From assembly GCA_949288955.1 (NCBI GenBank), contig CASEMS010000003.1, forward strand, positions 5,290 through 69,289: a stretch of 64,000 nt of DNA, written 5' to 3'. The notes below the pieces were generated by a model. It worked only from the letters and a program-made list of their open reading frames with translations. It was not told the origin of the DNA and ran no database searches. Each line of letters begins with the position of its first letter. Position 1 is the first letter of the stretch. The DNA comes from an uncultured Lentisphaeraceae bacterium. Its GTDB lineage: Bacteria; Verrucomicrobiota; Kiritimatiellia; RFP12; DVOR01. The position numbers were made by a program, and so were the translations under genes. Below are positions 1 to 64,000 of the stretch, in pieces.

Positions 1-2852
1 AGGGTGCCGGAGGCGTCGTCGCGCACGGCCTGGCAGGTTGGGGTGTTGGCAACGAGGTGGATGGGGGGCTCGCGGAGAAGGGCGGCGGGGTCGGCGATCT
101 CGGGGCGCATGTGGACGAGGTAGGCGACGGAGGCGTCCGTGGGTTGGGTGCCGTGGTCGACCCAGATCTCGAGGACGGTGGCGCGGCGGCCTTTGTCGGC
201 GAGCGCCTGGCATTTGGCCTTGTAGGCGACCATGTCCGGGGCGGGGTCGTCAAGGATGTGGGGGGCGAGGCGGTTGAGGGGGGTGCGGGGGGAGACGCGG
301 ACGTGGAGGGTGGCGTCTTTGTCCTCGGGGGCGGCGGAGGGCAGGATGAGGTAGCCAATGCCGGCGTGCTCCACCCAGAAACGCTGGGTGAGGGGATGGG
401 AGAGGTGGGCGTCCTCGGTGCCTTCGGGGATGGATTCCTCGGTGCCATCCTCCGCGCGGAGGGCGAGTGCGGCCGTGAAGGCGGCCTGGTTGAGGGTGCT
501 GCGGTAGGTGAAGGGAGCCTGCGCCGCCTTGCCGCCGGTGATGCCGCCACCGAGAACGAAGAGGCCATGCTCCAGGAAGACGAAGAGTTTGCGTGCGCGG
601 GTGGCGTTGCGCGGATGGCTGACGAACTCAAAGCCGCAGTGGCCGAGGCTGCCATCGCTGACGCCTCCGGCGCGTCTCCCTCCGCCCGCGCGATAGCGGT
701 CGAGGCCGCGGTATTTGTCATCGCTGCCCCATTCCTCGTCGAGCTGGGTGGTACCGGGGAGGGAGCGGAAGCGCCAGAGGGCGTCCGGGATGGTGTAGCG
801 GTGGAGCGCGCGGTACTCATCGCCCCGGCGCAGAAGGGTTGTTACACCGTCGCCGAAGGCGAGGTTGCCGGGGTTGGCCCCCGCGAAGGTCTCCACGCCG
901 CCGACGAGGGGGGAGGTGAGCTTGACGTCGATGTAGTAATCCTTGCGGCGGTGGACGGCCAGGAGTTGGCGAAAGAAAAAGCGGTTGCCCTCGATCGCGC
1001 CCTCGCCGCCGCGGACGCGCCCCAACAGCGCCTCGATCGCCGCGCGGGTCCCCTTCTCCAAGCATCCCTCCGGCAGGGCGAGGAGCCGCTGGGCGAAGAC
1101 GTGCGGGAAGACGCCTCGGTGCTCGTTGTGGCGGCCGTTGGCGCAGAAGGCCATCGCCCCGCGGTAGAGCACCCACTCATAGGCCAGGACATAGTCGGCC
1201 ACGCGGGCGTACTGCCGGCGCGACTCGCCCCACGGCGTGCCGGCGCGGGGGAAGCGCGTGGCGCGGATCGCCCAGTCACGGCCATAGGCGCCGAAGTTGA
1301 GCTGACGGCCATTGGCGGCGTGGAAGCTGAAGGTGGCGTCGCTCTCCATGCCGTCGAGGGTGCCGGGGCGGTAGGCGAAATGGTTGTCGTAGAGGCTGCG
1401 CGCGGCATCGTAGGCGAAGGGATCGTCCCAGAGCGCGGCGGCCGCCCAAGCCAATTCCATGAAGTTGTTGGCCTCGCCGTAACCGTCGTTCGTGCCGAGA
1501 TGCGTCTCATCGAGGAAGGAACGGCAGAGGATGGGGTCGGTGTTGCGCAGGGCCGCCACGCGCACGGCCAAGGCCTGACGTTGGAGCGCGGGCATCCGCA
1601 GGCAGGCCTCAAGGATCGGCCGCAACGCGATGGCGTCGGCCAAGAGCGCGCCATCCTGCAACCACAGGAAGCGCGGCCCGCCGTAGGCGGCGTGGGCGTG
1701 CGTGAAATAGGCCCCCGCCCACCGTAGCAGACGCGCCGCGGCCGCCTCCTCGCCCGTCGCGACGAAACGCGCCACAAGCGCCTTCGCGGCCGCGCGATAG
1801 GCCTCCGCCGTCGGCTCCTCGGGCGGTTCCTCCCCGAAATCCGGCGCGGCCCCGCCAAAGTTCAGGGCGCGATGGCGGAGATTCCCGGCGAAAGCCTCGT
1901 AGCAGGACTCCGCCGCAGAGGGCGTCAGGTGGAGAAAGCGCTCCGGCGGCACAGGCTCCCAGCCTTCGCCATCCGGCGTCCGCCACAACAGGGTGAACTC
2001 CGGCTCGGCCTCGCCCCGCCGCGCCAAGGTGACGGCGAAGGGCGTGACACCCGCCCGCAGACGCACGCGCTCCGCCCCCAGGCAACGCCGCCCATTGATG
2101 AGCAACTCCGCCGAACACACGGTCTCCAACTTGAAGCCATACTCCCCCGGACGGTCGGTCAGGAGAAAGCCCTCGACCCGCGCCGCCGCGTCCGCGCGGA
2201 GCAAATCCTGCACCGGGACGGCCAGCGTCCCCGCCGACTTGCCGAAGCGCAGGTCCTCGATGGGGCGATGCCAGTAATCCGGCAGACGGAAGGGGCCATT
2301 GCCGGGGTCGACGACGCTCTCGGCGGTGCGGAAAGGCGGATAATCCGCGGCGCCCGGCGCGAGCGCGGGGTCGGCGCCCACCGCGTGCGGGCCCGGACGG
2401 AAAGCCTTGGCCAGTGGCAGGGAGGGGGAATCGCCACGACGGATGATGCGCAGGAGCAGGCCGGGCGCGAGCGTCCCCGCCTTCGGCGCCACCGTCTCCA
2501 AGGTCAGCCGTTGGGTCTGCGGCAGGCCGTCCGGACGGGAGAAGACCGCCTCCAACGCCACCGTGCCGGGGCGAATCAGCCAGAAGCCGAGGTCGCACTG
2601 CGCGGCCGACCCTGCGTACCACACCGGCCCGCCGCCCTCCTCGCGCAACGTCACGTCCAGCCCACGCGTCGCGCGCGGGTGCGCCAACAACCGCACCCAT
2701 GCGCCTTGGGCGCCCGCCAGGCGCGGCCCCACCAACCGCCCGTTCGCCACAAGCATCCCCTGCGCCTTCACCTCGCGCCCCGCGCCAAGGGCGACCGCCG
2801 CCGAGGCCGCCACGCCCTGCGCCAGAAAGCGCCGCCGCGTCAGCCCATCCAT
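1..2852 (-). CDS. Tat-exported polysaccharide lyase family 8 (chondroitin AC/hyaluronate lyase-like) with N-terminal PA14-like domain; runs off the window start
   Basis: Hand translation from ATG 2852: twin-Arg signal MDGLTRRRFLAQGVAASAAVALGA; PA14-like ARVEGFLLTDRPGEYGFKLET; PL8-like DGMESDATFSFHAANGRQLNFGAYG, EGNRFFFRQLLAVHRRKDYYIDVK, GDGVTTLLRRGDEY, RSLPGTT, VANTPTCQAVR. Not in the ORF track because the stop lies outside the window. Confidence 0.8.
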   Translation of the reverse strand, partial: MDGLTRRRFLAQGVAASAAVALGAGREVKAQGMLVANGRLVGPRLAGAQGAWVRLLAHPRATRGLDVTLREEGGGPVWYAGSAAQCDLGFWLIRPGTVALEAVFSRPDGLPQTQRLTLETVAPKAGTLAPGLLLRIIRRGDSPSLPLAKAFRPGPHAVGADPALAPGAADYPPFRTAESVVDPGNGPFRLPDYWHRPIEDLRFGKSAGTLAVPVQDLLRADAAARVEGFLLTDRPGEYGFKLETVCSAELLINGRRCLGAERVRLRAGVTPFAVTLARRGEAEPEFTLLWRTPDGEGWEPVPPERFLHLTPSAAESCYEAFAGNLRHRALNFGGAAPDFGEEPPEEPTAEAYRAAAKALVARFVATGEEAAAARLLRWAGAYFTHAHAAYGGPRFLWLQDGALLADAIALRPILEACLRMPALQRQALAVRVAALRNTDPILCRSFLDETHLGTNDGYGEANNFMELAWAAAALWDDPFAYDAARSLYDNHFAYRPGTLDGMESDATFSFHAANGRQLNFGAYGRDWAIRATRFPRAGTPWGESRRQYARVADYVLAYEWVLYRGAMAFCANGRHNEHRGVFPHVFAQRLLALPEGCLEKGTRAAIEALLGRVRGGEGAIEGNRFFFRQLLAVHRRKDYYIDVKLTSPLVGGVETFAGANPGNLAFGDGVTTLLRRGDEYRALHRYTIPDALWRFRSLPGTTQLDEEWGSDDKYRGLDRYRAGGGRRAGGVSDGSLGHCGFEFVSHPRNATRARKLFVFLEHGLFVLGGGITGGKAAQAPFTYRSTLNQAAFTAALALRAEDGTEESIPEGTEDAHLSHPLTQRFWVEHAGIGYLILPSAAPEDKDATLHVRVSPRTPLNRLAPHILDDPAPDMVAYKAKCQALADKGRRATVLEIWVDHGTQPTDASVAYLVHMRPEIADPAALLREPPIHLVANTPTCQAVRDDASGT

Positions 2853-2973
2853 CGCGCATCTCGCAAAATCACGTTCATGGTCTCATCATACCACATCGCC
2901 GTGCGCGTGGCCTTGCCGTTGGGACGTGTCTGCCGCCCTGCGTTCTCCCAGAGGCAGAGGGGCTCAACGCCGA

Positions 2974-3826
2974 GACTTGGCGGCCGATCCACCGAGAGTC
3001 AGCCGCCAAGTCTCCTTGGGTCGGCCGCCGATCCTCCGCGAAGACGCGGCTGCGCCGGGACACGTCGGCGCTAACGCCGGGCACATCCGTGCCCTCGCCT
3101 TGCCCCGAAGCGCGAAGGCGGCGGGCGGGAGGGCGAAACAAGGGGGCGTCTCCGCCCCCGCCGCTTTCGCCCGGCGTTAGCCCGCCATCCTTCGCGCACC
3201 CTCGCGTCCTCGCGGGACAGAAAGCATCGGCGGCTGACTCTCCTCGGACTAGCGGCTGATCCACCGAGCGTCAGCCGCCAAGTCTCCTTGGGTCGGCCGC
3301 CGATCCTCCGCGAAGACGCGATTGCGCCGGGACACTCGGCGCTAACGCCAGGCACATCCGTGCCCTCCCGCGCCGAGTGCCCCGGCTTCGGGGGAGAGGG
3401 TACCTGGCCCCGAGGCGCGAAGGCGGCGGGCGGGAGGGCGAAACAAGGGGCGTTTCCGCCCCCGCCGCTTTCGCCCGGCGTTAGCCCGCCGTCCTTCGCG
3501 CACCCTCGCGTCCTCGCGGGACTGAAAGCATCGGCGGCTGACTCTCCTCGGACTAGCGGCCGATCCACCGAGCGTCAGCCGCCAAGTCTCCTTGGGTCGG
3601 CCGCCGATCCTCCGCGAAGACGCGGCTGCGCCGGGACACGTCGGCGCTAACGCCGGGCACATCCGTGCCCTCCTTCGGGGGAGAGGGTGCCTTGCCCCGA
3701 AGCGCGAAGGCGGCGGGCGGGAGGGCGAAACAAGGGGGCGTCTCCGCCCCCACCGCTTTCGCCCGGCGTTAGCCCGCCGTCCTTCGCGCACCTTCGCGTC
3801 CTCGCGGGACAAAAAGCATCGGCGGC
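2974..3826. repeat. Three tandem ~270-304 bp composite units: 22-bp palindromic repeats plus a 180-212 nt structured core (cores 3036-3215, 3308-3519, 3612-3807)
   Basis: Near-identical units start at ~2980, 3252 and 3556; each core is bounded by CCGCGAAGACGCG...CGCGTCCTCGCGG; a fourth copy lies at 10217-10430. Confidence 0.95.
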
Positions 3827-3860
3827 GGGGGCGCTTTGTGCCGACGGCCGGAGCGGGGCG

Positions 3861-3869
3861 TGCTATAAT
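3861..3869 (+). promoter_or_regulatory. Extended -10 promoter (TGCTATAAT), probably leaderless transcript of the EamA gene
   Basis: TGnTATAAT 8 nt upstream of ATG 3878, no Shine-Dalgarno between. Confidence 0.6.
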
Positions 3870-3877
3870 GGGTGCGT

Positions 3878-4777
3878 ATGGATTCCGGCGGGACGATTCG
3901 TTCGGGTTGGGCGGCGTGTCTCCTTGCCGTGACGGTGTGGGGGATGACGTTCGCGACGACCAAGCAGCTGTTGGCGGCGTTGCCGCCGACGGAAATCCTG
4001 TTGTTGCGCTTTCTTTTGGGCTATGCCGCGCTCTGGGCGCTCGCGCCGCGGCCTCTGCCGTGGCAGGGTTGGCGCGCGGAGGCGCGAATGGCCGTGGCGG
4101 GGGCGCTGGGCATCGCCCTCTATTTCCACTTCGAGAACCTGGCGCTGACGCACGCGCGGGCGGGGCTGGTGGCGGTGGTGGTCTGCACCTCGCCGCTGCT
4201 GACGGCCTTTTGCGCGCGGCTGATGGGGCGGACGCGGCGGTTGGGGCGTTGGTTCTGGGTGGGGCTCTTCCTGGCGTTGGCGGGGGTGGCGCTGACGGTA
4301 ACAGGTGGGGACGCGGGGGCGTTGCGCGGCGCGTGGCAGGGGGTGGCGCTTGGTTTGGCGGGGGCGGCGGTGTGGGCGGTCTACACGCTCCTGCCGTTGC
4401 CGGAGTCGGGGTTGGCGGTTACGCGCCGGACCTTCCTGTGGGGGTTGGTGGCGATGACGCCGCTTTGCCTGGCCGAGGCGGGGGCGTGGCGCATGGCGCC
4501 GCTCGCGGATTGGGGCAACGTCTGGCGGTTGTTTTTCCTGGGTTTGGTCGCCTCGGCGGTCTGCTACGCGGCATGGAACGCCGCGGTGGCGCGTCTGGGC
4601 GGCGTGCGCGCGGCGGTCTGCCTCTATCTGAACCCCGTGGTGGGCGTGGTCACGGCGGCGTTGCTCTTGGGCGAGCCGTTGGACGCGCCGACGTTGCTGG
4701 GCGTGGCCCTGACCCTTGGCGGCGTGGCCCTCTCCGCCCGCGCCCCCCATCCCGCCGCCCGCGCGGCGAAGGGCTGA
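3878..4777 (+). CDS. DMT/EamA family transporter
   Basis: ~10 hydrophobic helices; VWGMTFATTK, LLRFLLG, YLNPVVGVVTAALLLGEPL typical of two EamA repeats. Confidence 0.9.
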   Translation: MDSGGTIRSGWAACLLAVTVWGMTFATTKQLLAALPPTEILLLRFLLGYAALWALAPRPLPWQGWRAEARMAVAGALGIALYFHFENLALTHARAGLVAVVVCTSPLLTAFCARLMGRTRRLGRWFWVGLFLALAGVALTVTGGDAGALRGAWQGVALGLAGAAVWAVYTLLPLPESGLAVTRRTFLWGLVAMTPLCLAEAGAWRMAPLADWGNVWRLFFLGLVASAVCYAAWNAAVARLGGVRAAVCLYLNPVVGVVTAALLLGEPLDAPTLLGVALTLGGVALSARAPHPAARAAKG

Positions 4778-4805
4778 GCAGCTCCCCGCGCCACGCAAAA
4801 AGTCC

Positions 4806-4834
4806 TTGACTTGTCCGAAGAAAGAAGGTACGCT
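4806..4834 (+). promoter_or_regulatory. Sigma70-type promoter for the PEP-CTERM gene
   Basis: TTGACT-17 nt-TACGCT; AAGGA-type RBS before ATG 4884. Confidence 0.6.
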
Positions 4835-4883
4835 AAGGACAAATGAGGACGATTCGGGACCTCGGACAAGGAAGGACAGACAC

Positions 4884-5525
4884 ATGAACGGACGGCAGTT
4901 GATTTGTGCATTGGCGGTGGTTGGCGCGCTCGGAACCGCGCAGGCGGCCTCGCTGGATTGGAGCGCGACGCAGATCGCGGCGGAGGCCGGGACGACCTCC
5001 TCGCTCACCTCGCTTGGCGCGGGGAACGATTGGACGACGCTTTCGCTGGCCTTCGTCTTCACGGTCGGGGAGACGCAGACGGGCGGCCCGCGCCTCTCGG
5101 TGACCACCTCCGTCAACTCGGGCGCCTATCTTGGCGTGGGCGTGGCGGGTGCGAAGAACCAGGGACGGCTTTATCGGGACAACACCGCCACCTTCTACTC
5201 CCGCGGCACGATCCATGAGGGCACGAACGTGGTGGGGATGGTGATCGAGGTGGCGAACAATCGCCTGACGCTCCTCTCCTTTGACATCAACGGCACGACC
5301 TTCGGCCCCGCCGAGGTGGGCAGGGAGAACGGGTGCTACTACTCTGGGCAGACGGGGGCGATGACCATCGACTCGCTCACCGTCGCATTGGCTGAGAACG
5401 GCACGCTTTACCTCGCGGAAGGCGCGGCGACGGGCGAGGACTTCGCGGCATTGCCGGAGCCGACGGCGTTGGCGTTGCTGGCGCTGGGCGTGGCAGGGGT
5501 GGCGTTGCGGCGCAAGGTGGCGTAA
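4884..5525 (+). CDS. PEP-CTERM sorting domain surface protein
   Basis: Signal peptide MNGRQLICALAVVGALGTAQA; C-terminus LPEPTALALLALGVAGVALRRKVA (PEP motif, TM helix, basic cluster). Confidence 0.92.
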   Translation: MNGRQLICALAVVGALGTAQAASLDWSATQIAAEAGTTSSLTSLGAGNDWTTLSLAFVFTVGETQTGGPRLSVTTSVNSGAYLGVGVAGAKNQGRLYRDNTATFYSRGTIHEGTNVVGMVIEVANNRLTLLSFDINGTTFGPAEVGRENGCYYSGQTGAMTIDSLTVALAENGTLYLAEGAATGEDFAALPEPTALALLALGVAGVALRRKVA

Positions 5526-5544
5526 GGAAAGGCGCCGTCATGGT

Positions 5545-5590
5545 GCGCACCCCTCCCGTCCGCCAAGACGGGAGGGCGCGTTTGCGTTTT
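5545..5590 (+). terminator. Probable intrinsic terminator
   Basis: Stem CCCTCCCGTC/GACGGGAGGG followed by T-rich GTTTGCGTTTT. Confidence 0.6.
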
Positions 5591-5642
5591 GTGGCTTGGG
5601 CGTGGTGCGTGGGGTTGGCAGGGTCAAATGAAAGGGATTGCG

Positions 5643-8273
5643 ATGCGCGTGGCGCTTGGTGCGGCAGTGGTTTGGATGGCGGCGGTGGCTTCGGCGGCGA
5701 CCTTCGCGGGGGTGACGTGCTCGGATGGCGGGGTCTCGGCGGAGGTCCCGGCGGGGGCGGAGGTCGATGAGGCCGGGGCGTTGGTGTTGGGGGCGTCGCC
5801 GCTTCGGGTTACAGGCTTCGCGGCGGGTCATCCGGCGGTGGCGGTGACGTTCGACGCCACGTTGCCGGAGGGGGCGGAGGGGGCGCTCGTGGGATGGGAG
5901 ATGCGGCGGACGTCGGGGGAGGACCAAGGGACCTTCACGGCGCAGGCGGTGGCGGTCGCCTCGGGGGATCCGCTGACGCACGGCAACGCGCAGGCGCATC
6001 AGGACACGGTAACGCACGGGCGCCCCTCCGCGGGGCGGCATCTGTGGACGCTCACCTATTCCGCCTCGGCGGGCGCGGCGCTCTGGGAGGATGGCCGCCT
6101 GCTGGCGGAGGCGCCGGGCATCAAGTGGACCAACGCGCCGCTCACGGCGGTAACCTTCGGGGGGACGGCCCTGGGGGCGTCGCCGATCGCAGGTTTGCGT
6201 CTCCATGCGGCACGGGTGGACTTCGCGGAGACGGGTGTGCCGGAGAATCCGGTGGCGACGCTTTACGAGGTGCCGGAGGCGTTGCGCGGGTTGGGTGCGG
6301 GGCCGCTGATCCATCTGTTGCGGACGCAGGGTGGGCTGACCACGCCGTCGGTCTCGGTGAATGGGGAGGCGTTGGGCGCGCGCAACGCGGCGTTGGCGCT
6401 CTGGGCCTTTGGCTTGGGGACGGAGGGTGCGGTGGCGATGACCGTCGGGCGGTTGGCGGTCGGCGCGGAGGGCACGGTGTCGCTGACGCTCTCGGAGGAG
6501 ACACCGCCGTTGCGCAACGGTGCGCTCTCCTTGATCGGCGCACGCCGACTCGATGGGCCGTGGGAGCGGTTGGCGAGCGTCGCGGCGCCCATCGCCGCAG
6601 GGACGACGCTGGAGGCGGAGACGTCGGGGTGCGCCTTCTTCAAGGTTCGGGCGGAGGAAGCCGTCGGCGAGCCGGGGCCATTGGCGGCGCTTCGGGCGGA
6701 GGGCGCGGAGCGTCCGGTGTGGGCGGGGACGGGCGAGGCGACGTTGCTCGCCTTCACGCTGGCCGGGGAGCCGGAGGATTTGGACGGCGCGGACAGGGAA
6801 TCGCTGACGCTGACCCTGACGGGCGCGGGCGTCGTGCCGGGCGGGACGTACACGCTGACGGTGGACGGGGTGGCGCATCGAGCGGTGTTGGGGGCGGATG
6901 GGACGCTGACCTTCACCGGGCTCGCGCCGTATGTCGGCGCGGCGGTGTCGCTCGCGGGGCCGACCTCGGCGAACGGCGAGGTGACGGTGGCCGACTCTTC
7001 GTGGGGCGGGGCGGGCGCGCGGGCGCACATCGCGGCGGTGGTGGCAGACGATTTGGTGAAGGATGGCTTCGTGCCCGCGGATTGCGACCTGGCCACGGAG
7101 ATCACCTACGACGGCTACGACGCCACGATCTACCGCATCCCCGCCCTTGCCACGGACGGCGAGGGCGGCGTGGTCGCGCTCTACGACGTGCGCTATGGCA
7201 GCGGCGACCTCGGCGACAAACGGCTCAGCGGCATCGATCTGGGCGAGACCGTCAGCACGGACGGCGGCGCGACGTGGGGGAAGCCGCACCTGGCCGTCGA
7301 CGTGCCCAACTTCCGCGCCAACGACGGCAGCTACCCTTACGGCAAGGATCAGGGCGCGATCACGCCGGAGATGGACATCGGCGATGCCGCGATTCTCTTC
7401 GATCCCGCGGCGAAACGCTACTGGCTCATGGCCATCACCGGCGGCGGCCTCGTCTCCGCCGGGACCAACGCCGCCAAGAACGACTGCGTGCTCTACACGC
7501 GCGGCGTGGGGGCGGAGGCGAAGTGGGAGGGGCGGCGTTCCGTCAAAGCGGACATCCTCGCGGGCATCGGCAAGACGAACCACCCCGGGCACGGCGTCCT
7601 CGCCGGCCCCGGCCACGGCATGGTCACCCAGGTCGGCCACGCGGGGATGCCCAAGGGCACGCTCGTCTTCCCCGTCCAAGCCTTCGTGAACAGCGGCACC
7701 GGCGACGCGCAGTGCTGCGCCGCCTACTCCACCGACGGCGGCGCGACCTGGCAGACCACCGGCCTCACCCCCAAGACCCTCGCCCAGGCCCCCCACAACG
7801 CGCAGGAGAACTGCGTGATGGAGTTGGACGACGGTTCCTGGCTCATGATGTCCAAGGGCGGCACTTGGGGCGCGGGCAACGGACGCCGCCTCTTCTTCCG
7901 CACCACCGACTTCCGGAACTGGACGCAGCTCGCCTCCATCCCCAATGTCATCCACGTGCAAGGCTCCTGCCTGCGCATCGGCGTGGGGCCCGACGGGGTG
8001 GGTCGCTACGTGCTCGCCCATCAGACCGACCCCGGCACCCGCGCCGGGCTGGCGCTCGTCTTCGGGCGCGACCTCACCGCCGCCAACCCCGAGGCCGGGC
8101 AGGAAGGCGTGGCGTGGGACCTCGACAACCCCCTCATGCTGCACGCGGGCGAGACCGGCGGGCAGGGCTACGTCTCCCTCTGCCTGCTGGATTCCGAGAC
8201 CCTTGGCGTGCTTTACGAGGCCAAGAACCAGATACTCTTCGAGCGCATCGACCTTGCGCCCCACCTACGCTGA
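5643..8273 (+). CDS. Secreted exo-alpha-sialidase (GH33) with long N-terminal accessory domains
   Basis: Signal peptide; YRIP motif; Asp boxes STDGGATW (x2) and TTDFRNW; GPGHG; QENCVMEL; GYVSL...GVLYE at the end. Alternative start 5628. Confidence 0.88.
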   Translation: MRVALGAAVVWMAAVASAATFAGVTCSDGGVSAEVPAGAEVDEAGALVLGASPLRVTGFAAGHPAVAVTFDATLPEGAEGALVGWEMRRTSGEDQGTFTAQAVAVASGDPLTHGNAQAHQDTVTHGRPSAGRHLWTLTYSASAGAALWEDGRLLAEAPGIKWTNAPLTAVTFGGTALGASPIAGLRLHAARVDFAETGVPENPVATLYEVPEALRGLGAGPLIHLLRTQGGLTTPSVSVNGEALGARNAALALWAFGLGTEGAVAMTVGRLAVGAEGTVSLTLSEETPPLRNGALSLIGARRLDGPWERLASVAAPIAAGTTLEAETSGCAFFKVRAEEAVGEPGPLAALRAEGAERPVWAGTGEATLLAFTLAGEPEDLDGADRESLTLTLTGAGVVPGGTYTLTVDGVAHRAVLGADGTLTFTGLAPYVGAAVSLAGPTSANGEVTVADSSWGGAGARAHIAAVVADDLVKDGFVPADCDLATEITYDGYDATIYRIPALATDGEGGVVALYDVRYGSGDLGDKRLSGIDLGETVSTDGGATWGKPHLAVDVPNFRANDGSYPYGKDQGAITPEMDIGDAAILFDPAAKRYWLMAITGGGLVSAGTNAAKNDCVLYTRGVGAEAKWEGRRSVKADILAGIGKTNHPGHGVLAGPGHGMVTQVGHAGMPKGTLVFPVQAFVNSGTGDAQCCAAYSTDGGATWQTTGLTPKTLAQAPHNAQENCVMELDDGSWLMMSKGGTWGAGNGRRLFFRTTDFRNWTQLASIPNVIHVQGSCLRIGVGPDGVGRYVLAHQTDPGTRAGLALVFGRDLTAANPEAGQEGVAWDLDNPLMLHAGETGGQGYVSLCLLDSETLGVLYEAKNQILFERIDLAPHLR

Positions 8274-8281
8274 GGGGAACG

Positions 8282-10081
8282 ATGAAACGATCGCGTCTTC
8301 CGCTTGCCGCGCTCTGCGCCTTGCTCGCCCTGCCCCTCGCCGCCGTGGGGCGGTCGCCCGACGCCTTGCTCTGGATGCCGTGGGGCGACTCCATCACCGA
8401 GGGCGAGCGCGACATGGGCCACCCCGACCGCGGCGACGCCAACAGCCGCGGCGGTTACCGCTTCCAACTCTGGCGGGAACTCACCGAGGCGGGCCTGACG
8501 GTGCGGAGCGTCGGCTTCCGGACGGGCCACCAAGGCACGGAGGAGGTGGCGGAGAATCCCGCGTGGGCCTGGCATTGCGGCCTCTACGGCGGGCTGATCC
8601 ACCCCGCCAAAGGGAGAAAATACGGCGCGCAACGCTTCAACGTCGAGAGCGCGTTGGAGCACGCCGGGCACCCCGACGTCATCACCCTCCTGCTCGGCAT
8701 CAACGACCTCTCCTTCCTGCCCTCCGACGACCCCGCCGGCATCCGCGGCGTCTTCGCCTCCTGGGTCGCCCTGGCCTGCCGCCTCGCCGACCTCCGCCCG
8801 CACAGCCAGGTGGTCGTCGCCACCCTGCTGCCCGTCCGCCCCGGCAACCCATCGGCCAAACGCTTCGGCCCCTTCAACGCCCTCATCCGCGCCGCGGCCG
8901 AGGCGAAGGCGCCACCCTTCGACCGCCCGAACGTCCGCCTCGCCGACCTCTGCCGCCTCGCCTTCGCCGACGCCTTCGACGCGACCCTCTTCAAGCCCGA
9001 CGGCGTCCACCCCAACGAGGCCGGCAGCATCCGCGTCGCCCAAGCCTGGCGCCCCGCCTTTGACGAGGCGCTTCGCGCCTTGGAGGCCACGCCGCCCGCC
9101 ATCGTCCACCTCCACAACGGCGTCCCCGGGCAGGTGCGCGTGCGTCTCAACCGACCGGCCACGGCCTTCGCCGGCGCCACGCTCGCGTTGGGCGGCGGGC
9201 CGACCCTCCTGGGCGGCGCGCCCGATCCGCGCGACCCCCGCGTCCTCGTCTTCCCCTGCGCCACGCCCTTCCGCAACGGCAACGTCGCCTCCGCCACCCT
9301 CACCCACGGCGCGACGCGCCTGAAAGCCGCCCCCGACGCGATCGAACTGCTCGGCAGCGGCGCGGAGGCGAACGTCCCCGAGGCCTTCCGTCGCGGCTTC
9401 GTGCGGTTGCAGGCCCTTGACCTCGGCAAACCCGCCACCGCCCCGACCGCCCCGCTCGGCGGCCTCATCCGCCGCGTGGCCTACTACCTTGAACTCAAAC
9501 GGCCCGGCCTGCCGCCGCAGTTCGTCTGGGTCTCGATGGATGCCGCGCCCTTCGGCAACGACCCCGCGCGGGCCGATCTCCCCATCCTCGGCGACCGCCC
9601 CATCAAGGCGGAGGTCGGTAACCTTTCCGTCTTCGGCAATCGCGGCAACTTCGCCAAGTCCGTCCACGGCGGGCGCGGCCTCGTCGAGATCACGCCCTTG
9701 GGTTATGCCGCCGACGACGACCCCGCCGCCGTGGCCGAGGCCACGCCCGGCGCCTTCGGCTGGAACGATGCGCTCCGTGAAGACGGCGCGGGCTACGGTT
9801 GCCTCCAGGTGGCCCGGATCCGCGAAGACGCGGCCGGCACGCCCGCCGACCCCGCCGCCGAGATGCTCTTGGCCTACAACGGCTTCCGCTCCGGCCGGGA
9901 CGCCGACGCCGGGATCGGCTCCTTCGTCACCCATCGCGACAACCTCGGCAGGCAGATCGACGCCGTCCACGATTGGACCTTCTTCGCCCGCCTCACCGGT
10001 TACGCCGCCTACGCCCCCGCCGCCTACGAACGCCGCCTCCTGGAAATCTGGGCCGAGCCGCTCCTGCCCTCCGCGCCCTGA
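8282..10081 (+). CDS. Secreted SGNH/GDSL esterase, probably sialate O-acetylesterase-like, with C-terminal beta domain
   Basis: GDSIT, LLGINDL and DGVHPN catalytic blocks; signal peptide MKRSRLPLAALCALLALPLAA; starts 8 nt after the sialidase stop. Confidence 0.8.
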   Translation: MKRSRLPLAALCALLALPLAAVGRSPDALLWMPWGDSITEGERDMGHPDRGDANSRGGYRFQLWRELTEAGLTVRSVGFRTGHQGTEEVAENPAWAWHCGLYGGLIHPAKGRKYGAQRFNVESALEHAGHPDVITLLLGINDLSFLPSDDPAGIRGVFASWVALACRLADLRPHSQVVVATLLPVRPGNPSAKRFGPFNALIRAAAEAKAPPFDRPNVRLADLCRLAFADAFDATLFKPDGVHPNEAGSIRVAQAWRPAFDEALRALEATPPAIVHLHNGVPGQVRVRLNRPATAFAGATLALGGGPTLLGGAPDPRDPRVLVFPCATPFRNGNVASATLTHGATRLKAAPDAIELLGSGAEANVPEAFRRGFVRLQALDLGKPATAPTAPLGGLIRRVAYYLELKRPGLPPQFVWVSMDAAPFGNDPARADLPILGDRPIKAEVGNLSVFGNRGNFAKSVHGGRGLVEITPLGYAADDDPAAVAEATPGAFGWNDALREDGAGYGCLQVARIREDAAGTPADPAAEMLLAYNGFRSGRDADAGIGSFVTHRDNLGRQIDAVHDWTFFARLTGYAAYAPAAYERRLLEIWAEPLLPSAP

Positions 10082-10110
10082 CCCCGACCTCCCCCACCCC
10101 CTCGTCCCGC

Positions 10111-10521
10111 GCATCCGCCGCCGAGCCGTCGAGTCTCGGCGGCTGACTCTCCTTAGATCGGCGGCTGATCCACCGAGCGTCGGCGGCTACCTCACCGAGA
10201 CTTGGCGGCTGAGTCTCCGCGAAGACGCGGGTGCGCCGGGACACGTCGGCGCTAACGCCGGGCACATCCGTGCCCTCCCGCGCCGAGTGCCCCGGCTTCG
10301 GGGGAGAGGGCGCCTTGCCCCTGTGGCGCGAAGGCGGCGGGCGGGAGGACGAAACAAGGAGCGTTTCCGCCCCCGCCGCTTTCGCCCGGCGTTAGCCCGC
10401 CGTCCTTCGCGCACCCTCGCGTCCTCGCGGGACTGAAAGCATCGGCGGCTGACTCTCCTTGGATCGGCGGCTGAGTCTCGGAGACTTGGCGGCTGAGTCT
10501 CCGAGCGTCGGCGGCGAATGC
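10111..10521. repeat. 22-bp palindromic repeat array with one embedded 214-nt structured core (10217-10430)
   Basis: Units at ~10111, 10133, 10155, 10177, 10199, then the core, then 10439, 10461, 10483, ~10506; core nearly identical to 3308-3519. Confidence 0.93.
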
Positions 10522-10600
10522 GTCGAGGGTGGGCACGCCGCAGGGGGATTTGTGGTATACTGTGGCATAACTCGTGGCAAACGAACAGGAGGGAAGACCC

Positions 10601-11344
10601 ATGATGAAGTCGATGACGTTGCTGGTGACCGCCGGACTGACGGCGTTGGCCGTGAGCGGGTGCGTGCGCATGACGGACGTGGAGGCTGACGCGCGGTTGC
10701 GCTCGCGCGCCTATTCGGCGTTCGCCGTCGGGGACTTCCCGCAGGTGCGGGCGTTGGTGGCGGAGGCCGACACGCTGAACGTGCCGCAGGCGCAGCTGTG
10801 GCGGCGGACGTTGGAGCTGCGCATGGCGATGGCCGAAAACGCCCAGCATGGCGAGGTGCGCCGCTTCCTCAACGCCTGGGCGGCGCAGCGCGACGATTGG
10901 ACGCAAGAGGAGCGGGTGGACGCGGAGCTGACCTTGGCGGAGACCTTGCAGGGGCCCTACGCGGCGGATTGGCTGTATGACTTGGAGCCTTCGACGTGGC
11001 CCCAACCCCAGCGCACGCGCTACAACCTGCTGCGGGCGCGGTTGCAGAATGGGCAGACGGCGTTGCATGACGACACGGTGGCGCGTTGGCGCCTGGGCGT
11101 GAGGGGGCTGTATGACTCGGGGCGCCTGATCGCGGCGGCGAACGAGGCCGCGCGCTGCGCGAACGAAACGCGCAACGCCGAGGCGGCCATCGTGGCGGCA
11201 AAGCTCTACAACGAGGCCGGTGACGCCAAACGCAAGGGCCAGGCCCTCGCGGCGGCGGAGGCCTTGGCGCCGGATGACGCGGCGATCCGCCAGGAGATCG
11301 GCCAGATTCGCACGGCCCCGTTGGGCGCGCGCAGCGCGTTCTGA
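10601..11344 (+). CDS. Hypothetical lipoprotein, alpha-helical/TPR-like
   Basis: Lipobox AVSGC; Ala-rich helical repeats; GGAGG RBS; TGTGGTATACT promoter at ~10551. Confidence 0.7.
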   Translation: MMKSMTLLVTAGLTALAVSGCVRMTDVEADARLRSRAYSAFAVGDFPQVRALVAEADTLNVPQAQLWRRTLELRMAMAENAQHGEVRRFLNAWAAQRDDWTQEERVDAELTLAETLQGPYAADWLYDLEPSTWPQPQRTRYNLLRARLQNGQTALHDDTVARWRLGVRGLYDSGRLIAAANEAARCANETRNAEAAIVAAKLYNEAGDAKRKGQALAAAEALAPDDAAIRQEIGQIRTAPLGARSAF

Positions 11345-11371
11345 GGCCAACACAGAGGGAGAGCCAGAGAG

Positions 11372-11629
11372 ATGGATCCGGAGATCGAGGCGTTGCGCGC
11401 GGAGAATGCGCGCCTGCGCGAGGAATTGGCGCGTGTGCGCCATCAGTGGGAACGCGAGCTCGTGGTGGCCAAGGCGGCGTTGGTGACCGCCCAGGCGGAG
11501 GTGGAGACCCTTCGGGAGCGTCTGCGGGCGGCGATGATCCGCACGTTGGAGGCGGACGACGAGGTCTTCGGCGTGCGCGAGGAGGCGGCGGAGGCCGTCC
11601 GCTCGGCGCGGGCCACGGAGGGTGCCTAA
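11372..11629 (+). CDS. Small coiled-coil hypothetical protein
   Basis: Heptads EIEALRAENARLREELARVR; overlaps the next gene. Confidence 0.65.
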   Translation: MDPEIEALRAENARLREELARVRHQWERELVVAKAALVTAQAEVETLRERLRAAMIRTLEADDEVFGVREEAAEAVRSARATEGA

Positions 11630-12899
11630 GGTGGGCGAACCCGACACGCGGCGTTGGTCTCTGCGGGATCCCTCCGGGGCGGTGCGCAATGCGAACGTGC
11701 CGACGGCGCTCTTGGTGCGTTGGGCGGGCCAAGGGGCGATCCTGCCCGGCTTCGCCATCTCCGCGGACGGGGAGACGTGGGTGCCTGCGGAGACCCTCCC
11801 GGATCTGGGGATGACCTGGTACGTGCACGCGCCGGGGCACCCGCCTTACGGCCCGGTGGCGCGGTCGGCGGCCGAACGGCTTTTGGCGGAGGGCCGCTTC
11901 CCCAAGGGCGCGACGCTCTCGCAGGAGGTCGGTGGGCAGCCTGCGAGCGCGGAATTGCCGTTGGTGATCGAGGCCACGCCGGACACGCGCGGGCAAGAGC
12001 TAGAGGAGACGCGCCAACGCTTGGTGCTGTTGGAGCGCGAACTGCGCCTGAAGGACCGCCGCATCGACGAGTTGCGCCGCGAGGCCGAGGCGCGCCAGAG
12101 CGAGTTGGCGATGGAGGGGGCGACGGACGCGGGGGCGTTGGCCCGGCAGTTGGAGGGGTTGCGCCTGGAACATGCGCATTTGCAGGCCGCCGCGCAGGAG
12201 GCCGCCGAGGCCGCGGCCAGCCGTGAGCGGGAGCTGCGTCAGCGTATCGCCTCGTTGGAGACGGCGCTCGAAACGGCCCAGGAGGCCGCCTCGTCCACCG
12301 ACCTCCCGCCCGACGAGGCGCTCTTCGCCGTGCTGTCGCGCGAGGCGGAGGCCTTGCGGCGTGGGCAGGAGGAGGAGGAACGTTTCATCGAGCGTCTGCG
12401 CGAGCTGTCGCGCCAACGGTCGGCCCAGTTCGCCGACCGCCTCGCGGAGATCCGCCGTCTGGCGGGCGATGACCCCGAGGCCATGCGCGCGAATGCCGTG
12501 CGCGGCGCACGGCCCGTCGCAAAACGGGAGGACGTCGCGAAGGTGGACGCCTTGGAGAAGGCGTTGGAAGAGGCGCGGGGGCGCGAGACGGAACTGCAAA
12601 AGCAGTTGGTCTCGATGGAGGGGCGGGAGACGCAGCTGCGCGCGCAGTTGGGCCAGGCGGAGCGGCAGACGCTCGATTCGCTGCGCTTGGACGAGAAACT
12701 GCGCGAGACGGCCCAGGCCCTGGAGCGCGAACGCACGGCCCGCGAGGAGGAACACCGCGAGAACGCGCGTGTGCAGGAGCAGCTCCTGCGGCGCATCGAG
12801 GAACTGGAACGGCTTTCCCGTCCGACAAGCGGCGTGGTGGCGGAACCCGAGGCGGAGCCTCCTGCACGGGGAACCTTCGGATGGCTGAGGAAGCGTTGA
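11622..12899 (+). CDS. Long coiled-coil protein with N-terminal tandem GYF_2/DUF4339-like modules
   Basis: WSLRDPSG...W..QG.I...DGETWVPAETLPDLGMTWYV...YGPV; ~290 aa E/R/L/Q heptads; ends RGTFGWLRKR. Start may be 11631. Confidence 0.7.
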   Translation: MPKVGEPDTRRWSLRDPSGAVRNANVPTALLVRWAGQGAILPGFAISADGETWVPAETLPDLGMTWYVHAPGHPPYGPVARSAAERLLAEGRFPKGATLSQEVGGQPASAELPLVIEATPDTRGQELEETRQRLVLLERELRLKDRRIDELRREAEARQSELAMEGATDAGALARQLEGLRLEHAHLQAAAQEAAEAAASRERELRQRIASLETALETAQEAASSTDLPPDEALFAVLSREAEALRRGQEEEERFIERLRELSRQRSAQFADRLAEIRRLAGDDPEAMRANAVRGARPVAKREDVAKVDALEKALEEARGRETELQKQLVSMEGRETQLRAQLGQAERQTLDSLRLDEKLRETAQALERERTAREEEHRENARVQEQLLRRIEELERLSRPTSGVVAEPEAEPPARGTFGWLRKR

Positions 12900-13837
12900 G
12901 CGGGGCGGGGGCGCTCCCCCCGCTTTTTTTGGCGCCGATGGCGGAGTTCACCTCGCCGCCGATGCGTGTGCTGTGCGAGGAGTTCGGGGCCGCCCGCACC
13001 CACACCGAGATGGTGAACGCCGAGGGAATCTGCCGAGGGTCGGAGAAAACCCTCTTCCTGCTTGAGACCTTTCCGGATGAGCGGCACGTGTGGGCGCACC
13101 TCTACGGCCCCGACCCGGCGCGTCTGGCCGAGGCGGCGAGGCGCGTGGAGGCGATGGGCCGCTTCGAGGGGATCGACCTGAACGCGGGGTGTCCCGTGCC
13201 GCGCATCACCGCGCAGGGGGCGGGTGCGGCGCTCCTCAAGGATCTGCCGCGGTTGGGGCGGATTCTGGAGGCGGTGGTCGGTGCGGTGCGTCTGCCGGTG
13301 ACGTTGAAGACACGGCTGGGCCCCCACCCGCAGGCGCCGACCTGGCGGGAGACGCTCCACGTGGCGCGGGAGGCCGGGGTGGCGGCGGTGGCCTTCCATG
13401 CGCGCTTCACCTCGCAGGGCCATGCGGGGCCGACGCACCTGGGTACGCTCGCGGAGATCGTGGCGGAGGCGGGGGAGCTGCCCATCCACGGCAACGGCTC
13501 GGTGGTCGATCGGCCGAGCGCGGAGGCGATGGCGGCGACGGGGGTGCGGGCCTTGCTCGTCGCGCGGGCGGCCTTGGAGAACCCGGGCGTCTTCGCCTTC
13601 GCCCGCCCCGACCCCTGCGCCGTGGCGGAGCGTCATCTGGAACTGGAGGTGCGCTACCGCCGACTGGCGGAGCGGTTCTCGCGGCTCACGGCGGAGGAGG
13701 CGACGGTGCTGACCTTCCGCAAACATCTCTTCCGCTACTTCAAGGGACTCCCGGGGGCGAACGCCCTGCGCGGCCGCCTGATGGACTTGCGAACGCTCGA
13801 CGACCTGCGCACGGCCATCGCCGCCTTCCGCGACTGA
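12881..13837 (+). CDS. dus: tRNA-dihydrouridine synthase family protein
   Basis: LAPMA, HTEMV, IDLNAGCP, GAGAALL, VTLKTRLG, HAR, GNG motifs. Confidence 0.9.
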   Translation: MAEEALSGAGALPPLFLAPMAEFTSPPMRVLCEEFGAARTHTEMVNAEGICRGSEKTLFLLETFPDERHVWAHLYGPDPARLAEAARRVEAMGRFEGIDLNAGCPVPRITAQGAGAALLKDLPRLGRILEAVVGAVRLPVTLKTRLGPHPQAPTWRETLHVAREAGVAAVAFHARFTSQGHAGPTHLGTLAEIVAEAGELPIHGNGSVVDRPSAEAMAATGVRALLVARAALENPGVFAFARPDPCAVAERHLELEVRYRRLAERFSRLTAEEATVLTFRKHLFRYFKGLPGANALRGRLMDLRTLDDLRTAIAAFRD

Positions 13838-13850
13838 GAGAGGAGGACAG

Positions 13851-15146
13851 GTGGAAGACGAGGGCGAGCACGTGGGGCAGTGGCGGTGGCCGCTTCTGAC
13901 GGCGTTGGTGGCCGCGTGCGTGCTGGGCTTGGTGTCGCAGGCGGCGGGGACGCTGCCGACGTGGGCGCTGACGGCCTTGGCGTTGGCCCCGCTGACCTTG
14001 GGACTTGCGGCGGTGGGGGTGGTGCGTTGGCGGCGTGTGGCCAATCCCTCGGTGCGGGAGTCCGTGGGCGCCTTGTGCCTGGTGGGGGCGATCGGCGCGA
14101 ACGTCGTGCTGGGCGAGGGCGTTGGCGGAGCCTTTTGGTCTTCGGTGGCGGTGCCGATGGTGTCGGCGCCGCTCATGTTGGCGGTGGCGTGGCTGGTGCG
14201 CACGAAGCTGGCCTACCTGGGTGCGGCGTTGTTTTGGGTGGCGGTGGCGTTGAGAGCCTTCGACGCATGGGAGACGGCCGAGACGGGTTGGTTGCGCGCC
14301 GAGGGCTTCACGGCGTTGGGGATGGTGGCGTTGGGGGCGTGCGTGGGGCGGTTCTGGCGGATGGAGGGGGGCGATGCCCGGGATTGGCGCGTCCTGGGAG
14401 CCTTGGCGGAGACGGTTTTGGCGGCACTTCTTGCGTCGCAGTTGTCTGCCTGGGTGGACGATGGCGGCACGGACTTGGTCGCGTTGGCGGTGTGGTGGCT
14501 GGGCTTGCTCGTCGCGACGTTGGTGGAGCGCGGGTTGCCCTCCCGCCCCCTCTGTCTGGGACAGACGTGCCTTCTGCTGTTTGGTCTCATCCCGGGGCTG
14601 GCGCTGACGCTGCCCGATTCTTCGGCAGGGGCCTTGCCCGCCTGCCCGTGGTGGCTGGCGGGGCCGGTGACGGCGGCGACGGCCGTGGCGATGGTCTGGG
14701 TGTGGCGGGACGAGGGGATGCTCCTGCTCTTGGCGCCGGCGTGCCTGGTCGCCTCGGCGACGGCCTGCCCGGCGGTGGCGTGGGGCGGGGTCTTCGCCGT
14801 GGGCATGGGGATGGTCGCGCAAGGCTTGGCCCGGAGGTCGCGGGACGCGACGCGGGAGGGCCTTGTCGTCTTCGCGCTGATGGTGTTGGTGGCGGATGAG
14901 AGTAAGCGGATTGGCATGGCCGCCTGTTACTGGCTGTGGCTGGCGATCCTCTTGGTCTGGGTCGCGACGGAGGTGTTTGACGCGTTTTCGCGGGGCGTGC
15001 TACACTTGCCAACCAAAAAGGAGAGAGACCATGGACAACCATCCCGCCGACGTTTGGTTCACCGACCTGCACACCGTCCCGATGGGCGACAGCCAACAGA
15101 TGAAACTGCGCAAGCTGATGCTCAAGGCCGGGATCGACCGCATTGA
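13851..15146 (+). CDS. Multi-pass membrane protein of unknown function; hydrophobic part ends ~14980 and the ORF overlaps the next gene
   Basis: ~12 hydrophobic segments; GAGGAGG RBS before GTG 13851. Confidence 0.6.
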   Translation: MEDEGEHVGQWRWPLLTALVAACVLGLVSQAAGTLPTWALTALALAPLTLGLAAVGVVRWRRVANPSVRESVGALCLVGAIGANVVLGEGVGGAFWSSVAVPMVSAPLMLAVAWLVRTKLAYLGAALFWVAVALRAFDAWETAETGWLRAEGFTALGMVALGACVGRFWRMEGGDARDWRVLGALAETVLAALLASQLSAWVDDGGTDLVALAVWWLGLLVATLVERGLPSRPLCLGQTCLLLFGLIPGLALTLPDSSAGALPACPWWLAGPVTAATAVAMVWVWRDEGMLLLLAPACLVASATACPAVAWGGVFAVGMGMVAQGLARRSRDATREGLVVFALMVLVADESKRIGMAACYWLWLAILLVWVATEVFDAFSRGVLHLPTKKERDHGQPSRRRLVHRPAHRPDGRQPTDETAQADAQGRDRPH

Positions 15147-16146
15147 CTTCAAGGGCAAGTTCGTCGCCATCAAGCTGCACTTCGGGGAGCCGGGCAACCT
15201 CGCCTTCCTGCGCCCCAACTACGCGCGCACCGTCTGCGACCTGGTGCGTGAGTTGGGCGGCAAACCCTTCGTCACCGACTGCAACACCCTCTACGTCGGC
15301 GGGCGCAAAAACGCGCTCGACCATCTGGACTCTGCCTATCAGAATGGCTACAACCCCCTTGTTACCGGCGTGCACACCCTCATCGCCGATGGCCTCAAAG
15401 GCACGGACGACGTGGAGGTGCCTGTGCCCGGCGGCCAGTACGTCACGGCGGCGAAGATCGGCCGGGCCGTGATGGACGCCGACATCGTCATCTCCCTCAA
15501 CCACTTCAAGGGGCACGAGTGCACCGGCTTCGGCGGTGCGCTCAAGAACATCGGCATGGGGTGCGGCAGCCGCGCCGGCAAGATGGAGATGCACGCCGCC
15601 GGCAAGCCGACCGTCGACCAGTCCCTCTGCGTGGGCTGCGGGCGTTGCGTCAAGATCTGCGCCCACGACGCGCCGCACGTGGCCGACGGCAAGGCCACGA
15701 TCGACCACGCCAAGTGCGTGGGGTGCGGACGGTGCATCGGCGTCTGCCCCAAGGACGCCATCACCCCCGACTTCGGCGCGGCCAACGAGGTGCTCAACCG
15801 CAAGATGGCCGAATACGCCCTCGCCGTCCTGCACGACCGCCCGCACTTCCACGTCAGCCTCGCGATCGACGTCTCGCCCTTCTGCGACTGCCACGGCGAG
15901 AACGACGTGCCCATCGTGCCCGACGTGGGGATGTTCGCCTCCTTCGACCCCGTGGCCATCGACCGCGCCTGCGCCGACGCGGTGAACCGTCAGCCCCCCA
16001 TCGCCGACTCCCTCCTCGGCAAAGCCGCCGAGCGGCACGTCGACCACTTCGGCACCGTCTCCCCCACCACCGATTGGCGCACCTGCCTGGAGCACGCGGA
16101 GGCCCTTGGCCTCGGCACCCAGGCCTACACGCTGCACACGCTCTGA
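15031..16146 (+). CDS. DUF362 domain Fe-S protein with 2x[4Fe-4S] ferredoxin insert
   Basis: VAIKLHFGEPGN, LNHFKGHECTGFGGALKNIGMG, two CxxCxxCxxxC motifs, CDC, ASFDPVAID; AAGGAG RBS; TTGACG-18-TACACT promoter 14977-15006. Confidence 0.9.
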   Translation: MDNHPADVWFTDLHTVPMGDSQQMKLRKLMLKAGIDRIDFKGKFVAIKLHFGEPGNLAFLRPNYARTVCDLVRELGGKPFVTDCNTLYVGGRKNALDHLDSAYQNGYNPLVTGVHTLIADGLKGTDDVEVPVPGGQYVTAAKIGRAVMDADIVISLNHFKGHECTGFGGALKNIGMGCGSRAGKMEMHAAGKPTVDQSLCVGCGRCVKICAHDAPHVADGKATIDHAKCVGCGRCIGVCPKDAITPDFGAANEVLNRKMAEYALAVLHDRPHFHVSLAIDVSPFCDCHGENDVPIVPDVGMFASFDPVAIDRACADAVNRQPPIADSLLGKAAERHVDHFGTVSPTTDWRTCLEHAEALGLGTQAYTLHTL

Positions 16147-16208
16147 GCCTCCTTTCGGCCGGGGCCGCGACCGTTGTGGTATACTAAGGGAACAAGAAGG
16201 AGTTTCCC

Positions 16209-16820
16209 ATGCAAGAGACGAAAAACAATATGCTGGTGCCCATCGTGGTGGAGCAGACCGCCCGCGGCGAACGCTCGTATGACATCTATTCCCGCCTGCT
16301 GCAAGACCGCATCATCTTCTTGGGCGGGCCCATCGATGACACGGTGGCGAACCTCGTCATCGCCCAGCTGCTCTTCCTTCAGTCGCAGGATCCCAAGCGC
16401 GACATCGCCTTTTACATCAACTCGCCGGGCGGCGTCGTCACCGCCGGGCTGGCGATCTACGACACGATGCAGTTCCTGAGCTGCGACGTGGCCACCTATT
16501 GCGTGGGGCAGGCCGCCAGCATGGGCGCGGTGCTCCTGGCCGCCGGCGCCAAGGGCAAGCGTTACGCCCTGCCCAACGCCCGCATCATGATCCACCAACC
16601 CCTCGGCGGCGCCGAGGGCCAGTGCACCGACATCCAAATCCAGGCCGCCGAGATCCAGCGCATGAAGCAGACGCTCAACGAGATCCTCGCCCGCCACACC
16701 GGCCAGCCCCTGGAGACCATCTTCAAGGACACCGACCGCGACAACTTCATGTCCGCCGACGAAGCCAAGGCCTACGGCCTCGTGGATGCCGTGGTGACCC
16801 AGGCGCCCGCCGCGAAGTAA
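16209..16820 (+). CDS. clpP: ATP-dependent Clp protease proteolytic subunit
   Basis: [44 protein letters not shown]. Confidence 0.97.
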
Positions 16821-16830
16821 GGAGGCAACC

Positions 16831-17865
16831 ATGCAGAACCGCCGCGATTTCCTGGCCTCCATCGCCCTCGGCGCAGCCGGTGCGGCCCTCGCGCCCGCCG
16901 CCTTCGCCGCCGACGCCGCGCCCAAGGCCGCCCTCCGCTTCAAGGAGGGCAAGCCCTTCCGCATCCTCCAAGCCACCGACCTCCACTACATCCCGCCGAC
17001 CGGCAAGGACAAACGCGGCCAGCAGGTGGACGATATGCTGGAGAAGGCGCTCGCCGAGGACAAGCCCGACCTCGCCATCATCACCGGCGACTGCGTGACC
17101 AACAGCATGATGGAGGAAGGTTGGGAGCGCCTGGCCGGCATCTTCGGCCGCCACAACGTCCCCTTCGCCGCCGTCATGGGCAACCACGACCACGAGGGCA
17201 AGCACTCGCGCAAGTCCATCGTCGAGTTCGTCTCCGCCCTGCCCGGCTCGCTCACGCAGGTCGGCCCCGCCGACGTCCCCGGCTACGGCAATTATGTCCT
17301 GCCCATCCTCGGGCCGACGGGCGATGCGCCCCGCTTCGCGCTCTGGTGCATGGACTCCCGCGCCTACGCCGCCGACACCCCGCTCAAAGGCGTCAAAGGC
17401 ATCGGCAAATACGCGTGGTTCGCCCCCAACCAGGTCGAGTGGTTCCGCGCGCAGGCCGCCGCCCTCCGCAAAGCCAACGGCGGGGAGCCGCTCCCCGGCG
17501 CCGCCTTCTTCCACATCCCCCTCCCCGAATACGACACCGCTTGGGCGCATGGCGACCGCAAGGCCATCGGTTCCAAGAACGAGGCCGTCTGCTGCCCCAA
17601 AATCAACTCGGGCATGTTCTACGCCCTTGTCGAGGCGCGAGGCATCCTCGCCGCCTTCTGCGGCCATGACCATGACAACGACTACGCCGCCCAGATCAAC
17701 GGCCTTGGCCTGGTCTATGGCCGTTTCACCGGCGGCACGAACACCTACCGCCACTGGGAGAACGGCGTCCGCATCATCGATCTGGCCCCCGACGGACGCG
17801 CCCTCCGCACCCGCACGCACACCCTCTCGGGCAAGTACGGCCCCGTCGCCGAATACGCCCTCTGA
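16831..17865 (+). CDS. Tat-exported calcineurin-like metallophosphoesterase (Dcr2-like)
   Basis: NRRDFLASIALGAAG signal; TDLH, TGD, GNHD, FFHIPLPEY, GHDHDND. Confidence 0.9.
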   Translation: MQNRRDFLASIALGAAGAALAPAAFAADAAPKAALRFKEGKPFRILQATDLHYIPPTGKDKRGQQVDDMLEKALAEDKPDLAIITGDCVTNSMMEEGWERLAGIFGRHNVPFAAVMGNHDHEGKHSRKSIVEFVSALPGSLTQVGPADVPGYGNYVLPILGPTGDAPRFALWCMDSRAYAADTPLKGVKGIGKYAWFAPNQVEWFRAQAAALRKANGGEPLPGAAFFHIPLPEYDTAWAHGDRKAIGSKNEAVCCPKINSGMFYALVEARGILAAFCGHDHDNDYAAQINGLGLVYGRFTGGTNTYRHWENGVRIIDLAPDGRALRTRTHTLSGKYGPVAEYAL

Positions 17866-17878
17866 GTGCGCGCGGGCA

Positions 17879-17915
17879 CAAAAAAGCCCCCGACCTTCCG
17901 GTCGGGGGCTTTTTT
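17879..17915. terminator. Bidirectional intrinsic terminator
   Basis: AAAAAGCCCCCGACC-TTCC-GGTCGGGGGCTTTTT between convergent units. Confidence 0.85.
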
Positions 17916-17924
17916 GTTTGGCAG

Positions 17925-17979
17925 TCATGCCGCGCGGCGGCGCAACGCCACCCCCGCCACGCCGAGAGCCAACACGCCA
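17925..17979 (-). pseudogene. Orphan 3' remnant of a PEP-CTERM gene
   Basis: Minus strand reads LALGVAGVALRRRAA-stop, nearly identical to the tail of 4884-5525; no PEP motif or ectodomain upstream. Confidence 0.75.
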
Positions 17980-18019
17980 TTTAGTCTCTCTTCCCCCCAT
18001 GCGCGATTGGAAGCTTGGA

Positions 18020-18102
18020 GGCTTGGCGGCTCGCCCAAAAGACTTCGGGGGCTGATCCTCCTCGAGTCGGCGGCTGATCCTCCTCGGGTCGGGGGCCGAT
18101 TG
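18020..18102. repeat. 22-bp palindromic repeat array (~4 degenerate units)
   Basis: Units near 18020, 18042, 18064, 18086, e.g. GAGTCGGCGGCTGATCC. Confidence 0.75.
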
Positions 18103-18190
18103 AGAAAGTGGGAGGGGCGCACGCTCCTTCCTTCGCGTCGCGTTGTATCCCCTACCCTTCCCCAGACAGGATCCGCTCGCGGCCAGACAA

Positions 18191-18451
18191 TCACCATTCC
18201 CACCAGAGGACGAACCAGAGCCAGGTGAGGCCTAACCAAAGGAGGACGGCGACGGCGACATAGTCGAGGTCGCGCCAGCCTTGCTTGGCGGTGGGATGGC
18301 AGAGCCAGAGCACGAAGGAGCCGATGGCGATGGAAAGCAGGAGGAAGGCGGTGGCAAAGAGGACGAAAAGACGGAAGCCGCCCGGGATGGGAAAGGCGAG
18401 GAGGTTGAGTGCCACCGTCAGCGCGAAGAAGAAGGCGCGCTTGGTTATCAT
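18191..18451 (-). CDS. Small 3-TM membrane protein
   Basis: MITKRAFFFALTVALNLLAF...; ATGA overlap with the upstream stop. Confidence 0.6.
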   Translation of the reverse strand: MITKRAFFFALTVALNLLAFPIPGGFRLFVLFATAFLLLSIAIGSFVLWLCHPTAKQGWRDLDYVAVAVLLWLGLTWLWFVLWWEW

Positions 18452-18840
18452 TGCACGCGTTCCACTTGGGCACGGGCGGCGGTAACGTGGACATCGTAGA
18501 TTGTCCCGACGGCGAAGATGAGGAGGATGGAGGCGCCCCAGAAGAGAATCCCGCCCCACATGATGGCAAGCCCAGCCCAGACGCGCCCTTTGGCGAAGAC
18601 CCATACGCCGACGAGGAACTGCGCCGCACAGAAGCCCATCTGCCCGAAGAAGGCGACGGGAATCGCCCAGACGGCGACCTGATGGGGCCAGCCAGAGGCA
18701 CGGCAGGTCGCCCACATCTCCGTCAACGCGGCGAAGAAGAGCGTCAAGCAGAGGAGTTGCGGCACGAAGGCCGCCCACCAGTGGGTCAGGCAGGTTCGGA
18801 AGGGCCAGGCAAGGGCATGGAGAAGGGTGGCGCGTCGCAT
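18448..18840 (-). CDS. Small membrane protein, paralogous to the N-terminus of 18845-19666
   Basis: LLHALAWPFRTCLTHWWAAFVP vs LLRALAWPFRACFSARWVAFVP. Confidence 0.7.
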   Translation of the reverse strand: MRRATLLHALAWPFRTCLTHWWAAFVPQLLCLTLFFAALTEMWATCRASGWPHQVAVWAIPVAFFGQMGFCAAQFLVGVWVFAKGRVWAGLAIMWGGILFWGASILLIFAVGTIYDVHVTAARAQVERVQ

Positions 18841-18844
18841 AGGG

Positions 18845-19666
18845 TCAGTGCATCCAGCCATCGAGGAGGTAGGTGCGTTGGAGAAGGGGGTCGCCGCCTT
18901 CGGCGGGTCGGATGGTAACGCGGACGCCGTAGTAGTCGCCCCAGTCGCCCTCGTAGAGCGTCAGCTCGGTGGTGCCCTCGGGGAGGGGCTTGCCGTCCCA
19001 ACCGGAGAGGACGCGGCCGCCAGGGTCGGAGGTGAGGGTGAGGGTGACGGGGCGGCCGAAGTGGGCGTCGAAGAGGTAGATGCCCGGCGACTGGCTGAGG
19101 CTCACGCGGAGGGAATCGCCGGGGGCGTCGAAGCGGAGGCGCGCGGCGGCGGCCTCGGGGCCGAGGCGGTCGGCAAGGAAGGTCTCGGCCTGGGAGTCGA
19201 GGCCATCGGGGCCCTCGGCGGCGACATAGAGGGGCATGGTCTCGGGGAGGGGCTGGCGTTTACCGAAGCCGTCGGGCAGGCGGCTGAGGATGAGCGCGGC
19301 GATGACAACCGTGATATTGCAGCCGAACCAGAGCACGGCGGCGGCGAGCGGTCCGAGGATGGCGACCGCCCAACCACCCGCATGGCCGCGGCTCCCCGTG
19401 GCGGACCAGAGCCCGCCCACCAACATCAGGAGGCCGAAGAAGGGCACGCCGACGAGGAAGAGCAGGAAGGCGGCGTAACCGACGTAACCGAGCACCGCGA
19501 GGGGCCACGGCCACAGCCCATATCGCCACATCAAATCCATCGCGCCGCAGAAGGCGAAGCCGGCCAGACCCATGAACGTCAGCGCAACAATGGGGACGAA
19601 GGCCACCCACCGCGCGGAGAAGCAGGCGCGGAAGGGCCAGGCCAGGGCACGGAGCAGGACACGCAT
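18845..19666 (-). CDS. Hypothetical membrane protein with soluble C-terminal domain
   Basis: 3 TM helices, then a domain ending YEGDWGDYYGVR...YLLDGWMH. Confidence 0.75.
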   Translation of the reverse strand: MRVLLRALAWPFRACFSARWVAFVPIVALTFMGLAGFAFCGAMDLMWRYGLWPWPLAVLGYVGYAAFLLFLVGVPFFGLLMLVGGLWSATGSRGHAGGWAVAILGPLAAAVLWFGCNITVVIAALILSRLPDGFGKRQPLPETMPLYVAAEGPDGLDSQAETFLADRLGPEAAAARLRFDAPGDSLRVSLSQSPGIYLFDAHFGRPVTLTLTSDPGGRVLSGWDGKPLPEGTTELTLYEGDWGDYYGVRVTIRPAEGGDPLLQRTYLLDGWMH

Positions 19667-19669
19667 GGC

Positions 19670-20137
19670 TCACTCCCAGAGTCCGGAGGCGGCGGGGAAG
19701 GCGACCTCCTCGCGGAGGAGGATGGTGCCTTTGCCGTAGATGAGGTCGATGAAAGCGTCCTCCAGGAGAACGCGTTCCTCGCGGGTCTCGGTCGTGAGGC
19801 CGAGTTCGCCCTCGGGGAGGTCGCGGGCGGCGAGGGTGTAGTTGCTGGCGGGGAGGCGGGAGGTCGGCTCGGGGGCGTAGGCGTCGAGCCGCGCGTAGGC
19901 ATTGACGCGGTGGAAGGGGTCGGGGCGGTTCTCGGGGGCGGGGTTGGGGTCGACCCAGCCGGCGGTGGAGCGGGAGAGCGCGGTCTCGCCGGCCTCCAGG
20001 CGGACATCGCGGCGGAGGCGGAGCTGACGGAGGGAGAGGGAACCGAGGGTGGTGACGCCGAAGATGAGGATAAGGAACACGACGAGCATGACGGTAAGCT
20101 CGGCGAGCGCCTGGCCGCGTTGGGGGCGGGGGGTCAT
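19670..20137 (-). CDS. TadE/pseudopilin-like protein
   Basis: Prepilin-type N-terminus QRG/QALAELTVMLVVFLILIFG; ATGA overlap with the upstream gene. Confidence 0.7.
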   Translation of the reverse strand: MTPRPQRGQALAELTVMLVVFLILIFGVTTLGSLSLRQLRLRRDVRLEAGETALSRSTAGWVDPNPAPENRPDPFHRVNAYARLDAYAPEPTSRLPASNYTLAARDLPEGELGLTTETREERVLLEDAFIDLIYGKGTILLREEVAFPAASGLWE

Positions 20138-20892
20138 TGGCCGGTGTAAAGGCGGGTGATGAGGCGGCCGGGGAGGCCGGCCTCCTCGATGCGGCGGACG
20201 GCGGACTCGATGTCGTAGTCGACGCGGCGGAACTCGATGGAAAGTTTGGTGAGGCCCTCGGTGGTGTAGATGAGATAGCACGCGCGGGGGTCGCCATCGC
20301 GGGGCTGGCCGACGGAGCCGACGTTGATGAAGTAGGTGCCCTGACGAAGGAGGCCGTCGGAGGGGCCGACCTTGACAATCGCGCTGCGGTCACCGCCGGG
20401 GGCGCGCAGGAAGATGCAGGGGACGTGGGTGTGGCCGTGGAAGCAGACGCGGGTGCGCTGGCAGTTGAAGGAGTCGGCGGCGTCGAGGGTGTCGAAGGCG
20501 TAGCGGAAGTGCTCGGGGCTGTCGAGCGTGGAGTGGACGATGGTGAAGCCCATGAGCGTGGCGGTGAAGGGGAGCTCGCGGAGCCAGCGGGTGTCGTCCT
20601 CGCTGATGTTGCGGCGGGTCCACTCGATGACGCTGGCGGCGTTGGGCTGGAAGTCGTCGAGATTGACGGAGGGGTCGGAGCAGTAGTGGTCGTGGTTGCC
20701 CTTGACGACCTTGCAGCCAAGCTCGCGGACGCGGCGGATGCACTGGGAGGGGGCGGCGTTGTAGCCGACGACGTCACCAAGGCAGACGATGTCATCCACG
20801 CCCTGGGCCTTGGCGTCGGCAAGGACGGCGTCGAGGGCCTCGATGTTGGCGTGGATGTCGCTGATGATGGCGTATCGGCGGGGACGTGGCAT
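20134..20892 (-). CDS. Metallophosphoesterase (YfcE/MJ0936-like)
   Basis: ISDIHAN, LGDVVGY, GNHD, GHTH, NVGSVGQPRDGDPRACY. Confidence 0.92.
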   Translation of the reverse strand: MPRPRRYAIISDIHANIEALDAVLADAKAQGVDDIVCLGDVVGYNAAPSQCIRRVRELGCKVVKGNHDHYCSDPSVNLDDFQPNAASVIEWTRRNISEDDTRWLRELPFTATLMGFTIVHSTLDSPEHFRYAFDTLDAADSFNCQRTRVCFHGHTHVPCIFLRAPGGDRSAIVKVGPSDGLLRQGTYFINVGSVGQPRDGDPRACYLIYTTEGLTKLSIEFRRVDYDIESAVRRIEEAGLPGRLITRLYTGQ

Positions 20893-20903
20893 AAAGGGGA
20901 TCC

Positions 20904-21590
20904 TCAGTTGAGGCGGAGGATGGCGGCCGCGATGGTGAGGTCGATGGGGGTGGTGATCTTGGGGTTGGGCTCATCCCACTTGACGAGGCGGGTGGTCTCG
21001 CCGGCGGCCTCAAGGAGGGCGGAGTCGTCGGTGTAGGTGTGGGCCTTGTCGGCGGCGAGGCGGGCGTAGGCGGCCAAGAGTTTGTCGGCGGCGAAGGCTT
21101 GGGGGGTCTGGACGGCCCAGAGGGTGGCGCGGTCGGGGGTGGATTCGACGGTCATGCCCTTGCCCACGACCTTGATGGTGTCGGCCACGGGATGCGCGGC
21201 GACGCCACTGCCGAAACGCTTGGCGTACTTCAGCGTCTCGCGGATCAGCTCAGGGGTGATGCAGGGGCGGGCGGCGTCGTGGATGACGACATAGCGGGTG
21301 GCGACGGGCTCGACCTCTTTGAGCGCGGCGGCCACGGAATCCTGCCGGCGCACGCCGCCGATGACGATTGTCTGGAGCTTGCTGATGCCGAACATGGTCT
21401 GGAGTCCGCGCGCGGCGACGAGCTGATCCTTGCGGACGGTGAGGATGATCTTGTCGACCTCCTTGCACTTCTCGAAGGCAAGGAGCGACCAAGCGACGAC
21501 GGGGCGCGGCCCGAGAGAAAGGAAGCACTTGTCAAGGCCGGCGCCCATGCGGGTGCCTTTGCCGGAGGCGAGAATGATGGCGGTGACCAT
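20904..21590 (-). CDS. ispD: 2-C-methyl-D-erythritol 4-phosphate cytidylyltransferase
   Basis: AIILASGKGTRMG, GGVRRQDSV, IHDAARP, QTPQAF, TDDS, KITTPIDL. Confidence 0.95.
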   Translation of the reverse strand: MVTAIILASGKGTRMGAGLDKCFLSLGPRPVVAWSLLAFEKCKEVDKIILTVRKDQLVAARGLQTMFGISKLQTIVIGGVRRQDSVAAALKEVEPVATRYVVIHDAARPCITPELIRETLKYAKRFGSGVAAHPVADTIKVVGKGMTVESTPDRATLWAVQTPQAFAADKLLAAYARLAADKAHTYTDDSALLEAAGETTRLVKWDEPNPKITTPIDLTIAAAILRLN

Positions 21591-21601
21591 GAGGTGCTCC
21601 T

Positions 21602-21994
21602 TTATGCGTTTAGGGTGTCTCCGGGGGTGAGTTCTATCGAGATCGCCGTGCCTTCGCCGTGGGCGTACCAACGATCGCCATCCGCCCGAAGCGTCACCCC
21701 GGAGCCCTCAATCAGCGGCGCCGTGCCGTAGGTCAGCGAAAATCCCACGACGGCATTCGCCCCCAACGCCTGTGCCTTGGTCTTGATGGCACGCAGGACA
21801 TCGCGCTCCAACTGCGCCATGATGGCCTCGTAAACGCCGTAACGGCCCTTGTCGAAGTCGAAGTCCTCATCGAAACGGCGGCTCGCCAAATGCGCAGCCT
21901 CCCAAACGGCGTTCGCGGCGACAAACCCATGGATGGCCACGGGTGTGCGATCCGCCACCGTTGGGGTGGTAACGATGAGGACGGGGGCACTCAC
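21602..21994 (-). CDS. YbjQ/UPF0145-like protein
   Basis: IVTTPTV...KAQALGANAVVG...GTAI. Confidence 0.7.
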   Translation of the reverse strand: MSAPVLIVTTPTVADRTPVAIHGFVAANAVWEAAHLASRRFDEDFDFDKGRYGVYEAIMAQLERDVLRAIKTKAQALGANAVVGFSLTYGTAPLIEGSGVTLRADGDRWYAHGEGTAISIELTPGDTLNA

Positions 21995-24078
21995 GGGGTC
22001 TCTTCCTGCTTGACGGCGAGATGGTGGAGCGTCTCAGGTGGGAGGGAGGCGCCGGGCGCGGGGGGCGTGCGGCGGATGACGAGGGCGGTGCGGGCGGGGG
22101 CGTAGACGTGGATGGCGAAGCAGACCTCGTTGGCGCGTTCGATGGTGGTGAGGGGATAGTCCTGCCCCGCCTGGATGCGTCCGAAGCCGCCGAAGGCCGT
22201 GGCGTCCGTGTCGAGGACATGGACGTAGCCGCCGGGCGGGACGATGAGGGGATAGTCGGCGAAGGACAGCTCACCGTGGAAGTTGAAGACGAAGAGCAGG
22301 TCGCCGCGCATGAAGGCGAGCACCTTGTCGTCATCGCTGGCGAAGATGCGCTTGGGATAATCCTCTCCGTCGAGGACGCCCTCGGAACGGACGAGGTGAA
22401 TCATGGCCTCGTCGAAGTCGCCAAGGGCCTTGAAGTAGAGTTTGGGGTCGTCGCGGAGAGACCACTGACGGCGGGCGTAGTGATAACTGTTGCCGTTGCC
22501 CTCGCGGGGGAAGTCGATCCACTCGGGGTGGCCGAACTCGTTGCCCATGAAGTTGAGGTAGGCACAGCAGCAGCCCAGCGTGGCAAGGCGGGCCATCTTG
22601 TGCAGGGCGATGCCGCGGTCGACGTAGAGATTGCCCGAGCCGACGTGCATGGCGCTGTACATCTCCTTGTCGATCATCTGGAAGATGAAGGACTTGCCGC
22701 CCACGAGCGCCTGGTCGTGGGACTCCACGTAACTCACCGTCCGCTCGTCGGCACGCCGATTGGTAAGCTCATGCCAGAGGAAACCGACCGACCAATCCTC
22801 GTCGCGGACGTCTCGGACAAGCTTGAACCAACACTCGGGCACGCCCATCGCCATGCGATAGTCGAAGCCGACGCCGTTCTCGGCGAGGGGTGCGCCAATG
22901 CCGGGCATCCCGCTGACGTCCTCGGCCACGGTGAGCGCGTCGGGGCGGACGGTGTGGATGACGGCGTTGGCGAGGGTGAGATAGGTGTAGGCGTCCTCAT
23001 CCACCGAGCCATCGAAGTACATCCCGTAGTTGGAGAAGTCCACGCCCAAGCCGTGGTGGAGGTAGAGCATGGAGGTGACGCCGTCGAAGCGGAAGCCATC
23101 GAAGCGGTACTCATCCAGCCAGAAGCGGCAGTTGGAGAGCAGGAAGTGGAGGACGTCGGTCTTGCCGTAGTCGAAGCAACGGGAGTCCCAGGCATCGTGC
23201 CAACCGCGGGAGCCGTCGTGGAAATATTGGTAAGGCGTGCCGTCGAAGAGGGAGAGCCCGTCGCGCTCGTTCTTGACGGCGTGGGAGTGAACGATGTCCA
23301 TGATGACGGCCAAGCCCATGCCGTGGGCCTTATCGACGAGCGCCTTGAGCTCCTCGGGCGTGCCGAAACGCGAGCTGGCGGCGAAGAAGCTGGAGACGTG
23401 ATAGCCGAAGCTCCCGTAGTACGGGTGCTCCATGATGCCCATCAGCTGAAGCGTGTTGTAGCCCGCCTGCTTGATGCGCGGCAGGATCTTCTCGGCGAAC
23501 TCGGTGTAGGTGCCGACGCCCTCGCGCTCCTGCGCCATGCCCACGTGCGCCTCATAGATGAGGGGGGCCTTGCCGGGGTCTCGGGCGAAAGGGTGCTCCC
23601 ACGCGTAAGCTTTCTCCGGCTGCCAGACCTGCGCGGCGAAGAGGCCGGTGCGCGGATCCTGCACCACCCGCCGGGCATAGGCGGGGATACGCTCGCCACG
23701 CCCACCGTCCCAACAGACCTCCAGGTGCCAGAACTGCCCATGCGCCATCGCCTCGGGAGGGCCTTTCCACTCGAAGACGTCGCGGCCAGGGATGCGTTCG
23801 GCACGATAGGCGAGGGTACGCTCCCAGCCGTTGAAGTCGCCCACCAACCAGATTTCGGTGGCGTGGGGGGCCCATTCGCGGAAGACCCACCCCTCGTCCG
23901 TGCGATGAAGGCCATAGAACTCATGGGCGCTGGCGAAGTCCGCCAACGCGCGAAGGTTCCCGGCACCGCCGGCGAGGCGCGCCGCCACGCCGCGCGCACG
24001 CTCGGCGCGGCGTTCGATGAGGTCGGCGTAAGGGGCCAACCAAGGGTCGTCGGAGAGGCGGGCGCGCGGGGCGGGCAT
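21991..24078 (-). CDS. glgB: 1,4-alpha-glucan branching enzyme (GH13)
   Basis: FREWAP, IYEAHVGM, EHPYYGSFGYHV, DGFRFDGVTSM, AEDVSGMP, YVESHDQALVG, LNFMGNEFGHPEWIDFPR. Confidence 0.95.
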   Translation of the reverse strand: MPAPRARLSDDPWLAPYADLIERRAERARGVAARLAGGAGNLRALADFASAHEFYGLHRTDEGWVFREWAPHATEIWLVGDFNGWERTLAYRAERIPGRDVFEWKGPPEAMAHGQFWHLEVCWDGGRGERIPAYARRVVQDPRTGLFAAQVWQPEKAYAWEHPFARDPGKAPLIYEAHVGMAQEREGVGTYTEFAEKILPRIKQAGYNTLQLMGIMEHPYYGSFGYHVSSFFAASSRFGTPEELKALVDKAHGMGLAVIMDIVHSHAVKNERDGLSLFDGTPYQYFHDGSRGWHDAWDSRCFDYGKTDVLHFLLSNCRFWLDEYRFDGFRFDGVTSMLYLHHGLGVDFSNYGMYFDGSVDEDAYTYLTLANAVIHTVRPDALTVAEDVSGMPGIGAPLAENGVGFDYRMAMGVPECWFKLVRDVRDEDWSVGFLWHELTNRRADERTVSYVESHDQALVGGKSFIFQMIDKEMYSAMHVGSGNLYVDRGIALHKMARLATLGCCCAYLNFMGNEFGHPEWIDFPREGNGNSYHYARRQWSLRDDPKLYFKALGDFDEAMIHLVRSEGVLDGEDYPKRIFASDDDKVLAFMRGDLLFVFNFHGELSFADYPLIVPPGGYVHVLDTDATAFGGFGRIQAGQDYPLTTIERANEVCFAIHVYAPARTALVIRRTPPAPGASLPPETLHHLAVKQEETP

Positions 24079-24081
24079 GGC

Positions 24082-25650
24082 TCAGTGTCCTTCGTGATAG
24101 GGGTTCTGCTCGGCGTGCTCACCGTCGAAGAGTTCGGTGAGGGGGCGCTGGAGCATCTCCTCGTAAATCTTGATGTACTCGGCGGCGCAACGCTCGTGGT
24201 TGAAGCGGCGCTTGGACTCCTCCATGATACGCGCCACCTGCGCCTCGCGGACGTCGGTGGGCAGGCGGTAGAAGTCCATGGCGCGGTCGATGGCCCAAGC
24301 CAACCCTTCGCTGTCGTAATACTTGAAGGGGAAGCCATTGCCCGTGCCGTGCTCCACGTCCAGGAGCTCGACGGTGTCATGCAGGCCGCCGGTGTCGTGG
24401 GCGACGGTGAGGGAGCCGTAGATCGGCGCCACCATCTGCGGCAGGCCGCACGGCTCGAAGAGCGAAGGCATGAGCGTGAAGTCGCTGGAGGCATAGCCCA
24501 GGCGCGAGATGTGCTCGTCGAAGTCGCAGACCGCCAGGCGACCGTAGAGATTGTGGAAGCCCAGGATGTCGCGGAAGGCCTGCTGATAGGGGCCGTTGGC
24601 GACGATCGCGAACTGGATGTTGTCGTCGCGATACTTCTCAAGCGTCTTGTAGAGGATGTCCGTGAGCAGCTGCGGGCCCTTCTGCACGGGGTCGAGGCGG
24701 CTGGGCCAGAAGAAGAGCGGCGCGTCGGGGTTCTTGAAGAGGCCCACCTTCTCCTGGAACTGCATCTTGTTGGAGATCTTCGCCGCGTGATGGGTGCGCG
24801 CGTCGTAGTTCACCTTCAGGTTGGGGTCGGTCTCGGGGTTGTAGCTATCGTCGGGCGCGTTGAGGATGCCGCGCGCGCAACCGGCGTTGTACTTGGAGAT
24901 GACCTCGTTGCGGAACTGGCCGGGGATGAAATCGAACCACCCCCGCACAATTTCCTCCAGGAAGGTCGGCGACACCGAGTTGATGTAGTGCGAGGCAAAG
25001 ACGCCCGAGGTCAGGAAGTCCACCGGGTTCGTGTCGCGGCTCTCGAAGTAGTCATAAGGCGGACGCGAGTAGTAAAGGTTCTTCCAGAACTCCGCCGCGT
25101 CGATGCCCGCATACTCCACCTCACCCAGGCAACGGTGCACCGTGTGGATGTTGTGGATGGTGAAGAGGCAGGGGATGCCCAGGCGGCGCGCCGCCGCGGG
25201 GATGAGGCCCGTCATCCAGTCGTTGCAATGGATCAGGTCTGGCTGGACGGTCGGGATGATGTTGTTGATGACCTCACGCTGGAAGGCGAGGGAGAGGTGC
25301 GGGTTCTCGTCGCCCTGCGCGTAGACCGTGTCGCGATAATAGAAGCAACGATCCTCGGCCAGATGGATGCGCGAGTCGGGCAGGTGCGCCTGATACTTGC
25401 GCAACTCATCGCTGATGAGGCGCCCCACGTCCACATGGAACATCCGGCGGTAATGCGGCAGGGCCACATGGACATCCGCCCCCAACTTGAAGAGGCTTGC
25501 CACGAGGCTGGCCGAGACATCCGCCAGGCCGCCGGCCTTGGCGCTCAGCTTGTCGGCCATGTTGCCCATGCCTGCGGGGAGATAGGTGATCTCCGGGGTG
25601 ACGATCAGGATTCGGGGTTTGCGCTGCCCGGGTTGCTTGGTCTGAGACAT
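24082..25650 (-). CDS. glgA: Glycogen/starch synthase (GT5)
   Basis: KAGGLADV, IHCNDW, FTIHN, SRLDPVQKG, MPSLFEPCGLPQM, TGGLHDTV. Confidence 0.95.
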   Translation of the reverse strand: MSQTKQPGQRKPRILIVTPEITYLPAGMGNMADKLSAKAGGLADVSASLVASLFKLGADVHVALPHYRRMFHVDVGRLISDELRKYQAHLPDSRIHLAEDRCFYYRDTVYAQGDENPHLSLAFQREVINNIIPTVQPDLIHCNDWMTGLIPAAARRLGIPCLFTIHNIHTVHRCLGEVEYAGIDAAEFWKNLYYSRPPYDYFESRDTNPVDFLTSGVFASHYINSVSPTFLEEIVRGWFDFIPGQFRNEVISKYNAGCARGILNAPDDSYNPETDPNLKVNYDARTHHAAKISNKMQFQEKVGLFKNPDAPLFFWPSRLDPVQKGPQLLTDILYKTLEKYRDDNIQFAIVANGPYQQAFRDILGFHNLYGRLAVCDFDEHISRLGYASSDFTLMPSLFEPCGLPQMVAPIYGSLTVAHDTGGLHDTVELLDVEHGTGNGFPFKYYDSEGLAWAIDRAMDFYRLPTDVREAQVARIMEESKRRFNHERCAAEYIKIYEEMLQRPLTELFDGEHAEQNPYHEGH

Positions 25651-25670
25651 AATGTCCGCTCCTCCTTCAA

Positions 25671-26123
25671 TCATTCCGTCTTCGGCGCCGCCTGGTTCGC
25701 CTTGCGCATGGAAGGCGGCAACAACTCATTGCGCAACACATCAAGCCGTTCGCTGTTCGCCGCCCGAACCGCGTCCAACGCCACGATTTCGGGGGCCTTC
25801 TCCGAGGCCTTCGCGATTTTCTCGTCCAACGCCTCCACCTGCTTCAGCAGGGCCTGCCGCTCCGCCCGAAGGGCCTCCGTCTCGTCCGTCCGCAAAGTCC
25901 CCGAACGGATCTTCTTCGCGCGCTCACGCTCCAGCCTGACGCCATAGTCCTGGCGCAGGAGATACTCCATCTCCAACCGTCTGCGGGGGGTTGTCTCTTT
26001 GGCGGCCTGCTCGGCGATACGCGCCTCCTGGGCCTTCGCGTATGCCGCGACCGCCGCATCCTCCGCGACCGCCGACCCAAAGGCCAGCGTCGCGCACACC
26101 AAAGCAAGCCAAACGCGCTTCAT
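25671..26123 (-). CDS. Hypothetical exported helical protein
   Basis: Signal peptide MKRVWLALVCATLAFGSAVA; coiled coil; AGGA RBS. Confidence 0.7.
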   Translation of the reverse strand: MKRVWLALVCATLAFGSAVAEDAAVAAYAKAQEARIAEQAAKETTPRRRLEMEYLLRQDYGVRLERERAKKIRSGTLRTDETEALRAERQALLKQVEALDEKIAKASEKAPEIVALDAVRAANSERLDVLRNELLPPSMRKANQAAPKTE

Positions 26124-26215
26124 GCTTTCTTCCTATAACGACCTTGACATAACAAAGTATGCCCCATCGCAAGCAAAAAAGCAAGCGGAAACGCACCGCC
26201 CGCGCGTTTTTTTTC

Positions 26216-27319
26216 TTATCGCGTCTCCCCGCCATCCGCCCCGCGCAACGTCAGCACCGTGATTTCCGAGGGGTAGAGGCGGTAAGGGAAGCCCAGCCAG
26301 ACGCCGCACCCCGGCGCCACGAAGAGGCGCATCCCGCGCGGCAACGCGTACCATCCGCGCACGAAACCAAGGTTGGGGCGGGCGATCGCCAACGCCACCC
26401 CGGGCAGCTGACCCCCATGCGTGTGCCCGGAGAGTTGCAGGCGCACCCCCAGCGCGTCCGCCTCCGGGGCGATGCCAGGCTTGTGCGCCACCAGCACCGG
26501 GAAGACGCCCGGCGGCAACTTCCCCATCAACCCGCGCAACAACGCGGCCTCATCCCCCAGCCGCGTCAGCGACCGCCTGTCCGGCAACCCCACCAAGCCC
26601 AACCCGCGCACCGTCGCCGTCGCCCCGTCCAACACGCGGATCCCGAGCCGTTCGTAGAGGCGCAGGTAGGCCTCCGTCTCGAAATAATGCTCATGGTTCC
26701 CCGTGACCAGGAACTTCCCCTCCGGCGCGCGGAGTCCGCCCAACGGCGCCAGATCGCCCTCCCGCAACGCGATGGGGCCGTCCGCCTGATCGCCCGTGAA
26801 GAGGATCAGATCCGGCTTCGCCGCGTTCACCCGCGCCACCAGGCGTTCGCACCAGGCCCGCCCCCGCCAACGATCCACATGGGCGTCGGCCAGCACCGCC
26901 ACGCGCAGCCCCTCCGCCTCCGCCGGCAAGCCGGGCAGGACGGCCACGCGCTCGCGCACCGGCGGCGTCCGCTCCCCCATCCACACCAAGAACGCCCCCA
27001 TCGCCGCGCCCAACGCCAACGGCCACCACCCGCTCACCGCCACGTGGCAGAGCCGCAACGCCAGCCAGACGACCGTCAGCCCGCCCGCCGTAAGCAGGAA
27101 GGCCGTCCCCCACAGGAAGAGCGCCACCAAGGGCAACGGCAGCGCGTCCGGCGAGAGCATCGAGGCACCGAAGGCGCGGTGCGCCAGGGTCTGCTGGGCC
27201 AACGCCACCAACGCCACGCCCACCAACGCCACCCCCCACCGCGGCAGGCCCAACGCCCGCACCGGGCCGAGCGTAACCAGCACCGCCAACAACGAACAGA
27301 AGAGATTGATCCCGAGCAT
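26216..27319 (-). CDS. Membrane-anchored metallophosphoesterase (YkuE/YaeI-like)
   Basis: N-terminal TM helices; DAH, TGD, GNHE, LSGHTHGGQ, PSEITVLTL. Confidence 0.9.
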   Translation of the reverse strand: MLGINLFCSLLAVLVTLGPVRALGLPRWGVALVGVALVALAQQTLAHRAFGASMLSPDALPLPLVALFLWGTAFLLTAGGLTVVWLALRLCHVAVSGWWPLALGAAMGAFLVWMGERTPPVRERVAVLPGLPAEAEGLRVAVLADAHVDRWRGRAWCERLVARVNAAKPDLILFTGDQADGPIALREGDLAPLGGLRAPEGKFLVTGNHEHYFETEAYLRLYERLGIRVLDGATATVRGLGLVGLPDRRSLTRLGDEAALLRGLMGKLPPGVFPVLVAHKPGIAPEADALGVRLQLSGHTHGGQLPGVALAIARPNLGFVRGWYALPRGMRLFVAPGCGVWLGFPYRLYPSEITVLTLRGADGGETR

Positions 27320-27363
27320 GGCGCGTTCGTTTGTGAGTGTGTCCCCGCCGAGGGCCCGCCCCG

Positions 27364-28776
27364 TCAGGGGACGAGCAGGGCGGTGTGCGGCGCGACCTTG
27401 TGGGCGGAGCCGTCGGGGAGGGTGATGGTCTGGGCGGCGTCGGAGTCGTTGAAGAGGCCGTGGATGGGCCGGGGGGCGATGTCCTTGCGGAGGACGAAGT
27501 AGTCCTTGGTCTCCTGCACGAGGGCGATGGGCGCGGCGGCGTGGCGTTGGTCGAGGGCGATGAGGTCGGGGTCGGTGAGGAGGGCCTTGGTCTCGGGGGC
27601 GAGGTGCTCAAGGTCGCTGGAGATGAGGAGGGGGGCGGAGAGGAAGCACCAGAGGGTCATCTGATAGCGTTGCTCGGCCTGGGTGAGGCGGCTGGGGCGG
27701 AAGGTTACGTTGGGGCGATTGGGGGTGCCGATGAGGCCGATTTGGAGGATGTCGGGGTCGTTCCAGTGGCCTTTGGAGGCGTGGGGGAGCCATTTGAGCT
27801 GGGCGCGGCCGATGGAGCGGATGGAGCCCCAGGTGTCCTGGATGTCGCCGGTGGTGCGCCAGAGCTGGGCGTGCTTGGCCAGACCGGGGAAGTTCTGGAT
27901 GGGGGCGGCGTTGGAGAGGCTGAGGACGATGTCGCGCCCGGCCTCGCGCAGATCCTTGGCGATGCGGGCGGTGGTGGGGACGTCGTTGGGCTTCCAATCC
28001 ACCTTCACGTAGTCAAAGCCCCACGCGGCCCACTGCTTGGCGTCCTTGTCGAAGCCCCAATGCTTGCCGATGCGGTCGCTGCCGGTGGTGTGGATCCCGG
28101 GGTAACGGCCATAGATCTGGCCGGGCTGGAGGCGCTTCTCGGGGGGAAGGGCCTTGGGCTCGCCGTCGTCGTAGGAACCGCCGCGGAAGCCGGCGTAGGT
28201 GGAGACCCAGGGGGAGGAGTAGAGACCGGCCTTGAGGCCGCGGGCGTGGATGGCGTCGCACAGGGCCTTCATGTCGGGGAACTTGGCGTTGGCCTGGAGG
28301 GCGCCGCCGGGGGTGCGCTCGCCCTGCCAGCAATCGTCGATGTTCACGAAGGCCCACCCGGCGTCGGCCAAGCCGCTTTCCTCAAGCAGACGGGCGATCT
28401 TCTCCATCCCCGCCTGGTTGACGGCCTCGGAATAGGAGTACCAACTGTTCCAGCCCATGGGGGGCGCCAGGCAGATGGCCTCGCCCACCCTGATGGTCAG
28501 GCGCTCCTCGACGCTCGCCTTGCCATCGCTGGCGCGGAGGACGACGGCGTGGTCGCCGGCCTTCTCCAAGCGGCCGCGGAGGGTGCGGCGGGCGGCGTCG
28601 AAGGTCAGCCCCTCGGGCAGACTGACGGCCTCGACGGTCGTGGCGCCGTGGACGGGCACGCGCCAGATAAGCTCGTGGCCGGGCCGGACGCCATATTCCT
28701 GGGCGCCGATGAAACGCGGCGCGGCGAGGGCGGCCCCGGCGGTGAGGGCGCAGAGGGTGAGAAGTGCGGTCTTCAT
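27364..28776 (-). CDS. Secreted GH27 alpha-galactosidase/alpha-GalNAcase with N-terminal Ig-like domain
   Basis: PPMGWNSW, NIDDCWQ, KFPDMKAL, GLKAGLYS, WGFDYVKVDW, LWRTTGDI, WNDPD. Confidence 0.93.
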   Translation of the reverse strand: MKTALLTLCALTAGAALAAPRFIGAQEYGVRPGHELIWRVPVHGATTVEAVSLPEGLTFDAARRTLRGRLEKAGDHAVVLRASDGKASVEERLTIRVGEAICLAPPMGWNSWYSYSEAVNQAGMEKIARLLEESGLADAGWAFVNIDDCWQGERTPGGALQANAKFPDMKALCDAIHARGLKAGLYSSPWVSTYAGFRGGSYDDGEPKALPPEKRLQPGQIYGRYPGIHTTGSDRIGKHWGFDKDAKQWAAWGFDYVKVDWKPNDVPTTARIAKDLREAGRDIVLSLSNAAPIQNFPGLAKHAQLWRTTGDIQDTWGSIRSIGRAQLKWLPHASKGHWNDPDILQIGLIGTPNRPNVTFRPSRLTQAEQRYQMTLWCFLSAPLLISSDLEHLAPETKALLTDPDLIALDQRHAAAPIALVQETKDYFVLRKDIAPRPIHGLFNDSDAAQTITLPDGSAHKVAPHTALLVP

Positions 28777-30146
28777 TTCGCGATGTTCCCTTCTTGTTTG
28801 GAAAAGACGGCGAGCGCGCGGATGCGCGGCGTGGCCTTGGCCTGCGTGACGCGCAGGCGCACGGCGGAGAGGGTGCGGGGGGCGAACGTAACAATGCGCT
28901 TGTGGCCGATGTTCGTGCCCGTGGCGAGGGGCGCCCAGCCCCCCTCCGCCAAGCCCTCCAGCACATAGGCCAAGACGCGCTCGCCGCCGGTCAGATCCTC
29001 CTGGAGGATGGCGCGGTCGAGGGTGGCCGGCGCGCCGAGGCGCACCTCCACCGTCTCCCCTTCCCCGGCGGCGGAGGCGAGGGGCGTGCCATACCGCGCG
29101 CGGATGGCGGCGCCGAACTCGGCCAATCGGCGGCAGTCGGCCTCGGGCACCAACCCACGGTCGTCGATGACGACGCCGAGGAGCATGTTGGTGTTGCGCC
29201 CGACGGTCTCCTCGTATTTCCGCATCAGCTGGGGCACGGTGAAGAGGCGGTCGTCCTGCCCCGCCTTCCAGAACCAGCCGCCCTGGAAGGCGGCGTTGTG
29301 GCGGAGGGTGAAATCGGCCTCGCCGGGGCACCAACGCGACGCGGCGGGGTCGCCGTGCAGCCCTTCGATGACGCGCGTGCCGTCGGCCTTGGTGGTCTCG
29401 GCGCAGGTCGCCCAGCAAGGGTCGGGCGCGGTGCCGGTCTCGTTGCCCACCCAACGGATCAGGTGCGGGTGGCTGGGCGGGCCCTGGAAGGCGATGGCCT
29501 GCGGCTGGAGTTCGCGCAACAGCGCGGCGACGTCCGCGCCGCCTTCCTTGCGGGCGAGGACGCCGCCATCGAACCAGATCTCGAAGAGCGGGCCGTAGTT
29601 CGTCCAGAGCTCGCGGAGCTGGGTCTCGACGATGGCGTTGTACTGCGCCTGGGTCACGGGGCCGCCGGGGCGGACGCGGCCGGGATTGTCCACCCAGAGG
29701 TAACCATTGGCGGTGGTGCTGGCATAGAGGCCGGGCTTGAGCCCCTCGCGGCGGCACGCCTCCACGAAGTCGCGCACGAGGTCGCCCTTGCCGCCCTGGT
29801 ACGGGGAGTGGGCGATGCTGTAGGCGTGCGCCTTGGTGGGCCAGAGGCTGAAGCCGCTGCAATGCTTGGCCACCAACACCGCGTAGGTCGCGCCGAGGCT
29901 CTTGGCCGCGCGGATCCACTGCCCCACGTCCAGCGCCGTGGGGTTGAAAGTCTCCGCGGGCGGATGGGAACCCCACCTGCGCCAGTTGTAATCGGGCCGG
30001 AAGACCGGCATATCGAAGTGGAAGAGCACCCCGATCTCCGCCTCCGCCCAAGCCCGCTGCGCCGCGCTCGGCACAACGATCCCCGGCTCCGCCGCACAGG
30101 CCGCGGCGGCCAAACCCACTGTCAGCGCGAACGCACTCAAACGCAT
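28773..30146 (-). CDS. Secreted alpha-L-fucosidase (GH29)
   Basis: AKHCSGFSLWPT, GDLVRDFVEACR, ELWTNYGPLFEIWFDG, IRWVGNETG, YEETVGRNTNMLL; C-terminal F5/8-like module (TNIGHKRI). Confidence 0.92.
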   Translation of the reverse strand: MRLSAFALTVGLAAAACAAEPGIVVPSAAQRAWAEAEIGVLFHFDMPVFRPDYNWRRWGSHPPAETFNPTALDVGQWIRAAKSLGATYAVLVAKHCSGFSLWPTKAHAYSIAHSPYQGGKGDLVRDFVEACRREGLKPGLYASTTANGYLWVDNPGRVRPGGPVTQAQYNAIVETQLRELWTNYGPLFEIWFDGGVLARKEGGADVAALLRELQPQAIAFQGPPSHPHLIRWVGNETGTAPDPCWATCAETTKADGTRVIEGLHGDPAASRWCPGEADFTLRHNAAFQGGWFWKAGQDDRLFTVPQLMRKYEETVGRNTNMLLGVVIDDRGLVPEADCRRLAEFGAAIRARYGTPLASAAGEGETVEVRLGAPATLDRAILQEDLTGGERVLAYVLEGLAEGGWAPLATGTNIGHKRIVTFAPRTLSAVRLRVTQAKATPRIRALAVFSKQEGNIAK

Positions 30147-30250
30147 GGCACACTCCTTTCGCCCCTCACACTACCAAACTTTGCCTTTCCCCACACGCGC
30201 CCCCCACCCCGCCCTCCTTCCTCTGCCCACACCCTGACGCACCCACGCAG

Positions 30251-30354
30251 CGTCAGCCCCTGACCCAAAGAGGATCAGCCCCTAGTCCAAGGTGGATCAG
30301 CCGCTGAGCCGAGGTGGATCGGCCGCTGAGCCGAGGAGGATCGGCCGATGATCG
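30251..30354. repeat. 22-bp palindromic repeat array (5 units)
   Basis: Units at ~30251, 30273, 30295, 30317, 30339, e.g. GGATCAGCCGCTGAGCC. Confidence 0.9.
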
Positions 30355-30399
30355 TCGCCGGGCGAGGGGCGAGGAGGTTTTTTGGTATACTGCGCGGAT

Positions 30400-31812
30400 A
30401 TGGGAAAGAGAGTCCGTTGGCTCGTGCAGGCGTTGGTGTTTGTGGTCGTGTTGGCCGCAGGCGCCTGGGTGCGCCTTGCGCATTTGGGTGCGCCGATGCC
30501 GATGCCGGACGAGGCGCCGGAACTGCTTGCCGCGGCGACGCGGGCGGAGGCGATGGCGCGGGTGCATTGGCCGGAAGGGGTGATGGCGCAGGTAACCCCC
30601 TTCCATGAGGCGGCGGCGTGTTGCGCGATGTTCCTGGGGCAGCATGAGGGGCCGGGCGGGGCGCGGAGCTATCGGCTCTTTGTCTTCGTGCTGTCGGCGC
30701 TGTTTCTGATCGGAATCCCGGCGTTGGGGCTGCGGCGGCGCGGCGGGGTCTTCGAGACGGCGGATGGGCCGCTGTGGGCGATGGCGTTCGCGGCGGCCGC
30801 GCCGGCGTTGGTGTGGCATGGGCAGATGTTCGGGCCGTTCGCGGGGCAGGCCTTCGCCTTCTTGGCGATGTTGGTGGCGGCGCGGGCCTATGCGCAGTGG
30901 CCGGGGTATTGCGCGGCGGCGGTGGTGGGCGCGTGCGTGGCGGTGGGGGTGGCGGTGGACGCGGATGTGCTGTGGGTGCTGGTGGCGTTGCTCCCGGCGT
31001 TGCTGGTGGGGGTGGGGTGGACGCGGCTGTGCCTCTATTGGCGGACGTCGCATGTGCTGATGGCGGTCGCGGTGGCGGTGGCGCTTTGCGCGGGGTTGGC
31101 GGAGCTGGGGATGTGGGGCGGCGCGCCGGATCTGCCGCGTCTGCCGGGGGCGCCGACGGATTGGGTGCGTGAGCCTGCGTGGCGGGCGGTGTGGCTGTGC
31201 GCGGGGGGGCTGGGGGCGTTGGCGTGGGTGGGGCTGACGGTGTGGGGGGGCTGGAAGGCGAGCAGGCGGTGGGCGCGCCTCTTCTCGGTGGCTTTCCCGT
31301 GTTGCTTCGTGGGGTCGCTCTTCTTCGACCGCGGGGGGGCCTTCGCGGTGCCGTTGGCGGCGTTGTCGCCGCTGATGCTGGGGTTGGCGGTGTCCACGGT
31401 GCCTTCGCCGTGGGTGCGCGGGGTGTTGGGGATGGCGGCGGCGGCGTTTCTGACGGCGTGGACGACGTGGGCGTTGGCGGTGGCCTGGCGCGACGTGCCC
31501 GCGCGCGAGGCCCAGCGCGAGGCGGCGCGGACGCTTCTGGCGATTTCCGCGGAGACGCCCGAGCGGCAGGGGGTGCGCCTGCGGGTTGGGACGGATGACC
31601 CGCGGATGTGCGCGGCGGCGGTCTGGCCGCTGCGGACCTCGGCGCGGCACGTGGCCTATGGCGCGGTTACGGTCTGCGACGACGCGGACATCGTGTTGGT
31701 GGAGGAGGGGCGGTTGGCCGGCCTGCCGCCGGGGGTCTGGCGCTTGGTGCGCCCGGGGGTGATTGCGTTGGGCGAGGGGCGGAGCTTCCGCGCCTTGGCC
31801 CCGGAACCGTGA
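30400..31812 (+). CDS. Multi-pass membrane protein, possibly a degenerate GT-C (ArnT/PMT-like) glycosyltransferase
   Basis: ~11 TM segments; first loop RLAHLGAPMPMPDE resembles the GT-C DE loop; heads the exosortase operon; TGGTATACT 8 nt upstream. Confidence 0.55.
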   Translation: MGKRVRWLVQALVFVVVLAAGAWVRLAHLGAPMPMPDEAPELLAAATRAEAMARVHWPEGVMAQVTPFHEAAACCAMFLGQHEGPGGARSYRLFVFVLSALFLIGIPALGLRRRGGVFETADGPLWAMAFAAAAPALVWHGQMFGPFAGQAFAFLAMLVAARAYAQWPGYCAAAVVGACVAVGVAVDADVLWVLVALLPALLVGVGWTRLCLYWRTSHVLMAVAVAVALCAGLAELGMWGGAPDLPRLPGAPTDWVREPAWRAVWLCAGGLGALAWVGLTVWGGWKASRRWARLFSVAFPCCFVGSLFFDRGGAFAVPLAALSPLMLGLAVSTVPSPWVRGVLGMAAAAFLTAWTTWALAVAWRDVPAREAQREAARTLLAISAETPERQGVRLRVGTDDPRMCAAAVWPLRTSARHVAYGAVTVCDDADIVLVEEGRLAGLPPGVWRLVRPGVIALGEGRSFRALAPEP

Positions 31813-31832
31813 AGACGATGGGAGGGAATGAC

Positions 31833-33449
31833 GTGGCGAAGCGATTGATCCGGCATCTGCCGTTCGTCCTCTTCATGCTGGCGGCGCTGACGTGGCTGTG
31901 GCCGGCGATAACCGGGACGCGGGGGACGATGACCGATGCCTCGCAGCATATGGAATATGTCTGGCTGGTGCCGTGCCTGGCGTTGGCGGTGCTGTGGGCG
32001 CGGCGCGACAGCGTGGTGCGCTCGCTGGGGCGCCCGGAACCGTTGTGGGCGTTGCCGCTGATCGTGCTCTCGGGGGCGTTGCTGTTCTTCGGGTTGCGCG
32101 GAGGGCAGACGCGCTTCCTCCAGGCCTCGGCGGTGTTGCTGCTGTTGGCGGCGCCGTTGGCGTGCTATGGGTGGCGGACGTTCCGGCTGACGTGGTTCCC
32201 GATCGTGCTCCTGGCCTTCGTGATGCCGGTGGGGTTCCTGGACAACTTCACGGTGCCGTTGCGGCGGGCCTCGGTGGCGGTGACGACGGTGATCCTGAAT
32301 GGTTTGGGCGTGGGCGTGCAGCAGGTGGGCACGGCCATCGTCTCGACGGGCACGCCGCCCTTCCAGCTGGACGTGGCGGATCCGTGCAGCGGCATCCGGT
32401 CGCTGGTGGCCCTGTTCGTCGGCACGGCGGCCTACGGCGCGTTCGCGCTGCGGGGGGTATGGCGGCGGTGGGCGCTGTTTTTGGCGAGCGTGCCGATCGC
32501 CTTCCTGGGGAACGTCCTGCGGCTGTTGCTGACGGCGCTGACGTGCAAGTGGATGGGGCAGTCCGCGGGGATGACGCTCCACGACAACGCCCTCTTCATC
32601 GTGGCGCCCATCTATGCGCTCTGCGTCTTCGGCTTGGCCGATTGGCTGCGCCGGGGGGATGCGCCCAAGCCGACGGAGGATGAGGCGCCCGCCGAGGCCA
32701 AGAAGCCCGCCCGGCGGTGGGCGGTGGCCGCGGTGGCGGTAATCGCGTTGGCGCTGCCGGGCTTCCGCCATTGGGCGGGGGAGATGCCGCCGTTGGAGTA
32801 TGAGAGCGACGCCTTCCTGAACAAATCCTTCGCCCATCTGCCGGGGGCGGTGAGCCATTACCCGTGGTTCTGTCAGGATCGCGCCTGCCTGTGGTCGCAG
32901 GATTTCGCGGAGGACGAGACGCCCCCGGCGGAGTGCCCGCGCTGCGGCGGGGAGGTGCGGCGCGTGAGCCGCGCGGAGCTGGACATCCTTCCGGCGGACA
33001 CGCAGTCGCGCAAGGTAACCTACCAATTGGCGAATGGCGACGTCTTCACGGTGGCGTTGGTGGTGGCGGGGCGCAGCCGCCTCTCCATCCACCGCCCGGA
33101 GCTGTGCCTGCCGGCCCAGGGATTCGTGATGAGCGAACGGGAGGTGCGCCCAATCCTGCCAGGGTTGCCGATGGCCTGTTTCTCGCTCAGCCGCAAGGGG
33201 CAGACGCGCACGAGCGGCTTCGCCTACGTCTTCCTCAACTCGCGCGGCGCCACGTGCTCCAACCTCCGCCGCGTGGTGGGCGACAGTCTGGAGCGTTCGC
33301 TCCGGAACCGCATCCAACGGTGGGCAATGGTTACGGTGAGCTGCCCGCAGCACGACTTCCAGACGCCCGAGGGCGAGGAGGCGTTGCGTCGCTTCATGGC
33401 CGAATGGTGGCCCACGGTCTGGGCCGCCGGGGAGCCGCCCCATGAGTGA
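31833..33449 (+). CDS. Exosortase (EpsH-type) fused to an EpsI-like domain
   Basis: VADPCSGIRS (Cys), GNVLR (Arg), LHD (His); EpsI-type SIHRPELCLPAQG; GGAGG RBS before GTG 31833 (alternative ATG 31818). Confidence 0.9.
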   Translation: MAKRLIRHLPFVLFMLAALTWLWPAITGTRGTMTDASQHMEYVWLVPCLALAVLWARRDSVVRSLGRPEPLWALPLIVLSGALLFFGLRGGQTRFLQASAVLLLLAAPLACYGWRTFRLTWFPIVLLAFVMPVGFLDNFTVPLRRASVAVTTVILNGLGVGVQQVGTAIVSTGTPPFQLDVADPCSGIRSLVALFVGTAAYGAFALRGVWRRWALFLASVPIAFLGNVLRLLLTALTCKWMGQSAGMTLHDNALFIVAPIYALCVFGLADWLRRGDAPKPTEDEAPAEAKKPARRWAVAAVAVIALALPGFRHWAGEMPPLEYESDAFLNKSFAHLPGAVSHYPWFCQDRACLWSQDFAEDETPPAECPRCGGEVRRVSRAELDILPADTQSRKVTYQLANGDVFTVALVVAGRSRLSIHRPELCLPAQGFVMSEREVRPILPGLPMACFSLSRKGQTRTSGFAYVFLNSRGATCSNLRRVVGDSLERSLRNRIQRWAMVTVSCPQHDFQTPEGEEALRRFMAEWWPTVWAAGEPPHE

Positions 33450-33759
33450 GGTGGAGGTGGCGGACACGCCGTTGGCGCGGATGCGTGGGCTGTTGGGGCG
33501 CGCGGGGCTGCCCCAAGGGCGGGCGTTGCTCATCGTGCCGTGCTCGGCCATCCATACGTTGGGGATGCGCTTCGCCATCGACGCGCGCTTCTTCGACCGG
33601 CAGGGTCGGCTGACGCGCCAGGCGCTGAATGTGCGCCCGGGGCGTTGGTGGGTCTGGGGCGGGTGGCGCGCGCACAGTGTGCTGGAGTGCGCGGCGGGCG
33701 ACCCGACCTTCCAAGGGTGCGGGACGTTGGCGCAGGCCAGAGGGAAGGAGATGTCGTGA
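33442..33759 (+). CDS. DUF192 family protein
   Basis: VEVADTPLARMRGLLGR, CSAIHTLGMRFAID, VLE. Confidence 0.85.
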   Translation: MSEVEVADTPLARMRGLLGRAGLPQGRALLIVPCSAIHTLGMRFAIDARFFDRQGRLTRQALNVRPGRWWVWGGWRAHSVLECAAGDPTFQGCGTLAQARGKEMS

Positions 33760-34550
33760 AGCTTTCGTTGATCACGGTCTGCTACGGCTCCGCGGACACG
33801 TTGCCCTCCGCGTTGGGAAGCGTCCTGCGCCAGCGCGGCGCGGATTATGAGTATCTGGTGGTCGATGGCGGCAGCCGCGACGCCACCGTCCCCCTCCTGC
33901 GGGAGTGGGAGCCGCGCTTCGAGGGGCGCCTGAAGTGGACGAGCGAGCCCGACCGCGGCCTCTACGACGCCATCAACAAGGGTATCGCCCGCGCCTCCGG
34001 CGACCTCATCGCCCTGCTCCATGCGGACGACATGCTTGATGGTGACGACATCCTGGCCCGTTGGTGCGCGCCATTCGCCGAGGATCCGACGCTCGACGCG
34101 GTCTATGGCGACATCCGCTTCGTCCCGCAACAGGCGGCGGGGCGCGAAGCGCCCACAATGCGCTACTACTCCGGCGCGCGTTGGCGGCCGTGGATGTTGC
34201 GCTGGGGCTTCATGCCGCCGCACCCGAGCTTCGCCATCCGCCGGGAGCGCTTCGCCGAGCTGGGCGGGTATCTGCCGGACGTCTTCCGTATCGCCGCCGA
34301 CCACGAGCTGTTGGTGCGCTTTCTCTACAAGGCCCGTCTGCGCACCCGCTATCTGCCGCTCTGCACCACCGCCATGCGCCTGGGCGGCCTCTCCACCGAT
34401 GGCCTCCGTGCGCGGATCCGCCTCAATCGGGAGATTGTCCGCGCCAACCGCATGAACGGCCTCTGGTGCTGTCTGCCCATGATGGCCCCGAAGTACGCCT
34501 ACAAAGTCTTCGAGGTCATCCTGCCCCGTCTGCGGGGAGGGAAACGATGA
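33756..34550 (+). CDS. Glycosyltransferase family 2 (WcaE-like)
   Basis: SLITVCY, VDGGSRD, SEPDRGLYDAINKG, HADD, PPHP, AADHELLVR. Confidence 0.9.
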   Translation: MKLSLITVCYGSADTLPSALGSVLRQRGADYEYLVVDGGSRDATVPLLREWEPRFEGRLKWTSEPDRGLYDAINKGIARASGDLIALLHADDMLDGDDILARWCAPFAEDPTLDAVYGDIRFVPQQAAGREAPTMRYYSGARWRPWMLRWGFMPPHPSFAIRRERFAELGGYLPDVFRIAADHELLVRFLYKARLRTRYLPLCTTAMRLGGLSTDGLRARIRLNREIVRANRMNGLWCCLPMMAPKYAYKVFEVILPRLRGGKR

Positions 34551-35227
34551 ACCTGCGCATCCATTCCTACGAAAGCCTCGGCGCGGTCGATGGCCCGGGC
34601 ATCCGCTTGGTCGTCTTCCTGCAAGGGTGCCCGCTCCGCTGCGTCTTCTGCCACAATCCCGACACGTGGCCCCTCACGGGCGGCACGGAGACGCCGGTGG
34701 ACGAGGTGGTGCGCCGCGCCCTGCGGATGCGCCCCTATCTGGGCAAGGAGGGCGGCGTAACCTTCTCCGGGGGCGAGCCGCTCCTTCAGGCCGAGGCCGT
34801 CTTGGAGGCCACCCGCGCCCTTCAGGCCCAGGGCATCCATGTGGCGCTCGACACCTCCGGCGCGGTCGACACGCCCGCCGCGTTGGCGCTTCTCGACGCG
34901 GTGGACTTGGTGTTGCTCGACGTGAAGAGCCCCACGCCCGAGGGCTTCCGCGCCGTAACGGGCGCCGACCCCCAACCTTATTGGAACGTGCTGGCCCACC
35001 TCCGCGCCACCCAGAAGCCGATCTGGGTCCGCCAGGTCGTCGCCAACGGGCTGAACGACACGCCCGCCGAGAAGGCCGCCACCCGTGCGCTGATCGACGG
35101 CCTCAATGTCCAACGCATCGACCGACTGCCTTATCATGAGTTAGGCGTTCACAAGTATGAGGCCCTCGGCATCCCTTACCGCGGCGCGCACCTGACGCCG
35201 CCCTCACCGGAGGCGCTCGCATGGTGA
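34547..35227 (+). CDS. pflA: Pyruvate formate-lyase activating enzyme (radical SAM)
   Basis: GAVDGPGIRLVVFLQGCPLRCVFCHNPDTW, GGVTFSGGEPLLQ, LDTSG, LPYHELGVHKY. Confidence 0.9.
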   Translation: MNLRIHSYESLGAVDGPGIRLVVFLQGCPLRCVFCHNPDTWPLTGGTETPVDEVVRRALRMRPYLGKEGGVTFSGGEPLLQAEAVLEATRALQAQGIHVALDTSGAVDTPAALALLDAVDLVLLDVKSPTPEGFRAVTGADPQPYWNVLAHLRATQKPIWVRQVVANGLNDTPAEKAATRALIDGLNVQRIDRLPYHELGVHKYEALGIPYRGAHLTPPSPEALAW

Positions 35228-36792
35228 CCCCGGGCGGCGAGACCGAATCCCTCCAGGCCTACCGCGAGCGACTGCGCGATGCGGGCGCCGCCCCCGCCGC
35301 GCCCGGCGGCCTCCGGATGCCCAAGAAGCCCCGCCCCTTCAATCCCTATCGGATGTTGGCCGGCACCTTCGCCGCGCTCATCCTGGTGGGCACCTTCCTC
35401 CTCAGCACGCCTTGGGCGCAGGCCGACGGGCTGTGGGCGTGGGTGCGCCCCGGCGCGCCGTTCGCGTGGGGCGACTGCTGGAAGGCCTTGCTCGACAATC
35501 TCTTCATGGCCACCTCCGCCTCCTGTGTTACCGGACTGGCGGTGGTCGACGTGCCCAGCACCTACAGTTTCTTCGGGCAGGCCGTCCTGCTCGGTTGCAT
35601 CCAGTTGGGCGGCATCAGCTTGGTCACGCTGGGCACGATGATCGTGGCGATCCTCCTTGGGCGCGTCCCCTTCGGCGGGGAAAGGCAGCTGGTGCTCAGT
35701 TTCGGGCGCGACCCCTCCGGGCACGCGGGGAGCCTGCTCTCGCAGACCTTCCGCTACGTCTTTGGCTTTGAGCTCACGGGCGCCTTCCTCCTCTTCCTGC
35801 GCTACCATTGGCACCACGGCTACGAACTCGGCCAAAGCCTTTGGTTCGCGCTCTTCCACGCCGTCAGCGCCTTCTGCAACGCAGGCATCTCGCTCCACTC
35901 CGAGAATCTCCTGGCCATGCGCGGCGACGTGCCGTACATGGTGGTCATCGCCCTTCTGGTCGTCGCCGGCGGCATCGGCTTCCTGGTCTTGTCCAACGTC
36001 TTCCAATATCGCTTCTGGCGGCGCGACCTGCGCGTCCGTGGGCGCATCTCGCTCCACTCCCGGCTTGTGCTCTGGATGTCGCTCATCCTCTGCGTCGGCG
36101 GCGGGCTCCTCTTCACCGTGCTGGAATGGAACGGCTCCCTGCGCCTCGACGACGGCCCCGGCCTCTGGGCCACCCTCACCGCCGGCGACTGGGCCCGTCT
36201 CCCCACCGCCCTCCACGCCGACATCGAGGAAGCCGTCGCCGGCTTCGCCCAGGCCGTCTTCTTCCGCACCGCGGGCTTCAACGCCATCCCGATGGATCAG
36301 GTCTCCTCCCCCGCCAACGTCCTCTCCGTCCTGCTCATGCTCGTGGGCGGCGCCCCCGGCTCGATGGCCGGCGGCATCAAGACCACCACGCTCCTGGTCG
36401 TCCTCCTCACCATCCGCGCCTACATCCGCGGCAACCCGTGGGTGCAGATCCACCGCCGCACGATCCCCGACCCCATCTGCCGCGAGGCGATGGTCATCCT
36501 CTTCTATTACCTTGCCATCGTCTTCCTCTTCTACTTCGTCCTGCTCTTCACCGAGCGTCCCCTCATCGCCGACCGCGGGGAGTTCGCCCTCTTCTACGAG
36601 GTCTCCTCCGCCGTCGGCACCGTCGGCGTCACCCTCAATGCCACGCCGCTCCTCACCCCCATTGGCCGCTTCCTCATTGCCCTGGCCATGTTCATTGGCC
36701 GTATCGGCCCCATCTCCCTTGCCCTCATGATGGCCTCCCGGGACGTCAAGCGCCACATCCGCTACCCCGAGGAAACCATCACCGTGGGCTGA
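35221..36792 (+). CDS. TrkH/KtrB potassium uptake membrane protein
   Basis: ATSASCVTGL, SAFCNAG, RTAGFN, GGIKTTT, SAVGTVG, MFIGRIGP, YPEETITVG. Confidence 0.92.
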   Translation: MVTPGGETESLQAYRERLRDAGAAPAAPGGLRMPKKPRPFNPYRMLAGTFAALILVGTFLLSTPWAQADGLWAWVRPGAPFAWGDCWKALLDNLFMATSASCVTGLAVVDVPSTYSFFGQAVLLGCIQLGGISLVTLGTMIVAILLGRVPFGGERQLVLSFGRDPSGHAGSLLSQTFRYVFGFELTGAFLLFLRYHWHHGYELGQSLWFALFHAVSAFCNAGISLHSENLLAMRGDVPYMVVIALLVVAGGIGFLVLSNVFQYRFWRRDLRVRGRISLHSRLVLWMSLILCVGGGLLFTVLEWNGSLRLDDGPGLWATLTAGDWARLPTALHADIEEAVAGFAQAVFFRTAGFNAIPMDQVSSPANVLSVLLMLVGGAPGSMAGGIKTTTLLVVLLTIRAYIRGNPWVQIHRRTIPDPICREAMVILFYYLAIVFLFYFVLLFTERPLIADRGEFALFYEVSSAVGTVGVTLNATPLLTPIGRFLIALAMFIGRIGPISLALMMASRDVKRHIRYPEETITVG

Positions 36793-36867
36793 CGCGCCCG
36801 CCCCGGCACCGCGCCCTTTCCCGGGCGCGCTTGGTTGGGCAAGGCATAAGTGTGGTATCATGAGGCC

Positions 36868-37695
36868 ATGCACTCGGAATTGTTCACACTCTTCGGCTTC
36901 CACCTCCAGATGTACGGGCTGTGCCTGGCATTGGGATTCGTGCTCTGCTATTGCCTGGCGCGGCGTTTGGCGCGGCTGACGGGGCGGGATCCGGGCGAGG
37001 TGGACACGCTGATCATGGTGGCGGCCGTGTGCGGGGTGATTGGCGCGCGGGCGGTCTACGTGGCGCAGAACTGGGGGGAGCAGTTCGCGGGAGACCCGTT
37101 GGCGGCCTTCCGCATCTGGCAGGGAGGGTTGGTCTTCTACGGCGGCTTCATCGCGGCGACGCTGGGCATCGTGGCGTATGGGCTGATCCGACGGGCGGAA
37201 CCGTTGCGGAGCCTGCTGGATTTCTGCGCGGTCTTCGTGCCGTTGGGGCACGCCTTTGGGCGGGTGGGGTGCTTCTTCCACGGGTGTTGCTTCGGCGGCG
37301 TGGGGGGCGGGGCGCTGGGCGTGCGCTTCCCGCACGGCTCGCCGGCGTGGCGGCACCAGGTGGAGGCGGGGCTGATCGGGCCCTACGCGCCGCAGTCGCT
37401 GCCGGTGTGGCCCACGCAGCTCATCGAGGCCGCCGGGTGCGCGCTCCTTTTCGTGGCGCTCTGGTGGCTCTACCGCAGGCAACGGCGGTGGGCGGGGCTC
37501 TGCTGCGGGGCCTATGCGGTGGCCTACGCGGCGCTGCGCTTCGCGGGCGAGTGCCTGCGCGACGACCCTCGGGGGGATTTCCATTTCGGGCTGAGCTTCA
37601 GCCAATGTGTGTCCGTGGGCCTGCTCCTGGTGGGCCTCGGCTTCCTTGTCATGGCATTCCGGGAGAGCAAGCATGGAACAGAAGACGGTCGATGA
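36868..37695 (+). CDS. lgt: Prolipoprotein diacylglyceryl transferase
   Basis: MYG, IGARAVY, IWQGGLVFYGG, GRVGCFFHGCCFG, PTQLIE, RFAGECLR. Confidence 0.93.
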   Translation: MHSELFTLFGFHLQMYGLCLALGFVLCYCLARRLARLTGRDPGEVDTLIMVAAVCGVIGARAVYVAQNWGEQFAGDPLAAFRIWQGGLVFYGGFIAATLGIVAYGLIRRAEPLRSLLDFCAVFVPLGHAFGRVGCFFHGCCFGGVGGGALGVRFPHGSPAWRHQVEAGLIGPYAPQSLPVWPTQLIEAAGCALLFVALWWLYRRQRRWAGLCCGAYAVAYAALRFAGECLRDDPRGDFHFGLSFSQCVSVGLLLVGLGFLVMAFRESKHGTEDGR

Positions 37696-38338
37696 GATGT
37701 TGGCCTGGCAGTCGGGCGTCCGGCTGGAGGCGGTGGCGGAGAAACTGCGCGCGCGCGGCTTCGAGGCCGAGGTCTGCCCCACGCGCGAGGAGGCCCGCGC
37801 CCGCGTGATCGCCCTGGCCCGGGAGGCCCGGAGCGTCGGCTTCGGCGGCTCCCTCTCGGTGGCCTGCCTGAACCTGACGCGCGAGCTGCGCGAGGCCGGC
37901 AAGGAGATCCTCAACCACGGCTTCCCCACCCTCTCCCCCGAGGAGAAGCTGGAGATCATGCGCCGCCAGCTGACGTGCGACCTCTTCCTCTCCTCCGTGA
38001 ACGCGCTGACGGAGGAGGGCGTGATCGTGAACGTGGACGGCAACGGCAACCGCGTGGCCTCCACCATCTTCGGCCCGCGCCGCGTGGTCTTCGTGGTCGG
38101 GCGCAACAAGCTCGTCTCGGGCGGCGTCCACGACGCGCTCGGGCGCGTCCGCGCCGTGGCCGGGCCCGTGAACGCCCACCGCCTGGGCCGCAAGACCCCC
38201 TGCGCCGCGACGGGCGCGTGCGCCGACTGCGCCGGGAGCTGCCCCGAGAGCATCTGCCGCGTTACCACCATCATCCGCCAGCGCCCCTCCTGCACGCCCG
38301 CCACCGTCCTCCTCGTCAACGAGGATCTCGGGCTGTGA
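37673..38338 (+). CDS. LUD (lactate utilization) domain protein
   Basis: GFGGSLS, DLFLSSVNALTEEGVIVNVDGNGNRVA, GRNK, TPCAATGACADC. Confidence 0.85.
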   Translation: MEQKTVDEMLAWQSGVRLEAVAEKLRARGFEAEVCPTREEARARVIALAREARSVGFGGSLSVACLNLTRELREAGKEILNHGFPTLSPEEKLEIMRRQLTCDLFLSSVNALTEEGVIVNVDGNGNRVASTIFGPRRVVFVVGRNKLVSGGVHDALGRVRAVAGPVNAHRLGRKTPCAATGACADCAGSCPESICRVTTIIRQRPSCTPATVLLVNEDLGL

Positions 38339-39669
38339 GCACCGTCGGCATCATCTCCCTGGGGTGCAGCAAGAACCTCGCCGACAGCGAGGTCATGGCC
38401 GGCTGCCTCCTCAAGGCCGGCTACGAACTGGCCCCGAGCCCCGACCGCGCGGACGTCATCCTCGTCAACACCTGTGCCTTCATCGCCCCCGCGCGGGAGG
38501 AGGCGGCCGAGAACATCCTCGCCGCCTGCGCCCACAAGGCCGAGGGCCGGTGCCGCTTCGTCGTCGTCGCCGGGTGCATGCCCCAGCGCTACCGTGCGCG
38601 CCTGGCCGAGGCCTTCCCCGAGGTGGACGCCTTCCTGGGCGTGGACGCGCTCGACCGCCTCCCCGCCCTCCTCGACGCCCTCCGCCACCGCAAGGCCCCG
38701 CCCCCCGACATCCCCCCCGGCCTCCCCACCCGCACCTTCGACAAACTCATCCCCGCCCTCCGCCTCTCCGGCAAATCCGTCGCCTACGTCAAAATCGCCG
38801 AGGGTTGCAACCACGCCTGCGCCTTCTGCGCCATCCCCCAATTCCGCGGACGCCTCCGCAGCCGCCCCCCCGAGGCCATCCTCGCCGAGGCCCGCGCCCT
38901 CCTCGAGACCGGCGCGCGCGAGATCAACCTCGTCGCCCAAGACGTCACGGCCTACGGCAAAGACCGCCGCGGCCCCGGCCTCGCCCACCTCCTCCGCGAA
39001 CTCGACGCCCTGGAGGGCGACTTCTGGGTCCGCTGGCTCTACGGCTTCCACAACCACGTAACCGACGACCTCCTCGAGGCCATGGCCGGCGCACGCCACA
39101 TCCTCCCCTACTTCGACCTCCCCATCCAGCACTGCGCCCCCGACATCCTCCGCGCCATGCGCCGCGCCGACACCATCCGCGCCATCGAGACCTTCCCCCG
39201 GCGCCTCCGCGCCGCCGTCCCCGGCGCCACCCTCCGCACCACCTGCATGGTCGGCTTCCCCGGCGAGACCGAGGACCACTTCAAGGCCCTCCTCGACTAC
39301 GTCCGCGCCGTCCGCTTCGACCACCTCGGCGCCTTCGTCTTCTCCCCCGAGGAGGGCACCCCCGCCGCCGACCTCCCCGGCCTCCCCGACCCCGAGACCG
39401 CCGAGCGCCGCCGCCGCGAGCTCATGGAGACCCAGCGCGCCATCACCCGCGAAATCGACCGCGCCCGCGTCGGCCAGACCACCCGCGCCCTCATCCTCGC
39501 CCCCCACGGCGAGGACGGCGCCCTCGCCCGCCTCCCCCACCAAGCCCCCGACGTCGACGGCCTCACCCGCATCGCCCACCTCCCCGAGGGCCTCGCCCCC
39601 GGCGACTTCGCCGACGTCCGCGTAACCGGCGTGCGCGGCTACGACCTCACCGCCCGCGTCCGCCCATGA
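38335..39669 (+). CDS. rimO: Ribosomal protein S12 methylthiotransferase
   Basis: SLGCSKNLADSE, NTCAFI, YVKIAEGCNHACAFCAIP, LPIQH, VGFPGETE, APDVDG, TRAM end. Confidence 0.93.
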   Translation: MSTVGIISLGCSKNLADSEVMAGCLLKAGYELAPSPDRADVILVNTCAFIAPAREEAAENILAACAHKAEGRCRFVVVAGCMPQRYRARLAEAFPEVDAFLGVDALDRLPALLDALRHRKAPPPDIPPGLPTRTFDKLIPALRLSGKSVAYVKIAEGCNHACAFCAIPQFRGRLRSRPPEAILAEARALLETGAREINLVAQDVTAYGKDRRGPGLAHLLRELDALEGDFWVRWLYGFHNHVTDDLLEAMAGARHILPYFDLPIQHCAPDILRAMRRADTIRAIETFPRRLRAAVPGATLRTTCMVGFPGETEDHFKALLDYVRAVRFDHLGAFVFSPEEGTPAADLPGLPDPETAERRRRELMETQRAITREIDRARVGQTTRALILAPHGEDGALARLPHQAPDVDGLTRIAHLPEGLAPGDFADVRVTGVRGYDLTARVRP

Positions 39670-40319
39670 CCCCCGACCTCCAGCCCGAACGCGCCTACTG
39701 GGCCGCCCACCCCGGCGACGCCCTCGTCGGCATCGACGAGGCCGGGCGCGGCTGCCTCGCCGGGCCCGTCGTCGCCGCCGCCGTCCAGATTGCCGAGGCC
39801 GACCTCGCCCCCCTCGCCGCCGGGCCCCTCGCCCAGGCCAACGACTCCAAGCAGCTCTCCCCCGCCCAGCGCGACCGCCTCTACGAGACCCTCACCCACG
39901 AGCCCCGCGTCCGCTGGGGCATCGGCCAAGCCTCCGTGGAGGAGATCGACCGCCTCAACATCCTCCGCGCCACCCACCTGGCCATGCGCCGCGCCATCGA
40001 GGCCCTCCCCACCCTCCCCGACCACGCCCTCGTCGACGGCCTCCCCGTCAAGGGCCTCCCCATCCCCCACGACGCCCTCGTCAAAGGCGACTCGCGCAGC
40101 CTCCTCATCGCCTGCGCCTCCATCCTCGCCAAAGTAACCCGCGACCGCCTCTGCCTCACCCTCGACGCCCAATTCCCCGGCTATGGCCTCGCCCAACACA
40201 AAGGCTACGGCACCCGCGCCCACCTCGACGCCCTCCGCCGTCTCGGCCCCTCCCCCTGCCATCGCAGCTCCTTCGCCCCCGTCCGCGCCCTCCAGGACGA
40301 CCTCCCCTTCCCCGACTGA
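39666..40319 (+). CDS. rnhB: Ribonuclease HII
   Basis: GIDEAGRGCLAGPV, DSKQL, EIDRLNIL, KGD, ASILAKVTRD, HKGYGT, HRSSF. Confidence 0.96.
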   Translation: MTPDLQPERAYWAAHPGDALVGIDEAGRGCLAGPVVAAAVQIAEADLAPLAAGPLAQANDSKQLSPAQRDRLYETLTHEPRVRWGIGQASVEEIDRLNILRATHLAMRRAIEALPTLPDHALVDGLPVKGLPIPHDALVKGDSRSLLIACASILAKVTRDRLCLTLDAQFPGYGLAQHKGYGTRAHLDALRRLGPSPCHRSSFAPVRALQDDLPFPD

Positions 40320-40345
40320 CCCAACGCCTCGGCCCCCACCCCAAG

Positions 40346-40455
40346 GTGGATCAGCCGCCGATCCGAAGTGGATCAGCCGCTGACCCGAAGTGGATCAGCC
40401 GCCGATCCAAGGTGACTCAGCCGCTGACCCAAAGTGGATCGGCCGCTGAGCCAAA
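40346..40455. repeat. 22-bp palindromic repeat array (5 units)
   Basis: GTGGATCAGCCGCCGATCCGAA and variants at 40346, 40368, 40390, 40412, 40434. Confidence 0.95.
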
Positions 40456-40487
40456 AAAAAGGCGCCTCGCATGGGCGAGGCGCCTTT
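40453..40487. terminator. Intrinsic terminator (strong on -, possibly bidirectional)
   Basis: A8-GGCGCCTCGC-ATGG-GCGAGGCGCC-TTT between convergent genes. Confidence 0.8.
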
Positions 40488-40505
40488 GGCAAGGTGTGGC
40501 CACAA

Positions 40506-40925
40506 TCAGTCGGTGGCGGAAAGCTCCCGGATGGAGACGATGCGCGGTTCCTCACCGGATTGGGGAAGCGGGCGGTGGATGATGACGGAGTAACGGCGGC
40601 GGCCGTCCTCGCTGACACACCGGAAGTCGTAGTTGAGGCCGTTGACGACCTGGGTGGCGACGGTGAGGGGACGGAGGTTGCGGGCCTCGGAATCGCGGGT
40701 GGCGGCGGTGAAGACGTCGCGCTGCTCGGGGTCGGGGGCGATGTGCTCGGAGTAGGCGCCGACCTTGGGGGGCGGGCTTGGGGGCTCGGCCTTGGGCTCG
40801 GGGGTGACGGCTGGCTGCGCCGCCGGGGCGGGGGTGGGCGTCTCCGGCTCATCGGCGAAGGGGCACCACGAGGCGCAACCGCCGAGGAACAGGGGCAGGA
40901 GCAGGAGTGTAAGGCTTCGCTTCAT
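40506..40925 (-). CDS. Small lipoprotein with cystatin-like motifs
   Basis: Lipobox LGGC; Pro-rich linker; VGAYS...ATQVVNGLNY...RPLP; GGAGG RBS. Confidence 0.7.
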   Translation of the reverse strand: MKRSLTLLLLPLFLGGCASWCPFADEPETPTPAPAAQPAVTPEPKAEPPSPPPKVGAYSEHIAPDPEQRDVFTAATRDSEARNLRPLTVATQVVNGLNYDFRCVSEDGRRRYSVIIHRPLPQSGEEPRIVSIRELSATD

Positions 40926-40980
40926 CAAGGGGTTCCTCCAATCATTTACGGGGCGTATGATAACACATCCCGCGGGAAAG

Positions 40981-41007
40981 AAAAACCCCGCGCGAGGCGC
41001 GGGGTTC
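40981..41007 (-). terminator. Intrinsic terminator of the RND operon
   Basis: AAAAAACCCCGCGC-GAG-GCGCGGGGTT just past the OMF stop. Confidence 0.75.
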
Positions 41008-41018
41008 CGTAGGCGGCC

Positions 41019-42623
41019 TCACGGCTGGGCCGACGCGGCGGGCGGCGCGGCGAGGGGGGCCAGAAGCGGCTCCGGGGCGACGTTGGCGCCAAAAAGGGCC
41101 TGGGCGGTCTCGGGGGCCTCGTTGCCTTCCCAGCCGCCGCAGAGGGCGCGGTAGAGGGCAATCTGCTGCTTGGCGATCTCGCCCTCGCTGACGACGCGGG
41201 CATCGTCGAGGCTGAGCACCTGGCGCTGGGCGTCGAGGAGGTCGAAGAAGTCGCCGATGCCGGCGTCGTAGGAGTTGCCGGCGATCTCGTAGGCGCTTTG
41301 GGCGGCCTGGACGCCGAGGCGGAGGTGGCGGAGACGCTCGCGCTCCTGCTCGCAGCCGGAGAGGGCGTCGCGGATGTCGCCGAGGGCGGTGAGGACGGTG
41401 TGCTCGTAGTCGGCGAGGGCGGCCTTCTGCTGTTCGGTCTTGATGTCGATGTTGGCGACGATCTGCCCACCGCGGAAGATGGGGAGGGTGACGCCGGGGC
41501 CGAAGTTGTAGAAGTGGCTGTCCCAGTCGAAGAGATCGCCGAGCTTGAGGGCCTCAAGGCCGATGTTGCCGGAGATGTAGACGGTGGGGTAGCGCTCGGC
41601 CTTGGCGGAGCCGAGGGTGTCGGTGGCGGCCTTGAGGCGGCGCTCGGAGGCGTGGACGTCAGGGCGGCGGCGGATGGCGTCGGCGGGGATGCCCTCCTCC
41701 AAGGAGAAGTTCTTGGCGGTGGGGATGGCGGTGGGGCGCAGGCCGATGGCCTTGCGGCCGCCCTCCTGGCCGTCCTTGGCGTCCTCGGGAGTGGACATGA
41801 AGTCGGGGATCTGGACGATCTCTGGCGGGAGCGCGCCGGGGGCGACGCCGCAGAGAATGGCGATGGCGTCCTCGGCGGCGGTGATCTGGGCCTTGAGGGA
41901 GGGGATGGCGGCGGCGGTGTTGTGGAGGTCGTACTCCGCCTGGGAGACGACGAGGGCGTTGGAGATGCCGCTCTGGAGGCGGTCGGCCAAGAGGTCGTAG
42001 TTGTCCTGCTGGAGGCGGAGGTTGTCCTGCGCGACCATGAGGCGGCCCTGGAGGGTGCGGAGCTCGACGTAATAGGTGGCGAGGTCGGCGGAGACGGAGA
42101 CCCACATGGCCTTGAGGTCGGCCTCGGAAGCCTGGGCCTCGGCCTCGGCGGCATCGACAAGGTAGGTGTTGCGGCCGAAGAGGTCGAGCTCCCAACGCGC
42201 GCCGCCGGTGATGGAATAGTCGGTGTAGCGGTTCTTGCCGCTGAGGCCATTCTCGGAGGTGCGGTTGCGGGAGAGGTCGGCGCCGAGGTCGGCGGTGGGC
42301 CAGAGCGCGCCGCGCTGGTAGCGCCACTGGGCGCGGGCGGCGGCGAGGTTGGCACGGGCCGAGGCGAGGGTGCGGTTGGCGGCGTAGGCCTTGGCGAGGA
42401 GGCGGTTGAGCGGCTCGTCGGCGAAGCGCTGCCACCACGTGTCGAGGGCGGGGGCGGGAGCCTTCCCGAGGAGGCCGGGGAGGGCGTCCTCGCGGGTGTC
42501 CTTGGCGACGGAGGCGGCCTGGAGCACCTCGGCGACGGGCCGTTCCTCGTAGGGCTTATGGTTGGGGATGGCGCAACCGGCGAGGGACAGGAGGAGGCAA
42601 AGGGCAAGGGTGGAGCTTTTCAT
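41019..42623 (-). CDS. RND efflux outer membrane lipoprotein (NodT/OprM family)
   Basis: Lipobox LAGC; [28 protein letters not shown]. Confidence 0.93.
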
Positions 42624-45600
42624 TTGGTCTCCCGGTGGTGCGTGGTGCCGAAGAGGGCGTAGGTGCCCTCGCGCATCTTCTCGAAGAGGGAGTAGAGCGC
42701 GGGGATCATGATCATGCCGGCGGTGGTGGCCGCAAGCATGCCGGTATAGACGGTGACGCCGAGGTGGACGCGGCTGACGGCGCCGGCGCCCGTGGCGTAG
42801 ACCATCGGCAGCACGCCGAGGATGAAGGTGAGGGCCGTCATGAGCACGGCACGGAGTCGCTCGGAGGCGCCTTCGCCGGCGGCGTCGATGATGCCCAGCC
42901 CCTGCTCGCGGCGTTGCGCGGCGAACTCGACCACGAGGATCGCGCTCTTCGCGGCCAGGGCGATGAGGAGGAGAAGGCCGACCTGGGCGTAGATGGAGAG
43001 GGAGAGACCCCAGTAGATGATGCCCAGGAAGGCACCCACGACGCCGACGGTGATGGAGGTCATCACCGGCAGGGGGAGCGTCCAGCTCTCATACTGCGCG
43101 ACGAGGAAGAGGTAGCCGAAGACGAAGGCCGCGAGCACGAGGATGCCGGTCTGGCCCTCGACGATGGACTCCTGATAGGAGAGGTCGGTCCACGCGAAGG
43201 AGAAGTCGCGCGAGAGGGACTCACCGGCGACGCGCTTGACGGCGGCCATGGACTCGCCGGAGGAGAAGCCTTCGGCGGCGTTGGCGGTGATACGCGCGGC
43301 AGGGAAGAGGTTGAAGCGCGCGTAGTTGCGGACGCCACCGATGGTCTCGGTGTTCACCAAGGCGGAGACGGGGACGAGGTTGCCCTCGGTGGAGCGGACG
43401 TAGATACGGCCGATGTCCTCGTGGGTGGCGCGGCCGTCCCAGTCGGACTGCACGATCACCTGGTTGACCTGCGTGCCGAGGTTGATGTCGTTCACGTAGT
43501 AGGAGCCGAGGTAGTTCTGCAGCGTGGAGAAGACGGTGGAGACGGGCACCTTGTAGGTCTCGGCCTTGGTGCGGTCGACCTGCAATTCGATGTGCGGCGT
43601 GCCGGAGGTGTAGGGCGAGAAGGCGCCTTCGACCTCTGGGGCCTGGTTGAGGGCGGCGAGGAAGGACTTGAGGTTCTGTTCGATGATCTCGGGGTCGGTG
43701 GTGGAGAGCGACTGGAAGAAGAGGCTCATGCCGCCGGAGACGCCGAGGCCCTGGATGGCGGGCGGCACCATCGCCAGGAACTTGCCCTCGTGGTAACGGG
43801 CGGCGATCGCCTGGATCTTGCGCTGGATGGACCAGACGGAGAGATCCTCGGTGGTGCGCTCTCCCCACGGATCGAGGGCGACAATCAGCATGCCGGTGCT
43901 CTCGGCGTTGCCGGAGATCATGGCCCAACCGATGACCGACATCGTGCTCTTGACGCCGGGAATGGCACGAACCTCGCTCTCGAAGCGCTTGACGAAGTCG
44001 TCGGTTACGGCGCGGTTGGTGCCTTCGCGCAAGGCGATGTCCACGAAGACCACGCCTTGGTCCTCCTCGGGGAGGAAGGAGGTGGGCGTCATGTTGTAGC
44101 TGACGGCCACGCCGGCGAAGCAGAGGAGCAGGAGCATGAGGGTGAGCAGGCGGCGCGCGGCGAAGAACTTGGCGATGGCGCCGTAGCGCATACGCACCCA
44201 GTCGAGCGCGCGGTTGAACCACGTGAAGGGATCCCACCAGTGGGTGTGCGGCTTGGGCACGCCGAGGATGGTGGCGCAGATGGCCGGGGAGAGCGTCAGC
44301 GCGTTGATGGCCGAGAAAAGGATGGCCACCGACATCGTGATGGCGAACTGCGAGTAAATGCGGCCGGTGATGCCGCCGACGAAGCCGACGGGGGCGAAGA
44401 TGGCCAGCAGCACCAGCGTCGTCGCCACGACGGCGCCCGTAACCTCGTGCATGGCGAGGAGGGTGGCCGTCTTGCGGTCGAGCTTGTTCTTGTCCATGTG
44501 GTGCTGGACGCGCTCGACCACGACGATGGCGTCGTCCACCACCGAGCCGATCGCCAGCACGAGGGCGAAGAGGGAGATGGTGTTGATGGTGTAGCCGAAG
44601 ATCTTGAGCACCAGGAAGGTGCAGAGCAGCGAGACGGGGATGGCGCAGAGCGGCACGACCGTCGCGCGGATGTCCTGCAAGAAGACGTAGCAGACGATGA
44701 GCACGAGGATGAAGGTCTCGATGAGCGTGGTGATGATCTCATCGATGGAGACGCTCACGAACTCGGTGGAGTCGTAGGCGATGGTGTAGTCCAGGTCGCC
44801 GGGGAAGGTGGGTTCGAGGTCCTTCAAGGTCTTGCGGACGGCCTCCATGGCCTCGATGGCGTTGGTGCCGGGGGTCTGCTCGATGCCCATCGAGACGGCA
44901 TCCTGGCCGTTGAAGTAGCCGGTGTTGGAGTAGCTCTGCTCGCCGAGCTCGACGCGCGCGACGTCGCGGATGCGCACGAGGCCGCCTTCGTCGGCGGAAC
45001 GGACGACGATGTCCTCGAACTCGCGCACCGTGCTCAGACGGCCCTCGGCGATGATCGAGAAGGTGTCGCGCACGTTCACGTCCAAGACGGGGGAGGCGCC
45101 GACGGAGCCGAGCGCGGCCTGGAGGTTCTGCGCCTCGATGGCGGAGATGACATCCGAGGCGTCAAGGCCCTGGGAGGCGAGGCGCTCGGGGTCGAGCCAG
45201 ATGCGCATCGCCATACGGGCGCCGTGGACATCCGCGCCGCCGACGCCGTGGACGCGCAGGATGGCGTCGCGGACGTTGGAGTAGAGGAAGTCGGAGATCT
45301 CCAGCTTGCTGAGCTCGCCGCTGGGGGAACGGAAGGAGATGAAGCCGAGGGTGGAGTCGGAGCGGGTCTCGACGTTCACGCCCTGCTGGGTGACCTCCTT
45401 CGGCAGCTTGGATTCGGCCTGCGCCACGCGGTTCTGCACGCGCACCTGGGCGATGTCGCGGTCGGTGCCGACGGCGAAGGTAACGGTGAGGCTGTAACGG
45501 CCCGAGTCCGTGCAGGTCGAGCTCATGTAGAGCATGTCCTCGACGCCGTTGACCGCGGACTCGATCGGGATGGCCACGGAGTTCGCCAAGTCCACGGCGT

Positions 45601-45856
45601 TCGCGCCGGGATAGGAGCAGCTCACGCGGACGGCCGGCGGGGAGACCTCCGGGTACTGCGCGATGGGCAGCGAACGGATGGCCAGCACGCCGACGATGGA
45701 CATCACGATGGCGATGACCAGCGCGAAGCGCGGGCGGTTCACGAAGGTGCGCGAGAAGATGCTCTGCTTCGGAAGGTCTTCGACCATCTTCCGAACGGTC
45801 TCGCGCTCATTCGCCTCGATCTCCTCGAGGCTCATGATACGTTCTTGATCAGCCAT
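42620..45856 (-). CDS. RND efflux permease (HAE1/AcrB family)
   Basis: [48 protein letters not shown]. Confidence 0.96.
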
Positions 45857-45883
45857 AAGTGGGACTCCTCCGGAACCTTGGGC

Positions 45884-47122
45884 TTACTTCGCGAGGGTGA
45901 CGGCCGCCTCGGGCTTGGCGTTGGGCGAGGGGTTCACGATGTTGAGGTTGGTGCCCTCGATGACGTTCACGACGCCCTCGGTGATGACCTCGTCGCCGGC
46001 CTTCAGCCCGGACTTGACCTCGACCACGCCCTCCAGACGGGCGCCGATGACGATGGCGCGGCGGGCGGCCTTGCCGTTCTCGTTGATGTAGACGTAGTCG
46101 CCGGTGGCGTTGGCCAGGACGGCGTTGGAGGGCACGGTGAGCGCCTCCTTGGGCTGGGCCTCGGAGAGGAGGACGGTGACGTAGGCGTTGGAGAGGAGCG
46201 TCTGATCGGGGTTGGCGAAGGCGTAACGCACGGGCAGCGAGGCCGTCTCCATGCTCATCTCGTTGCTGATGAAGTCGGGCTTGCCGTCGTGGGCGTAGAC
46301 GGTGCCGTCGGCCAGGCGGATCTGCGCGCGGATGGCCTCGGCCCCGGCGCCCTTGGAATCGGCGATGTTCTTGTTGCGCAGGTACTCGCGGTCCGGCACG
46401 GAGAAGACGACGCGCACGGGATCCATCTGCACGATGCGCGCGAGCGTGCCCAGGGAGGGGGAGACGTAGTCGCCCTTCTTCAGCAGGCTCTGACCGATGC
46501 GGCCGGAGATGGGCGCGGTGATCTTGCAGTAGCCCAGGTTGATCTCGGCGCTCGCCAGGTCGGCCTCGCACTGGGCGATGGCGGCCTTGGCCTCAAGCAT
46601 ATTCGCATAGGCCTGGTCGACCTCCGCCTCGGTGACGGAACGCTTGTCCACCTTGCTGATACGCGCGTAGTAACGGTCGGCGTTCTCGCTGCTGGCCTTG
46701 GCCTGCGCCAGGGCGGCCTTGGCCTGCGCCACGCGGGCCTCGTAGACGCGCGGGTCGATCTGATAGAGCAGGTCGCCCTCCTTGACCATCGCGCCCTCCT
46801 TGAAGGCCACCTCCTGGATGGTGCCGTCGATCTGCGCGCGCAGGTCGACGTCCTGGATCGGCTCCACGTGCCCCATGAAAGTCTGCGGCGGGTTGATGGC
46901 CTTCATCGTCGCCTTGGCGGTCTCGACGGTGACGGGGCGGACCTGCGCGGCGGCGGCGGCCTGCGCGACGGCCTCGGCCTGCGCCTGCTTGTCCAAGGTG
47001 TTCTGATAGATCGTGCGGGCGAACCACCCCAGCCCGACGGCCACAATCACACTCAGCAACAACCCAACGGCCGCGGCCAACGGGCTCTTCGCCTCTTGCT
47101 TCGTCTCGCTCTTCTCTTCCAT
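45884..47122 (-). CDS. RND efflux periplasmic adaptor (MFP)
   Basis: FKEGAMVKEGDLLYQIDP, ITAPISGRIG, GLKAGDEVITEG. Confidence 0.93.
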   Translation of the reverse strand: MEEKSETKQEAKSPLAAAVGLLLSVIVAVGLGWFARTIYQNTLDKQAQAEAVAQAAAAAQVRPVTVETAKATMKAINPPQTFMGHVEPIQDVDLRAQIDGTIQEVAFKEGAMVKEGDLLYQIDPRVYEARVAQAKAALAQAKASSENADRYYARISKVDKRSVTEAEVDQAYANMLEAKAAIAQCEADLASAEINLGYCKITAPISGRIGQSLLKKGDYVSPSLGTLARIVQMDPVRVVFSVPDREYLRNKNIADSKGAGAEAIRAQIRLADGTVYAHDGKPDFISNEMSMETASLPVRYAFANPDQTLLSNAYVTVLLSEAQPKEALTVPSNAVLANATGDYVYINENGKAARRAIVIGARLEGVVEVKSGLKAGDEVITEGVVNVIEGTNLNIVNPSPNAKPEAAVTLAK

Positions 47123-47124
47123 GG

Positions 47125-47733
47125 TTACTTGCTCCTGATTCCTTGAACGATAAGATCCAATCCCGCACGGATCGTCTCCACGACGTCCAACGGCAGTTTG
47201 TACAGCCACGCCTCGCGCAGCGTCCCAAAGAAAATCCCGCTCATCACCGTGGCGATCTGCTCCGCCGAGAGCGGCGTCACGATGCGCCCCTCCGCCTTCA
47301 GCCACTCCAGGCGCTCCCGGAGCCGCGCGAAGGGATCGCGCACCACCAGCCCATCCAACTTCTTGGCGAGCGTCGCCTTCAACGCCTCGCTCCACTCCAC
47401 CCGGCTCATCAGGAAGACCGTGAACTGCCTCAGCTCCCGATGCCCCACCAAGGCCTTCGCCCAATCCACGAAGGCGTCGCGGATGTCCTCGACGCTCTCG
47501 GCCTCCCCCACCCCCTTGAGCGGCTCATACGTGGCGTGCTCGCGCTCGATCAGCTCGGCCAGCAGCTCCTCTTTGCTCTTGAAGTGCCAGAAGACCGCCC
47601 CCTTCGTCAGGTGGATGCGCCGCGCGATGTCATTGAAGGTCGTCAGCGCGTACCCGCGCTTGGAAAAGCAATCCAAGGCCACCGCCAGGATGGCCTTCCG
47701 CGTCTCCAATGCCTCTTCTCGGGTTCGTCGCAT
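47125..47733 (-). CDS. TetR/AcrR family regulator
   Basis: MRRTREEALETRKAIL...IARRIHLTKGAVFWHFKSKEEL. Confidence 0.93.
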   Translation of the reverse strand: MRRTREEALETRKAILAVALDCFSKRGYALTTFNDIARRIHLTKGAVFWHFKSKEELLAELIEREHATYEPLKGVGEAESVEDIRDAFVDWAKALVGHRELRQFTVFLMSRVEWSEALKATLAKKLDGLVVRDPFARLRERLEWLKAEGRIVTPLSAEQIATVMSGIFFGTLREAWLYKLPLDVVETIRAGLDLIVQGIRSK

Positions 47734-47762
47734 GAGTCTGCTTCCGGAAATGAATGGCGCAT

Positions 47763-47791
47763 AGTATACAAACCTGCCAAAAGGTATGCAA
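47763..47791 (-). promoter_or_regulatory. Sigma70 promoter overlapped by a putative TetR operator
   Basis: Minus strand TTGCAT-17-TATACT; imperfect IR TACAAACCT-N6-AGGTATGCA at 47767-47790. Confidence 0.7.
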
Positions 47792-47862
47792 GCGAAAAAC
47801 GCGAGGTCCCCACGCCCCCCTCCGGACGTGCGTACCGGAAGACGCACGCCACCCCACCCTTC

Positions 47863-47926
47863 CCCGATCGGCGGCTGACCCAACGTCGATCAGCCCCTAG
47901 TCCGACCCCGATCGGCGGCTGACCCG
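47863..47926. repeat. 22-bp palindromic repeat array (3 units)
   Basis: GATCGGCGGCTGACC 47866, GATCAGCCCCTAGTCC 47888, GATCGGCGGCTGACC 47910. Confidence 0.85.
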
Positions 47927-48009
47927 CAAAGGGGCGGCCCCTGCATACCAAAGAACGCACACCCGCGTGGCACGCACGCACGAGAGGCCGAATGTGGTAT
48001 CATGCTTGC

Positions 48010-49905
48010 ATGAAAACGACACTCCTCGCCTCTGCCGTGACCCTCGTGGCCGCCACCGCTTGGTGCGCCAAGCCCGACGTCATCCCCGAACTCCAGCAAT
48101 GGACGGACAACGCCGCCGCCGGCGACTACACGCTGGGCGCGGACGCCCGCGTCGTCATCCCCGAGGATGCCTGCCCCGCCCTCGAACGCTACGCCAAGAC
48201 CTTCGCCGACGAGATCGGCCGCCCGCTCGTCCGCGAGGACGCCGGCTGCCTCTGGGGCCTCTTCGGCTCGGAGGCGGCCCAGCCCGGCGACATCACCCTC
48301 ACCGTCACCCCCGACGACAAGGCCAACCCCGAGGGTTACACCCTCACCGCCGGCAAGGACGGCGTCCGCATCGCCGCCCCCACCCCGCTCGGCGCCTTCT
48401 GGGGCACCCGCTCCCTCCTCCAGGTCTTCCAGGCCAAGGGCAACACCTTCCCCGGCGGCGAGGCCAAGGACTGGCCCGAATACGCCCACCGCGGCTTCAT
48501 GTTCGACTGCGGCCGCAAGCCCTTCGCCCTTGACACCCTCCGCCAGCTGGCCAAGATCTGCTCCTACTACAAGCTGAACGAGCTCCACCTGCACCTCTCC
48601 GACAACTACATCTGGCTCCACCGCTATGCCGAGTGGTACCCGGACAAGGTGAAGACCGCCGCCGACATCCTCGCGGTCGAGCCCTCCGCCGGCGGCTTCC
48701 GGCTGGAGAACTCCAAGTATCCCGAACTCACCTCCAAGGACATCTTCTACACCAAGGCGCAGTTCAAAGACCTCGTCGCCGAGGCCGACGCCCAGGGTGT
48801 TACCATCGTCCCCGAGCTCGACGTCCCCGGCCACGCCCTCCAGATGGTCCGTGTCCGCCCCGACCTCATGTACAAAGGCTCCGTCGGCGGCAAGCATGAC
48901 ATGGAGCGCGCCGCGATGCTCGACCTCTCCAACCCCGAGACCCTCCCCTTCGTCGCCTCCATCTTCGATGAGTACATCGACGAAGGCGTCTTCCCCGGCC
49001 AGGTCGTCCACACCGGCACGGACGAGTATTACGGCGACAACGAGAGCTATCGCAAGTTCGTCGACGCCTTCTGCAAGCACATCCGTTCCAAGGGTAAGAC
49101 CCCGCGCCTGTGGGGCTCCTTCAGCCACAAGCGCGGCAAGACCCCCGTGGAGTCCACCGGCGTGCAGATGAACATCTGGAACATGGGCTGGCAGAATCCC
49201 GTCGAGGCCACCAAGGCCGGCTACGCCATCATGAACACGCTGGACATCTGGATGTACATCGTCCCCAGCGGCAACGGCTCCGTCGGCGGCTACGGCGACG
49301 ACCTCAACACCAAGTGGGTCTACAACAACTGGAATCCCATCACCTTCCCCAAGACCAAAGCCGAGGATCTCGACCGCTCCAAGGTGCTCGGCGGCTCCTG
49401 GGCTATGTGGAACGACAACGCCTTCCTCACCGACCCCGGCCTCTGCGCCGAGGACCTCCTCCCCCGCATCCAGCGCAACTGCGCCACCGTCGCCCAGAAG
49501 TGCTGGGTCAAGGCCAACGGCCGCCCCTACGAGGCCTTCCTCGCCCAAGTCAACGCCCAGGCCAACGCCCTCGACACCGCCGAGCCCCAGCCCTGGGAGA
49601 TGACCTTTGAGGTCACCGTCCCCGCCGGCAACGCCAAGAAGCCCATCCTCCTGGCCTCCAGCGGTGAGACCGACCTCTACGCCGTCAGCCCCGTCAATGG
49701 CAACATCGGCTTCCGCCGCGAGGGCGCCCAATACACCTTCGACGCCACCCTCCCCGAGGGCAAGGCCACCAAGGTTACCTTCCACTCCGAGAAGTACAAG
49801 ACCTGGGTCGTCGTCGACGGCAAGAAGATCGAGGGCAACCCCGTCCGCGAGCACTATCCCAAGACCTGCAAGTTCTTCACCCTCGCCAAGCCCCAGGCGA
49901 AGTAA
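48010..49905 (+). CDS. Secreted GH20 beta-N-acetylhexosaminidase/lacto-N-biosidase-like, copy 1
   Basis: DWPEYAHRGFMFDCGRK, HLHLSDN, PELDVPGH, HTGTDE, GGSWAMWND. Confidence 0.92.
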   Translation: MKTTLLASAVTLVAATAWCAKPDVIPELQQWTDNAAAGDYTLGADARVVIPEDACPALERYAKTFADEIGRPLVREDAGCLWGLFGSEAAQPGDITLTVTPDDKANPEGYTLTAGKDGVRIAAPTPLGAFWGTRSLLQVFQAKGNTFPGGEAKDWPEYAHRGFMFDCGRKPFALDTLRQLAKICSYYKLNELHLHLSDNYIWLHRYAEWYPDKVKTAADILAVEPSAGGFRLENSKYPELTSKDIFYTKAQFKDLVAEADAQGVTIVPELDVPGHALQMVRVRPDLMYKGSVGGKHDMERAAMLDLSNPETLPFVASIFDEYIDEGVFPGQVVHTGTDEYYGDNESYRKFVDAFCKHIRSKGKTPRLWGSFSHKRGKTPVESTGVQMNIWNMGWQNPVEATKAGYAIMNTLDIWMYIVPSGNGSVGGYGDDLNTKWVYNNWNPITFPKTKAEDLDRSKVLGGSWAMWNDNAFLTDPGLCAEDLLPRIQRNCATVAQKCWVKANGRPYEAFLAQVNAQANALDTAEPQPWEMTFEVTVPAGNAKKPILLASSGETDLYAVSPVNGNIGFRREGAQYTFDATLPEGKATKVTFHSEKYKTWVVVDGKKIEGNPVREHYPKTCKFFTLAKPQAK

Positions 49906-49922
49906 GGACACGAGTACGCACC

Positions 49923-49952
49923 AAGGCCTCCGGCACCCGCCGGGGGCCTTTT
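49923..49952 (+). terminator. Intrinsic terminator between the GH20 copies
   Basis: AAGGCCTCCGGC-ACCC-GCCGGGGGCCTTTT. Confidence 0.7.
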
Positions 49953-49981
49953 CGTCCCCATGATCGTGCTATCATAACCCC

Positions 49982-51835
49982 ATGAAAGCGTTCCTCCTCC
50001 CCACCCTCCTCCTCGCCGCCGCCACCGCTTGGTGCGCCAAGCCCGAGGTCATCCCCGAACTCCGCCAATGGACGGACAACGCCGCCGCCGGCGCCTACAC
50101 GCTGGGCGCGGATGCCCGCGTCGTCATCCCCGAGGACGCCTCCCCCGCCCTCGTGCGCCACGCCCAGACCTTCGCCGACGAGATCGGCCGCGCCGTGGCG
50201 CGCACGGCCAGACCCGGCGACATCGTCCTCACCGTCGCCCCCGACCCCAAGGCCAATCCCGAGGGTTACACCCTCACCGCCGGCAAGGACGGCATCCGCA
50301 TCGCCGCCCCCACCCCGCTCGGCGCCTTCTGGGGCACCCGCTCCCTCCTCCAGGTCTTCCAGGCCAAGGGCAACACCTTCCCCGGAGGCGAGGCCAAGGA
50401 CTGGCCCGAATACGCCCACCGCGGCTTCATGTTCGACTGCGGCCGCAAGCCCTTCGCCCTCGACACCCTCCGCCAGCTGGTGCGAATCTGCTCCTACTAC
50501 AAGCTGAACGAACTCCAACTCCACCTCTCCGACAACTACATCTGGCTCCACCGCTACGCCGAGTGGTTCCCGGACAAGGTGAAGACCGCCGCCGACATCC
50601 TCAAGGTCGAGCCCTCCCCCGGTGCCTTCCGGCTGGAGAACGCCAAGTATCCCGCCCTCACCTCCACCGACATCGCCTACTCCAAGGCGCAGTTCAAGAA
50701 CCTCGTCGCCGAAGCCGCCGCGCAGGGCGTTACCATCGTCCCCGAGCTCGACGTCCCCGGCCACGCCCTTCAGATGGTCCGCGCCCGCCCCGACCTCATG
50801 TACAAAGGCCCCATCCACGGCAAGCATGACATGGAGCGCGCCGCGATGCTCGACCTTGACAACCCCGAGACCCTCCCCTACGTCGCCTCCATCTTCGATG
50901 AGTACATCGACGAAGGCGTCTTCCCCGGTCAGGTCGTCCACATCGGGGGCGATGAGTATTACGGCGACAACGAGAGCTACCGACGCTTCATCGACGCCCT
51001 CTGCAAGCACCTCCTTGCCAAGGGCAAGACCCCGCGCCTCTGGTGCTCCTTCCGTCGCAAGCCCGGCAAGACCCCCGTCTCCTCCAAGGGCGTGCAGGCC
51101 AGCATCTGGAGCATGGACTGGGAACGCCCCCTCCCCGCCATCCAAGCCGGCTTCGACATCCTCAACATCCTCGACTCCTGGACCTATATCGTCCCCCGAG
51201 GCGGCAACCGCGTCGGTGCCTATGGCGACGACCTCGACACCCGGAAACTCTACGAACAGTGGTCGCCCCTCACCTTCCCCAACACCGACCCCGCCGCCAT
51301 CGACCGCGCCAAGCTCCTCGGCGGCGCCTGGGCGCTCTGGACGGACGTCTCTGGCCCCTCCGACCCCGGCCTCTGCGCCAAGGACCTCCTCCCCCGCATC
51401 CAGCGCCTCTGCGCCACCTTCGCCCAGAAATGCTGGGTCAAGGCCAACGGCCGCCCCTACGAGGCCTTCCTCGCCCAGGTCAACGCCCAGGCCAACGCCC
51501 TCGACACCGCCGAGCCCCAGCCCTGGGAGATGACCTTCGAGGTCACCGTCCCCGCCGGCAACGCCAAGAAGCCCATCCTCCTGACCTCCAGCGGCGAGAC
51601 CGACCTCTACGCCGTCAGCCCCGTCAACGGCAACATCGGCTTCCGCCGCGAGGGCGCCCAATACACCTTCGACGCCGCCCTCCCCGAGGGCAAGACCTCC
51701 AAGGTTACCTTCCACTCCGAGAAGTACAAGACCTGGGTCGTTGTCGACGGCAAGAAGATCGAGGGCAACCCCGTCCGCGAGCACTACCCCAAGACCTGCA
51801 AATTCTTCACCCTCGCCAAGCCCCAGGCGAAGTAA
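49982..51835 (+). CDS. Secreted GH20, copy 2 (tandem paralogue)
   Basis: Same motifs, with HIGGDE and GGAWALWTD; ends almost identical to copy 1. Confidence 0.92.
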   Translation: MKAFLLPTLLLAAATAWCAKPEVIPELRQWTDNAAAGAYTLGADARVVIPEDASPALVRHAQTFADEIGRAVARTARPGDIVLTVAPDPKANPEGYTLTAGKDGIRIAAPTPLGAFWGTRSLLQVFQAKGNTFPGGEAKDWPEYAHRGFMFDCGRKPFALDTLRQLVRICSYYKLNELQLHLSDNYIWLHRYAEWFPDKVKTAADILKVEPSPGAFRLENAKYPALTSTDIAYSKAQFKNLVAEAAAQGVTIVPELDVPGHALQMVRARPDLMYKGPIHGKHDMERAAMLDLDNPETLPYVASIFDEYIDEGVFPGQVVHIGGDEYYGDNESYRRFIDALCKHLLAKGKTPRLWCSFRRKPGKTPVSSKGVQASIWSMDWERPLPAIQAGFDILNILDSWTYIVPRGGNRVGAYGDDLDTRKLYEQWSPLTFPNTDPAAIDRAKLLGGAWALWTDVSGPSDPGLCAKDLLPRIQRLCATFAQKCWVKANGRPYEAFLAQVNAQANALDTAEPQPWEMTFEVTVPAGNAKKPILLTSSGETDLYAVSPVNGNIGFRREGAQYTFDAALPEGKTSKVTFHSEKYKTWVVVDGKKIEGNPVREHYPKTCKFFTLAKPQAK

Positions 51836-51852
51836 CTCCCCCCCGCAGAGAC

Positions 51853-51895
51853 AAAAAACGCCCCCGCGCTCACAAAAGCGCGGGGGCGTTTTTTT
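51853..51895. terminator. Bidirectional intrinsic terminator
   Basis: AAAAAACGCCCCCGCGCT-CACAAA-AGCGCGGGGGCGTTTTTT. Confidence 0.88.
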
Positions 51896-51916
51896 ATCCG
51901 GCCACGGCAACGCGCG

Positions 51917-53539
51917 TCAGGCTTCCGAGCCGCGTGCCTGGGCGGCGGCGCGGGCGAGGCAGACGGGGCCGCCCTTGAGGCGGGCGAAGAGCGGGCTGGC
52001 GCGGTAGGCGGCGGGGAGGTCGCAGCCGAAGTCGCGGACGTTGCCGCCATTGCCCTCGTGGAAGCCGCAGGGCTGGAGGCGGCCGTCGTGGGCGAGGAAG
52101 CAGAAGCCCGCGCCGGCCATGCAGCCGTTGAGGCGGCTCTTGGGGGGCGTGGGGCGGGCGGCGGCCAAGGCGAGGACGTGCGGCTCGCAGGTAACGTGGA
52201 CGGGAAGCGCGCCCTCCGCGTCGAGGTCAAGGATCGTGTTCAGGGCGCGGTCGCGTTCGGCGGCATCGAGGCATTGGGCGGCGATGGCGGCGCCGCGGCC
52301 GACGGGGACGAGGAAGAAGTAGTCAATGCGCGTGGCGCCTTGGGCGAGGGCGAAGTCGCGCATCGCGCGAAGCGTGCCAAGCCCGGCGCGGGTTACGGTG
52401 TGGTTGAGCTGGAAGGGCAGGCCGACCGCGCGGGCGGCGGCCATCGCGTCGAGGGCGATCCGGAAGGCGCCGGGGACGCCGCGGAAGGCATCGTGGGTGG
52501 CGGCGTCGGGGCCGTCGACGCTGATGGAGAGGGCGCGGACGCCGGCTTCCTTGAGGGCGCGGAGGCGATCGGGGGTGGCGAAGCGGCCGCAGGGGGCCAA
52601 GACGCAGGGAAAGCCGAGGCCGGAGGCGTGGCGAACCAATCCCTCAAGGCCCTCGCGGCACATCGGCTCCCCCCCGGTGAGAATGAGGAGCGGCTTGCGG
52701 CCCTCGGGATAGGCGGCGGCGAGGGTGTCGAGGACGAGGCGGCACTCGGCGTCGGTCAGCTCCCCGGCATAAGCCTCGTCGCGCGCGGCGCCGCGGCAAT
52801 GACGGCAGGCCATCGGGCAACGCCGGGTGAGCTCCCAGGCCAACACGCGAATGGGCAAGGGCGACGGGGGAAGGAGCGCCTCGACGGCGCGCAGGGCGGC
52901 GGGGAGATCCTCGTAGCCGGGGAGAAGGGCGTCGGCGCCCGCGGCGCGGAGCGCCTCGGGCGGCTCCCACCCGGCGACGGTTACGGCCAAGGCGGGAAGG
53001 TGGGCGGCATGGGCGGCCCGCACGTCCTTGGGCGTGTCGCCCACAAGCAGGACAGGCTCGGCGCCGCGTGCGCGGGCACGTTGGCAGGCGACGGCGGCGA
53101 TGGCGTCGCGGTCGTGGCTGTCGGTGGCGTAGGCGCCGAAGTCGAAGAGGTCGGCCAGCCCCGCATGAAGGAGTTTGGCCCAGGCGATGGCGCGGATGTT
53201 GCCCGTTACGACGCCCAGCAGAAAGCCCCGCGCGCGGAGCGCCTCCAGAAAGGCGCGGACGCCGGGGTAGACCAAGATGGGGCCGGCGGCCAGACGCGGC
53301 TCCAGCCGCTTGGTCAGCTCGATGAAGAAACGCTCCTCCCGCGCGGGGGTGGAGGCCACGCCGCATTCGGCGGCGAGCGCACGGATGACGGCGGTGTCCG
53401 TGGCACCGACGAACGAGACGCGCTCCACCTCAGGCGTAACGCCATAGGCGGCGGCGAAAGCCTCGGCGAAGGCGGGCCTGCCAAGGCCCTTGGCATAGAG
53501 AAGGGTTCCGTCGATGTCGAAAAGGATGGCGCGCTTCAT
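51917..53539 (-). CDS. Fusion of a HAD-family phosphatase and an AhbD/NirJ-like radical SAM protein with truncated SPASM
   Basis: FDIDGTL, VTGN, VGDTPKD; then AWELTRRCPMACRHC, LTGGEP, ISVDG...HDAFRG, LVPVGRG, GCMAG...QPCG; one continuous frame. Confidence 0.82.
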   Translation of the reverse strand: MKRAILFDIDGTLLYAKGLGRPAFAEAFAAAYGVTPEVERVSFVGATDTAVIRALAAECGVASTPAREERFFIELTKRLEPRLAAGPILVYPGVRAFLEALRARGFLLGVVTGNIRAIAWAKLLHAGLADLFDFGAYATDSHDRDAIAAVACQRARARGAEPVLLVGDTPKDVRAAHAAHLPALAVTVAGWEPPEALRAAGADALLPGYEDLPAALRAVEALLPPSPLPIRVLAWELTRRCPMACRHCRGAARDEAYAGELTDAECRLVLDTLAAAYPEGRKPLLILTGGEPMCREGLEGLVRHASGLGFPCVLAPCGRFATPDRLRALKEAGVRALSISVDGPDAATHDAFRGVPGAFRIALDAMAAARAVGLPFQLNHTVTRAGLGTLRAMRDFALAQGATRIDYFFLVPVGRGAAIAAQCLDAAERDRALNTILDLDAEGALPVHVTCEPHVLALAAARPTPPKSRLNGCMAGAGFCFLAHDGRLQPCGFHEGNGGNVRDFGCDLPAAYRASPLFARLKGGPVCLARAAAQARGSEA

Positions 53540-53649
53540 AGGTATCCTATTGTAGCACAGACCATCCCCGCCCACGCGCCTGCCGCGCCAAGCGGTGGAA
53601 AGAGAAGTTGGGCGGCTTGGAGCTTCGGAGGCTGGGCGCACACCGAAAA

Positions 53650-53845
53650 ACGACTCAGCCGCCGATCCGGGGAGACTCAGCGGCTGACCCGAGGAGACTC
53701 AGCCGCCGACCCGAGGAGACTCAGCCGCCGATCCGGGGAGACTCAGCCGCCAATCCAACGAGACTCAGCCGCCAATCCAACGAGACTCAGCCGCCGATCC
53801 GGGGAGACTCAGCCGCTGACGCTCGGTGGATTGGCTGCCGAGGCG
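53650..53845. repeat. 22-bp palindromic repeat array (9 units)
   Basis: GACTCAG at 53652, 53674, 53696, 53718, 53740, 53762, 53784, 53806, plus a degenerate unit at 53828. Confidence 0.97.
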
Positions 53846-53852
53846 GGGAGGG

Positions 53853-54296
53853 TCAGGGGATGCGGTTGGCGAGGAGGTCGGGGAGGGTGACGCCGAGGTC
53901 GGCGAGGGGGAGGAGGACGAAGTCGCGTTGGGCGGCGCGTGGGTGAGGGAGGGTAAGGAGCGGGGTGTCGAGGGTCACGCCTTCGTAGAGGATGAGGTCG
54001 AGGTCGATGGGGCGGGGGCCGTTGCGGATGGTGCGGACGCGGCCGGCCTCGGCCTCGATGCGCAGGAGGGCGGCAAGGAGCTCCTCGGGCGTGAGGGAGG
54101 TCTCGACGAGCAGGGCGGAGTTGAGGAAGGGGAGGTGGGCGAACTGCGGGGGGACGCCGACGGGGGCGGTCTCGTAACGGCGGGCGGCTTTGAGGATGCG
54201 TGTGCCGGGGAGGCCGGCGATGGCGGCGCGGGCATTGGAAAGGGCCTCCTCGCGGAGGCCCTGGTTGCTGCCGAGCGCGATGACGGCGCGTGGCAT
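53853..54296 (-). CDS. folK: 2-amino-4-hydroxy-6-hydroxymethyldihydropteridine diphosphokinase
   Basis: IALGSNQG, YETAPVG, FLN, GPRPIDLDL, LPHPR...RDFVLLPL. Confidence 0.95.
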   Translation of the reverse strand: MPRAVIALGSNQGLREEALSNARAAIAGLPGTRILKAARRYETAPVGVPPQFAHLPFLNSALLVETSLTPEELLAALLRIEAEAGRVRTIRNGPRPIDLDLILYEGVTLDTPLLTLPHPRAAQRDFVLLPLADLGVTLPDLLANRIP

Positions 54297-54299
54297 GGG

Positions 54300-55070
54300 T
54301 CAGTCCCTGAAGCCGAGGACGTCGCGCATGTCGTAGAGCCCGGGCGCGCGGCCTTGGAGCCACTGGGCGGCCTTGATGGCGCCCTTGGCGAAGGCGGCGC
54401 GGGAGGAGGCTTTGTGGGTGATCTCGACGCGTTCCTCGTCGGCGGCGAAGAGGACGGTGTGGTCGCCCACCACCGAGCCGCCGCGGAGGGCGTGGACGCC
54501 GATCTCGCCGCGGGGGCGCTCGCCGACGATGCCGTGGCGGCCATAGACGGCCACCGCGTCCAGGGAGACGCCGCGTCCCTCGGCGAGGGCGTTGGCGAGG
54601 CCCAGGGCGGTGCCGCTGGGGGCGTCCTTCTTGTGGCGATGGTGCATCTCGACGATCTCGGCGTCGTAGCTGTCATCCAGGACGGTGGCGGCGCGGCGGA
54701 CGAGTTCGAGGAGGAGGTTCACGCCGAGGGAGAAGTTGGGCGCGAAGCAGAGGGGAAGGGTCTTGGCGGCCTCATCCACGGCGGCGCGTTCCTCGGGGGT
54801 GAGGCCAGTGGTGCCGAGCACGTAGGCTTGGCGGTTGGCGGCGGCGGCCCGGAGGTTGGGGATGACGCAAGTGTGGAAGGTGAAGTCGATGACGGTGTCG
54901 GCCTCGGCGGGCCAGGCTTCCTGATAGACCAGGCCGGGCGCGGCGGGTTGGCCGATGTGGGGGGAGCCGGGGGCCTCGGTGACGGCGACGACCTCAAGGC
55001 CCTGTTCCTTGGCGCAGGCGAGGAGCATCTGCCCCATGCGGCCGGCGCCGCCCAAGATGGCGAGTTTCAT
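54300..55070 (-). CDS. dapB: 4-hydroxy-tetrahydrodipicolinate reductase
   Basis: GGAGRMG, IDFT, GTTG, NFSLGVN, EMHHRHKKDAPSGTA. Confidence 0.96.
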   Translation of the reverse strand: MKLAILGGAGRMGQMLLACAKEQGLEVVAVTEAPGSPHIGQPAAPGLVYQEAWPAEADTVIDFTFHTCVIPNLRAAAANRQAYVLGTTGLTPEERAAVDEAAKTLPLCFAPNFSLGVNLLLELVRRAATVLDDSYDAEIVEMHHRHKKDAPSGTALGLANALAEGRGVSLDAVAVYGRHGIVGERPRGEIGVHALRGGSVVGDHTVLFAADEERVEITHKASSRAAFAKGAIKAAQWLQGRAPGLYDMRDVLGFRD

Positions 55071-55080
55071 GCGCGGTTCC

Positions 55081-55959
55081 TCACTGGATGAGCCCCAGAC
55101 CGCGCAGGCAGGCGCGGATCGTCTCGGTGCTCGCCTCGTCGGGCGGGCAGAGGGGCAGACGGTAGACGGGGTGGATCTTGCCCATCATGCCGAGCGCGGC
55201 CTTGACGGGGATCGGGTTGGTGTCGCAGAAGAGATCGCGGAAGAGGCCGTAGTACCGCTCGTGATACTCACGGGCCTTCACGAAGTCGCCATCCAAGGCG
55301 AGGTTCACCATCTCGGACATCGCACGCGGGATGACGTTGGAGGCCACGGAGATGACGCCCTGCGCGCCCACCGCCAACATGGGGAGGGTCAGCGCATCGT
55401 CGCCGGAGAGGATGGTGAGGTCGGGGCAGAGGTGGCGGATGGCCGAGACGCGGTCGACGCTTCCGGCGGCCTCCTTGATGGCACAGACGTTGGGGTGCGC
55501 GGCGAGGCGCGCCACGACGGGGAGCGGGATCTCCTTGGCGCTGCGGCCGGGCACGTTGTAGAGCACCACGGGCAGGCCGAGATCGGCGACGGCGGCGAAG
55601 TGGCGGTAGAGGCCCTCGGCGTTCGGCTTGTTGTAGTAAGGGGTCACCTGCAGGGTGGCATCGACGCCCAGACCGAGGATCTCCTTGGTGAGGTGGATGG
55701 CCTCCTCGGTGGAGTTGGCGCCGGTCCCGGCGATGATCCGGGCCTTGCCGGCGACGGCATCGACGGTCGCCTCGATGACCTTGAGGTGGTCGGCGGGGCT
55801 GAGCGTGGGGCTTTCGCCGGTGGTGCCGACGGGACTCACGCCCGCGACGCCCTCCGAGATCTGCCACTGGATGAGCGCGCGCAGGGCGCCGTAGTCCACG
55901 GAGCCATCCGTGTTGAAGGGCGTTACGAGTGCGCTGAAGACACCTTTGAGTTTGAGCAT
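55081..55959 (-). CDS. dapA: 4-hydroxy-tetrahydrodipicolinate synthase
   Basis: ALVTPF, GTTGES, PYYNKP, YNVPGR, IKEA, SGDD, TNPIPVK. Confidence 0.96.
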   Translation of the reverse strand: MLKLKGVFSALVTPFNTDGSVDYGALRALIQWQISEGVAGVSPVGTTGESPTLSPADHLKVIEATVDAVAGKARIIAGTGANSTEEAIHLTKEILGLGVDATLQVTPYYNKPNAEGLYRHFAAVADLGLPVVLYNVPGRSAKEIPLPVVARLAAHPNVCAIKEAAGSVDRVSAIRHLCPDLTILSGDDALTLPMLAVGAQGVISVASNVIPRAMSEMVNLALDGDFVKAREYHERYYGLFRDLFCDTNPIPVKAALGMMGKIHPVYRLPLCPPDEASTETIRACLRGLGLIQ

Positions 55960-55999
55960 GGGGCTGTTTCCTTTGGCGGCACAGTATAGCACAGGCCGC

Positions 56000-57715
<1,716 letters not shown>

Positions 57716-57798
57716 GTCGCTGAAATCCTCGTTTGTTGGTGCGCATTATACCATAGACGCGCGCCCCCGTCTTTTCGGCCCGGCCCCCCGCCTACCCC

Positions 57799-57837
57799 GG
57801 ATCGGCGGCTGACCCAAGGTGGATCAGGGGCCGATCC
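57799..57837. repeat. 22-bp palindromic repeat doublet
   Basis: GGATCGGCGGCTGACC 57799 and GGATCAGGGGCCGATCC 57821, between divergent glnS and rpe promoters. Confidence 0.8.
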
Positions 57838-57916
57838 GAGACGGGCCAGGGGCCGAGCCCGACGCGCCGCGCGTGGACGCTGTGTTATAATGCGCCCCCA
57901 AAAAAGGGAAAGAACC

Positions 57917-58594
57917 ATGAAGATTTCCATTCTGCCTTCGTTGTTGGCGGCCGACCAGGGCCGACTGAGGGATGAGATCGCGCGGGTGGTGGCCTCGGGC
58001 GCGGACGCGCTCCACCTGGACGTGATGGACGGCCATTTCGTCCCCAACCTCTCCTTCTCCCCGGACACGGCGGCGCTCTGCCGCAAAACGCTGCCGGAGG
58101 GCTTCGCGCTGAACACCCATCTGATGATGACCAACCCCGACGCCTACGCCACCCGCTTCGCGGAGAAAGGGAGCACCACCGTGCAGTTCCATCTGGAGCT
58201 GCGCGACACGGTGAACGTCCGCGCCCTGGCCGCGGCCTTGGAGGCGCGCAACGTGCGCGTGGGGCTGGCGCTGAACCCCGAGACCCCGGCGGAGGTGGCC
58301 TTCCCTTACCTGGACGTGGCCGACGAGGTGCTCTGCATGACCGTCCACCCCGGCTACGGCGGCCAGGCCTTCATCGCCGAGGTGCTGCCGAAGATCGCGG
58401 CGTTGCGCAAGCGCGCGCCGGCCCTGGACATCATGGTGGACGGCGGCGTGAACGCGGAGACGGCGGTTTTGGCCGCCCGGGCGGGCGCCAACGCCTTCGT
58501 GGCCGGCTCCTTCCTCTTCGCCCAGGCGGACATGGCGGCGGCGGTGGCCGACCTGCGGGCACGCTGCGAGGCGGCCTTCGGCCAAGGCCTCTGA
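57917..58594 (+). CDS. rpe: Ribulose-phosphate 3-epimerase
   Basis: PSLLAAD, HLDVMDGHFVPN, HLM, LNPETP, MTVHPGYGGQ, VDGG. Confidence 0.96.
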   Translation: MKISILPSLLAADQGRLRDEIARVVASGADALHLDVMDGHFVPNLSFSPDTAALCRKTLPEGFALNTHLMMTNPDAYATRFAEKGSTTVQFHLELRDTVNVRALAAALEARNVRVGLALNPETPAEVAFPYLDVADEVLCMTVHPGYGGQAFIAEVLPKIAALRKRAPALDIMVDGGVNAETAVLAARAGANAFVAGSFLFAQADMAAAVADLRARCEAAFGQGL

Positions 58595-58611
58595 GCGCGT
58601 GGGGGGGGTGC

Positions 58612-60057
58612 ATGGCAACGACGCGCGCGTCCAAGGAGTTGGCCCGCTTCCCCGTCGGCGGGCTCTTGTGGAAGTATTCCGTGCCCGCGATTGTGGGCAT
58701 GTTGGTGATGGCGCTCTACAATGTGGTCGACCGCCTCTATGTGGGGCGGTGCGTGGGGCCGGACGGCTTGGCGGGCTTCGCCCTCACCTTCCCGCCGATG
58801 ATGGTGATGCTGGCCTTCGGCCTCCTGCTGGGCGTGGGCACGGCCACGCGCATCTCCATCGCGATGGGGCAGGGAAAACGCTCCGTGGCGCAGTGCTACC
58901 TGGGCCAGGCGGTGTGCATCTACCTCCTGCTCTCGGTGCTGGTCTACCCCATCTGCGCCCTCTTCGTGGAGCCGCTCTTGGCGGCGACGGGGGGGACGGC
59001 GGCGACGATCCCGCCCGCGGCCGATTACCTCCGCATCGTCTTCTGGTGCGCGGCCTTCCAGTATCTCTCCTTCGGACTGAACCACACAATCCGCGCGGAG
59101 GGCCATCCCACCAAGGCCCTCATGACGATGCTCATCGGCGCGGTGCTCAACGCGATCCTCGACCCCTTCTTCATCTTCGACGAGGTGCCGCTGGGCTTCT
59201 GCACCGTGCCCGGCCTGGGGCTGAAAATCCAGGGCGCGGCCATCGCCACCTGCATCTCGCAGGCGGTCTCGATGGTGTGGGTGCTGGCGCACTTCCTGCG
59301 CCCCTCGGCGGAGCTTCGGCTGAAGATCGGCTTCGTGCGGCTCTACAAGCCGCTCCTCTGGGGCGTGGTGGTGGCCGGCCTCCCGCCCTTCGCCCTCAAC
59401 CTGGTGGGCAGCGCCATCACCGCGCTCTACAACATCCTCTTCAAGGCCTACGCGCCGACCGAGGCCATCGCGGGGCGCGAGATCGCCTCCATCGGCATCG
59501 TCATGACGGTGCAGATGCTCGTCTGCATGCCCGTGCTGGGCGTGGCGCAGGGGATGCAGCCCATCCTCGGCTTCAACTACGGCGCGCGGAACTACCGCCG
59601 GATGCGCCGCACCTTCCATCTGGCGACGTGGTGGGGCGGCGGCTACATCGCCGTGATGTCGGCGCTCGTGCTCCTCTTCCGCCGCCCGCTCTTCCTGCTC
59701 TTCTGCAAGGAGGAGATGGCGGCCGACCTGCTGGCGGTGGGGCCCTCGGAGATGGCCATCTTCTTCTGCGGCTTCACCTTCGTGGGCTACGCGATCCTCG
59801 TGGGGCAGTATTTCCAGAGCATCGGCCGCGGGGGCGTGGCGTTGGCGATGAGCCTCTCGCGCCAATGCTTCCTGCTCGTGCCGCTGATGCTCCTTCTGCC
59901 GCGGGTGATGGAGCCGCACCTCGGCGTCTGGTGGGCCGCGCCGATCTCCGACGTCCTCTCCGTGCTCATGGCCGTGGGCTTCCACGTCTGGGAGCACCGC
60001 CGCCTCAACCGCCTCATCGCCGCGCAGGACGCCGCCCGCGCCCCCTGCCTGGCCTGA
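58612..60057 (+). CDS. MATE family efflux transporter (MepA-like)
   Basis: YNVVDR, RAEG, NAILDP, GAAIAT, QPILGFNYGA, LSRQ. Confidence 0.93.
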   Translation: MATTRASKELARFPVGGLLWKYSVPAIVGMLVMALYNVVDRLYVGRCVGPDGLAGFALTFPPMMVMLAFGLLLGVGTATRISIAMGQGKRSVAQCYLGQAVCIYLLLSVLVYPICALFVEPLLAATGGTAATIPPAADYLRIVFWCAAFQYLSFGLNHTIRAEGHPTKALMTMLIGAVLNAILDPFFIFDEVPLGFCTVPGLGLKIQGAAIATCISQAVSMVWVLAHFLRPSAELRLKIGFVRLYKPLLWGVVVAGLPPFALNLVGSAITALYNILFKAYAPTEAIAGREIASIGIVMTVQMLVCMPVLGVAQGMQPILGFNYGARNYRRMRRTFHLATWWGGGYIAVMSALVLLFRRPLFLLFCKEEMAADLLAVGPSEMAIFFCGFTFVGYAILVGQYFQSIGRGGVALAMSLSRQCFLLVPLMLLLPRVMEPHLGVWWAAPISDVLSVLMAVGFHVWEHRRLNRLIAAQDAARAPCLA

Positions 60058-60071
60058 CGAAAGGAGCCCCC

Positions 60072-61712
60072 ATGCGCCTCGCCGCCCTCACCGCCGCCCT
60101 CTGCCTCGCCGCCGCGCTCCGCGCCGCCACGCTCCCGATCGACGCCCTGCCGCCGACCTTCCTGCGCGGCGAACGCCCCGCCGCCTGGCCCGAGGGCCTC
60201 ACCGTGGTGGAATGCTGGGCGCGCTGGTGCGGCCCCTGCGTCCGCGCCATGCCGCACCTCGAAGCCCTCCATCGGGAACTCAAGGGTGAGGGCGTCCGCG
60301 TCATCGGCGTGAATGTCTGGGACAAGGGCACCGACCAGGAGATCCTCGACTTCCTCGCCAAACAGCCCACGCCGCCCACCTACGCCATCGCCGTCGACCG
60401 CGCCGACGCCCTGCCCAAGCGTCTGGGCCTCAAAGGCATCCCGCACGCCCTCGTCGTCCGCGCGGGCGAGATCGTCTGGCAGGGCCACCCCGCCACCCTC
60501 ACCGCCGAGCGCCTCCGCGCCCTCCGCGACGGCCGACCCGAGCAGGCCGCCAAGAAGGCCGACCCCCTGGCCGCCATCCGCGACCTCGAGGCCCAGGCCG
60601 ACGCCGCCGCCGCGCGGGGCGACTGGGACGCCGCCGCGGCCTTCCAGCGCCAAGCCTTCATGTCCCTCCCCGGCCTCCCCGAATCCTACAAGGAGGTGGA
60701 CGTCAATTGGGAGGATCCCGCCCTCGCCCCTTACGCCGCCCCGCCCGTGGGCGAGACCACCGAGGCTGGCGACGCCGCCCCCTACGCCGCCCTCGTCGGC
60801 CCCCTCCCCGCCGATGGCGTGCCGACCCTCGTGGCCTACTGGCCCAATCCCTTCTGGGTCTCCAAGCTCACCTGGGCCACCCTCGCCTCCCTCCCCGACC
60901 GCCGCGTGGCCAAGGCCCTGCCCTATCCCCACCGCACCCTGACCCTCGCCCCCGCCAAGGCGCGCCCGCACCTCGAAAAACTCCTCGCCCCCCTCGCGTG
61001 GCGCAAGGCCCCCCTCTTCTTCGCCCAGCAGGTGGATGAGACGCTCTTCGGTGTCACGGACCGCCACAACCCGCCCTACGTCGCCTACTTCCGCGATGGG
61101 CGTCTCCTCTGGAAGGGCCCGCTTGAGACGATGCCCGCCGCCCTCCGCGCCAAGGAGCCGCCCACGACCCCCGAGGCCGTCCGCGCCGCCGTCGCCGAGG
61201 AGACGGCCCGCACGGAAACGCTCTCCGCCTGCTTCGCCCGCCTCACCAAGGCCAAGACCCCCGAGGAACGCGCGAAGGCCCTGGCCGAGATCGACGCCAT
61301 CCGCCCCCTTCCGCGCGGTTGGGGCGCGCTCCTCATGCCCCACTTCCTCTCCGAGGCCTACCTCGCCAAGGACGTCCCCGCCGGCCTCGCCCGCGCCAAC
61401 GCCCTCCTCGACCGCTTCAAGGACGACGCCGGCGCGCTGGAGATGCTCCGCAAGGTCATCGACGCCTGGCCGGAGCTCGCCCTCGAGGCCACCAAACTCC
61501 GCTGCGACCTCGCCCTGCGCCTGGGCGAGCTCAACGACCGCGACGACCCCGCCTACGCCCAGGCCTGGGTCAACGTCGCCGCCGAGGAGGCCACCCGACT
61601 GGGCAAGAAGAATTTGGTGGACTTCCTGCGCTTCCGCGCCTGCGTGGCCTCCCCCACCGCCTGCCGCCTCGCCCAATTCCTCCACCGCCTCCCCGCCCTC
61701 CCCGCCCGCTGA
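60072..61712 (+). CDS. Exported TlpA/thioredoxin-family protein with a second degenerate Trx-like domain and helical C-terminus
   Basis: Signal peptide; [21 protein letters not shown]...WQGHP; AAGGAG RBS. Confidence 0.8.
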
Positions 61713-61725
61713 CCGCGCCCCCTGA

Positions 61726-61808
61726 GGATCGGGGGCCGATCCACCTCGGCTCAGCGGCTGATCGACCTCGGATCAGCCGCCGATTCACCTCGGCTCAGCG
61801 GCCGATCC
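61726..61808. repeat. 22-bp palindromic repeat array (4 units)
   Basis: Units at 61726, 61748, 61770, 61792. Confidence 0.9.
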
Positions 61809-61825
61809 TGATTGAGGCGGCCCGG

Positions 61826-61885
61826 CGTGCCACGGGGTGGCACGGTTGGCAGGGTGTGCCACGGGTGTGCCACATGGATGGCACG
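61826..61885. promoter_or_regulatory. Cluster of TGCCA/TGGCA sites, putative enhancer (UAS) for a sigma54 activator
   Basis: Perfect IR CGTGCCAC-GGG-GTGGCACG at 61826-61844; further half-sites at ~61846, 61856, 61867, 61878. Confidence 0.6.
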
Positions 61886-61925
61886 GAGGGCGACGCAAAC
61901 GACCATTCCCGGGGCTGTCGGGGAA

Positions 61926-61942
61926 TTGGCACAGGTCTTGCA
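61926..61942 (+). promoter_or_regulatory. Sigma54 (-24/-12) promoter of dnaK
   Basis: TTGGCAC-AGGTC-TTGCA matches TGGCAC-N5-TTGCW; 48 nt upstream of ATG. Confidence 0.8.
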
Positions 61943-61990
61943 AAGGGTGGCGTAAGCACGCGGCGACCCCGCGACGAAAGGAAAACACTT

Positions 61991-63889
<1,899 letters not shown>

Positions 63890-63949
63890 CCTCGCGGGGC
63901 GGGGGCCTCCCCCGCCCCACCCCACCCTTTAAGAAAGGAACGACACACC

Positions 63950-64000
63950 ATGTCCAAGAAACCCGCAATCCGCCCGCTGGGCGACCGTGTCCTCGTCCTG
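63950..64000 (+). CDS. groES: Co-chaperonin GroES (5' end only)
   Basis: MSKKPAIRPLGDRVLV; AAAGGAA RBS; truncated by the window end. Confidence 0.9.
   Translation, partial: MSKKPAIRPLGDRVLVL

What the first reader, a model, noticed from the sequence alone, without database searches (positions are those of the whole stretch)
1..64000. Saw-tooth, orientation-independent G/C skew that resets at unit boundaries, mostly at the 22-bp repeat arrays
Seen: on the + strand, composition repeatedly drifts from strongly G-rich to strongly C-rich over ~2-10 kb, then snaps back. This happens whichever strand is coding, and even within one gene. Hand counts on selected 60-nt lines: sialidase 5701-5760 G32/C16 vs 7741-7800 G13/C32; + genes 30901-30960 G36/C12 vs 39961-40020 G12/C35; - genes 27181-27240 G13/C32 vs 27541-27600 G33/C10. 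It is carried largely by synonymous sites (GCG/GTG/TTG/GGG/ACG early, GCC/GTC/CTC/GGC/ACC late). C-to-G resets lie at ~3.0-3.9, 10.1-10.6, 18.0-18.2, 30.3, 40.4, 53.8, 57.8 and 61.8 kb, all with arrays, and at ~4.8, 27.35, 36.85 and 51.9 kb without arrays. Exception: the GH20 pair after the 47.9 kb array is C-rich throughout. Established: a C-to-G flip is the polarity seen at a replication origin, and Rho favours C-rich/G-poor RNA. Inference, three alternatives. (a) Codon choice is tuned so both sense and antisense transcripts become Rho-sensitive only near unit ends. (b) A bidirectional process (replication or repair initiation, translocase loading) starts at the boundaries or arrays and imprints strand-asymmetric mutation on ~kb domains. 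(c) G-rich 5' and C-rich 3' mRNA parts pair at long range. I know no description of this at such a scale in bacteria, but could not search.
Basis: partly seen in the sequence, partly recalled or inferred. Interest (0 to 1): 0.8.

Follow-up and report, generated by a model that had tools for sequence, protein, structure and literature searches.

The report
Operon-long G-to-C codon gradient
In this gut bacterium the silent third letters of codons shift steadily from G to C along every operon and reset at the next operon, a strong pattern I could not find described and whose cause (mutation or selection tied to transcription) is still open.

Summary
The saw-tooth is real, and it holds across the genome. 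All six hand counts were reproduced.

In coding sense, G-versus-C skew at four-fold sites falls from -0.05 in the first 500 nt of an operon-like unit to -0.65 beyond 5 kb (711 units). In 85% of 868 genes of at least 900 nt the 5' half is the more G-rich (p 3.5e-100).

- **Where it resets:** the gradient runs on across tight gene junctions (382 pairs, no jump). It resets by +0.59 at gaps over 150 nt.
- **Why it looks orientation-independent:** a 5'G-to-3'C gradient is its own reverse complement, so + and - genes look alike on the + strand.
- **Shape:** it depends on distance from both unit ends and stretches with unit length.
- **What shifts:** only G and C exchange. All eight codon families, spacers and amino acids move the same way.
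- **Arrays:** the 22-bp arrays mark large gaps but do not cause the resets.
- **Taxonomic spread:** seen in 7 of 8 sampled genomes of this Kiritimatiellae genus. It is weak or absent in 4 other families and in 47 other PVC-group (Planctomycetes-Verrucomicrobia-Chlamydiae) loci.

The mechanism is unresolved. Best guess: position-dependent pressure on the nascent transcript, a trade-off between Rho termination factor loading and R-loop (RNA:DNA hybrid) formation. The main rival is transcription-linked mutation bias. Six literature searches found no precedent.

The parts
3929..10081 (+). Run of + genes: EamA transporter, a 204-aa gene, a BNR/sialidase-like gene and a GDSL hydrolase. Four-fold-site G/C skew per gene in coding sense: +0.37, +0.11, +0.05, -0.47.
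   Evidence: Gene calls and skews; Pfam.
10601..17865 (+). Run of + genes with skew +0.27, +0.37, +0.28, +0.19 (Dus), then -0.42 (DUF362), -0.27, -0.51. The stretch 13.85-15.0 kb has no gene call.
18191..27319 (-). Run of - genes read from right to left: +0.33 (phosphoesterase), +0.40, -0.25 (starch synthase-like), -0.40 (amylase-like), and on down to -0.73. On the + strand this reads as G-rich on the left and C-rich on the right.
   Evidence: + strand jump of 0.60 at 27290.
27364..30113 (-). Two - genes, a fucosidase (-0.22) followed by an alpha-galactosidase (-0.50).
30424..36792 (+). Run of + genes with skew +0.55, +0.24 (exosortase), +0.35, -0.20, -0.21, -0.43 (TrkH).
36850..40319 (+). Run of + genes with skew +0.14 (Lgt), -0.25, -0.69 (radical SAM/TRAM), -0.76. 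The reset at 36830 has no array.
40506..47709 (-). Efflux operon on the - strand, read from right to left: TetR +0.29, then -0.20, AcrB -0.40, OEP -0.57, -0.47.
40458..40487 (-). Intrinsic terminator (13-bp stem followed by a T run) just downstream of the efflux operon and next to an array.
48037..51835 (+). GH20 gene pair, C-rich from its start (-0.51, -0.56).
51917..57715 (-). Run of - genes read from right to left: GlnS/GluRS-type synthetase -0.21, -0.40, -0.58, HPPK -0.73. Then an array, then the HAD/radical-SAM gene at -0.52.
57941..63889 (+). Run of + genes with skew -0.07, MatE -0.10, thioredoxin-like -0.46. Then an array, then DnaK at -0.18.
2999..3607 (.). Three 22-bp repeat arrays in a divergent gap (2999-3031, 3227-3303, 3531-3607).
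10114..10496 (.). Two 22-bp arrays in a tandem gap.
18045..18077 (.). 22-bp array in a convergent gap.
30297..30329 (.). 22-bp array in a divergent gap.
40351..40449 (.). 22-bp array in a convergent gap.
47868..47922 (.). 22-bp array in a divergent gap. No G-rich start follows it on the right side.
53655..53819 (.). The longest array in the window (about 7.5 copies), in a tandem gap.
61751..61805 (.). 22-bp array in a tandem gap.

Best explanation
**What it is.** The saw-tooth is a 5'-to-3' polarity of transcription units. Along each operon the coding strand exchanges G for C, mainly at synonymous sites but in all sequence to some degree. The exchange starts afresh where a new transcript starts. 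Such a gradient is its own reverse complement, so + and - operons look the same on the + strand.

**Shown.**
- The gradient exists genome-wide.
- It ignores ORF boundaries inside operons.
- It resets at large gaps and at terminators.
- It is specific to G versus C.
- It is uniform over codon families.
- It depends on distance from both ends and stretches with unit length.
- It is a trait of this genus.

**Inferred mechanism, my commitment.** Two opposing position-dependent pressures act on the nascent RNA.
- C-rich, G-poor RNA is the substrate on which Rho loads. Premature termination costs more the more of the operon is still to be made. This favours G near the 5' end, and more so in long operons.
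- G-rich RNA forms the more stable RNA:DNA hybrids (R-loops). This hazard should grow as the transcript and the torsional stress behind the polymerase grow. This favours C further downstream.
- RNase HI (an enzyme that removes RNA:DNA hybrids) was not found in this order.

The 22-bp arrays are intergenic fillers that happen to sit at unit borders.
For: **Unit-level gradient.**
- Skew by distance from the unit start is -0.045, -0.20, -0.32, -0.39, -0.46 and so on down to -0.65 (711 units).
- In 85% of 868 genes the 5' half is the more G-rich. Both strands behave alike.

**Per transcript, not per ORF.**
- Pairs with a gap of 20 nt or less (n=382): -0.353 to -0.371, no jump.
- Pairs with a gap over 150 nt (n=152): -0.50 to +0.12.
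- A terminator-like hairpin adds +0.146 +- 0.069 to the jump.

**A nucleotide-level pressure.**
- All 8 four-fold families shift in parallel, from G/(G+C) of 0.32-0.61 to 0.07-0.22.
- Positions 1 and 2 and the amino acids shift the same way (K, E, G, V fall; P, L, T, D rise).
- Intra-operon spacers shift from +0.02 to -0.24.

**Two-ended.**
- Joint fit: b_start -0.68 and b_end +0.44 (R2 0.21 and 0.10 singly, 0.28 together).
- In 89 units bounded by a divergent start and a convergent end, the first 600 nt rise from -0.08 to +0.40 with unit length, and the last 600 nt fall from -0.34 to -0.78.
- Profiles by relative position nearly coincide for 3-5, 5-8 and over 8 kb units.

**Rho and R-loop context.**
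- rho is present.
- RNase HI (PF00075) was not found in 39 of 41 genomes of the order.
- In the highest-GC subclade, the Rho residue aligned to E. coli position 62 has lost its aromatic side chain in 8 of 9 genomes, to three different residues. It is F or Y in 26 of the 27 others.
- In E. coli, F62S is described as a primary-site mutant extremely defective in RNA binding (PMC4150792, passages read). This suggests that transcript C-richness and Rho interact here.
Against: - No expression, Rho or R-loop data exist for this organism, and no RNA run was available, so every functional step is inference.
- Intrinsic terminators are common, and unit ends that have one are more C-rich, not less. C-richness is therefore not needed for termination.
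- RNase HI is equally missing from families of the order that lack the gradient.
- The Rho position-62 changes are confined to a subclade, while the gradient is also seen in sisters that keep F or Y: G009 with a half-gene difference of 0.22, G016 with 0.13.
- Selection and mutation bias predict the same equilibrium composition, so nothing here separates them.
- About 48% of the variance in + strand four-fold skew is unexplained by orientation plus position.
- Exceptions exist, such as the GH20 pair.
Confidence: 0.35

Rival explanations
1. Transcription-linked mutation bias. A strand-asymmetric mutation or repair process removes G from, or adds C to, the non-template strand. Preferential repair of the template strand by Mfd-dependent transcription-coupled repair is one candidate. 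Its strength would change with distance travelled by the polymerase, or with local transcription flux. The composition would simply sit at mutational equilibrium.
For: - The unit-level behaviour is the same as for the selection model.
- All site classes, including spacers and amino-acid-changing positions, move in the same direction.
- The shift is uniform over codon families, about -1.4 to -1.9 logit units computed from the table. This fits a context-free bias.
- mfd is present in 41 of 41 genomes searched.
- The trait changes quickly within a genus, being absent in G012, as a change in repair machinery could.
Against: - A process driven by sense transcription alone has no access to the distance to the terminator. 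Yet 5' skew depends on unit length even in units with unambiguous borders. This needs an extra assumption, such as flux or processivity that scales with operon length.
- AT skew at four-fold sites is flat at about -0.46, so a simple strand asymmetry in C-to-T deamination is not visible.
- mfd and mutS (37 of 41) do not differ between genomes with and without the gradient.
Confidence: 0.3
2. Boundary-anchored, orientation-blind DNA process. Something such as repair synthesis, recombination tracts or a translocase starts at intergenic borders or arrays. It imprints G-richness on the strand leaving the border, on both sides.
For: - The saw-tooth component is reverse-complement symmetric and centred. 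Mean unit skew stays near -0.33 whatever the unit length.
- Gaps with arrays show jumps about 0.3 larger than equal-sized gaps without them (tandem 0.73 against 0.40, p 6e-5; divergent +0.10 against -0.32, p 0.003).
Against: - With gap size and unit length in the model, an upstream array has no positive effect (-0.106 +- 0.059).
- 24 intragenic cores give no reset.
- Congener G012 has 22-bp arrays but no gradient.
- Units follow operon structure and terminators.
- A constant coding-sense offset of about -0.3 shows that transcription direction matters.
Confidence: 0.07
3. Translation-level codon selection. This could be a long 'ramp', or selection against wasted translation that grows along each ORF, with C-ending codons being the preferred ones.
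For: C-ending codons dominate overall (mean four-fold skew -0.31). Codon bias is known to rise along genes in many organisms (recalled; PMC6892556 passages concern gene ends only).
Against: - There is no reset at ORF starts inside operons.
- Non-coding spacers shift too.
- The gradient runs over up to 18 kb in the ribosomal-protein cluster.
- The 5' ends of long units are positively skewed (+0.40), beyond what relaxed selection would give.
Confidence: 0.04
4. No positional process. The pattern would be gene-to-gene heterogeneity in codon usage (expression level, foreign origin) that happens to be ordered along operons, together with gene orientation.
For: Orientation alone explains 36% of the + strand variance, and 48% stays unexplained. 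The standard deviation of gene-level skew is 0.42, against 0.07 expected from sampling.
Against: - The gradient is seen inside single genes: 85% of 868 genes, against 49% after permutation.
- It is continuous across junctions.
- It recurs in orthologous ribosomal-protein clusters of relatives.
Confidence: 0.03
5. Long-range pairing of the G-rich 5' and C-rich 3' parts of each mRNA.
For: Only the complementary composition of the two ends of long units.
Against: - The mean skew is not zero (-0.33), so the two halves are not complementary in amount.
- Short units are flat.
- Translated bacterial mRNA is covered by ribosomes (established knowledge).
- I ran no direct test.
Confidence: 0.02

Closest known systems
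Transcription-associated strand asymmetry in bacteria (coding-strand skews attributed to non-template-strand deamination and transcription-coupled repair; Francino and Ochman, recalled, not read here)
   Same: The sign of the skew follows the transcribed strand. Orientation explains 36% of the + strand variance.
   Different: - The known effect is taken to be roughly uniform along a gene, small, and paired with a T>A shift.
- Here the skew changes by about 0.6 to 1.0 along each unit.
- It is G/C-only, with flat AT skew.
- It depends on both unit ends.
GC skew at the 5' and 3' ends of eukaryotic genes linked to R-loops (Ginno et al., recalled), and GC skew around transcription start sites in plants and fungi (PMC555766, listing and abstract only)
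   Same: Skew is tied to transcript starts and ends rather than to replication. It offers an R-loop-based rationale.
   Different: Those are eukaryotic, peak within roughly 1 kb of the start site, and lie mostly in non-coding or CpG-island sequence. Here the organism is a bacterium, the gradient spans whole operons, and it is written in synonymous codon choice.
Intragenic codon-usage gradients (5' ramp, 3'-end bias; PMC6892556, passages read)
   Same: Synonymous codon choice depends on position.
   Different: Those effects span tens of codons and are defined per ORF, and C-ending codons are reported as avoided at prokaryotic gene ends. Here the scale is kilobases, the unit is the operon, and C-ending codons peak at the 3' end.
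Replication-associated GC skew (origin and terminus switch)
   Different: - There are dozens of flips per 64 kb.
- The amplitude at four-fold sites reaches 1.0 or more.
- The flips are tied to operon borders and gene orientation.
Local GC-skew peaks caused by G-rich codon choice in Rhodobacterales core and GTA genes (PMC9836097, sections 15-16 read)
   Same: A local skew carried by the choice between G- and C-containing synonymous codons. The authors argue it is not explained by deamination.
   Different: That work reports region-level peaks of a few hundredths in skew, linked to the leading strand and to core genes. It describes no 5'-to-3' gradient and no reset per operon.
Selection for cheaper nucleotides in transcribed regions (PMC4844684, listing and abstract only)
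   Same: It could explain a general coding-strand preference for C over G.
   Different: As far as the abstract shows, it predicts an expression-dependent offset, not a positional gradient.

Membership tests
Replication-driven GC skew | The skew sign follows the direction of replication and switches only at the origin and terminus. | tested here: not met
   Nine jumps of at least 0.30 in 64 kb. The jumps are tied to gene arrangement: convergent +1.0 to +1.3, tandem +0.4 to +0.75, divergent -0.3 to +0.1.
Transcription-associated strand asymmetry | The skew sign follows the coding strand. | tested here: met
   Mean coding-sense four-fold skew is -0.31. Orientation explains 36% of the + strand variance.
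Transcription-associated strand asymmetry | The asymmetry comes from C-to-T deamination of the non-template strand, giving G>C together with T>A, and is roughly uniform along the unit. | tested here: not met
   The coding strand is C-rich, not G-rich, overall. AT skew is flat (-0.46) while GC skew runs from -0.05 to -0.69.
Per-ORF codon ramp or 3'-end codon bias | The gradient restarts at every start codon. | tested here: not met
   382 pairs with a gap of 20 nt or less: -0.353 before the junction and -0.371 after it.
Per-ORF codon ramp or 3'-end codon bias | Confined to tens of codons at the gene ends. | tested here: not met
   The decline continues beyond 5 kb and over about 18 kb in the ribosomal-protein cluster.
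Rho-utilisation (rut-like) composition | C-rich, G-poor RNA. | tested here: met
   In the distal parts of units, C is 0.80 and G is 0.15 at four-fold sites.
Rho-utilisation (rut-like) composition | Rho loads there and terminates transcription. | not testable with these tools
   rho is present, but I have no RNA or termination data. Ends with an intrinsic terminator are more C-rich.
R-loop-linked GC skew (eukaryotic type) | Positive skew just downstream of the transcript start. | tested here: inconclusive
   Positive only for long units (+0.25 to +0.40). It is about -0.1 to -0.2 for short ones.
R-loop-linked GC skew (eukaryotic type) | RNA:DNA hybrids form at the skewed sites. | not testable with these tools
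   There are no hybrid-mapping data.
REP/BIME-like intergenic repeats (for the 22-bp arrays only) | Short, near-palindromic units, in arrays, confined to intergenic DNA of all gene arrangements. | tested here: met
   877 of 966 cores lie in the 14% of the genome that is non-coding. The 22-bp spacing occurs 345 times. Arrays sit in tandem, convergent and divergent gaps. No sequence relation to E. coli REP elements was tested.

The most novel reading that the evidence does not exclude
This genus has evolved an operon-length-scaled composition code. Synonymous G/C choice is graded along every transcript so that susceptibility to Rho loading and to R-loop formation is set by position within the operon, with Rho's primary RNA-binding site co-evolving. 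That would be a new layer of information in bacterial coding sequence.
Probability: 0.25. Interest if true: 0.85.

Novelty: new variant of a known kind. Interest (0 to 1): 0.7.

Why it matters
- **Size of the effect.** Synonymous sites are usually treated as reporting genome-wide mutation bias plus translational selection. Here position within the operon changes the odds of G versus C by a factor of about five, or up to about twenty in long units. That is larger than most known codon-usage effects.
- **If selection drives it.** Bacteria would then be able to tune transcript fate (Rho, R-loops) through silent sites across whole operons.
- **If mutation drives it.** The genus would be a natural read-out of how transcription-linked damage or repair varies along a transcription unit, which is hard to measure directly.
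- **Practical uses.** The gradient predicts operon borders from sequence alone in this genus. It also breaks standard gene finders: my first codon model missed genes exactly where the skew was extreme. It will bias codon-adaptation and horizontal-transfer statistics as well.

Tried and rejected
**Gene calling.**
- A plain codon model left 26% of the genome uncalled, mostly where the skew was extreme.
- Collapsing G and C at the third position, and choosing starts by score, gave 1,667 genes and 86% coding.
- 24 of 28 called window genes that I scanned have Pfam matches on the called strand.
- Self-training the caller on single 20-kb loci chose the wrong strand in several ribosomal-protein loci. 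I replaced it with tblastn frames from this genome's own proteins.
- The PVC control still rests on self-trained calls, with loci under 70% coverage dropped (47 loci kept). Strand errors there would flatten a gradient, so this control is imperfect.

**Arrays as the cause: rejected**, after first looking positive.

**Neighbour orientation.**
- Divergent against tandem starts do not differ (-0.051 +- 0.044).
- Convergent ends are somewhat more C-rich (-0.14 +- 0.048).

**Ribosomal-protein cluster as a classifier.** It split the genus cleanly: 9 genomes scored -0.39 to -0.91 and 12 scored -0.22 to +0.28. Broader sampling then showed that two 'negative' sisters, G009 and G016, do have the within-gene gradient. 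That classifier, and the tight link to Rho position 62 that I built on it, do not hold for the gradient as such.

**Candidate genes.** mfd (41 of 41), mutS (37 of 41), RNase HI (2 of 41) and the Rho RNA-binding domain (40 of 41) do not separate genomes with and without the gradient. G025 has a strong ribosomal-cluster gradient and no rho or mutS match, but it is only 87% complete.

**Sequencing runs.**
- No RNA holder was listed.
- Contigs of four DNA runs were laid on the window, but only 40 of 744 differences were printed. The planned test of derived G-to-C against C-to-G alleles by position could not be done.

**Other limits.**
- The window-level block shuffle is a weak control.
- I ran no E. 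coli or unrelated high-GC control outside the PVC group.
The evidence that E. coli Rho F62S is defective in RNA binding sits in a supplementary figure of PMC4150792 that I did not see; I read only the text passages.
- Six literature searches found no description of an operon-scale GC-skew gradient. Subscription journals are not covered.

Full report
**Setting.** The window is G000:C3:5290-69289 of a 2.25-Mb assembly in 88 contigs, 68% G+C and 93% complete. Its nearest named relatives are gut MAGs labelled Kiritimatiellae, Lentisphaeraceae or 'Candidatus Spyradenecus'. The window encodes glycan-degrading enzymes (BNR/sialidase-like, GH20, fucosidase, alpha-galactosidase), an RND efflux operon, DnaK and housekeeping genes.

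- The six 60-nt hand counts are exact.
- The 1-kb skew swings between +0.33 and -0.32.
- Nine C-to-G jumps of at least 0.30 lie at 3850, 10420, 18200, 27290, 30360, 36830, 40470, 51930 and 61710.
- Six of the nine sit at 22-bp arrays and three do not.
- The GH20 pair is C-rich throughout.

**Gene calls.**
- Standard codon scoring failed where the skew was extreme.
- I therefore used a model blind to G versus C at the third position. It gave 1,667 genes and 86% coding.
- 24 of 28 called window genes that I scanned have Pfam matches on the called strand. These include the G-rich ones: EamA, Dus, Lgt, exosortase and TetR.

**What the pattern is.** Read in coding sense, every same-strand run in the window starts G-rich or neutral at four-fold sites and ends strongly C-rich. 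This holds for + and - runs alike. A 5'G-to-3'C gradient is its own reverse complement.

Genome-wide figures:
- 86% of 464 + genes and 84% of 410 - genes have the more G-rich 5' half.
- Translated to the + strand, both classes fall from left to right.
- Permuting G/C choice within genes removes the effect: mean difference -0.005 against 0.214.
- In the window, 25 of 26 genes of at least 900 nt follow the rule.

**The unit is the operon, not the ORF.**
- By distance from the start of 711 operon-like units (same strand, gaps of 50 nt or less), four-fold skew falls steadily from -0.045 to about -0.65 beyond 5 kb.
- At 382 junctions with a gap of 20 nt or less there is no jump (-0.353 to -0.371).
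- The jump grows with gap size: +0.07 at 21-60 nt, +0.37 at 61-150 nt, +0.59 above 150 nt.
- A terminator-like hairpin adds +0.146 +- 0.069.
- In the ribosomal-protein cluster (contig C48) the skew runs from about +0.5 to about -0.9 over 18 kb.

**What changes.**
- Only G and C exchange. At four-fold sites G falls from 0.44 to 0.15 and C rises from 0.49 to 0.80, while AT skew stays at -0.46.
- All eight four-fold families shift in parallel.
- Positions 1 and 2 shift slightly, and so does amino-acid use (K, E, G, V down; P, L, T, D up).
- Short spacers inside operons shift from +0.02 to -0.24.
- Downstream of stop codons the skew returns to zero within about 50-100 nt.

The pressure therefore acts on nucleotides in transcribed sequence, not on particular codons or tRNAs.

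**Two-ended and scale-free.**
- In 361 units with credible borders, distance from the start (b -0.68) and distance to the end (b +0.44) both matter.
- Mean unit skew stays near -0.33, while the first 600 nt rise from -0.19 to +0.30 with unit length and the last 600 nt fall from -0.22 to -0.70.
- The same holds in 89 units bounded by a divergent start and a convergent end.
- Profiles by relative position almost coincide: 0.11 to -0.63 for 3-5 kb units, 0.29 to -0.69 for 5-8 kb, 0.19 to -0.81 above 8 kb.
- Orientation alone explains 36% of the variance of + strand four-fold skew. Orientation plus position explains 52%. Sampling noise accounts for only about 4%.

**The arrays.**
- The core occurs 966 times with at most one mismatch, 877 of them in the 14% of the genome that is non-coding.
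- A 22-bp spacing occurs 345 times, giving 244 arrays.
- Arrays sit in about half or more of gaps of at least 300 nt, in tandem, convergent and divergent arrangements alike.
- Gaps with arrays show larger jumps than equal-sized gaps without them.
- Once gap size and unit length are in the model, an upstream array has no positive effect, and 24 intragenic cores give no reset.
- Relatives carry 22-bp arrays with quite different consensus units. One of them, G012, has arrays but no gradient.

I read the arrays as intergenic repeats that share their location with unit borders.

**Rho and terminators.**
- rho is present.
- Terminator-like hairpins with T runs follow 67% of convergent gene ends and 22% of tandem ends, against 11% on the antisense control.
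- Ends with a terminator are more C-rich (-0.65 against -0.48).

The C-rich 3' ends are therefore not a replacement for intrinsic terminators.

**Distribution.**
- By the half-gene statistic on 60-138 kb per genome, the gradient is present in 7 of 8 sampled congeners:

| Genome | Half-gene difference | Genes with the more G-rich 5' half |
|---|---|---|
| G004 | 0.25 | 87% |
| G007 | 0.19 | 76% |
| G006 | 0.12 | 82% |
| G010 | 0.16 | 78% |
| G009 | 0.22 | 81% |
| G016 | 0.13 | 82% |
| G022 | 0.18 | 81% |
| G012 | none | 42% |

- It is weak or absent in four other families of the order: G036 40%, G030 63%, G033 54%, G034 50%.
- In 47 loci from other PVC bacteria, pooled (339 genes), the difference is 0.022, ten times smaller than here. 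High G+C does not predict it.
- The very long gradient across the ribosomal-protein cluster is limited to the nine closest, highest-GC3 genomes.

**A lead on Rho.** In those nine genomes the Rho residue aligned to E. coli position 62 (first aromatic of the GFGF motif) is I, I, S, F, C, C, C, C, C. It is F or Y in 16 of 16 other congeners and in 10 of 11 genomes of other families. E. coli F62S is described as a primary-binding-site mutant extremely defective in RNA binding (PMC4150792, passages). Repeated loss of this residue where transcripts are most C-rich suggests that Rho has adapted to the composition. It cannot be the cause of the gradient, because sisters with F or Y also have it.

**Mechanism.**
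- The data exclude replication skew, a per-ORF translational ramp, plain gene-to-gene heterogeneity, and the arrays as cause.
- What remains is a transcription-unit process. It could be selection on nascent-RNA composition or a transcription-linked mutation bias.
- The dependence on the distance still to be transcribed, and the scaling with unit length, are easier to obtain from selection. Premature Rho termination costs more the more of the operon remains, while R-loop risk grows with transcript length. RNase HI was not found in 39 of 41 genomes of the order.
- I therefore put selection first at 0.35, with mutation bias close behind at 0.30.
- Nothing here measures transcription, Rho action, R-loops or allele frequencies. 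No RNA run was listed, and the strain differences printed were too few for a frequency test.

**Novelty.** Six full-text searches found no operon-scale G/C gradient in bacteria. The nearest items:
- Uniform transcription-associated skews (recalled).
- Eukaryotic skews at transcription start sites (PMC555766, abstract only).
- Codon effects at gene ends over tens of codons, in the opposite direction (PMC6892556, passages).
- Small region-level skew peaks in Rhodobacterales (PMC9836097, sections 15-16).

I class this as a new variant of transcription-associated compositional asymmetry, unusual in size, shape and lineage restriction.

Noticed in passing
Rho gene, G000:C10:315-2048 (locus L016), compared with relatives (loci L240-L269): The residue aligned to E. 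coli Rho position 62, in the GFGF primary RNA-binding motif, is I, I, S, F, C, C, C, C, C in the nine closest high-GC3 genomes. It is F or Y in 26 of the 27 others. The five genomes with C also have a one-residue deletion just before it. In E. coli, F62S is reported as defective in RNA binding.
   Followed up: partly
Window arrays (for example 53655-53819 and 40351-40449), and relatives' loci L006-L013 and L126-L131: The 22-bp intergenic arrays occur across the genus, but with quite different, often palindromic, consensus units in different species. This is as if repeat and binding partner co-evolve quickly. One array shows a 23-nt length difference between strains, at 40431.
   Followed up: partly
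Whole order (G000-G040): The RNase HI family PF00075 was not found in 39 of 41 genomes searched, 28 of which are at least 90% complete.
   Followed up: no
window:13851-15030: A 1.2-kb stretch with strong G and T excess (GC skew +0.28, AT skew -0.49) and no confident gene call. Neither the 431-aa + ORF nor the 360-aa - ORF has a Pfam match.
   Followed up: partly
G000:C48:2377-20704: The ribosomal-protein gene cluster behaves as one 18-kb gradient, from +0.75/+0.50 in its first genes to -0.9 in its last. This suggests very long read-through transcription or shared control in this subclade.
   Followed up: partly
Genome-wide convergent gaps, for example window:40458-40487: About two-thirds of convergent gene ends carry a hairpin plus T run that is readable on both strands (67% sense, 63% antisense). 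These look like bidirectional intrinsic terminators in a genome of 68% G+C.
   Followed up: partly
G025 (another family of the same order): This genome has a strong ribosomal-cluster gradient (0.69 to -0.96). No match was found to the Rho RNA-binding family, to this genome's Rho protein, or to MutS. It is only 87% complete.
   Followed up: partly
window:48222-48283: Contigs of three runs skip 60 nt inside the first GH20 gene. In one run 21 other letters stand in their place. This is a strain-level replacement.
   Followed up: no
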